From: a bacterium
GTDB taxonomy: Bacteria; UBP7; UBA6624; JBBIMK01
NCBI GenBank assembly: GCA_037444445.1
Contig: JBBIMK010000001.1
Span: 60,001 to 92,000, forward strand
Direction of reading: 5' to 3'
Length of the DNA stretch: 32,000 nucleotides
Shown here: one piece after another, positions 1-32,000 of the stretch
How positions within the stretch are numbered: position 1 is the stretch's first letter
Layout: each line of letters begins with the position of its first letter
Notes under the pieces: generated by a model
The model's database searches: none
Told to the model about the DNA's origin: nothing
Seen by the model: the letters and a program-made list of their open reading frames with translations, nothing else
Position numbers and translations under genes: made by a program

Positions 1-680
1 CTTATGGAGCCATCCGAGCAGTAAAGGGTATTTCTTTAGAAATCCCGGAGGGCTCCTGCGTGTGCTTAATTGGCGCCAATGGTGCGGGAAAGACCTCTAC
101 GCTCCGCGCCATTATGGGTTTAATCCGCGACCGGAAAGGGGAAATCTTATTGGATGGTCAGTCACTCATTCGCTGTAAACCCTATGAAGTAGTTCGTAAA
201 GGAATTGCCATGGTGCCGGAGGGAAGGCATATATTTCCTAACCTGACCGTAGAAGATAATCTCAAGATGGGCGCCTATTTTCGCACAAATTCTGTGGAAA
301 TTCAGAGTGACCTGGAGCGTGTATTTCAACTTTTCCCTCGGTTGAAGGAAAGAATCTATCAATTAGGGGGCACGCTCTCAGGGGGAGAGCAGCAAATGCT
401 CGCTGTGGCACGAGCACTGATGGCCCGTCCCCGCTATCTTCTCCTGGATGAACCCTCTTTAGGCCTGTCCCCTATTCTGGTGCAGGCAATTTACTATCAC
501 ATCCAGCAAATACGCCAGCAGGGGATTACACTTCTCCTCGTGGAACAGAACGCTCGGATGGCCTTAGAAGTTTCCGATTACGGTTATGTCCTCGAGACAG
601 GAAAAATTTACCTGCAAGGAAATTCATCAGAACTTTCTAACAATCCAGATGTCCAGAAAGCATACCTCGGCGAAACGTAA
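1..680 (+). CDS. livF: Branched-chain amino acid ABC transporter ATP-binding protein (LivF type), 5' end cut by window edge
   Basis: The frame stays open upstream of the track's GTG at nt 60, back to nt 3 (YGAIRAVKGISLEIPEGSC...). Walker A GANGAGKT, signature LSGGEQQ and Walker B LLLDEPSLGL are present. The product is colinear with E. coli LivF, including the C-terminal ...KAYLG. Confidence 0.9.
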   Translation, partial: YGAIRAVKGISLEIPEGSCVCLIGANGAGKTSTLRAIMGLIRDRKGEILLDGQSLIRCKPYEVVRKGIAMVPEGRHIFPNLTVEDNLKMGAYFRTNSVEIQSDLERVFQLFPRLKERIYQLGGTLSGGEQQMLAVARALMARPRYLLLDEPSLGLSPILVQAIYYHIQQIRQQGITLLLVEQNARMALEVSDYGYVLETGKIYLQGNSSELSNNPDVQKAYLGET

Positions 681-740
681 AAAGAAAGTATCCGGATTTC
701 AAACCTCACACTTCTATCGTCGGATGTCCTCATTGGCAAA

Positions 741-1826
741 CTAACAAATGCGTGGAAGTGGCTCCCCGGAGAGCATATCTACCACTCTATGTCCCCCCAC
801 GCGAGTTTCCAGAATCACCCGACCAGCAGGGTCAGCAATTACCTCTCCGATAACGGCGGAATCCTTACCATAAGGATGTTTTTTCATCGTCTCAAGGACT
901 AACTCCACTTTCTCCGATGGCACAATAGCAACCAGTTTACCTTCATTGGCTACATACAGAGGGTCTAAACCCAGAATTTCACAAGCACCTTTCACCTCCT
1001 CCTTAACGGGAATGCTGGCTTCTGTTATCTTTATGCCAACTTGCGACTTTTCAGCAATTTCATTCAGGACGGAGGCCAGTCCACCCCGAGTGGGGTCTCG
1101 TAAGCAACGCACCTCCGGGCAGGTTTCAAGAATACGCTCCACCAGAGGGTATAAAGGAGCAGTGTCGCTTTGTATCCGGGTTTCAAACTCTAAGCCTTCT
1201 CTGAGCGATAGAATTGCGACACCGTGGTCACCAATAGAACCGCTGAGAATGATTTTATCGCCCACCTTTGCACGCTCAGGGCCCACATGGACAGGTTTTT
1301 CAACAACTCCCACACCAGAAGTGGTGATAAAAATACCATCTCCCTTTCCTTTATTCACCACTTTCGTATCCCCGGTAACCAATAAAACATTTGCTTGCTG
1401 GCAAGCCTGCCTCATGGAAAGGGCAACTTGATAAAGGGATTCCATCGGAAATCCTTCTTCCAGGATGAGGGCAGCGCTGATGAAAAGGGGCTTCGCACCG
1501 CACATCGCCAGGTCATTCACAGTTCCATGAATGGAGAGAGAACCAATGTTACCCCCTGGAAAGAAAACAGGAGAAACCACATAGGAATCTGTGGTAAAAG
1601 CATAACGAACCCTGTTCATCTCAAAAACTGCTCCATCGTGCAGGGATTCAAGATAGGGATTGTGAAAACAGGGTAAAAACAGTTTTTTAATCAGGGTAGT
1701 CATAAGGCGGCCGCCGCCTCCGTGAGCCATTAAAATGGTTTCCATATCTCGGACAGGATTGGGGCAAACCAGTCCTTTCCACCGAGCAGATTCCTCGGGT
1801 TCAGGCAGTTGAGAGAAATCGTCCAT
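741..1826 (-). CDS. hypE: [NiFe] hydrogenase maturation protein HypE (carbamoyl dehydratase)
   Basis: 361 aa. Contains [27 protein letters not shown] and TGDTKV, and ends in the diagnostic PRIC. Colinear with E. coli HypE. An internal Met at nt 1745 is an alternative start. Overlaps hypD by 26 nt. Confidence 0.93.
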
Positions 1827-2898
1827 AGCGATAATAGGCTGCGCAAGCCCCTTCTGTAGAAACCATAGGAGCGCCTAAGGGATGTTCGGGTGTGCATTCC
1901 TTTCCGAAAGCGATGCACTGATTAGGCTTCTTGATGCCCTGTAAAATTAGCCCGGCAACACAGATTTCCGATTCCTTTTGAGATATAGTGTCTACTGCGA
2001 AGCGTTTTTCAGCATCAAAGTTTTCAAAGTCTTTGGTGAGTTTTAATCCACTGCGAGGAATTCGCCCGATGCCTCGCCAGGACCTATCCGTGATTTCAAA
2101 AATTTCTCTGAGGAGTTTTTGGGCGTGAAGATTCCCTTCGGACTGGACGGAGCGGGTATATTGGTTTTCCACTTCTGCTCGTCCTTCCTCCAATTGTTTC
2201 ACTGCCATATAAGCACCTTGCATCAGGTCTGCAGGCTCAAAGCCCGTTACGACAATGGGCACATGATATTTTTCAGCGATGGGCTCATACTCCTGATATC
2301 CCATCACGGTGCATACATGCCCGGCTGCCAGGAAAGCATCTACACGGGATTCTGGCGTAGAAAGAATTAACTCCAGCGCGGGAGGCACCCGCACATGACT
2401 CACCAGAATTGAAAAGTTTCCCACGCGGGTTCTATAGGCCTGCCAGACAGCCATGGCATTGGCGGGAGCCGTCGTCTCAAATCCTACAGCAAAGAACACC
2501 ACTTCCCGATGGGGATTTTGACGCGCTATCCTTAAAGCATCCAGGGGAGAATACACCACCCGAACCTCTCCCCCCTCTGCTCTCACTTGCTGGAGGCTTT
2601 TCTTTGTGCCCGGAACCCTCAGCATATCGCCGAAAGAGCAGAAAATTACTCCGGGACGGGAAGCGATTTCTATTGCCTTATCCAGAAGTTCTAACGGTGT
2701 CACACATACCGGACAACCGGGACCATGAACCAGCGTGATTTTCTCCGGTAGCATCTCATCTATCCCGAACTGTAAAAGGGTATGGGTTTGCCCACCGCAC
2801 ACTTCCATTAACACCCAATCTCGACGCACGATGGACTCCAGTGCCTTCAGATACTTTCCCACCATTCCTCTGTCACGATATTCGTCTACATATCTCAC
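1801..2898 (-). CDS. hypD: [NiFe] hydrogenase maturation Fe-S protein HypD
   Basis: 365 aa with a GTG start. The N-terminus MRYVDEYR matches that of E. coli HypD. Motifs CGGQTH and GPGCPVCV, and the C-terminal [22 protein letters not shown], are present. Confidence 0.95.
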
Positions 2899-2957
2899 CT
2901 TTATCCCTTCTCGGTCAAATCCTGAAAGAGCCCGCCTTTTATTTTCCTATCGTTTGT

Positions 2958-2986
2958 ATTATAACCTGTGAACGCCCAGAGTAAAA
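2958..2986 (-). promoter_or_regulatory. Candidate internal sigma70-like promoter ahead of hypD-hypE
   Basis: Read on the minus strand: TTTACT, 16 nt, TATAAT. It lies inside the only long gap (135 nt) of the hyp string. Seen by eye only; the -35 element is weak. Confidence 0.15.
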
Positions 2987-3033
2987 ATAGAACCTGTTCT
3001 CGGATGCCTCTTCCAGAGTTAAGACACAAAACC

Positions 3034-3309
3034 TCAGGCATTGCTGGAAGAGCTCTCCATACTTTTGAACTCTTGCTCCATTGCCCCGACCTGTTTCAAA
3101 TACTCCCACACAAACCGGGCTTCCTCTTTATCCACGATGCTGATGGCAAAGCCCACATGAACAATCACATAATCTCCCACCTTGACTTCAGGCACAAAGG
3201 AGAGGCAGACGGGTTTTAGAATCCCTCCGAAACTGACTTTTCCCATCACCAATCCCTGGGCGTCTTCCGGATAAACTTCCTTTACCTCTCCTGGAATTCC
3301 CAAACACAT
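3034..3309 (-). CDS. hypC: [NiFe] hydrogenase maturation chaperone HypC
   Basis: 91 aa starting MCLGIPGEV, the invariant HypC/HupF N-terminus with Cys2. Starts 7 nt after the hypF stop. Confidence 0.95.
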   Translation of the reverse strand: MCLGIPGEVKEVYPEDAQGLVMGKVSFGGILKPVCLSFVPEVKVGDYVIVHVGFAISIVDKEEARFVWEYLKQVGAMEQEFKSMESSSSNA

Positions 3310-3316
3310 ACCTCGT

Positions 3317-5653
3317 TCACCTCTCTGACTTTTTCATTATAACCCTGTAAGCCACGAAAATTTGTCCGGGTGAAATGCCTCCGTCGTTGGGTGGGATACG
3401 CTGATGAGTATATACTTGAAATCCCGCATTGGAAAGTTTTTGATAAGCAAGTTCCAGGAGTAAGGCGTTCTGAAAGCATCCCCCGGAAAGAACAATCTTT
3501 TCATTTCCTGCTCGTTTTGCAACCGCCACCATCATATCCACCAGGGTAAGATGAAATCTTTTAGCGATTTCCAAGATATGCCTTTCGGGATTTCTCAATT
3601 TTACAATCTCCTCCATCATCGGACCCCAATCTATCAGGATGGGGTTTTCACCCCTGAGTTCAAATGAGAAACCATCCGCGAAGTGATGAGAAGCCTGAAA
3701 TTCCACAGCCATGGCGGCCTGCGCTTCAAAACTGACCGTTTGGAAGAGTTCCAGAAGTGAGGCAAGAACATCAAAAAGCCTGCCCGCACTACTGGTAAGG
3801 GGGCAATTCACGCCCTTGTGAAGCATTTGCCGAATGACCCGAAGTTCCTGATGAGAAAAAGCACGAAGAGCAGGAGTATTCATATCAAAGGCTTTCTCAC
3901 CGAAAAGTTCATAAAGAAGCCCCAGGGCAACTCTACGGGGTTCATGAATTGCCATATCCCCACCGGGCAAGGGAAAAGTGCGTAAATGGGCAAATCTTCG
4001 GAAACCTGAAGGTGAACCAATAAGAAATTCCCCTCCCCATATAGTTCCATCCGTTCCATATCCTGTCCCGTCCCAGCAAATTCCCAGCGCTTCCCCATCC
4101 AATTCATTCTCCGCCATACAGGAAGCGATGTGAGCATGATGATGTTGAACATAAATAAGGGGCAAACCATTTTTATGGGTCCATTCTTCAGCCCACTGGG
4201 TTGAGAGGTAATCGGGATGCAGGTCGCAGGCAACTCCCACTAAACAAGGCTGAACTTCGTACAGCGCCAGGAAATCCTGAATCGTTTTTTCGAAGGTTTT
4301 CAGAGATTCCAGGGTTTCCAGGTCGCCGAGATGCTGGCTGATGAAAACATTTTTCCTCACGCTAATGGCAATTGTATTTTTCAAGTGTCCACCCACTGCA
4401 AGAATGGAAGGTAAATTTTCTTTCAGGTGAATTGGAAAAGGGGCGTATCCTCTTGCGCGTCTCAAAACCATCTCTTTGCCCAGAATTATCCGAATGATGG
4501 AATCATCAGCATGTCTCACGATAGGGCGGTTGTGGACGAGAAAAAGGTCGCATATTTTTCCAAGCCGTTTTAGAGATTCCTGTTCATCGGTACAGATGGG
4601 TTCATCCGTGAGATTCCCACTCGTGGCAATGACAGGACGCTTCACTTCACTCATAAACAGGTGGTGCATAGGGGTATAAGGGAGCATCACCCCCAGATAA
4701 GGATTGCCAGGAGCAATGTCATCAGGCAGGTCAGATTCCGGTTTTCTGGGGAGGAGGACGATGGGGTGTTCCGGAGATAACAGGGCTCGCTCTGCAAGTG
4801 GGGAAACCTGGCAATGCTTTTTAATGGTCAACAGGTCAGGAAACATCAGGGCAAAGGGCTTATCTTTGCGTGGTTTCCGGAGGCGAAGGGACCGGATTGC
4901 CTGTGGATTATAAGCATCTACCACAATCAGGAAACCTCCAAGCCCTTTGAAAGCCAGGATTTTCCCATCCAGTACAGCCTGAGCAGCCTGTTTCATCGCC
5001 TCATCATACTCCGCAAGGACTGAAGGCATTACACCCGTATTGCCTATCAGGGCATCCTCCGTCCGGCACCCGACGACCCACAATTGAAGGTGGGGACCAC
5101 AAACCGGGCAAGCAATGGGTTGCGCATGGAACCTTCGGTCGTTAGGGTCACGATATTCCCGAGCACAGTCCGGGCACATAGGGAAAATCTTCATAGAAGT
5201 ATTGGGGCGGTCATAAGGGAGGGACTCTACAATGGTAAACCTTGGCCCGCAATTCGTGCAATTGGTAAATGGGTAGCGGTATCGACGGTCAGCTGGATTC
5301 CACACTTCAGTCACACACTCATCGCAGGTAGCCACATCCGGAAGCACCAGGACAGTTTTCTCGCTTTCTTTCTCGCTCTCACGGATTTCAAAGGTGGTGT
5401 AGCCCACCGGGTCTAAAAAGGAAAATTCCAGCGACTGAATCCGTGCAAGGGGAGGTTTCTCCTTCTCTATCCGCAGAACAAAAGCATCCAGGATTTCTTT
5501 TTCTGCTTCTGCCTCAATAAACACGCCTTGCGACGAATTGAGCACCCAGCCTTTCAGCCCTAATTCAGTAGCCAGGCGGTAGACAAATGGGCGAAAACCC
5601 ACTCCTTGAACTGCCCCCCGAATCGTTGCCCTCAAACGCTGAGCCCTGTTCAT
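3317..5653 (-). CDS. hypF: Carbamoyltransferase HypF
   Basis: 778 aa. Acylphosphatase-like N-terminus (VQGVGFRPFVYRLA). Two zinc-finger pairs (CDEC...CTNCGPRFT and CPDC...CPVCGP). YrdC-like and Kae1-like C-terminal regions. Confidence 0.95.
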   Translation of the reverse strand: MNRAQRLRATIRGAVQGVGFRPFVYRLATELGLKGWVLNSSQGVFIEAEAEKEILDAFVLRIEKEKPPLARIQSLEFSFLDPVGYTTFEIRESEKESEKTVLVLPDVATCDECVTEVWNPADRRYRYPFTNCTNCGPRFTIVESLPYDRPNTSMKIFPMCPDCAREYRDPNDRRFHAQPIACPVCGPHLQLWVVGCRTEDALIGNTGVMPSVLAEYDEAMKQAAQAVLDGKILAFKGLGGFLIVVDAYNPQAIRSLRLRKPRKDKPFALMFPDLLTIKKHCQVSPLAERALLSPEHPIVLLPRKPESDLPDDIAPGNPYLGVMLPYTPMHHLFMSEVKRPVIATSGNLTDEPICTDEQESLKRLGKICDLFLVHNRPIVRHADDSIIRIILGKEMVLRRARGYAPFPIHLKENLPSILAVGGHLKNTIAISVRKNVFISQHLGDLETLESLKTFEKTIQDFLALYEVQPCLVGVACDLHPDYLSTQWAEEWTHKNGLPLIYVQHHHAHIASCMAENELDGEALGICWDGTGYGTDGTIWGGEFLIGSPSGFRRFAHLRTFPLPGGDMAIHEPRRVALGLLYELFGEKAFDMNTPALRAFSHQELRVIRQMLHKGVNCPLTSSAGRLFDVLASLLELFQTVSFEAQAAMAVEFQASHHFADGFSFELRGENPILIDWGPMMEEIVKLRNPERHILEIAKRFHLTLVDMMVAVAKRAGNEKIVLSGGCFQNALLLELAYQKLSNAGFQVYTHQRIPPNDGGISPGQIFVAYRVIMKKSER

Positions 5654-5669
5654 ATATCTTCACTATACT

Positions 5670-6017
5670 TCATTTCTCCATCTGGTAAGATTCAAGAACC
5701 AATCCCATGGGCTCAAGAGGCACAAGTTCCAGAGATTCACATTTTGGGCAGATATTCGGAAGTTCCTCCACTTCAAGCTCATAACCGCAGTTCTGACACT
5801 TCACCATACCAGGTAAAATTTCAAGGTCAAGAACCGCATTTTGAATTAAGGGATATTCCTTCTTGACCATTTCAAAGCTGAATTCCACATCATCAGAATC
5901 AAAGCCAGAAAGAGAACTCATCTTTAATTTCACCTTTGAAACGGAAAAGGCTTCCTTTTCTTTTGCTGTTTTCACCAGAACTTCCATCATTTCCCGAACG
6001 ATACTGAGTTCGTGCAT
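5670..6017 (-). CDS. hypA: Hydrogenase nickel-insertion protein HypA
   Basis: 115 aa. MHE N-terminus, which is the Ni site. Zn site CQNC-x12-CPKC. Confidence 0.9.
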   Translation of the reverse strand: MHELSIVREMMEVLVKTAKEKEAFSVSKVKLKMSSLSGFDSDDVEFSFEMVKKEYPLIQNAVLDLEILPGMVKCQNCGYELEVEELPNICPKCESLELVPLEPMGLVLESYQMEK

Positions 6018-6029
6018 TTCTGATATTCG

Positions 6030-6647
6030 CTAAATTCCTAATAGGCGTATCACAATTCCGGTGAGAGCAATAGCGCCTCCTGCTATCACATCAGAGCCAC
6101 GCTCCAGCCAGTGGACGCGCAATGAAGATATGCCCAGGTATGCGAAGTGAACCTGAACGAGCATCATCGCCACCGTAGCAAAAGCGAAAACGAGGAATAC
6201 GAAGAGCACCGCCATTCCACCTGAGGCATAAGCGGCAAAAACAAGGGGAATGAGCGGCTCGCAGGGACCGAATATTATGAGGGCAAAAAGGGTCCAGTAT
6301 GAAACAACTTTTGCCGGCTCTACCACCGGTAAATGCTTTTTCTTCAGGTTTTTCCATCCCCAAACCATATAGGCAATACCGAAGCCGATGAGGAGTAAGG
6401 AAGCCACATTCCCTCGTGCAGATTCCCATAAGTTTACTTGCTCCAAAGCGACACCCAGTAATATTCCCACACTGCTAATGAGAAGGCTGGACCCCACATG
6501 ACCTATACCTGCCAGGATTGTTATGGTCGTGAGCCTTCGCAAACTCCAGTTCTGTGCCTTTCCCAGCATCACAAATGGAAGCCAATGGTCAGGCGCAAGA
6601 GCATGTAACGCTCCCACCACCCCCGTGGAAATCATTAAAATATTCAT
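6030..6647 (-). CDS. Small polytopic membrane protein, putative Ni2+/Co2+ transporter (H-x4-DH motif)
   Basis: 205 aa, about six hydrophobic helices. The first helix carries HALAPDH, which fits the H-x4-DH signature of NiCoT-type transporters. ATGA start/stop overlap with the protease gene, and flanked by hyp genes. The CDS is solid; the function is inferred. Confidence 0.6.
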   Translation of the reverse strand: MNILMISTGVVGALHALAPDHWLPFVMLGKAQNWSLRRLTTITILAGIGHVGSSLLISSVGILLGVALEQVNLWESARGNVASLLLIGFGIAYMVWGWKNLKKKHLPVVEPAKVVSYWTLFALIIFGPCEPLIPLVFAAYASGGMAVLFVFLVFAFATVAMMLVQVHFAYLGISSLRVHWLERGSDVIAGGAIALTGIVIRLLGI

Positions 6648-7159
6648 TTCAACTCCCGACCCCTCTCTGAAATTTTCATCAAGTATTGTATCACTCTAAA
6701 AACCAGGCCGGGAATCGTTTCATTTACCTCTGGAGACAATTGGGTGCCCACAGTAAAAGGGTCTTTCACCTCTACTGCAAAAATTTTGAGCCTCCTGGGC
6801 ATAGGCAATCCCGTGGCATGTCCTAAAGCCCATACCTCTGAAATGCCCAGGTAATGCGGGGAAAGACCTTTAACCACTTTCAAATCTTCTTCTCCCAACT
6901 CATGCAACGAGCCGGGTGGAACCTTGCCTGTTTGTAGAGAATCCACGAGCACCAACTCATCATAACCGGTAATGTAATCCAGCAGTGCCAGCCCCATCTC
7001 CTCACTTTCCATAATGTCCACTAATGTTTCCTTTTGTGATGAAACAGGCTCATCTGGCATATTTTTCATCTGTTCCTGAACCTGACGAACGACCCGAAGC
7101 CCCACCGCATCATCGCTCCGCAGTTCATTCCCTAATCCGAGAAGAAGAACTTTCTTCAT
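6644..7159 (-). CDS. Hydrogenase maturation endopeptidase (HycI/HybD/FrhD family)
   Basis: 171 aa. The N-terminal VLLLGLGNELRSDDAVG motif is typical of large-subunit C-terminal processing proteases. Lies downstream of the large-subunit gene. Confidence 0.85.
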   Translation of the reverse strand: MKKVLLLGLGNELRSDDAVGLRVVRQVQEQMKNMPDEPVSSQKETLVDIMESEEMGLALLDYITGYDELVLVDSLQTGKVPPGSLHELGEEDLKVVKGLSPHYLGISEVWALGHATGLPMPRRLKIFAVEVKDPFTVGTQLSPEVNETIPGLVFRVIQYLMKISERGRELK

Positions 7160-7243
7160 ACACTCAAATAGAAATCCTTACGCTTTTCAATGGGAGGATT
7201 TTCACGGTATTCATTAACCGATTCATCAATATACTTTCCATCC

Positions 7244-8770
7244 TCATTCTTGTTTTAACTCCTGAAGGATTTTACCTGAATCGTCACGGATGGTGACGAG
7301 GAGAGGCATATGCCCCGGGAGGGAATGGGTAGCGCAGGCGTGGCAGGGGTCATAGGCGCGAAACGCCATCTCTATTTTATTCAGAAGCCCTTCCGAAACC
7401 TCGCCTTTGTGAATCAGCCCCTTCGCTGCCTTTTCCACGCTCATCGCAATCCGGGCGGAATTATTCTGAGTGGCAACAATGAGGTTCACTTTCCGAAGAA
7501 TTCCATTTTCATCAGTCTCGTAATGGTGAATCAGGGTTCCGCGAGGGGCTTCTACCACTCCGATGCCTATCTCTGGAGTCTCGGTCGGTATAACTCGCAG
7601 TTCTTTGCTGGTAATATCCGGTTCGTTAATCAGTTCGTTCATCCGCTCGGCGGCATACACCATTTCCACCACACGAGCCCAATGGGTGGCAAGGGTGTGA
7701 TGCACCGGCTTTCCACCGAGAACCGAATAAAACTCGTCGTGGGCTGTTTGGGCTTGTGGTGTGGCCATTCCATCGGAAGCATTCAATCTTGCAAGGGGAG
7801 CCACAGCATAAATCCCGCTCTCTATCCCGTCTGTGAAACCATTCCATCCTACCGGCTTGAGGTAGCAGAATTTCACATAACTCCAGGGTTCCACATGCTC
7901 CGCCACATAATCCAGGTATTTTTGAACCGGGAATCTGGCATATTCTTTCCCCTCTGGCGTTACCACCCGGATCAACCCGTCGTAGAAATTCACCCGGTTA
8001 TTTGCGTCCACCAGCCCCATGTAATAAGTTTTATGAGTATAAGTATCCGATGTGATAAGTTTCACATAATCAGGGTTTTTCAGGACGATATCGCGGAAAA
8101 CCTGAAGAGTGAAGAGGGCAAAATCCAGGCCATCCTTTGCCAATTGCTGAAAAGCAGGGAGGTCGGCGACAGCAATGCCCTTGGCTACACCACCGGGCAG
8201 TCCGAGAACAGGATGAATGACTTTCCCGCCCAGATAAGACAAAAATTCCCGAAGTCGCCGGCGCATCGTGATAACTTTTTTCCCGACCTCTACTCCCACC
8301 TTTTGTATCACTCCCACCACATTGCGGATTTCAGCAGGAGCGTCAGGTCCAACGATAAAATCAGGACCTCCGAGGATATACACATGTAGCGCATGGTCTT
8401 CCAGCATAAATGTGTTATACATTAATTCTCGGATTTTCTTTGCGGCAGGAGGAGGGTCCACTTTATACAGGTCATCCAGAGCCTTTGTAGAGGCTATATG
8501 ATGGGCAGTTGGGCAAACGCCGCAAATCCGGCTGGTAATCTGCGGCATATCTTCCGCTGGCCTTCCCAGACAAAACACCTCAAATCCGCGAAGTTCCGGA
8601 ACCTGAAAATATGCACGTTCTACCTCGCCTTTGTCGTCCAGGAAGATGTCTATCTTTCCGTGACCTTCCAACCGGGTGATGGGGTCTACGGTGACTCTCC
8701 TCTTTTCCATATAAGCCTCATTTGCTCTCCTTTGTGCTTCACTCCAAACTTTTTGAATCTCTTCTTTCAT
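7244..8770 (-). CDS. mvhA: [NiFe] hydrogenase large subunit, MvhA/VhuA-like (probable group 3c)
   Basis: 508 aa. Ni-Fe ligand motifs RICGVCPTAH (N-terminal) and DPCHACATH (C-terminal). The second is followed by a 26-aa tail (SLPGHMPLLV...), as expected for a protease-processed precursor. AGGAGG lies 9 nt upstream of the ATG. The group call rests on linkage to mvhD and hdrA. Confidence 0.9.
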   Translation of the reverse strand: MKEEIQKVWSEAQRRANEAYMEKRRVTVDPITRLEGHGKIDIFLDDKGEVERAYFQVPELRGFEVFCLGRPAEDMPQITSRICGVCPTAHHIASTKALDDLYKVDPPPAAKKIRELMYNTFMLEDHALHVYILGGPDFIVGPDAPAEIRNVVGVIQKVGVEVGKKVITMRRRLREFLSYLGGKVIHPVLGLPGGVAKGIAVADLPAFQQLAKDGLDFALFTLQVFRDIVLKNPDYVKLITSDTYTHKTYYMGLVDANNRVNFYDGLIRVVTPEGKEYARFPVQKYLDYVAEHVEPWSYVKFCYLKPVGWNGFTDGIESGIYAVAPLARLNASDGMATPQAQTAHDEFYSVLGGKPVHHTLATHWARVVEMVYAAERMNELINEPDITSKELRVIPTETPEIGIGVVEAPRGTLIHHYETDENGILRKVNLIVATQNNSARIAMSVEKAAKGLIHKGEVSEGLLNKIEMAFRAYDPCHACATHSLPGHMPLLVTIRDDSGKILQELKQE

Positions 8771-8787
8771 AATCCATGACCTCCTTT

Positions 8788-9762
8788 TTATTCTTTGGTT
8801 ACGACCTTCCTTCGGAGTAGGGACCTGGCTAACCCATACCGATAAAAAGTGCCCACCGGGTCAGGGATGTTAGAAAGAATCCTGTCAATCTCTGCCTCGT
8901 CCTTAGCATTCACAGAAGACGCCAGTGATGATAGAATCTTTGCCCCCTGGTCTTTGACGCGGGAAGTGGGGCCGAAGCATCCAGTGCAGGGCATATTGCC
9001 CTTGATGCACAGGGCTTCACAACCTCCACGAGTGGCTGGTCCCATACACACAACGCCCTGCGCGAGAAGACACTTTTCCGGGTCGAATTGGGTCCAATGA
9101 GGGCGTTTAAACTCAGTAAAACATAGGTCTGTGGGTTTTGTATCCTTTCGCGGGCATTCGTCACAGAGGGCGATGTCTGGAGCCAGCACTGTTCCTCTGG
9201 GTGGAAGGTTCCCGGAAAGAAGGGTCAGGAGCGCTTCCTTCAGGATTTTGGGAGTTGGCGCACATCCAGGAAGGTAGTAATCCACATCTACCACCTGGTC
9301 CAGGGAGCGGGTAACATTCCGGAACTCCGGTAAAGTAGCAGTTCTTCCATCATCTTGAAATCTCGTCACAGGGCGGGTTCTATCCGAATTCTGAACTGAG
9401 GGGGCTTCTTCATAAACATACTGGAGGATGCGCTCCCGGCTAAACTGGTTCGCGAGCGACGGAATACCTCCGAGGTAGGCGCAGGCGCCGTAGGCAATCA
9501 GGATTTTACTCTTTCGCCGGAGGAGGCGAGCCATTGCTTCCTGCTCGGAAGTTCGGATAGAGCCGTTAATCATCGTTACCAGGATAGCCCCATCTGGCAG
9601 GGCCTCTACATCCTTCTTTTTGAAATCCAGCGCCACGGGCCAGAAGATGATGTCTACTGCCTCCAGCACCATCAAAATGTCTTCTGCCAGGTCCACAATA
9701 GATTCTTCACAGCCCCCGCAGGAAGCGCACCAGTAAAAGGCGACTTTGGGTTTGTCAGACAT
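8788..9762 (-). CDS. mvhG: [NiFe] hydrogenase small subunit, MvhG-like, cytoplasmic
   Basis: 324 aa. N-terminal FYWCASCGGCEES. Further Cys clusters: CDECPRK, CMGPATRGGCEALC, CTGCFGP. No twin-arginine signal peptide. Overlaps mvhD by 8 nt. Confidence 0.85.
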   Translation of the reverse strand: MSDKPKVAFYWCASCGGCEESIVDLAEDILMVLEAVDIIFWPVALDFKKKDVEALPDGAILVTMINGSIRTSEQEAMARLLRRKSKILIAYGACAYLGGIPSLANQFSRERILQYVYEEAPSVQNSDRTRPVTRFQDDGRTATLPEFRNVTRSLDQVVDVDYYLPGCAPTPKILKEALLTLLSGNLPPRGTVLAPDIALCDECPRKDTKPTDLCFTEFKRPHWTQFDPEKCLLAQGVVCMGPATRGGCEALCIKGNMPCTGCFGPTSRVKDQGAKILSSLASSVNAKDEAEIDRILSNIPDPVGTFYRYGLARSLLRRKVVTKE

Positions 9763-10273
9763 TTGCCTCCACCTCCTCTGTCCTAATCTCCTCTTCCAGG
9801 GCTTCTATTTCTCGGTCCCACTCTTTAAAACGAGCAGGCAGGCCCAGAGGTCCCAGCGCCTTGACCTTTTCCACCATATCGTTGATGACGGATTTGACCT
9901 TTTCCCCTTCCGAGGCGGAGACCCATTCCAACCGCAGGCGAGCATCCTCAATGCCCATATCCTGGAGCATACGCCTCAGGAGGCGAAATCGGCGCAGGGC
10001 TTTGTAATTGCCCTCAATGTAGTGGCAATCGCCCGGGTGGCATCCACCGATGAGGACGCCATCGGCACCCTTAGCGAACGCATCCAGAACGAACTGGGGG
10101 TCAATTCTGCCGGAGCACATCACACGGATGATGCGCACATTCGGGGCATATTTCATCCGGGAAACCCCCGCCAGGTCCGCCGCCGTATAGGTGCACCAGT
10201 TGCAGAAGAATGCCACAATCCGGGGTTCCCACTCCCTGGAAGTTGCCACAATGTCGTTTGATTCTTTATTCAT
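9755..10273 (-). CDS. mvhD: MvhD-like hydrogenase delta subunit ([2Fe-2S] electron-transfer adaptor to HdrA)
   Basis: 172 aa. Motifs IVAFFCNWCTY, RVMCSGR and GGCHPGDCHY are characteristic of MvhD-domain proteins. AAAGGAGG RBS upstream. Confidence 0.85.
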   Translation of the reverse strand: MNKESNDIVATSREWEPRIVAFFCNWCTYTAADLAGVSRMKYAPNVRIIRVMCSGRIDPQFVLDAFAKGADGVLIGGCHPGDCHYIEGNYKALRRFRLLRRMLQDMGIEDARLRLEWVSASEGEKVKSVINDMVEKVKALGPLGLPARFKEWDREIEALEEEIRTEEVEANV

Positions 10274-10358
10274 GCTTCAACCTCCTTTGTTAGGGGCGTT
10301 TCCCGCTTCCCTGCCTGTTCGTCTCTCCTTCTGTATTCTGCTTTCAGGATTCTGTTTG

Positions 10359-12365
10359 CTACGCATACGCGAGCACTCCTTCTATTTCGCTATAAATTTC
10401 TTCGTCTTCAAAGAGATTTTGTTTGATGGAGCCCGATGGGCAGGCGGCGACACAAACGCCGCACCCTTTGCACAACGCTTCATTGATATAGGCTTTCTTC
10501 TTGTCTTCCAGATACGAGATGGCGGTGTATGGGCAGAGCGGGATGCAGGATTTGCACCCGGAGCAGTCTTCTTCCACGATGTAAGCGGTGTTCGGCTCCA
10601 GTTCCACATAGCCCGTGTCAATGAGAGCGAGAGCCTCTGCTGCGGCGGCGCCCGCCTGCGCCACGGTATCCGGAATGTCCTTGGGTCCCTGGCAGCACCC
10701 AGCGAGAAAGATGCCGTCCGTGAATGTGTTCACGGGCGCAAGTTTCGGATGACGCTCCAGAAAGAATCCTTCCGTAGAGCAGGTGATGTTAAACAGACGA
10801 CGAACTTCCTGGGCATCGGAACGCGGCTCCAATCCAACGGATAGAACCACCATATCCACCGGGATGCGCAGAATTTTCCCAATCAGCGTGTCCTCCGCCT
10901 GGACGATGAGGCGACCATTATTGGGAACCGACGGGTCCGGATATATGTCCGCCACCTTTCCACGAATCAGATGGACCCCTTCCTCGGCGACACGGTTGTA
11001 AAATTCCTCCATACTTTTCCCTGGTGCCCGGATGTCAATGTAGAAGTTGTAAATTTCCGCATCGGTGTGCTCCTTAATCAAGTGAGCCAGCTTCAAGGAG
11101 TACATACAACACACCCGTGAGCACCAGCGATTGGTGTTTTCATCCCGGGAGCCAACGCAGTGCACGATGGCTACCTTCTCCGGCTTCCGTCCGTCCCGCA
11201 GAACCACTTCTCCGCCGGTAGGACCCGCAGAGTTGATGAGGCGTTCCACCTCCAGCGCCGTGAACACATTCGGATAGATGCTGTATCCGTAGTATGGGAT
11301 GCGTCGCGCGTCGAAGGTCTGGAAACCTGTAGCAATGATGATGGTTCCCACTTCAATTTCCCGGATTTCCTCTTTCTGTTCGAAGTCAATGGCATTGCGG
11401 TCATCGCAGACCTCCACGCAGGTCTGTTTGCATTTACCAGACTTGAACTGGATACAGGTCTCCGGGTCAATGACGACGACCTTCGGAACGGCCTGGGGGA
11501 ACGGCATATACACCGGCTTGCGCTTGCCAAGCCCAAGATTAAACTCGTCCGGAAACCGTGCGTCTTTGTAGACACAGGCTTCAATACACTCCAGACAGCC
11601 GACGCACAGGTCTTCGCGGATATAGCGCGGTTTCCGTTTCACGGTTACCTTGAAGTTGCCGACAAATCCGTCCACTGCCATTACTTCCGAGTATGTCCAG
11701 AGCGTGATATTCGGGTGCGCTTTCACCTGGGTCATCTTGGGGGTGAGGATGCAGGCGGCGCAATCCAGAGTCGGGAAGGTCTTGTCAAACATTGCCATGT
11801 GACCGCCGATGGAAGGCTCCCGCTCCACCAGATAAACATGCTTTCCTGCATTGGCGAGTGTGAGGGCAGAGTGAATTCCCGCAATCCCTCCGCCGACAAT
11901 CAGAACATCCGGATTTACAGGAACGCGTTTTCTCTCTAAGGGCTTGTGAAAGAAAACGCGCTGAATTGCAGCCCGGCTCAGGTCCTTCGCTTTTTGGGTC
12001 GCCGCTACCCTGTCCTCGTGCACCCAGGAGTCGTGCTCCCGAATGTTGACCATCTGCATATAGAAAGGATTCAATCCTCCTTTCTCCGCAGCGCTTCGGA
12101 AGGTTTGTTCGTGAAGAAGAGGAGAGCAGGAAGCCACGATGATGCGATTCAGGTTGTGCTCCTGGATGTCCTGTTGAATAAGGGCTTGTCCGGGGTCCGA
12201 GCACATATACCTGTAATCTCTGGACACCACCACCCCGGGCAGGGTAGCGATGTATTGAGCCACCTCTTTTACATCCACCATCCCCGCGATATTCGTCCCG
12301 CAGTGGCAGATGTAGAATCCAATCCGTATCTCGCCGTTCGTTCTCATTGCTTTCACTTCAATCAC
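10359..12365 (-). CDS. hdrA: Heterodisulfide reductase subunit A-like flavoprotein (HdrA)
   Basis: 668 aa. Cys-containing N-terminal domain (FYICHCGTNI). FAD fold VLIVGGGIAGI. Inserted ferredoxin domain (CVGCLECIEAC ... CKQTCVEVC). C-terminal 2x[4Fe-4S] ferredoxin domain (CSGCKSCIPLCP, CKGCGVCVAACP). Confidence 0.9.
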   Translation of the reverse strand: MIEVKAMRTNGEIRIGFYICHCGTNIAGMVDVKEVAQYIATLPGVVVSRDYRYMCSDPGQALIQQDIQEHNLNRIIVASCSPLLHEQTFRSAAEKGGLNPFYMQMVNIREHDSWVHEDRVAATQKAKDLSRAAIQRVFFHKPLERKRVPVNPDVLIVGGGIAGIHSALTLANAGKHVYLVEREPSIGGHMAMFDKTFPTLDCAACILTPKMTQVKAHPNITLWTYSEVMAVDGFVGNFKVTVKRKPRYIREDLCVGCLECIEACVYKDARFPDEFNLGLGKRKPVYMPFPQAVPKVVVIDPETCIQFKSGKCKQTCVEVCDDRNAIDFEQKEEIREIEVGTIIIATGFQTFDARRIPYYGYSIYPNVFTALEVERLINSAGPTGGEVVLRDGRKPEKVAIVHCVGSRDENTNRWCSRVCCMYSLKLAHLIKEHTDAEIYNFYIDIRAPGKSMEEFYNRVAEEGVHLIRGKVADIYPDPSVPNNGRLIVQAEDTLIGKILRIPVDMVVLSVGLEPRSDAQEVRRLFNITCSTEGFFLERHPKLAPVNTFTDGIFLAGCCQGPKDIPDTVAQAGAAAAEALALIDTGYVELEPNTAYIVEEDCSGCKSCIPLCPYTAISYLEDKKKAYINEALCKGCGVCVAACPSGSIKQNLFEDEEIYSEIEGVLAYA

Positions 12366-13566
12366 CTCCCAGCGATTCTGCGAGAAGTTCTACCACATCT
12401 CTGACGACCATCCTGTCGTCGTAACCTGCCAGTTTGAGGGCGTCTTCAAATCGCGAGACTTCGTAGGGGCAGGAGACCGCGAGGACATCCGCCCCCGTCT
12501 GAATCGCTTCCTTCACACGGCGGTCTGAAAGCCGCTCCATCCCTCTGGACTTATAGTAAGTATCCAGCCACATTCCGCCGCCACCCCCACCACAGCAGAG
12601 AGAACTAATGCGATTATGAGTCATTTCTACCAGTTTCACTCCCGGTATGGCCTGAAGAAGGGCTCTGGGCTCTTCGTAAAAGCCGTTGTGTCGCCCAAGA
12701 CAACACGAATCGTGATAGGTAACTTTGTAATTCAGTTTTTTCGTTAACAAAGGCTTCAATGCCTCCAGATGTTTAGCGAAAAAAGTGGTGATGTGCTCCA
12801 GCGGATAATCAAATCCATAGCAGGGGTAGATATATTTGAAAGCATCGTAAGCATGCGCCCCGCTCGTAACAATCTGATGGAACCGGTATTTCCGGAAGAC
12901 GCCCATATTGCGTTCCCGAAGCGTGTCAAAGAGGCCAGTTTCCCCGACAAGGCGGGCACATTCTCCTGCGCAGCGTTCTTCATTTCCCAAAATGGCGAAG
13001 TCCACACCAAGAGCGTGAAAAAGTTTTGCTACAGCCCTGCTATTATCCTGCCCTCTTGGATGGTAAGATGTATAGCATTCCACGAACCAGAGCACATCCA
13101 CAGGCTCAGGATTTTGAGAAAGGATACGGATAGGAACTCCAGCGGTTTTTATCCATTCAGCCCTTTTCGCCGGAGACAAACCCTGCGGGTTTCCATATCG
13201 GAGGGTATTCTGGAGGGCGGTCTGCAATTCCCTCGGCACTTCTGGCAAGTGTTCAAAGACGCGCTCTTTCACCAGGGGAAGGAGAACTTCCGTGAGACGA
13301 ATGCCACGGGGGCATTTTGCCATGCAAGAGTAACAAGCCACACAGTTCAGGAGACTATCAGAGTGAAAGACTTCCTCAATCAAACCGGCTCGGAGCATCG
13401 CAATAATTTTCCGCGGTGGATACTCCATATATTCCCCATACGGGCAGGTTCCTGCACACATACCGCACTGGATGCAGGTCAGCACATTCCTTCCCTCCGG
13501 AATTCCAGTGAGAGTTTCCAGAGTGATGTCGCACACGGAGCGAATCGCTTCGTGAGTCATTACCAT
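12358..13566 (-). CDS. Soluble HdrD-like Fe-S protein (HdrC-type 2x[4Fe-4S] fused to HdrB-type CCG domains)
   Basis: 402 aa with no hydrophobic segment. Contains CIQCGMCAGTCP and CVACYSCMAKCP. CCG-type regions follow: ERCAGEC, YHDSCCLGRHNG, SLCCGGGGGG, AVSCPYE. The stop overlaps the hdrA start by 8 nt. Confidence 0.8.
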   Translation of the reverse strand: MVMTHEAIRSVCDITLETLTGIPEGRNVLTCIQCGMCAGTCPYGEYMEYPPRKIIAMLRAGLIEEVFHSDSLLNCVACYSCMAKCPRGIRLTEVLLPLVKERVFEHLPEVPRELQTALQNTLRYGNPQGLSPAKRAEWIKTAGVPIRILSQNPEPVDVLWFVECYTSYHPRGQDNSRAVAKLFHALGVDFAILGNEERCAGECARLVGETGLFDTLRERNMGVFRKYRFHQIVTSGAHAYDAFKYIYPCYGFDYPLEHITTFFAKHLEALKPLLTKKLNYKVTYHDSCCLGRHNGFYEEPRALLQAIPGVKLVEMTHNRISSLCCGGGGGGMWLDTYYKSRGMERLSDRRVKEAIQTGADVLAVSCPYEVSRFEDALKLAGYDDRMVVRDVVELLAESLGGD

Positions 13567-13571
13567 TCTTT

Positions 13572-15566
13572 TTACACCTCCTTCGGTTCCATTGCTTCCC
13601 AGACGAGTTCCGAGATGTCCTTAATAGCAATTTTCCCTTCGTTTCCTGTAGTTTTCAGCGCATCCCGGAACATCACAATATCCTTGGGGCAGGCAACGAC
13701 AAGGGTATCCACGCCTGGAAGAGAAACTGCCTCCCGGATGCGATTTTCTGCGGGACGCTCCTGGATTCCGGGCGTCTCCTCCATCCAGATGCGACCGCCC
13801 CCTGCACCGCAACAATAACTCCGGTGGCGATTTCGCGGCATCTCTATCAGTTGAACACCCAATGCTTTCAGAACCCTTCTGGGAGGTTCATAGATGCCGT
13901 TATATCTTCCCAGATAACAGGGGTCATGATAGGTAGCCCGATGGTTCAGCCTTTTTTGAACAGGAATCTTTCCTTCCTGTATCAATCGGTGAAGGAATTC
14001 TGTGGAATGAACAACTCTTATTCCATTTTGAGCCAGGGGATATTCATTCTTCAGGGTGTTATAAGTATGAGGGTCAGTAGTGATGATGGTCTGGAACTTT
14101 GCGTTTTTTAAGGTGTGTAAGTTTTTCTCTCTCAACATTTCAAAAAGACCTTCTTCTCCGATTCTTCTTACATCATTGCCCGAGTTTCGCTCTGCTTCAT
14201 AAAGAATACCGAAATCCAGCCCGGTGCGATGGAAAATTCTGGCTGTCATCTGAGTGATTCCTTGTATTCTCGGGTCATACGAAGCATAATCCCCGACGAA
14301 CCAGAGGTATTCCACAGGCTCTTTGCGCGCATCCTTCAGTTTGAAATCCAGGCCCTGGGTCCATTTTGCCCTCACCCTATCCGATTGCCCAAAGGAGTTT
14401 CCATATCTGCTCCATTTCGTCAGGGTATCTTGAAGGCGTTTTTCCACGGTCCCTCGGTTAACGAGGGCTCTCCTCATCTCTACAATCATCCGGGAATGTT
14501 CTACAAAAACCGGGCAGGTGTCTTCGCAGGCGCAACATGTGGTGCAAGCCCATAATTCAGGTGCGGAAATTACTGAGTTATGAATAGGATTTTCTTCCGA
14601 AGGATGATGCAAATGATAATCCAGTTTCAGAACGACATCTCTCGGAGACAGCGGATACCCGCTGGCGTAAGCAGGGCAAACATCCTGGCATCTTCCACAG
14701 GAAATGCAGGCATCCAGTTGCAGTAACTGCCGCCAGGTGAAATCACTGAGCCTTTCCACTCCTGCTGCTTCCCCCGATGCCAGCGCCCCCTTCGGAGAAA
14801 GATTTTGCAAATACACGCTCAGAGCAGAGGAAAAGATGTGAAATGCCTTCGTGAAAGGTATACTTGCAATGAAGATGAAAGCGAGGAGAGCATGAGAAGC
14901 CCAGAAGATAAAATGAAGGGATTTGGTGGCAGGGGGAGAAAGGGAGTGGAATATCCCGGATAGATAAAATCCCCCAGGGCTCCAAACCGCCCAGTGTGAA
15001 CCCTGGACGGCAATTCGCAAACCTTCCAGAGCAAATCCTGTCAGAGCAATGAACAGAAGAATGGCGAGGAAATAAAGCGAATCCAGTGGGAAAGTGGACA
15101 CAATGCCTGCCTGCAAACGCTTTGGGCGGAAGATATATCTCCTGTATAGAGCCATGGCGAGGCCTAAAATAAGAAAAACGCCGAAAATATCCAGCACCAG
15201 TTCATAAAATAGGTAGAAACCGTCCCGAAGGAATTGAAAACCGAGAAATAGACGCGTCACATCCCAATCCACAGTTGCCAGGATGGTTCCCAGAAAGAGA
15301 ACGACCATTCCCCAGAAAATTGTCAAATGCATCACGAAGGCGAAGGGGTCAGCGGAAAGGCGCAGTGGAAAGAGCGCAAAAGGGATAAAGGTCTGAAGCC
15401 GTTTCAGGGTAAAAACGGAAATTGCCTCCTGCCTCCCCAGCCGCCATTTTTTTATATGGCCATATACCCCGTGCGCAAAGATAACCAGGGCAAATGCACC
15501 CAGAACATACTGAAGAATTTCCGCCCAGTGAGGGACATTCCAGAAAGTGGGGCGAACAGGCTCCAT
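13572..15566 (-). CDS. Membrane-anchored Fe-S oxidoreductase: NarI/DsrM/HdrE-like helical domain fused to an HdrD-like module (EtfAB-associated quinone oxidoreductase type)
   Basis: 664 aa. The first ~250 aa hold 5-6 hydrophobic helices with conserved-looking His residues (AHGVYGH, VMHLTIFWG, LHFIFWASH, AFHIF). These are followed by CISCGRCQDVCP, CTTCCACEDTCP, YHDPCYLGRYNG, SYCCGAGGG and VVACPKD. The start abuts the etfA stop (TAAATG). Confidence 0.8.
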   Translation of the reverse strand: MEPVRPTFWNVPHWAEILQYVLGAFALVIFAHGVYGHIKKWRLGRQEAISVFTLKRLQTFIPFALFPLRLSADPFAFVMHLTIFWGMVVLFLGTILATVDWDVTRLFLGFQFLRDGFYLFYELVLDIFGVFLILGLAMALYRRYIFRPKRLQAGIVSTFPLDSLYFLAILLFIALTGFALEGLRIAVQGSHWAVWSPGGFYLSGIFHSLSPPATKSLHFIFWASHALLAFIFIASIPFTKAFHIFSSALSVYLQNLSPKGALASGEAAGVERLSDFTWRQLLQLDACISCGRCQDVCPAYASGYPLSPRDVVLKLDYHLHHPSEENPIHNSVISAPELWACTTCCACEDTCPVFVEHSRMIVEMRRALVNRGTVEKRLQDTLTKWSRYGNSFGQSDRVRAKWTQGLDFKLKDARKEPVEYLWFVGDYASYDPRIQGITQMTARIFHRTGLDFGILYEAERNSGNDVRRIGEEGLFEMLREKNLHTLKNAKFQTIITTDPHTYNTLKNEYPLAQNGIRVVHSTEFLHRLIQEGKIPVQKRLNHRATYHDPCYLGRYNGIYEPPRRVLKALGVQLIEMPRNRHRSYCCGAGGGRIWMEETPGIQERPAENRIREAVSLPGVDTLVVACPKDIVMFRDALKTTGNEGKIAIKDISELVWEAMEPKEV

Positions 15567-16550
15567 TTATCCCGCTCCCTTCCTCTTCCTGGCTTCCTCT
15601 ATCAGGGCGGGAATTACCTCAAAAATGTCCATTGCCGCTCCGTAATGGGCGATGTCAAAAATCGGCGCTTTCGGGTCGGTGTTCACTGCAATAATCAATT
15701 GTGAATTCCTCATCCCTTCTTGATGCTCCGGGGCACCACTGATGCCCAAAGCCAGATAGAGTTTCGGTTTAACCGTCATCCCGGACTTGCCCACCTGCCG
15801 GGTGAGCGGGAGCCAGCCCTGGTCCACCACCGGGCGGGAGGCACACACCGCTCCCCTGAGAATCCCCGCCAGTTCCTCGGCAAGTGAGATGTTCTCCTGA
15901 TTTTGTATCCCACGCCCTACAGCCACAAGAATACCCTGCCTGGTGATGTCCACATCTCCTGCTTCAGGCTCAATAAACTTTCTGAATATTACTTCCGGCT
16001 CTCCGAGAGGAATTTCAAGTCTTTCTACCGAAGCGCTTCCTTCTACTTTTCCAGCATTTGCAGGAAATGAACCAGGCAGGATGCTGATAATCCCCCGGTT
16101 GTTGGGTAAACGAGTATCCGTTAGAATCTTCCCACCGAAAAGCTGGCTGGTAAAAAGGATGGAGGTGTCTGCGAAGGTAATGTTTTTGCAGAAATTTATG
16201 AAGGGGAAAGCAGTAAAGGCTGAGAGTTTAGGACCTATACCCATAGAGAGATTAGTTCCGCCAATGGTTACCAGCGATATTTGTTTTTCCTTCACCACAT
16301 TTTTCAAAATGGATGCCACCACATTCGGGGAAGGCATATCCAGCGCCGGATTTTCCACCAGGAAAATCCGGTCTGCTATTCCGAGGTGGGAAGTAAGATG
16401 AGATACATTCCTGCCCAGCACCACTGGGTAAAGAGGAACCTTCAAAAAATCCGCCATCTTTCTACCGATACCTAACATTTCGTAAGTAATTTCCGTAATT
16501 TCTCCTTTCAGGTGCTCTGTGAGGACGAGAATTCCGCCTTGCATTTTCAT
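15567..16550 (-). CDS. etfA: Electron transfer flavoprotein alpha (large) subunit
   Basis: 327 aa. C-terminal FAD domain motifs PKLYLALGISGAPEHQEGM and IIAVNTDPKAPIFDIAHYG. GGGAGG RBS. Starts 7 nt after etfB. Confidence 0.9.
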   Translation of the reverse strand: MKMQGGILVLTEHLKGEITEITYEMLGIGRKMADFLKVPLYPVVLGRNVSHLTSHLGIADRIFLVENPALDMPSPNVVASILKNVVKEKQISLVTIGGTNLSMGIGPKLSAFTAFPFINFCKNITFADTSILFTSQLFGGKILTDTRLPNNRGIISILPGSFPANAGKVEGSASVERLEIPLGEPEVIFRKFIEPEAGDVDITRQGILVAVGRGIQNQENISLAEELAGILRGAVCASRPVVDQGWLPLTRQVGKSGMTVKPKLYLALGISGAPEHQEGMRNSQLIIAVNTDPKAPIFDIAHYGAAMDIFEVIPALIEEARKRKGAG

Positions 16551-16557
16551 CGCCTCC

Positions 16558-17334
16558 CTAAATCAGTCCTCGTTCTGCCAATATCTCAACTATGCGTTTC
16601 GCAATTTCCTCTGGAGTTCCTGCGAGCATTTCCGCCCTGCCGGCGATTTCTGGCTTATACATTTTCTCCACACTGAGCGATGCAGGAATCTCCGGAAGAG
16701 AAGACTCTACCGTATCAATTTTGACAGATTTCATTATGGAGCGCACTTTCGCCACCGGCACATACCGTGGAGGTTTTTCTGCAGATTGAATTCCGAGAAC
16801 CGCAGGGAGAGACAACTCAAATTCGCCTCGTAAACCTCCCGCAAATTCTTTCATAATGATGACTTTTCCTTCCTCCAGGCGAACACCGCTTACCACGCCC
16901 ACATAAGGAGTTCCCAGGTGATGAGCCAGATAAGGTGCCATTTCTCCCTCTAAATCATCAATTGCCTGGGAGCCGGTAAGCACCAGGGTTTCAGAAAGGT
17001 TTTGCCCGAGCCAGTCCTTGATATAAGTGGAAAAGATTTGAGCGGTAGCCGTTGACCGAAGGCCGGTCCATTCGCCCGAGATTTTCACCGCCCGGTCAGC
17101 GCCCCTTGCCAGAGCGGTGTAAAGAATTTCATCCACCTCTGGAGCCTCCAGGGTAATGGCGGTTACGGTTCCACCACATCTCTCCTTTAACAGAATCGCC
17201 TCTTCCAGGGCGTGTTCGTCCGGCTCACTGACAATCATTCTCAGCCACTGAGTATCCAGCGACCTTCCATCTTCTGCCACCATCAACTCTTCCACGGTAT
17301 CGGGGACCATTTTCAAGATAACAACCCAGTTCAT
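16558..17334 (-). CDS. etfB: Electron transfer flavoprotein beta (small) subunit
   Basis: 258 aa. Typical EtfB layout: ILKMVPD..., SEPDEHALEEAILLKE, RGADRAV, GSQAIDD.... GGAGGGTGG RBS immediately upstream. Confidence 0.9.
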   Translation of the reverse strand: MNWVVILKMVPDTVEELMVAEDGRSLDTQWLRMIVSEPDEHALEEAILLKERCGGTVTAITLEAPEVDEILYTALARGADRAVKISGEWTGLRSTATAQIFSTYIKDWLGQNLSETLVLTGSQAIDDLEGEMAPYLAHHLGTPYVGVVSGVRLEEGKVIIMKEFAGGLRGEFELSLPAVLGIQSAEKPPRYVPVAKVRSIMKSVKIDTVESSLPEIPASLSVEKMYKPEIAGRAEMLAGTPEEIAKRIVEILAERGLI

Positions 17335-17352
17335 TCCACCCTCCGAATTTTT

Positions 17353-17369
17353 TTGAAGTTAGAATTCAA
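17353..17369. promoter_or_regulatory. Inverted repeat TTGAA-N7-TTCAA between the regulator gene and etfB
   Basis: The plus strand reads ttgaagttagaattcaa, with 5-bp arms, inside the 83-nt spacer upstream of the etfB RBS. The function is unknown: operator, small hairpin or chance. Confidence 0.15.
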
Positions 17370-17417
17370 TTTCATTGCCTTCTTCCCATTCAGTATTCAT
17401 CCTACCTTAAATACAAA

Positions 17418-18092
17418 CTATTCAGTATGATTTTTATCATATTTTTGAATGATTTTTCTCAAACGAATTGGGCTTAGAACAGTCATTTCCCCCCGGTGAA
17501 TTGTGAGGATGCCCCTGGAACGGAGGACTGATAAAGTGCGAATGGAGGTTTCCACGGTTGTCCCCGCCATACTGGCAAGTTCTTTATGGGTTACAGGTAT
17601 TTTTTTCCCGAATTTTTTACTGAGTGATAAAAGTATCTGAAGCAGACGCTGGGATGCGGAGTTATGGTATAGGGAAATGGAGGATTCCATGTGCCTCAAG
17701 CGTTTAATGACAAAAGAAAATAGAGCAGTTGCTATGGATGGATATGATTTCATCCACTTCCGAATCTCTTCCGCCGGTACCCGGTATAAAGAGCAAGGAC
17801 TTCCTGCAACGGCTGTGGCAGCATAAGGGCTACCATCCAGGGAAGAAACGCCAAATAAGCCTTCTTCCGGAGTTAGTAGGTCCAGGATAACCTCATGTCC
17901 GTCAATAGACTTACGCTTGAGGACTACACGACCTTGCCGGAGAATCCACAAATACTCGCTCCGATCCCCTTCGTGAAAGATAATTTCGCCAGGAGAATAG
18001 CGTAAGACTTCAAAAGAGTGCCGCAGGGATTCTACCAGGTTTCGTGGTAATTCATGAAAAAACGGGATTCTGTATATGCGCCTTTCCCTCAT
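17418..18092 (-). CDS. Crp/Fnr-family transcriptional regulator (no FNR-type Cys cluster)
   Basis: cNMP-binding-like beta-roll (FHEGDRSEYLWILRQGRVVLKR) and a C-terminal HTH (ELASMAGTTVETSIRTLSVLRSRG). The track ORF starts at nt 18143. I prefer the Met at 18092 (MRERRIYRIPFFHELP, 224 aa), because the upstream 17 codons are AT-rich and overlap a palindromic operator-like site. The start remains uncertain. Confidence 0.8.
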   Translation of the reverse strand: MRERRIYRIPFFHELPRNLVESLRHSFEVLRYSPGEIIFHEGDRSEYLWILRQGRVVLKRKSIDGHEVILDLLTPEEGLFGVSSLDGSPYAATAVAGSPCSLYRVPAEEIRKWMKSYPSIATALFSFVIKRLRHMESSISLYHNSASQRLLQILLSLSKKFGKKIPVTHKELASMAGTTVETSIRTLSVLRSRGILTIHRGEMTVLSPIRLRKIIQKYDKNHTE

Positions 18093-18128
18093 GCCATTTT
18101 TTATCTTATTGAAATCTTCATAAAAAAG

Positions 18129-18144
18129 TATGATATATATCATA
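18129..18144. promoter_or_regulatory. Perfect 16-bp palindrome TATGATATATATCATA, an FNR/CRP-type box (core TGAT-N4-ATCA)
   Basis: Read directly from the sequence and self-complementary over 16 bp. Lies in the divergent region between the Crp/Fnr gene and argS. Matches the FNR consensus TTGAT-N4-ATCAA except at the outermost base of each half-site. Confidence 0.45.
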
Positions 18145-18194
18145 TTATATGAATTTACAGGATAGAAATCAGGGAATTCTGAAGAGCGGAAAAC

Positions 18195-18224
18195 TTAGCG
18201 AAGAAGACAATTGTGGCGTATAAT
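18195..18224 (+). promoter_or_regulatory. Candidate argS promoter (TTAGCG, 18 nt, TATAAT)
   Basis: A perfect TATAAT at 18219-18224, 47 nt upstream of the argS ATG. The -35 element is weak. Seen by eye only. Confidence 0.25.
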
Positions 18225-18271
18225 TAGAGTTGTGAGGCGGTGGGTGCTTCGTTTCACCGAGAGAGTAAAGG

Positions 18272-20317
18272 ATGAGGGAACGGCTGGAAAAGCAGATTGA
18301 GGAGGTTTTGTTAAAGTTACTCACAAAGGAAGGCATACCCGTAAAGAACATCATCTTTCGTGAAATCCCCTTTTCGGAACAGTGGGGGGTTTTTACTCCC
18401 CTCGCCTTTACTCTGGGGAAAGAAAATGCCCAAACTCTTGCGGAAGACCTGAGCCAGAAATTGCAAGAATATCTGAAAGAAAAGCCTTTTATCCAGAAGG
18501 TAGAAGCCAAGAACGGCTACTTAAATTTTTATTTTTCCCTGCCGGAAGTAGCGAAAATGACTCTTTCTGAAATTTTGCAGAACCCGGAATACGGAAAAGG
18601 CGAACCTAAATCCGAGAGGGTGATGGTAGAGTACTCACAACCCAACACGCATAAAGCGTTTCACATCGGACATCTACGAAATGTATGCCTGGGGCTGGCT
18701 CTTTCTAATATCTTGAAATTTGCTGGCTATTCTGTTCTGACGGCAAATTATCTGGGAGATACTGGAGCCCATGTCATCAAATGCCTGTGGGGGTATTTAA
18801 GATTCTATGAAGGGAAAGAGCCGGAGGTTGCGAAAGGAAGATGGCTCGGTGAGGTGTATGCAGAGGCTCACCGGGTTTTAACAGAAGCCGAGAAGCAGGC
18901 TTACAAGTCAGTGGCAGGTTTGATGCGAAAAGGAGCAGAAACTTTTTCTTTGGAGATGGCCGTAGAGGGAATTGCTCAATCCCTGCGTCTTCCCTCTCAG
19001 ATTCAAAAAGAATTACAGGTTTTATTTCAGATAGCCATGAAGGGAGATGATGCCTTCCTGGAGGCGGTGGAATCCCACTCTTTCCTCCTAAACACTCTGC
19101 TCCGTGAACTTCAAAAAAATTTTGAAGAGTTTGAATCCACTTTGTTGCAAATGGGGCTTTTAACACCGGAAGACACACGCACCCTTCGTCAGTATTTCAC
19201 TTACCAGGATGAATTGAAAAACCTGTTTCAGAGATGGGAAGCACAGGACCCAAAATTGGTGGAGTTATGGGAAAAGACACGAGAGTGGAGCATACAGGAT
19301 TTTCAGCGAATTTATGAAGAATTGGGGGTTCAGTTTGATGTCTGGTTTTATGAAAGTGAGATGGAAGAGCCGGGGAAAGAGATTGTGAAAGAATTACTCC
19401 AGAAGGGAGTGGCAGAAGAAAGCGAGGGAGCAGTGATTGTGGATTTAGACCGACATAACGGGAATGGGCAAAAGGGGTTGGGAGTGCTGATGATTTTGCG
19501 TTCTGACGGCACGCCTCTGTATTCTACGAAGGACCTGGCGCTGGCGAAAATCAAGTTTGAACAATATGGGATTGACCGCTCTATTTATGTCGTAGCCACA
19601 CCCCAATCACTATATTTTCAACAACTTTTTCAGGTGCTTTCTCTATGGGGTTTTCATCAGGCCAAGCAGTGTTTTCACCTGGCTTATGAGATTGTTTCTT
19701 TGCCGGAGGGAACCATGTCTTCCCGAGCAGGGAGAGTGGTTCTCTATGAGGAACTGTCGCACATGCTTCGGAAGAAAGCCCGGGAAACGGTGGAGGAAAA
19801 AATGCCTCATCTTTCGCCCGAAGAGAAAGATTCTATTGCTTTCTCGGTAGCGGATGGGGCGATGAAGTTCACCATGCTTTCTCGGGAGAATCACAAGGTA
19901 TTAATTTTCGACCCCGATGAAGCACTGGATTTTGAAGGACGTTCTGCGCCCTATCTCCAATATGCCCACGCCCGCGCCACCCGGATTCTGGAGAAATCAG
20001 GCTTGCCCATTGAAACTGTGAAAATCACGAATGAGATGGAAATCCCCCCCCTCACCTCTTTTGAAGCGAAACTGGTGCTGACTTTTCAGGAATTTCCAGG
20101 AATCATTCATCGGGCAGCAAAAGAACTGAGGCCCCACATCCTCACCAGCTATTTATATGATATGGCTCAGCAATTTAGCGATTTTTATCATCATTGCGAT
20201 GTAATTCATTCGGAAGAGCCCGTGCGAAATCTACGTTTGGCGCTGGTGGTTTCCTTTCGTCAGATTCTAAGAACTGGGCTTCTACTGTTAGGAATTACAC
20301 CCCTGGAAAGAATGTGA
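18272..20317 (+). CDS. argS: Arginine--tRNA ligase
   Basis: 681 aa. HIGH-type motif AFHIGHLRN. MSSRAG in place of KMSKS, as ArgRS carries MSTR. The anticodon-binding C-terminus ends ...PLERM, the typical ArgRS ending. Has an N-terminal Add-1-like domain. Confidence 0.93.
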   Translation: MRERLEKQIEEVLLKLLTKEGIPVKNIIFREIPFSEQWGVFTPLAFTLGKENAQTLAEDLSQKLQEYLKEKPFIQKVEAKNGYLNFYFSLPEVAKMTLSEILQNPEYGKGEPKSERVMVEYSQPNTHKAFHIGHLRNVCLGLALSNILKFAGYSVLTANYLGDTGAHVIKCLWGYLRFYEGKEPEVAKGRWLGEVYAEAHRVLTEAEKQAYKSVAGLMRKGAETFSLEMAVEGIAQSLRLPSQIQKELQVLFQIAMKGDDAFLEAVESHSFLLNTLLRELQKNFEEFESTLLQMGLLTPEDTRTLRQYFTYQDELKNLFQRWEAQDPKLVELWEKTREWSIQDFQRIYEELGVQFDVWFYESEMEEPGKEIVKELLQKGVAEESEGAVIVDLDRHNGNGQKGLGVLMILRSDGTPLYSTKDLALAKIKFEQYGIDRSIYVVATPQSLYFQQLFQVLSLWGFHQAKQCFHLAYEIVSLPEGTMSSRAGRVVLYEELSHMLRKKARETVEEKMPHLSPEEKDSIAFSVADGAMKFTMLSRENHKVLIFDPDEALDFEGRSAPYLQYAHARATRILEKSGLPIETVKITNEMEIPPLTSFEAKLVLTFQEFPGIIHRAAKELRPHILTSYLYDMAQQFSDFYHHCDVIHSEEPVRNLRLALVVSFRQILRTGLLLLGITPLERM

Positions 20318-20322
20318 AACTC

Positions 20323-21048
20323 ATGTTAATTGTAGAGAATTTGAGCAAACGTTTTGGCGATACGGAGGCACTGAAGAGAGTCTCTTTCACGATTACGGAA
20401 GGACAGGTTTACTCCCTGCTGGGACCCAACGGTGCGGGAAAAACCACCACCTTACGAATTGTGGCTGGATTAATGATGCCTGATACGGGGCGAGTTCTTT
20501 GGAATGGATACCCCAATATTCACCATCCCGAAGTAAAAAGGCAAATAGGATACCTGACTGCCGATATGGGCCTTTACCCCCGCCTCACTCCGTGGGAATA
20601 TCTGAATTCATTTGGAAGATTTTATGGATTGAGGGGGAAAACCCTGGCGCAGAAAGTTCAGGAAGTGGTGAACCGATTTGAAATTGAAGAATTTGCCCAT
20701 CGTCGTTGCGAAAGCCTGTCCACAGGGATGAAACAGCGTGTGCTCCTGGCTCGAACACTTCTACACGACCCTGTTCTGCTGATTTTAGATGAACCTACCG
20801 CTGGGCTGGATGCCATCACGGCGCTGGGTTTTATCTCCTACATTCGGGAGGAGAAAAAGAAAGGTAAAAGTATTTTGTTCTCCACACATCAATTATGGGA
20901 AGCGGAAATTATTTCTGATGCACTGGGCATTCTCCATTGTGGAGACCTGGTGGCTTCTGGAACACCCTCTGCACTGCTATCGCACTACGGGGTCGCATCC
21001 CTCCTGGATTTGTTCGTAAAAATTGTAGAGCATCCCGATGCACACTGA
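20323..21048 (+). CDS. ABC transporter ATP-binding protein (NatA-like, ABC-2 type exporter)
   Basis: ATG at 20323 ([13 protein letters not shown]), 5 nt after the argS stop. The track's longer ORF from 20194 merely overlaps argS. Walker [10 protein letters not shown], signature LSTGMKQR, Walker [13 protein letters not shown]. Confidence 0.9.
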
Positions 21049-23062
21049 CAGAATTCTACCCCTTTTCGTCAAAGAAATTCTGGAGGCTATTCGCGATTTG
21101 CGAACTCTCTTCGGGATGATTGTTCTTCCCTTGATTCTCTTCCCATTCTTGCTGGTAGGATTAACTGCCTGGGGGCTTCGGGCTACTCCCCAGGAGAGGG
21201 GAATATACCGCATTGGAATCGTAGGAGAATCCTCCTACCTTCAAGAGGCACTTCAACGAAATTCACGATTCCAGCCACAATTTTTCCGATTCCCCATCCC
21301 AGAAAGACAGATTCAAAGGTATATCAGCCTGGGACAACTGGATCTCGTTATTCAAATAGAAGAAAACTTTGATAAACATCTAAAAGAAAATCAGCAAGCC
21401 TCCATAAGACTCTATTACGATACCACATCGGAGGCTTCCTATCAGGCTTTTGATAGTTTTCGTAATTGGATGGTGGACTGGAAAACGGAAATTGTGAAGG
21501 AGCGTATTCAGTCATTCGGCATAGAGGAGGAAGTCATCCAGCCGCTAAAAATGGAAGGGGTGAATCTGGCAACACCAAGAAAATTAGGGGGGTTTACCCT
21601 GGCGCAGTTCTTGCCGTTTCTGCTGATTATTATGGCTCTTCAAGCGGCCTTTTACCCATCCATTGACCTGGTAGTAGGGGAAAAAGAACGGCGAACATTG
21701 GAATCTCTTTTAACCACGCCACTGACTCCAGTAGAAATCCTGACAGGAAAATTTCTGGCGGTGTCGCTGATTAGCCTCGTGGCCGTAGTCTTAAATCTTA
21801 CAGGAACCGTTTTAGCCTTCCAAATCCTGACACGGAGCACCCCGGGAACCCCAATAGAATTCACTTTATCTCCAGTCACTTTTCTGTGGATGGTCATCTT
21901 TGTCCTCCCCATCTGCATGCTCTTTAGCGCCGTTTTTATGTCGCTATCCACACTCTCCCGAAGTGTTCGGGAAGCCCACACCTACCTGACGCCTGTTTTC
22001 GTTTTTACCGTGTTACTGGCCGGGATTGGCATAGCCCCCGGTGCTCACTTTTCCCGGGCTTATGTTTTTCTGCCCATTGGCTCTCTCGTCTTACTGTTAA
22101 AAGACCTCTTGCTTCAGCAAGCAAATTTCATACCCTTGATTATCGTTCTCTTTCTCCATTTACTTCTGGCTTTCCTCTTCCTGCGGTTCGCCGCTGGCTT
22201 ACTCCAATCTGAAGAGGTTTTATTTAGCCCCGTGGGGTTTAATCTCCAGGCGCTACGGAAAAGCAAACCTCCTACCGCACTTCCGACGCTGTGGGAAGTG
22301 ACAGCTCTATTCTTCTTTCTATTACCTCTGATTATTTGGGTGGGTAGTTTTTGGGCTCCCCGTTCTATTGCCCTGGCACTCATCTTTACACAGGTGGGTG
22401 TTATCTTCGCCATTCCCATACTCTTCCTGAAACTTTTACGATACAATATCAAAGAAACACTGGCTCTCCATTATCCCGGCATCTTGAACCTTCTGGCGGG
22501 TTTTCTCGTGGGTATCTCAGGCTATCTCCTGAATATCTTCCTCGTTTTTGCATTAAAAGGCATCGTGCCTTATCCTCAGGATTTTGAGGAGGTAATGAAA
22601 GAACTTCTGAAGAATTTAACCAGGGGTCAGGGACTTTCACTTCTGGCTTTACTCCCCGCTGTATGTGAAGAAACTTTATTCCGTGGAGTCATACTCAGTG
22701 GAGTGCGACGCAGGTTCTCTTTCCTGACTTCCGTCCTGTTTATTGGCATTCTATTCGGTTTATTCCATTTACCGAATCCTCTCCGAATGATCACCGCCTC
22801 CTTACTGGGAGTTTTATTCACTGGAGTGACTCTAAAAACCGGTTCCCTTTTCCCCGCTATAGCGGCTCATTTTACTGTAAATGCAATTAGCGTAATGGCG
22901 ACTTGGATAGAGCCCAAATGGGAAACGACAATTCCTTCAGCGATAGCCTTTCCTGCCCTGTTGGCGGGCGTTCTTTTCTTTTCCATAGCATGGCTACTGA
23001 CACGGTCGCTAACCACTGCAAGGAAAACGCAGGAAAATGGTGAAAATATAGCAACTCTATAA
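21038..23062 (+). CDS. Fusion protein: NatB-like ABC-2 permease (aa 1 to ~395) plus CPBP/Abi-family intramembrane metalloprotease (aa ~415-625)
   Basis: 674 aa. N-terminal half: one TM helix, a large loop, then the VGEKERRTLESLL motif and 5 TM helices, as in NatB. C-terminal half: CPBP motifs EETLFRG, FGLFH and HFTVN, all intact. Overlaps the ATPase gene by 11 nt. Confidence 0.85.
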   Translation: MHTDRILPLFVKEILEAIRDLRTLFGMIVLPLILFPFLLVGLTAWGLRATPQERGIYRIGIVGESSYLQEALQRNSRFQPQFFRFPIPERQIQRYISLGQLDLVIQIEENFDKHLKENQQASIRLYYDTTSEASYQAFDSFRNWMVDWKTEIVKERIQSFGIEEEVIQPLKMEGVNLATPRKLGGFTLAQFLPFLLIIMALQAAFYPSIDLVVGEKERRTLESLLTTPLTPVEILTGKFLAVSLISLVAVVLNLTGTVLAFQILTRSTPGTPIEFTLSPVTFLWMVIFVLPICMLFSAVFMSLSTLSRSVREAHTYLTPVFVFTVLLAGIGIAPGAHFSRAYVFLPIGSLVLLLKDLLLQQANFIPLIIVLFLHLLLAFLFLRFAAGLLQSEEVLFSPVGFNLQALRKSKPPTALPTLWEVTALFFFLLPLIIWVGSFWAPRSIALALIFTQVGVIFAIPILFLKLLRYNIKETLALHYPGILNLLAGFLVGISGYLLNIFLVFALKGIVPYPQDFEEVMKELLKNLTRGQGLSLLALLPAVCEETLFRGVILSGVRRRFSFLTSVLFIGILFGLFHLPNPLRMITASLLGVLFTGVTLKTGSLFPAIAAHFTVNAISVMATWIEPKWETTIPSAIAFPALLAGVLFFSIAWLLTRSLTTARKTQENGENIATL

Positions 23063-23070
23063 AAGTTCTT

Positions 23071-25422
23071 ATGAAGCGCCTGCTCACACTCCTGGAGTTT
23101 GATAAAATTCAAGAAATATTGAAACAGTATTTACCTCCGACAAATATCGGAAAATCGCGCATTAACACTCTAACTCCTGAACTGGATTTTAATAAAGCAA
23201 AAGCATTGCAGGAGAAAATCAGGGACTGGGTTACTCTTTTTGAACAGGGCATATCTGGGAACCTTATCAGGGAAATTCCACCCCCCGAAAAAATCTTGAA
23301 GATATTGCGAGAAGGTGAGGGCGTAGAGCCAGCGTTATTTTGTTCTATTCGGGGTATGCTGAAGGGGTTGACAAGAATACTGGAGGAGGTGAAGAAATGC
23401 ACAACCCTACCCTACACGATTCGGAAAGCGGTTCAATCCTTGCCCCAATTTGTGGAGGAAATTCGGAAGCTGGATGAAATTTTTGATGAAGAAGAGCAAA
23501 TACGGGATGAAGCCTCACCCCGATTGAAGACCTTGAGAAAATCGCTAAAGGATGTGGAAAGGAAAATTAAAAAGGAACTTCAGTATTACATCCAGCGCCA
23601 GCGATGGATATTGCAGGAAGAAATCATTACAATTCGGAATGGGCGGTTCGTCCTACCGGTCCGAATGGACCGCTTACCGGTAAGAGAGTTCATCGTGCAT
23701 GAAACTTCCGCTTCCGGCGCCACCGCTTTTGCTGAACCTCTGGAGCTGGTTCCCCTGAATAACCATCGCCAGCATCTCCAGTCCGCTGAGCAGGAGGAAC
23801 TGAAGCAGATTCTGCTGGAACTGCTGGCATACTTTCGTGAACGAACGGCTGAACTGAAATTGGCTGAAGATTTTCTGACAGATTTTGCCTTTCATTCTGC
23901 AGTTTTTGTGTTTTTGAAATCTGCGAAAGCCTCCTTCCCGCAACTTTTGTTAGAAGGCAATACCCGGCTATATCAAGCCCGTCATCCTCTGTTGATGGAA
24001 AAAGCAGTGCCTTCTGATGTTCTATTAGGAGATGGCTACCGAGTATTGGTCGTGAGCGGGCCCAATGCGGGTGGCAAAACGGTTCTCCTGAAAACCGTAG
24101 GGCTTCTGACCCTGATGGCAGCCGCCGGTTTACCCATCCCGGCACATCCGGATTCTCAAATCTTAATTCCCACTCAATTGTTCATCGTTTTGGGTGATGA
24201 GCAGAGCATAGAAAGTGCCTTAAGCACTTTTACGGCCCGTCTTTTACCTCTCCGGTCCGCCCTCGTCCATCTTCAGAAGCACCCAGAAGAAGCCCATCGG
24301 ATTCTCTTTCTTCTGGACGAAATAGGTGCGGGAACCAGCCCTGAAGAAGGGGTGGCCTTCGCAGAAGCGGTACTCACTTCCATTCAGGAATACGGTTCCT
24401 ATTGCATTGCCACCACTCACTTCCAGAAATTAAAAGAACTGGCTTACAGACAGGAGGGAATCCAGAATGCAGCGCTTCTTTTTGATGATGAAACCCTCCA
24501 GCCCACTTATCGTCTGCATATTGGATTTCCAGGACCAAGCCTGGGCTTGAAAGTGGCAAAGAACCTTGACTTCCCCGAAAGGATTCTGGAAAAAGCCTTC
24601 TCTCTTCTGGACACCGCACGCCTTTCCGCAGAAAACCTTTTGGAACAGGCACAAAAAGAAATCCTCAAGGCTCAACGGATGAGAGAGGAAGCAGAGCACC
24701 TTTTGCAACGGGCGCAAGACCTGCAATTGCAGATGGAAGAAAAGGAAAAACGATTCAAGAAAGAGGCTTACGAGAAAGCTCGCATCCGATACAAAGAGGC
24801 AGAAGGATTCCTTCGTAACGCCCTGAAGAAAGCCGATGAGTTGATAAAAACTCTGGAAGCCGAACAAAAACATATCACCCCAATTCGTGAGAAAAAGAAA
24901 GAATTATTGGAGTTATACCGCACAGCAATCCTGGAGAGTGAGAAGCCTGTTCCAGAACTCCTGTCGGGGAAGCGGGTAGCGACCTACCAGAAAGGTGAGA
25001 AGGCATGGCTCCCTTCCCTCGCATTGATGGTGGAGGTTACAGAACCTCCGGATGAAGAAGGATATGTGAAAGTTCAGTCTGGAAGCCTCACATTGCGGGT
25101 GAGGGAAAAAGCCTTGAAGCCCATAGAGCCATCATTTGCCCGAATAGACACCAGCGAGGTCGGTGAATACACTGTTTCGGGCGAATTACTCTTGATAGGA
25201 AAAACCGCAGAAGAAAGCATCGCTCTCACCGACCGCTTCCTGAACCACGCTTTCCTCACTGGCCAGAAATCCGTGCGAATAATCCACGGCAGAGGAACGG
25301 GAAAATTGAGAAGAAGTTTGCAGGAGTATCTGAAAACCCATCCTCTTGTCCAAAATTTCCATAGTGATGACAGCTCGGGAAAAGGAGGCGTGACCATTGT
25401 TTTACTGGAAGAAAAATCTTGA
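23071..25422 (+). CDS. mutS2: Endonuclease MutS2 (MutS domain plus C-terminal Smr domain)
   Basis: 783 aa. Walker A GPNAGGKT and Walker B FLLDEIGAGTSPEEG. A long coiled-coil region. The Smr domain contains VRIIHGRGTGKLR. Confidence 0.93.
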   Translation: MKRLLTLLEFDKIQEILKQYLPPTNIGKSRINTLTPELDFNKAKALQEKIRDWVTLFEQGISGNLIREIPPPEKILKILREGEGVEPALFCSIRGMLKGLTRILEEVKKCTTLPYTIRKAVQSLPQFVEEIRKLDEIFDEEEQIRDEASPRLKTLRKSLKDVERKIKKELQYYIQRQRWILQEEIITIRNGRFVLPVRMDRLPVREFIVHETSASGATAFAEPLELVPLNNHRQHLQSAEQEELKQILLELLAYFRERTAELKLAEDFLTDFAFHSAVFVFLKSAKASFPQLLLEGNTRLYQARHPLLMEKAVPSDVLLGDGYRVLVVSGPNAGGKTVLLKTVGLLTLMAAAGLPIPAHPDSQILIPTQLFIVLGDEQSIESALSTFTARLLPLRSALVHLQKHPEEAHRILFLLDEIGAGTSPEEGVAFAEAVLTSIQEYGSYCIATTHFQKLKELAYRQEGIQNAALLFDDETLQPTYRLHIGFPGPSLGLKVAKNLDFPERILEKAFSLLDTARLSAENLLEQAQKEILKAQRMREEAEHLLQRAQDLQLQMEEKEKRFKKEAYEKARIRYKEAEGFLRNALKKADELIKTLEAEQKHITPIREKKKELLELYRTAILESEKPVPELLSGKRVATYQKGEKAWLPSLALMVEVTEPPDEEGYVKVQSGSLTLRVREKALKPIEPSFARIDTSEVGEYTVSGELLLIGKTAEESIALTDRFLNHAFLTGQKSVRIIHGRGTGKLRRSLQEYLKTHPLVQNFHSDDSSGKGGVTIVLLEEKS

Positions 25423-27535
25423 AAGGATGAGTGAATTTGTTCTCATTCTCCTGTTGCTGGGTGCTTCTATAGAAAGCCCAATAAAGAGTTATGTTCTTCA
25501 GCAAGAATGGAACAGGTTGGAAGAACAAATCGGATTTTCCTCCCGGTATATACGGAGCATGAAAAAAGGTGGTTCACTACTCGACATAGAGACTCTCCCG
25601 CCTGTCTACCGGAATCTCATAGAAGGAAATTTACAGGAATTGAAGAACACGCCGATGGAAAAACTGCCTGATGACCCTTATTTTCTTTTTTCGCTCGGCC
25701 GACTTTTCCTTTATCATCAGGATGTTCTCACTTCCAGCGCCATAGAAAAAAAGCAAGCCTGGGCTCTCTGGCAGAAAGCTCTCCAATCAACTGACCCCTA
25801 TCTGCACTGGTTTCTTCGCCCCTGGTCCTCCAAAAATCCTTATGATATGAGCAACAACCCCGTCTTCCTTTTAATGGATGTGTTTTCCTCTTTCACCGGT
25901 CACTCCGTGGACGAAAACTCCTTAAAAACTGCATTAAACAAAAACATTCAGAACCCTGATTATCTGGCAGATTTAGGGGAAATCCTGTGGCGGTTAGGAA
26001 GATTTGAAGAAGCCAAATCATTGTGGCATCAAGCCATTTACCTTTACCCTGGAGATTCTATGGAAAAAAGAGCCCTGCTTTACCAGAAAATGGGCGAAAT
26101 GGACGAAGTCATTCGGATTTATAAAGACCTCTATCACCAGGGCGGAGAAAACTCTTATCTGTATTTATATTCTCTGATTTCAGCATATAGTCAAAAATCC
26201 TCCCTTTCTCCAGCGGAAGAAATAGACCAGGTGGAAGGGTATTTGGAATTGAAGAAGCCATTTACTGCCATAGAAACCCTTGAAAAAAGCCATCTTCCGA
26301 ATGAAACCCGGCAGGCAATGATGAACCGGGCTATTCAATTAGCCTTACAAAAGATGTCGGATTTTCTGGTTACCCTGGGAATCTCCGGGAAAATTTTAGC
26401 CTCTTCCAAGATTCTGAATCTCCTGACCATGAAAGCGCTTGTGGAAAAGGTCTCCTCCACAAAACCGATAGCATCTCTCTTAGGATATCTCACCGGAAAT
26501 TGCGAAGAAATTCCCCCCAATGAATCACTGTACGCAGTCTGTCAACAGGAGGGGAATTATCGTGAGGAAGAAGCACAGAAATGGCTCCAGAACAGTGAGG
26601 AAAGTGAAATTGTTTTAGCAACGGAAATTATGCAAACTCTCCTGCCTTTTATAGACAGGAAAGAGAAAGCTATGCGAGTGGGGCGTTTACTGGCTTCTGT
26701 GAAAGCCTCTTCAGGAAACTTTCAAGGTGCTCTGGACATCCTGAACCAACTGGCGAAGAAAAAATGGCTGGATGCAGATATCCAATTCGACCGAGGCTCA
26801 TATCTCCTTCAATTGAACCAGGGTAAAGAGGCAGAAGAAGCCTTGCAGGATGCCTTAAAACGGGGCCTGCCTTATGAGCCTGTGGTGGCAAGAAAGCTTC
26901 ACCGCGCCCTTTATCTGCAAGGAAAAGTTCGTAAGGCGATTAGCGTGTTAGAAGAAGCCCTGTCAAAATTCCCGGATAACCCGGAAATCCTGACAGATTT
27001 GTTATATCAGGCAAAAGAACACAAAGCCTATAAAACCGCTGTCGTGGCTCTCCAGGCCCTTATCCGGGTCAATCCTCAACATCGCTGGCATTATGAATCC
27101 CAACTCGTGACCGTGTACTGGAATACAGGGCAAATTGAGGAAGCGGTTCAACATCTAAAAGCCTATTATGAGGCTTCACTGGATGATGAAAGTTTATGGA
27201 ATCTGGCGGGTGCCCACGCAGGCGAGAAAAATATGGAGGAAATTTTACAGAGATGTTCTTCATTTCCCCTTTTCCAGATTTATCTGAAAGCCCGATGGTA
27301 TCAGATTTCTCAGCAGGAAGAAAAAACCACAGGAACACTGGAAAACGGTGTGAATCTTTTTCCGGACAATTTGTTTTTACTCAACCAGCTGGGCACAGAA
27401 TACTGGCGTCGTGCAGAGCATCTAAAGGCGGCAGAAATCTATCATCGGCTGGCTCTTTTAGACCCTTTTGAAGCAGAAAATTACCGGGAGAAAGAAAATT
27501 TGATGAAACAACTGGCGATGGAGAGTTCGGCGTAA
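25397..27535 (+). CDS. Secreted or membrane-anchored TPR-repeat protein
   Basis: 712 aa. The TTG at 25397 is preceded by AAAGGAGG at an 8-nt spacing. It yields a signal-peptide-like N-terminus: a KKNLER n-region followed by the FVLILLLLGA h-region. ATG 25427 is the alternative start. The body contains repeated TPR-like helices (LGRFEEAKSLWHQAIYLYP, GQIEEAVQHLKAYY, AEHLKAAEIYHRLALLDP). Confidence 0.75.
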   Translation: MFYWKKNLERMSEFVLILLLLGASIESPIKSYVLQQEWNRLEEQIGFSSRYIRSMKKGGSLLDIETLPPVYRNLIEGNLQELKNTPMEKLPDDPYFLFSLGRLFLYHQDVLTSSAIEKKQAWALWQKALQSTDPYLHWFLRPWSSKNPYDMSNNPVFLLMDVFSSFTGHSVDENSLKTALNKNIQNPDYLADLGEILWRLGRFEEAKSLWHQAIYLYPGDSMEKRALLYQKMGEMDEVIRIYKDLYHQGGENSYLYLYSLISAYSQKSSLSPAEEIDQVEGYLELKKPFTAIETLEKSHLPNETRQAMMNRAIQLALQKMSDFLVTLGISGKILASSKILNLLTMKALVEKVSSTKPIASLLGYLTGNCEEIPPNESLYAVCQQEGNYREEEAQKWLQNSEESEIVLATEIMQTLLPFIDRKEKAMRVGRLLASVKASSGNFQGALDILNQLAKKKWLDADIQFDRGSYLLQLNQGKEAEEALQDALKRGLPYEPVVARKLHRALYLQGKVRKAISVLEEALSKFPDNPEILTDLLYQAKEHKAYKTAVVALQALIRVNPQHRWHYESQLVTVYWNTGQIEEAVQHLKAYYEASLDDESLWNLAGAHAGEKNMEEILQRCSSFPLFQIYLKARWYQISQQEEKTTGTLENGVNLFPDNLFLLNQLGTEYWRRAEHLKAAEIYHRLALLDPFEAENYREKENLMKQLAMESSA

Positions 27536-27539
27536 GGAA

Positions 27540-28340
27540 TTATCCCGATTTTAATCGGGTAGGTGTAGCCTTCCCGTAGTCCACCAGCATTGGGCGGGCG
27601 CAAATTCCAAACCGACAGGTGTCAAAAAATTGATACACTTCCTCGGGCATCCCCAGTTTCACAGGTAACTTCAGAGATTTTGCCACTTTGTAGTTGATGG
27701 GAGTGTCATGGGCCACATATTCCCGAAGTAGGCAATCCGCAACTCGCTCTGCATCCGCAGTTTTCATTTTCCCCGACAGAATTTTTAACACGAATCTCTT
27801 CATCTGTTCCAGTGCCATCTCGGCAAGGTAAGAATACATAATGGTGTCATCCTGACTGAACTGAATGCCTTTTTCTTTCACGATTTTCAGGAGGATTGAG
27901 GCAGGCCATCCTCCGATTTGTGGGTCCACGGGACCTAACACACTCCACTGCTCCATCCGGATTTCATCCCCCGCCAGGGCAATCAATGTGCCCCCCGACA
28001 TGGCATAAAAAGGAACATGGACGGTAACCTTTCCGCCATGCACCATTAAAGCCATGGCAATCATTTCAGCAGAAAGAGCCATTCCGCCGGGTGTGTGGAG
28101 AATCAGGTCTATAGGAGTATGGTGCGGGATGTCATGGATCCGCATAAGGATATGCTCCACTTCTTCCGGTCCCAACTCCTCATAACTTTCTTCCCCAAAT
28201 ACGCTTTTGCTGTGAACAATCGTGATGACTTTACTTCCTCTTTTCATCTCCATTCGCTGGAGAATACTCCGTCGCGCCTGGATAATCCCATCCCTGGGCT
28301 CCACCTTATCATCTGATGATTTTCTCCGTATTTCCTCCAA
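27540..28340 (-). CDS. ClpP-fold serine protease, SDH (serine dehydrogenase proteinase) / SppA-NfeD-like family
   Basis: 266 aa. TTG start with AGGAGGGG 7 nt upstream. Motifs DLILHTPGG and YAMSGGTLIALAGDEI (candidate nucleophile Ser) resemble the ClpP/SppA fold. The family call is from memory of the motifs only. Confidence 0.65.
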   Translation of the reverse strand: MEEIRRKSSDDKVEPRDGIIQARRSILQRMEMKRGSKVITIVHSKSVFGEESYEELGPEEVEHILMRIHDIPHHTPIDLILHTPGGMALSAEMIAMALMVHGGKVTVHVPFYAMSGGTLIALAGDEIRMEQWSVLGPVDPQIGGWPASILLKIVKEKGIQFSQDDTIMYSYLAEMALEQMKRFVLKILSGKMKTADAERVADCLLREYVAHDTPINYKVAKSLKLPVKLGMPEEVYQFFDTCRFGICARPMLVDYGKATPTRLKSG

Positions 28341-28464
28341 GAGTCATCCCCTCCTGAATTCCTTTCTTCATTGTAAGGGATTCCATATACAAACACAAGG
28401 CAATCCGTAAGGAAGGAAGCCAAGAGCCCCGACTCATGCCGCCAGGGGTGGCTGAAGCAGAATC

Positions 28465-30069
28465 CTATCCATGAGACGGGAAATTCGAGTCAGACACAGA
28501 AGTCAACTTCCTCACATTTTCTCGTGGCAATAGTATGGCACTGACAAAAGCAAGAAGAGCAATCCACAGTCCTGCCACGAAAACAGAATGGAGCGAATGA
28601 AACAGCGCTAATTTCAAAAAATGTGGGGTATCAGGAGAAAGGGTCTGTTGCACTTGAGGGGACACGATGAGTTGCGATGCGGAGGAAGAAGAATTCAACC
28701 TGGAAAAAAAACCGGGGTCCATTCCACTTTGATGGAATTGAGCCTGGAGATTCCGACTCAGAACGGTTCCCAACAGAGTTACGCCAAGGGTGCCACCGAT
28801 GGTTCGGAAAAACTGGGTCATAGAGGTCGCAATCCCCAACTGGGAACGCGGAACAGTATTTTGAACTGCAATCGTGAGGGGAGCCACGCTAAACCCCATA
28901 CCGGCACCCAGAAATACCATGTTCCTCATCACATCAGTTATAACAGTATGAAGATTCATCCGACTGAGAAGAAAGAAGCCGAGGGTCAAAGAAGCCATGC
29001 CGATGAAAACAATGAACCGGATGCCGACCCGAAGCAGAAGATGCCCCCCAACGATAGAAAAGACCATCCAGGTCAGAACGAAAGGAGTGAGCACACTTCC
29101 AGCCTTTGTGGCACTGGTATTCAGCACTGCCTGAACGAAGAGTGGGATAAAGGCAATGGAGCCAAACATGGCCATACCACCCAGGAAACCATTCAGGGAT
29201 GCGGAGGCAAAAACACGACGGGTAAACAACTGTAGTGGCAAAACCGGGTCTGAAACTCGGGATTCATTATGGAAGAACAGGGCCATGAGGAAGAGAAAAC
29301 CGAAAAGCATGAGCAGGATGAGGGGAGAAAAGAGCGAATCACCCTTCCCCAGCCGCATCAAGATAAGAAGAAAAAGGGTCAGGGCAACAGCCAGAGAGAC
29401 GCCACCTGCATGGTCAAAAAAAACGGTTTTTTTCTCCTTCTGACCTGGCTTCAGGTAAACGCCGATTACCATTGCAGAGAGGAGTCCGAAAGGGATGTTA
29501 AGATAGAAAACCCACCGCCAGGAAAGGTAGTCAGTCAGGAGGCCGCCGATGAATGGACCGATGAGGCTGGAGAGTCCCCAAACGCCGCTGAGAAGTCCCT
29601 GCATTTTCCCTCGTTCATCCAGGGTATAAATCTCTCCCACAACGGTCATCGCCAGGGGCAGGAGGCATCCCGCTCCCAGCCCCTGAATGAGGCGAAAAAG
29701 GATTAGTTGCACCATGGAATGAGACAAGCCGGAAAGGGCCGAGCCAATCAGAAAAATGGAAACTCCAATGAGATAAATATTGCGACGCCCATATTGGTCC
29801 GAGAGTTTTCCCCACAGAGGCAAGGTGATGGTAGAAGTCAAAAGGTACGCAGAAAACACCCAATTGTAAATGCTTAGCCCACCGAGGCTTGCGATAACGG
29901 TAGGCATAGCCGTCATTACAGCCGTGGATTCCAGGGCGCTCAGAAAAAGCCCCAACATTACCCCTGCCGTGATGACAGCGCGATTCCGCGATGGGTAAGG
30001 TAACAACGGTAATCCCTGCGGCGAGTAATCCCCTCTCTTTCTATCCTCGCCTTCCATTACAATCCCCAA
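28465..30069 (-). CDS. MFS transporter, DHA2 (14-TMS, EmrB/QacA-like) drug:H+ antiporter family
   Basis: 534 aa (TTG start; ATG alternative at nt 30057). Many hydrophobic helices. MFS motif A-like LWGKLSDQYGRRNIYL. Motif C-like GPFIGGLLTD. Confidence 0.85.
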   Translation of the reverse strand: MGIVMEGEDRKRGDYSPQGLPLLPYPSRNRAVITAGVMLGLFLSALESTAVMTAMPTVIASLGGLSIYNWVFSAYLLTSTITLPLWGKLSDQYGRRNIYLIGVSIFLIGSALSGLSHSMVQLILFRLIQGLGAGCLLPLAMTVVGEIYTLDERGKMQGLLSGVWGLSSLIGPFIGGLLTDYLSWRWVFYLNIPFGLLSAMVIGVYLKPGQKEKKTVFFDHAGGVSLAVALTLFLLILMRLGKGDSLFSPLILLMLFGFLFLMALFFHNESRVSDPVLPLQLFTRRVFASASLNGFLGGMAMFGSIAFIPLFVQAVLNTSATKAGSVLTPFVLTWMVFSIVGGHLLLRVGIRFIVFIGMASLTLGFFLLSRMNLHTVITDVMRNMVFLGAGMGFSVAPLTIAVQNTVPRSQLGIATSMTQFFRTIGGTLGVTLLGTVLSRNLQAQFHQSGMDPGFFSRLNSSSSASQLIVSPQVQQTLSPDTPHFLKLALFHSLHSVFVAGLWIALLAFVSAILLPRENVRKLTSVSDSNFPSHG

Positions 30070-30118
30070 ATCTTCTGGTGATTTTCAATTCTACCCAACA
30101 CCACCGCAGAGTTTTCCT

Positions 30119-30610
30119 CTATTTATCCTCCGTAGTGAGGCGAGTATAAATCGTGTTGAAAAGAGAGAGCATCCCTTTTCCCTGGAGTTCGGAAGGGTCT
30201 TTGTAACCGAGAAATTGAAAGGAACGAGAGACAACCCCCATACGGAAGTTTACACGGACTGAAGGCGTAGCGGCAGGTAAATTATGGGATTTCCTAATCT
30301 GGCTATTGGGCTGGAAACAGAGCAGGGAACTCATAAAAAGAACCTGGAAGGCTTTGCTACCTCGGATTCCAATAGCCCCTTTCTTTTTTACAATTACGCT
30401 CAGGTCACCCTGCAAAGTTACCAGATTTTGAGCAATATCACCTTCCTGCTTCGTATACAGGAACTCTATCACCGGGGAAGAATTTCCCTGCCCCAGAGGA
30501 ACCATGAACACATTAGGAAAGAAAAGAAAGTATAAGAACAGCATAAAGAGAAGCCACAGGAAAGGATTCCTCACAATTCCTGCACCCGTGTAATCACGGC
30601 TTCCCAGCAT
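30119..30610 (-). CDS. Hypothetical protein with one N-terminal TM anchor
   Basis: 163 aa. Strong GAAGGAGGTG RBS 5 nt upstream of the ATG. Hydrophobic segment FLWLLFMLFLYFLFF, then a probably beta-rich soluble part. I recognise no motif. Confidence 0.6.
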   Translation of the reverse strand: MLGSRDYTGAGIVRNPFLWLLFMLFLYFLFFPNVFMVPLGQGNSSPVIEFLYTKQEGDIAQNLVTLQGDLSVIVKKKGAIGIRGSKAFQVLFMSSLLCFQPNSQIRKSHNLPAATPSVRVNFRMGVVSRSFQFLGYKDPSELQGKGMLSLFNTIYTRLTTEDK

Positions 30611-30640
30611 CCCAGCACCTCCTTCTCCGGGTAATTTCAG

Positions 30641-30652
30641 TTATACTATAAT
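30641..30652 (+). promoter_or_regulatory. Candidate -10 region (TTATACTATAAT) for the ABC-2 exporter operon
   Basis: TATAAT at 30647-30652, 24 nt upstream of the ATG at 30677, with GGAAGGGG as RBS in between. No convincing -35 element. Confidence 0.25.
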
Positions 30653-30676
30653 AGATTATATGGAAGGGGTCAAATT

Positions 30677-31600
30677 ATGGTCAAAGCGAAAAATATCGTA
30701 AAAAAATTTGGGACACGTTACGCACTCAAGGGAATCTCTTTTGAAGTCAATGAAAGGTCAGTAGTTGGGTTTCTGGGCCCCAATGGCGCGGGGAAAACCA
30801 CCACCATGCGCATCCTGACGGGCTATCTCACTCCCACTGATGGCTCAGCAGAAGTGGCAGGGTATGATGTGGAGAGAAACCCTCTCCAGGTAAAAGCCCG
30901 GGTGGGTTACATGCCAGAAAGCCCGCCGATATACGCTGAAATGACCGTGAAAGAATTTCTCGCTTTCGTAGCAGATATAAAAGGAATACCGCCCAAAAAC
31001 AAAAGAGCCAGCATAGAGAAAGTGATAGAGGAAACGGCGATTGGAGATGTGCAGAACCGTTTAATCGGGCGCCTTTCCCGAGGATACCGACAGCGAGTGG
31101 GGCTGGCTCAGTCTCTCATTCATGACCCACAGGTTCTTATCCTGGATGAGCCCACCGCAGGGTTAGACCCCATTCAAATTCACGAAATTCGCGAGCTCAT
31201 CAAAAAACTGGGGCAGGATAGAACCGTGCTTTTAAGCACTCACATTTTGCCCGAAGTGACACAGACCTGCACCCGGGCTATCATCATCCACGAAGGCTCT
31301 ATCCTTGTAGAGGATACGCTCAGCAATTTAATGCAAACCCTTGCAGGGGGGCTTCGAGTGCGATTGAAAGTGAAACGGAACCCGGACTCCCTCCTCCTGA
31401 AAATTCAGGAAATGGATGAAGTGCGCCTGGTTCGCTGTGAAGACGATTCTATCCTGGTGGAATTTCAAAGGGGTAAGGACAAAAGGGAAGAAATCGCGGA
31501 CATCGCAGTGAAAGGAAACCATGGGCTTCTGGAATTTTCCACACAGGCTTTAACTCTGGAAGAGGTATTCCTGAAACTCACCACGGAGGAATCTCTATGA
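30677..31600 (+). CDS. ABC transporter ATP-binding protein (ABC-2 / GldA-like exporter subfamily)
   Basis: 307 aa. Walker [11 protein letters not shown], signature LSRGYRQR, Walker [12 protein letters not shown], and a C-terminal regulatory-type extension. Confidence 0.9.
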   Translation: MVKAKNIVKKFGTRYALKGISFEVNERSVVGFLGPNGAGKTTTMRILTGYLTPTDGSAEVAGYDVERNPLQVKARVGYMPESPPIYAEMTVKEFLAFVADIKGIPPKNKRASIEKVIEETAIGDVQNRLIGRLSRGYRQRVGLAQSLIHDPQVLILDEPTAGLDPIQIHEIRELIKKLGQDRTVLLSTHILPEVTQTCTRAIIIHEGSILVEDTLSNLMQTLAGGLRVRLKVKRNPDSLLLKIQEMDEVRLVRCEDDSILVEFQRGKDKREEIADIAVKGNHGLLEFSTQALTLEEVFLKLTTEESL

Positions 31601-32000
31601 GAGGAATATGGGCTGTGTTCAAAAAAGAAACCGGTATCTATTTCCACTCATTTATATTCTATTTTTTCGGCCTGGTATATCTTTTCATCCTGGGGCTCAT
31701 CTTCTCCCTGGTTTTTATCGTCTACGCAACACAATTGCCCATGCGGGCTCAGATGGCTGGCGGAAATCTTCCCACGGTAAACACCTACATTCTCCGACCC
31801 GTCTTCGGAGATATGGGATTTCTTCTTATTCTCTTCCTTCCCTTTTACACCATGCGTTTGCTGGCAGAAGAGAGGCGACATGGAACCCTGGAATTGCTGT
31901 TCACCTCACCGATTACTCCAGCGCAAGTCGTGCTGGGGAAATTCCTTGCTTCTTTCACACTTTTCATCGCCATCACATCCATTCCAATTTTCTACTGCTT
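31597..32000 (+). CDS. ABC-2 family permease, 3' end cut by window edge
   Basis: Absent from the ORF track because no stop is reached. I translated it by hand from the ATG at 31597, which forms an ATGA overlap with the ATPase stop: MRGIWAVFKKETGIYFHSFIFYFFGLVYLFILG...EERRHGTLELLFTSPITPAQVVLGKF. The EER-x-GTLE-LL-SP motif is typical of ABC-2 permeases. Confidence 0.75.
   Translation, partial: MRGIWAVFKKETGIYFHSFIFYFFGLVYLFILGLIFSLVFIVYATQLPMRAQMAGGNLPTVNTYILRPVFGDMGFLLILFLPFYTMRLLAEERRHGTLELLFTSPITPAQVVLGKFLASFTLFIAITSIPIFYC

Follow-up and report, generated by a model that had tools for sequence, protein, structure and literature searches.

A block of 15 co-directional genes, which joins an electron-transfer flavoprotein (Etf) and two HdrD-like Fe-S proteins to HdrA and an Mvh-type [NiFe] hydrogenase, is a real gene cluster, widely conserved in bacteria. 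By analogy with solved complexes, and with about even confidence, we propose that its products make up an H2-dependent system for flavin-based electron bifurcation of the HdrA type, whose high-potential outlet would be ETF and the menaquinone pool, not a heterodisulfide. To judge from the predicted proteins, every part of such a system appears to be present and intact.

Gene content and organization

The window (the whole stretch of DNA analysed, 32 kb) carried the 15 genes on its minus strand, at the coordinates given in the initial annotation. All 14 junction lengths listed there were equal to those computed from the ORF coordinates (Table 1), and the TAAATG between etfA and the membrane protein gene was read directly. 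Pfam and NCBIfam agreed with the family assignments for all products except the 205-aa protein, for which neither gave a family. This protein had no detectable homologue among 83 related loci and is, by motif and context only, a candidate nickel transporter. The maturation endopeptidase gene comes after mvhA in many related loci too. The [NiFe] maturation genes (741..6017) did not include hypB. The mvhB polyferredoxin was absent, no ferredoxin gene was found within the cluster, and the 32-kb window had no hdrCB. In a consensus scan, terminator-like sites were rarer in the window than in shuffled sequence, and none fell inside the intergenic gaps of the block.

The Crp/Fnr-family gene lies directly upstream of etfB, and its product is probably a regulator of the block. 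It gave weak NCBIfam matches to NtcA, FtrB and CRP, and no FNR-type Cys cluster was read at its N-terminus. ORFs of the cNMP-binding family were found in the flanks of six related loci, among them L009, where the ORF lies upstream.

Table 1 Genes of the block and the adjacent regulator, in order of transcription. Junctions are in nt to the following gene, with overlaps negative.
Feature	Position	Strand	Junction	Evidence
Crp/Fnr-family regulator	17418..18143	-	83	Pfam cNMP_binding + HTH_Crp_2
etfB, electron-transfer flavoprotein small subunit	16558..17334	-	7	Pfam ETF 2.8e-20
etfA, electron-transfer flavoprotein large subunit	15567..16550	-	0	Pfam ETF + ETF_alpha
Membrane EMO/EtfD-type ETF:menaquinone oxidoreductase	13572..15566	-	5	Homology to 9OJN
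Soluble EMO/BamD-like Fe-S protein	12358..13566	-	-8	Homology + fold
hdrA, full-length HdrA-type flavoprotein	10359..12365	-	85	NCBIfam HdrA2 857 bits
mvhD, [2Fe-2S] hydrogenase-HdrA adaptor	9755..10273	-	-8	Pfam FlpD 2.2e-57
mvhG, [NiFe]-hydrogenase small subunit	8788..9762	-	17	NCBIfam VhuG 2.8e-62
mvhA, [NiFe]-hydrogenase large subunit, group 3, Mvh/Vhu-like	7244..8770	-	84	NCBIfam VhuA 1.5e-117
Hydrogenase maturation endopeptidase	6644..7159	-	-4	Pfam HycI; TIGR00072 3.7e-27
205-aa polytopic membrane protein	6030..6647	-	12	HALAPDH (H-x4-DH) motif
hypA	5670..6017	-	16	Pfam HypA; NCBIfam hypA
hypF	3317..5653	-	7	Pfam HypF domains
hypC	3034..3309	-	135	Pfam HupF_HypC; NCBIfam hypC
hypD	1801..2898	-	-26	Pfam HypD
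hypE	741..1826	-		Pfam AIRS/AIRS_C

Hydrogenase, HdrA and Etf

Residues 8-665 of HdrA matched 5ODC_A and 8RVU_a (E about 1e-217). The protein has the FAD and six [4Fe-4S] motifs, with every cluster Cys motif and the LDCxxC pair aligned, and is presumably the bifurcating centre. MvhD matched NCBIfam VhuD (1.6e-40) and also the C-terminal part of HdrA2. For MvhA, which carries the motifs RICGVCPTAHH and DPCHACATH, VhuA scored 393 bits against 169 bits for the next NCBIfam family; matches in the PDB were 7T2R_D (403 bits), 5ODC_F (352 bits) and 5XF9_D (315 bits). No twin-arginine signal was read at the N-terminus of MvhG (MSDKPKVAFYWCASCGGCEE). With VhuA as the best curated family, mvhD and hdrA adjoining and no Tat signal, the proposal of a cytoplasmic Mvh-type hydrogenase holds. 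In hot-spring enrichments of the phylum CSP1-3 that grow chemoautotrophically on H2/CO2, transcripts of an mvhA of this type have been found; members of this phylum carry the cluster (L027, L052).

The etfB of the window belongs to a deep-branching Etf clade with the family consensus G.QA.DDLDG. Its PDB matches were similarly distant, with 88 bits for the non-bifurcating 1O94 and 80 bits for the bifurcating 5OL2. EtfA carries the electron-transferring FAD domain and has no N-terminal ferredoxin domain, its alignment beginning at residue ~66-71 of CarE and LctC. Neither an acyl-CoA dehydrogenase nor another substrate dehydrogenase was conserved in the flanks of related loci, which fits Etf as an internal carrier.

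Two EMO-type Fe-S proteins

The membrane oxidoreductase had been read as an Etf-to-menaquinone module, and its homology to the EMO/EtfD family was confirmed by a match to EtfD of M. smegmatis (9OJN, E 3.3e-68), spanning membrane and soluble parts. It combines a NarI-like haem-b membrane domain with sites for two cubane [4Fe-4S] clusters and one non-cubane cluster. The haem-ligand positions of the solved enzymes align with H80, H225 and H243; in an alignment of 63 orthologues, including the window, H225 and H243 were kept in all and H80 in 61. The proximal ligands are C550, C585, C586, C626, H500 and D629, five positions being invariant across the 63 and the last being D in 58 and E in the other 5. 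At the distal Cys positions (D426, N461, D498 and T501) none of the 63 had a Cys, so by these ligands the distal cluster site appears to be lost. Among the sampled loci, the EMO subfamily without the distal cluster was seen only in this gene context. FadF and DgcB likewise keep the proximal non-cubane set and have lost the distal-cluster ligands.

The soluble protein consists of an HdrC-like 2x[4Fe-4S] domain and a non-cubane-cluster domain. It shares 36% identity (E 7e-79) with the cytoplasmic part of the membrane protein, of which it appears to be an anchor-less paralogue. Its N-terminus matched HdrC (5ODC_C, 1.9e-15) and the remainder 9OJN (3.4e-42), which was also the top fold match of its AF2 model (E 1.2e-17, TM 0.73, against a TM of about 0.43 for HdrB). 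In the orthologue alignment C288, C324, C325, C366 and H238 were invariant and E369 was present in 81/82, whereas the distal set (C164, C199, C203) was variable. In both HdrD-like proteins each CCG motif is without its bridging cysteine, the CxxC of the first motif is missing, and Glu or Asp stands in place of the final Cys. The label "HdrCB-like" in the initial annotation was thus misleading at the active site, and a role as catalytic HdrBC was rejected on the missing bridging cysteines, the fold nearer to EtfD and the EMO-type paralogy. We propose instead that the soluble protein is an adaptor that takes the high-potential electron from HdrA on to ETF. In the structures of EMO, EtfD and BamD, the corresponding clusters are shielded electron-transfer sites and not catalytic.

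Conservation across related loci

With the soluble Fe-S protein alone as bait, 83 related loci from at least 11 phyla, organoheterotrophic for the most part, were fetched by homology; synteny was counted over the loci with room for the gene in question. Co-occurrence was near-obligate for etfBA, found beside the bait in 75/76 loci, and a full hdrA lay on the same strand in 61/67. The hydrogenase genes followed with 40/48 (mvhD plus mvhG) and 33/45 (mvhA); about a quarter of the loci with room had no mvhA or mvh genes nearby, and in L019 and L028 unrelated genes lay downstream of hdrA. There were two permuted gene orders, and the Fe-S gene frequently overlapped hdrA by 4 or 8 nt, as it does by 8 nt in the window. 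Given this conserved synteny, the arrangement is more than chance, and the adjacency for which a neighbourhood survey had been suggested recurs across phyla instead of being confined to the window. Recurrence in many phyla, the two permutations and the overlapping stop/start codons all support the earlier claim that the Etf and hdrA-mvh modules are functionally linked.

The composition first described is correct gene by gene, but not the whole story, since relatives often add a canonical hdrC-hdrB pair that the window lacks. Same-strand hdrC-hdrB with complete CCG motifs occurred in at least 32 of the 83 loci, often immediately before hdrA or etfB, so HdrA may work with a disulfide-reducing HdrBC as well, or in place of the proposed outlet. 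Some Acidobacteriota (L014, L020, L026) had two hdrA copies, one by the Etf genes and one by hdrCB-mvhD, and these could belong to two separate complexes.

Relation to known systems

The demonstrated precedent for the proposed wiring is the class II benzoyl-CoA reductase Bam[(BC)2DEFGHI]2 of Geobacter metallireducens, in which the HdrA-type BamE passes the high-potential electron via soluble BamD to ETF, docked on BamD, and membrane EMO reoxidises ETF to menaquinone (bioRxiv 10.64898/2026.04.10.717634). The same is proposed for the block. Common to both would be an HdrA-type bifurcating flavoprotein fed via an MvhD-type adaptor, and a soluble HdrCB-fusion outlet with two cubanes, the proximal non-cubane cluster kept and the distal one degenerate; the soluble protein is likened to BamD by the published description of BamD, not by sequence comparison. 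The input differs, being the [NiFe] hydrogenase MvhAG in the block and the NADH/ferredoxin-confurcating BamGHI in Bam, and HdrA is a canonical single unit in contrast to the fused double BamE. The block is without the tungsten BamBC, its low-potential acceptor presumably being free ferredoxin, and unlike the Bam system it has the Etf and EMO genes inside the same operon.

With MvhAGD-HdrABC of hydrogenotrophic methanogens (PDB 5ODC) the block shares the mvhD-G-A order, the cytoplasmic [NiFe] hydrogenase, a full-length HdrA with all cluster motifs and, next to it, a ferredoxin domain of the HdrC type. However, the window has no HdrB bearing two complete CCG motifs and instead has an EtfD-like soluble partner; it further has Etf and a haem-b membrane protein but no MvhB, and the carrier bacteria are without CoM/CoB metabolism. 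From EMO/EtfD systems (M. smegmatis EtfD, Syntrophus aciditrophicus EMO) it has etfB-etfA followed by the membrane protein, with the NarI-like haem-b domain, three haem-ligand histidines, two cubanes and non-cubane-cluster domain. Here the membrane protein differs in having no distal-cluster ligands at all, Asp for the last proximal Cys, no long disordered C-terminal tail, and the constant company of a soluble paralogue and hdrA. FixABCX/EtfABCX follows the same proposed logic, dividing the electrons of a mid-potential donor between ferredoxin and the quinone pool, an Etf taking part; in Fix the bifurcating flavin is in EtfB and NADH is the donor, whereas in the block the flavin is presumed to be in HdrA and the donor to be H2, and FixC and FixX are lacking.

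The same cluster has been described in Chloroflexota: genes for HdrA2B2C2, "HdrD", ETF alpha/beta and "ETF-QO" come before those of a group 3c [NiFe] hydrogenase, and the authors suggested electron bifurcation (bioRxiv 10.1101/2021.08.23.457424). In its available text, that report gives genomic context only, from one superphylum, and neither analyses the two HdrD-like proteins nor offers a mechanism. No characterised complex with this set of parts came up in full-text literature searches, and to this extent the novelty claim stands; the gene association noted for Chloroflexi in 2021 and the benzoyl-CoA reductase precedent make the novelty smaller than the initial annotation implied.

Proposed mechanism and alternatives

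In the proposed system, MvhA/MvhG would oxidise H2 in the cytoplasm and MvhD would pass the electrons to the FAD of HdrA. The low-potential electron would leave through the ferredoxin domains of HdrA to ferredoxin. The high-potential electron would pass into the soluble EMO/BamD-like protein by way of its two cubanes and its conserved non-cubane cluster; EtfAB would dock there and take the electron on its FAD. EtfAB would then deliver it to the membrane EMO/EtfD-type protein and, over haem b, to menaquinone. The net reaction would be 2 H2 + oxidised ferredoxin + MK -> reduced ferredoxin + MKH2. From the class II benzoyl-CoA reductase and the EMO:ETF structure, in which EtfB docks on the non-cubane domain of EMO and the FAD lies 12-13 A from the clusters, we infer which proteins touch, that ferredoxin is the low-potential partner and which way the electrons flow.

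Midpoint potentials are -414 mV for H2, -74 mV for MK and about -450 to -500 mV for ferredoxin, which favours the H2-oxidising direction. The same architecture could be run toward H2 evolution, with reduced ETF or menaquinol and reduced ferredoxin confurcated at HdrA and Mvh making H2; we consider this unlikely. Acyl-CoA or other flavin dehydrogenases would reduce ETF, and facultative anaerobes in fermentation or hypoxia would gain a soluble disposal of high-potential electrons, EMO being the alternative respiratory outlet of ETF. This option, already raised in the initial annotation, is consistent with electron-transfer steps that are each reversible in principle, with beta-oxidation as the normal role of EMO/EtfD and Etf, with the mostly organoheterotrophic carriers and with the Crp/Fnr-family regulator, which suggests conditional expression. 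However, ETF/MK (about 0 to -74 mV) and ferredoxin average about -230 to -290 mV, and H2 formation, calculated from standard potentials, would be feasible only at <= about 1 Pa H2. The lack of a conserved acyl-CoA dehydrogenase in the neighbourhood, the flow from HdrA-type flavin to ETF in the solved benzoyl-CoA reductase, and the sole expression datum, from H2/CO2 enrichments, also argue against it.

A thiol/disulfide cycle seems improbable. Here HdrA, a canonical HdrBC (encoded nearby in relatives and, on this reading, elsewhere in the window's genome) and MvhADG would, as in methanogens, reduce a low-molecular-weight or protein disulfide, and the two HdrD-like proteins with Etf would oxidise the thiols again with the quinone pool as acceptor, like a reversed HdrDE. 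The hdrC-hdrB pairs of the relatives and the HdrDE-like overall architecture of the membrane protein point this way, but the absence of hdrCB from the window, the missing bridging cysteines of both HdrD-like proteins, the loss of the entire distal cluster in the membrane protein and the shielded, non-catalytic clusters of the solved EMO, EtfD and BamD do not, and the need for Etf would be left unexplained.

Very improbable are two independent modules, co-located and co-regulated with no direct electron transfer between an Etf/EMO link from beta-oxidation to menaquinone and an Hdr/Mvh hydrogenase: Desulfobacterium autotrophicum does have etfBA-hdrF and hdrA-mvh at different loci, EMO occurs in Syntrophus and mycobacteria, and mvh is not beside hdrA in some related loci, but hdrA follows the Etf/Fe-S genes with the constancy, permutations and overlapping junctions described above, the distal-cluster-less EMO subfamily was seen only in this context among the sampled loci, and a plain Etf/EMO module offers no obvious task for the soluble EMO paralogue, although no partner of Etf is better conserved here.

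If the H2-dependent bifurcating system that we propose is true, electrons from H2 would be split between ferredoxin and, via Etf, the membrane quinone pool.

Gene content and organization

The six-frame ORF list gave 15 consecutive genes on the minus strand (table below). The 14 junctions, from etfB to hypE, measured 7, 0, 5, -8, 85, -8, 17, 84, -4, 12, 16, 7, 135 and -26 nt (negative values are overlaps), and TAAATG was read directly in the sequence at the 0-nt junction. The initial annotation had described 15 co-directional genes with 14 junctions, and all its coordinates and spacings were reproduced. Pfam and NCBIfam profiles likewise assigned the products of the block, a 205-aa membrane protein excepted. 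A consensus scan for promoters and terminators gave fewer sites than shuffled sequence and none in the intergenic gaps of the block, and is therefore uninformative.

The perfect palindrome ATGATATATATCAT, with the core TGAT-N4-ATCA, resembles Crp/Fnr-type half-sites. It lies opposite argS in a divergent, AT-rich region and begins where the start codon of the Crp-family gene is annotated. The real start of this gene may lie further downstream than annotated. The rest of the window apparently holds ordinary housekeeping genes.

Features of the gene block, its surroundings and selected related loci (L numbers; positions are those of the window or of the respective locus)
Feature	Position	Strand	Assignment or content
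Block of 15 genes	741-17334	-	
EtfB, EtfA		-	Pfam/NCBIfam
Membrane Fe-S protein, 664 aa	13572-15566	-	N-terminal membrane region, 2x[4Fe-4S] domain, one CCG domain (Pfam/NCBIfam)
Soluble Fe-S protein, 402 aa	12358-13566	-	2x[4Fe-4S] domain, two CCG matches (Pfam/NCBIfam)
HdrA		-	Best family HdrA2, 857 bits (NCBIfam)
MvhD		-	FlpD, 2.2e-57 (Pfam)
MvhG		-	VhuG, 2.8e-62 (NCBIfam)
MvhA	7244-8770	-	VhuA, 1.5e-117 (NCBIfam)
Maturation protease		-	Pfam/NCBIfam
Polytopic membrane protein, 205 aa	6030-6647	-	
HypA, HypF, HypC, HypD, HypE	741-6017	-	Pfam/NCBIfam
Crp/Fnr-family regulator	83 nt upstream of block	-	
Palindrome	18130-18143		
Stretch of raised G + C	9001-13000		mvhG 5' part, mvhD, hdrA, soluble Fe-S gene
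Rest of window	18272-31600		ArgRS, ABC-2 exporter with CAAX-protease domain, MutS2/Smr, TPR protein, SDH-type ClpP-like protease, MFS transporter, ABC ATPases
Cache_3-type sensor kinase, L057	15048-18578		
Cache_3-type sensor kinase, L082	16296-20233		
Cache_3-type sensor kinase, L003	1064-3022		
[FeFe]-hydrogenase-like variant, L002	5695-9781		
[FeFe]-hydrogenase-like variant, L003	15371-18717		

Conservation of the cluster across phyla

Database relatives of the soluble Fe-S protein at E ≤ 1e-30 numbered about 4000. The best 120 of these were 73-100% identical to it, and the named sources among them came from at least six phyla. An alignment of this protein was used to scan 185,579 species, each represented by one genome; at least 401 stretches matched, and 80 loci were retained with 10-kb flanks. 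Three further loci from exact-protein look-ups brought the total to 83. Because these loci were picked solely by homology to the soluble protein, the genes around it serve as an independent test. Counts were taken from tblastn maps with the window proteins, with the loci having enough sequence to judge as denominators; in an ORF-based synteny map, the ORFs of GC-rich loci were too long and overlapped spuriously.

The etfB/etfA pair adjoined the soluble-protein gene in 75 of the 76 loci with room for it, and a full-length hdrA was found on the same strand in 61 of 67. Both mvhD and mvhG were present in 40/48 loci, and mvhA in 33/45. Two gene orders were recognized. The window's order, etfB-etfA-membrane-soluble-hdrA-mvhDGA, occurred in 27 loci from Verrucomicrobiota, Bacteroidota, Ignavibacteriota and Eisenbacteria. 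The second, soluble-etfB-etfA-membrane-hdrA-mvhDGA, occurred in 52 loci from Acidobacteriota, Gemmatimonadota, Chloroflexota, Planctomycetota, CSP1-3/Armatimonadota and Actinomycetota. Among the carrier families are Bryobacteraceae, Solibacteraceae, Opitutaceae, Thermoguttaceae and Caldilineaceae. Whichever Fe-S gene stood before hdrA frequently overlapped it by 4 or 8 nt in the ORF-based map. Since all parts are retained through this permutation and across many phyla, chance juxtaposition of the Etf/Fe-S genes and hdrA-mvh was rejected on the tblastn counts. The adjacency pointed out in the initial annotation is thus not confined to this contig.

Median identities to the window proteins were 74% for HdrA, 75% for MvhD, 67% for MvhA and 65% for the soluble Fe-S protein, and 51, 47 and 46% for EtfB, EtfA and the membrane protein, respectively. 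The G + C content was 0.52-0.55 in the stretch from the 5' part of mvhG to the soluble Fe-S gene, versus 0.44-0.50 over most of the window. This stretch also encodes the proteins of highest cross-phylum identity (65-75% median), which could reflect either strong constraint or the lateral transfer of this sub-module.

The membrane and soluble Fe-S proteins

The membrane protein matched the cryo-EM structure of Mycobacterium smegmatis EtfD (9OJN) with E 3.3e-68, and the match spans its membrane and its soluble part alike. EtfD and the Syntrophus EMO are ETF:(methyl)menaquinone oxidoreductases with described cofactors and ligands (PMC13083937; bioRxiv 10.64898/2026.08.18.745454). In an alignment of the window protein and the orthologues encoded in the related loci (n = 63), the histidines at the haem-ligand positions of EMO were conserved: H225 and H243 were found in 63/63 and H80 in 61/63, with gaps in the other two; H80, H225 and H243 align with H78, H223 and H241 of MsEtfD and with H87, H233 and H251 of SaEMO. 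The NarI-like membrane domain with haem-b histidines that marks EMO/EtfD is therefore present. All eight cubane Cys were invariant, as were C550, C585, C586, C626 and H500 of the proximal non-cubane set, in which D629 (Asp in 58 sequences, Glu in 5) stands in place of the fifth Cys. The ligand positions of the distal cluster of EMO/EtfD (D426, N461, D498, T501) were non-Cys in all 63 sequences. According to the EtfD paper, the distal cluster is likewise lost in the ETF-linked homologues FadF and DgcB. The membrane protein is therefore a member of the EMO/EtfD family and falls in a subfamily that has just one non-cubane cluster.

The soluble protein aligned over its full length with the cytoplasmic part of the membrane protein (36% identity, E 7e-79). 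Its N-terminal domain matched HdrC (1.9e-15) and the remainder EtfD (3.4e-42), and a sequence search of PDB structures gave no HdrB chain at E 1e-3. The best fold match of its AlphaFold2 model (pLDDT 72, pTM 0.75) was EtfD (E 1.2e-17, TM 0.73), followed by LutA, with HdrB chains at TM about 0.41-0.45. In an alignment with 81 orthologues (n = 82), the eight cubane Cys were kept wherever the residue was present (80-82 sequences), C288, C324, C325, C366 and H238 were invariant, and position 369 was Glu in 81 sequences and Asp in one. The distal residues C164, C199 and C203 were present in just 58-69 of the 82. Motif 1 consists of these three variable Cys, and motif 2 of C, CC and C plus Glu.

The bridging Cys is what makes HdrB catalytic (PMC13083937; bioRxiv 10.64898/2026.08.18.745454), and it was absent from both CCG motifs in this alignment. 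Within the window there was no HdrB with two complete CCG motifs (10 Cys, including two bridging Cys). With its EtfD-like fold, its paralogy and its missing bridging Cys, the soluble protein is an EMO paralogue without an anchor and with an HdrC-like entry domain. A catalytic HdrBC equivalent was rejected, as the bridging Cys are absent and the fold is EtfD-like rather than HdrB-like. The protein labelled "soluble HdrCB-like" in the initial annotation is thus no HdrBC in its active site, and its fold matches HdrB at a TM of only about 0.43. Compared by description, the protein shares with BamD, a subunit of the class II benzoyl-CoA reductase of Geobacter metallireducens, the soluble HdrCB fusion, the kept proximal Cys and His, the degenerate distal set and the linkage to a gene for an HdrA-type protein.

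HdrA, hydrogenase and Etf

Over its full length, HdrA aligned to the methanogen HdrA structures 8RVU_a and 5ODC_A (E about 1e-217). Besides the FAD domain, it has the N-terminal cluster, the LDCxxC pair, the CC motif and the C-terminal ferredoxin domain in register. The inserted ferredoxin domain is also in register, with changed spacing in its second motif.

MvhA carries N- and C-terminal CxxC motifs in the nickel-ligand sequences RICGVCPTAHH and DPCHACATH (pattern RxCGxCxxxH, DPCxxCxxH). Its closest NCBIfam family was VhuA with 393 bits, short of the equivalog cut-off of 800 bits, and the next family reached 169 bits. Among solved structures the top score was for 7T2R_D (403 bits), the large subunit HydL of the bifurcating NiFe-HydABCSL of A. 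mobile, above methanogen MvhA (5ODC_F, 352 bits) and an NAD-reducing enzyme (315 bits). Both MvhD and HdrA are co-encoded, with hdrA 85 nt upstream of mvhD, and homologous Chloroflexi clusters are termed group 3c in a preprint (bioRxiv 10.1101/2021.08.23.457424). This context and the preprint support the assignment of MvhA to group 3c. The hydrogenase had been annotated as cytoplasmic, in agreement with the N-terminus of MvhG, where we read no twin-arginine signal.

Neither the block nor the rest of the 32-kb window contains hypB, the nickel GTPase gene. Between the protease and hypA, the 205-aa protein carries HALAPDH (H-x4-DH), a motif we take to be reminiscent of nickel/cobalt transporter signatures. 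It had no Pfam or NCBIfam match, even at lax thresholds, and no homologue among the 83 loci.

The Etf pair is deep-branching, at about equal distance to bifurcating and non-bifurcating PDB structures. In the second-FAD segment of EtfB, the bifurcating form is GRQAIDGDTAQVG-like, as in 5OL2_B, and the window reads GSQAIDDLEGEMAP. The family consensus of the nucleotide loop, G.QA.DDLDG, is unlike the bifurcating sequences and also unlike the non-bifurcating ones of human or M. methylotrophus.

Variants and flanking genes

At least 32 of the 83 loci have a co-directional canonical hdrC-hdrB pair with both CCG motifs complete (L001, L003, L006, L014, L015, L020, L026, L029, L030, L032-L034, L037, L038, L041, L045-L048, L055, L058, L060, L063, L068, L081-L083 and others). 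According to lineage, the pair precedes etfB or the soluble-protein gene, stands immediately ahead of hdrA, or follows mvhA. In the nearest relatives of the window (89% identity) it is found about 4 kb downstream of mvhA, past a sensor kinase and response regulators. The window has the protease, the 205-aa protein and the hyp genes there instead, and no hdrC-hdrB across its 32 kb.

In some Acidobacteriota (L014, L020, L026) hdrA is present twice: one copy follows the Etf/Fe-S genes and the other belongs to hdrC-hdrB-hdrA-mvhD. Their order was soluble-etfB-etfA-membrane-hdrA-hdrC-hdrB, with the second hdrA and mvhD visible beyond it in L020 and L026. Two copies were also found in L001 and L040, with hdrC-hdrB-hdrA upstream of the cluster. 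Each copy was 71-75% identical to the window HdrA. The duplication hints at a heterodimeric HdrA or at two separate complexes. The operon stopped after hdrA in L019 and L028. In L016, L017, L052, L059 and L062, and also in L008 and L038, mvhD and mvhG had no mvhA within 2.7-5 kb (in L062 the gene after mvhG encodes a histidine kinase); masked sequence was excluded as the cause by checking the loci.

In L002-L007 (Ignavibacteriota/Bacteroidota/Thermodesulfovibrionales), the soluble-protein gene was followed by a gene for a 286-aa truncated HdrA-like protein, then by a sensory-type [FeFe]-hydrogenase-like gene, HATPase, PHP and NuoE/NuoF-like genes, and then by hdrA-mvhD. The module of Etf, EMO and soluble protein thus also stands beside another hydrogenase type. 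Just one other gene family recurred in the flanks. In 35/83 loci a Cache_3-type sensor kinase, together with a hybrid kinase and response regulators, forms a two-component system that is co-directional with the cluster and lies within it or next to it. The window has the Crp-family regulator instead of this kinase. No conserved acyl-CoA dehydrogenase, ferredoxin or substrate dehydrogenase was detected in the flanks of the 83 loci.

Proposed electron flow

In class II benzoyl-CoA reductase, the HdrA-type BamE is fed via the MvhD-type BamF, and the high-potential electron goes to BamD (bioRxiv 10.64898/2026.04.10.717634). BamD, a soluble fusion of the HdrCB type, holds two cubanes and a proximal Cys5-His non-cubane cluster; the distal cluster is disrupted in most homologues and the heterodisulfide pocket is blocked. 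ETF was seen docked on BamD in situ and was reduced in vitro; the membrane EMO then reoxidises it and reduces menaquinone (same preprint). In the Syntrophus EMO:ETF complex, ETF docks via EtfB on the non-cubane-cluster domain and the FAD of EtfA swings to 12-13 Å from the clusters (PMC13083937; bioRxiv 10.64898/2026.08.18.745454).

The window has a counterpart for each link of this chain: MvhD for BamF, HdrA for BamE, the soluble protein for BamD, EtfAB for the ETF, and the membrane protein for the EMO. We therefore propose a wiring for H2 bifurcation, in which MvhAG would oxidise H2 and HdrA would bifurcate. One electron would pass through the ferredoxin domains of HdrA to ferredoxin, and the other through the soluble protein, Etf and the membrane protein to menaquinone. 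The present data establish which parts there are, with their ligand sets, paralogy and co-occurrence; the protein contacts, ferredoxin as the partner and the direction of flow are inferred by analogy. The cluster quite possibly encodes a widespread, hitherto uncharacterised bacterial class of bifurcating hydrogenase, an H2:ferredoxin/ETF-menaquinone oxidoreductase, with Etf as the built-in shuttle from a soluble Mvh-HdrA-(BamD-like) complex to a dedicated membrane EMO.

The standard potentials (H2 -414 mV, MK -74 mV, ferredoxin about -450 to -500 mV) strongly favour the H2-oxidising direction. That the same machine runs towards H2 evolution seems unlikely: calculated from these potentials, confurcation would be feasible solely at or below about 1 Pa H2. 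Moreover, transcripts of an mvhA of the window type are reported from CSP1-3 enrichments growing chemoautotrophically on H2/CO2, and members of this phylum (L027, L052) have the cluster; this single expression datum found agrees with H2 uptake. A thiol/disulfide cycle, with the canonical HdrBC of the relatives and the two HdrD-like proteins as thiol oxidases, would account for the frequent hdrC-hdrB genes, but we consider it improbable, as the catalytic Cys are missing from the HdrD-like proteins and Etf would be left without a role. Two independent, merely co-regulated modules are least probable, given the near-obligate linkage of the Etf/Fe-S genes with hdrA and a soluble paralogue that would be otherwise unexplained.

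Biological significance

The initial annotation knew of no characterised complex of this composition. This still holds for biochemical and structural studies, none of which was found in the full-text literature covered (few subscription journals among it), but the association itself had been described. The Chloroflexi-supergroup preprint shows the same gene context and presents the association of a group 3c hydrogenase, EtfAB and 'HdrA2B2C2D' as having electron-bifurcating potential (bioRxiv 10.1101/2021.08.23.457424). As all parts come from known families and the wiring has a 2026 precedent in another enzyme, the system is not categorically new, and no single part would astonish a specialist.

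Its interest lies in the acceptor. Group 3c hydrogenases occur in many bacterial genomes, and we know of no partner reaction for them outside methanogens, since these bacteria lack CoM-S-S-CoB. The cluster points to ETF, followed by menaquinone, as concrete and testable candidates for the role of high-potential acceptor. If the proposed bifurcation is true, the function of these enzymes would be to provide low-potential ferredoxin from H2 at the cost of quinone reduction, in Acidobacteriota, Verrucomicrobiota, Planctomycetota, Chloroflexota, Gemmatimonadota and others. Together with EMO/EtfD and class II benzoyl-CoA reductase, it would then make three enzyme contexts in which ETF docks on a non-cubane-cluster protein. 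The cluster is widespread in environmentally dominant phyla, and many of the at least 401 matching stretches come from soil, peat, groundwater and hot springs, so its ecological reach could be large. The proposed bifurcation, if correct, would also give respiring or facultative bacteria a new route from H2 to reduced ferredoxin that does not spend membrane potential.
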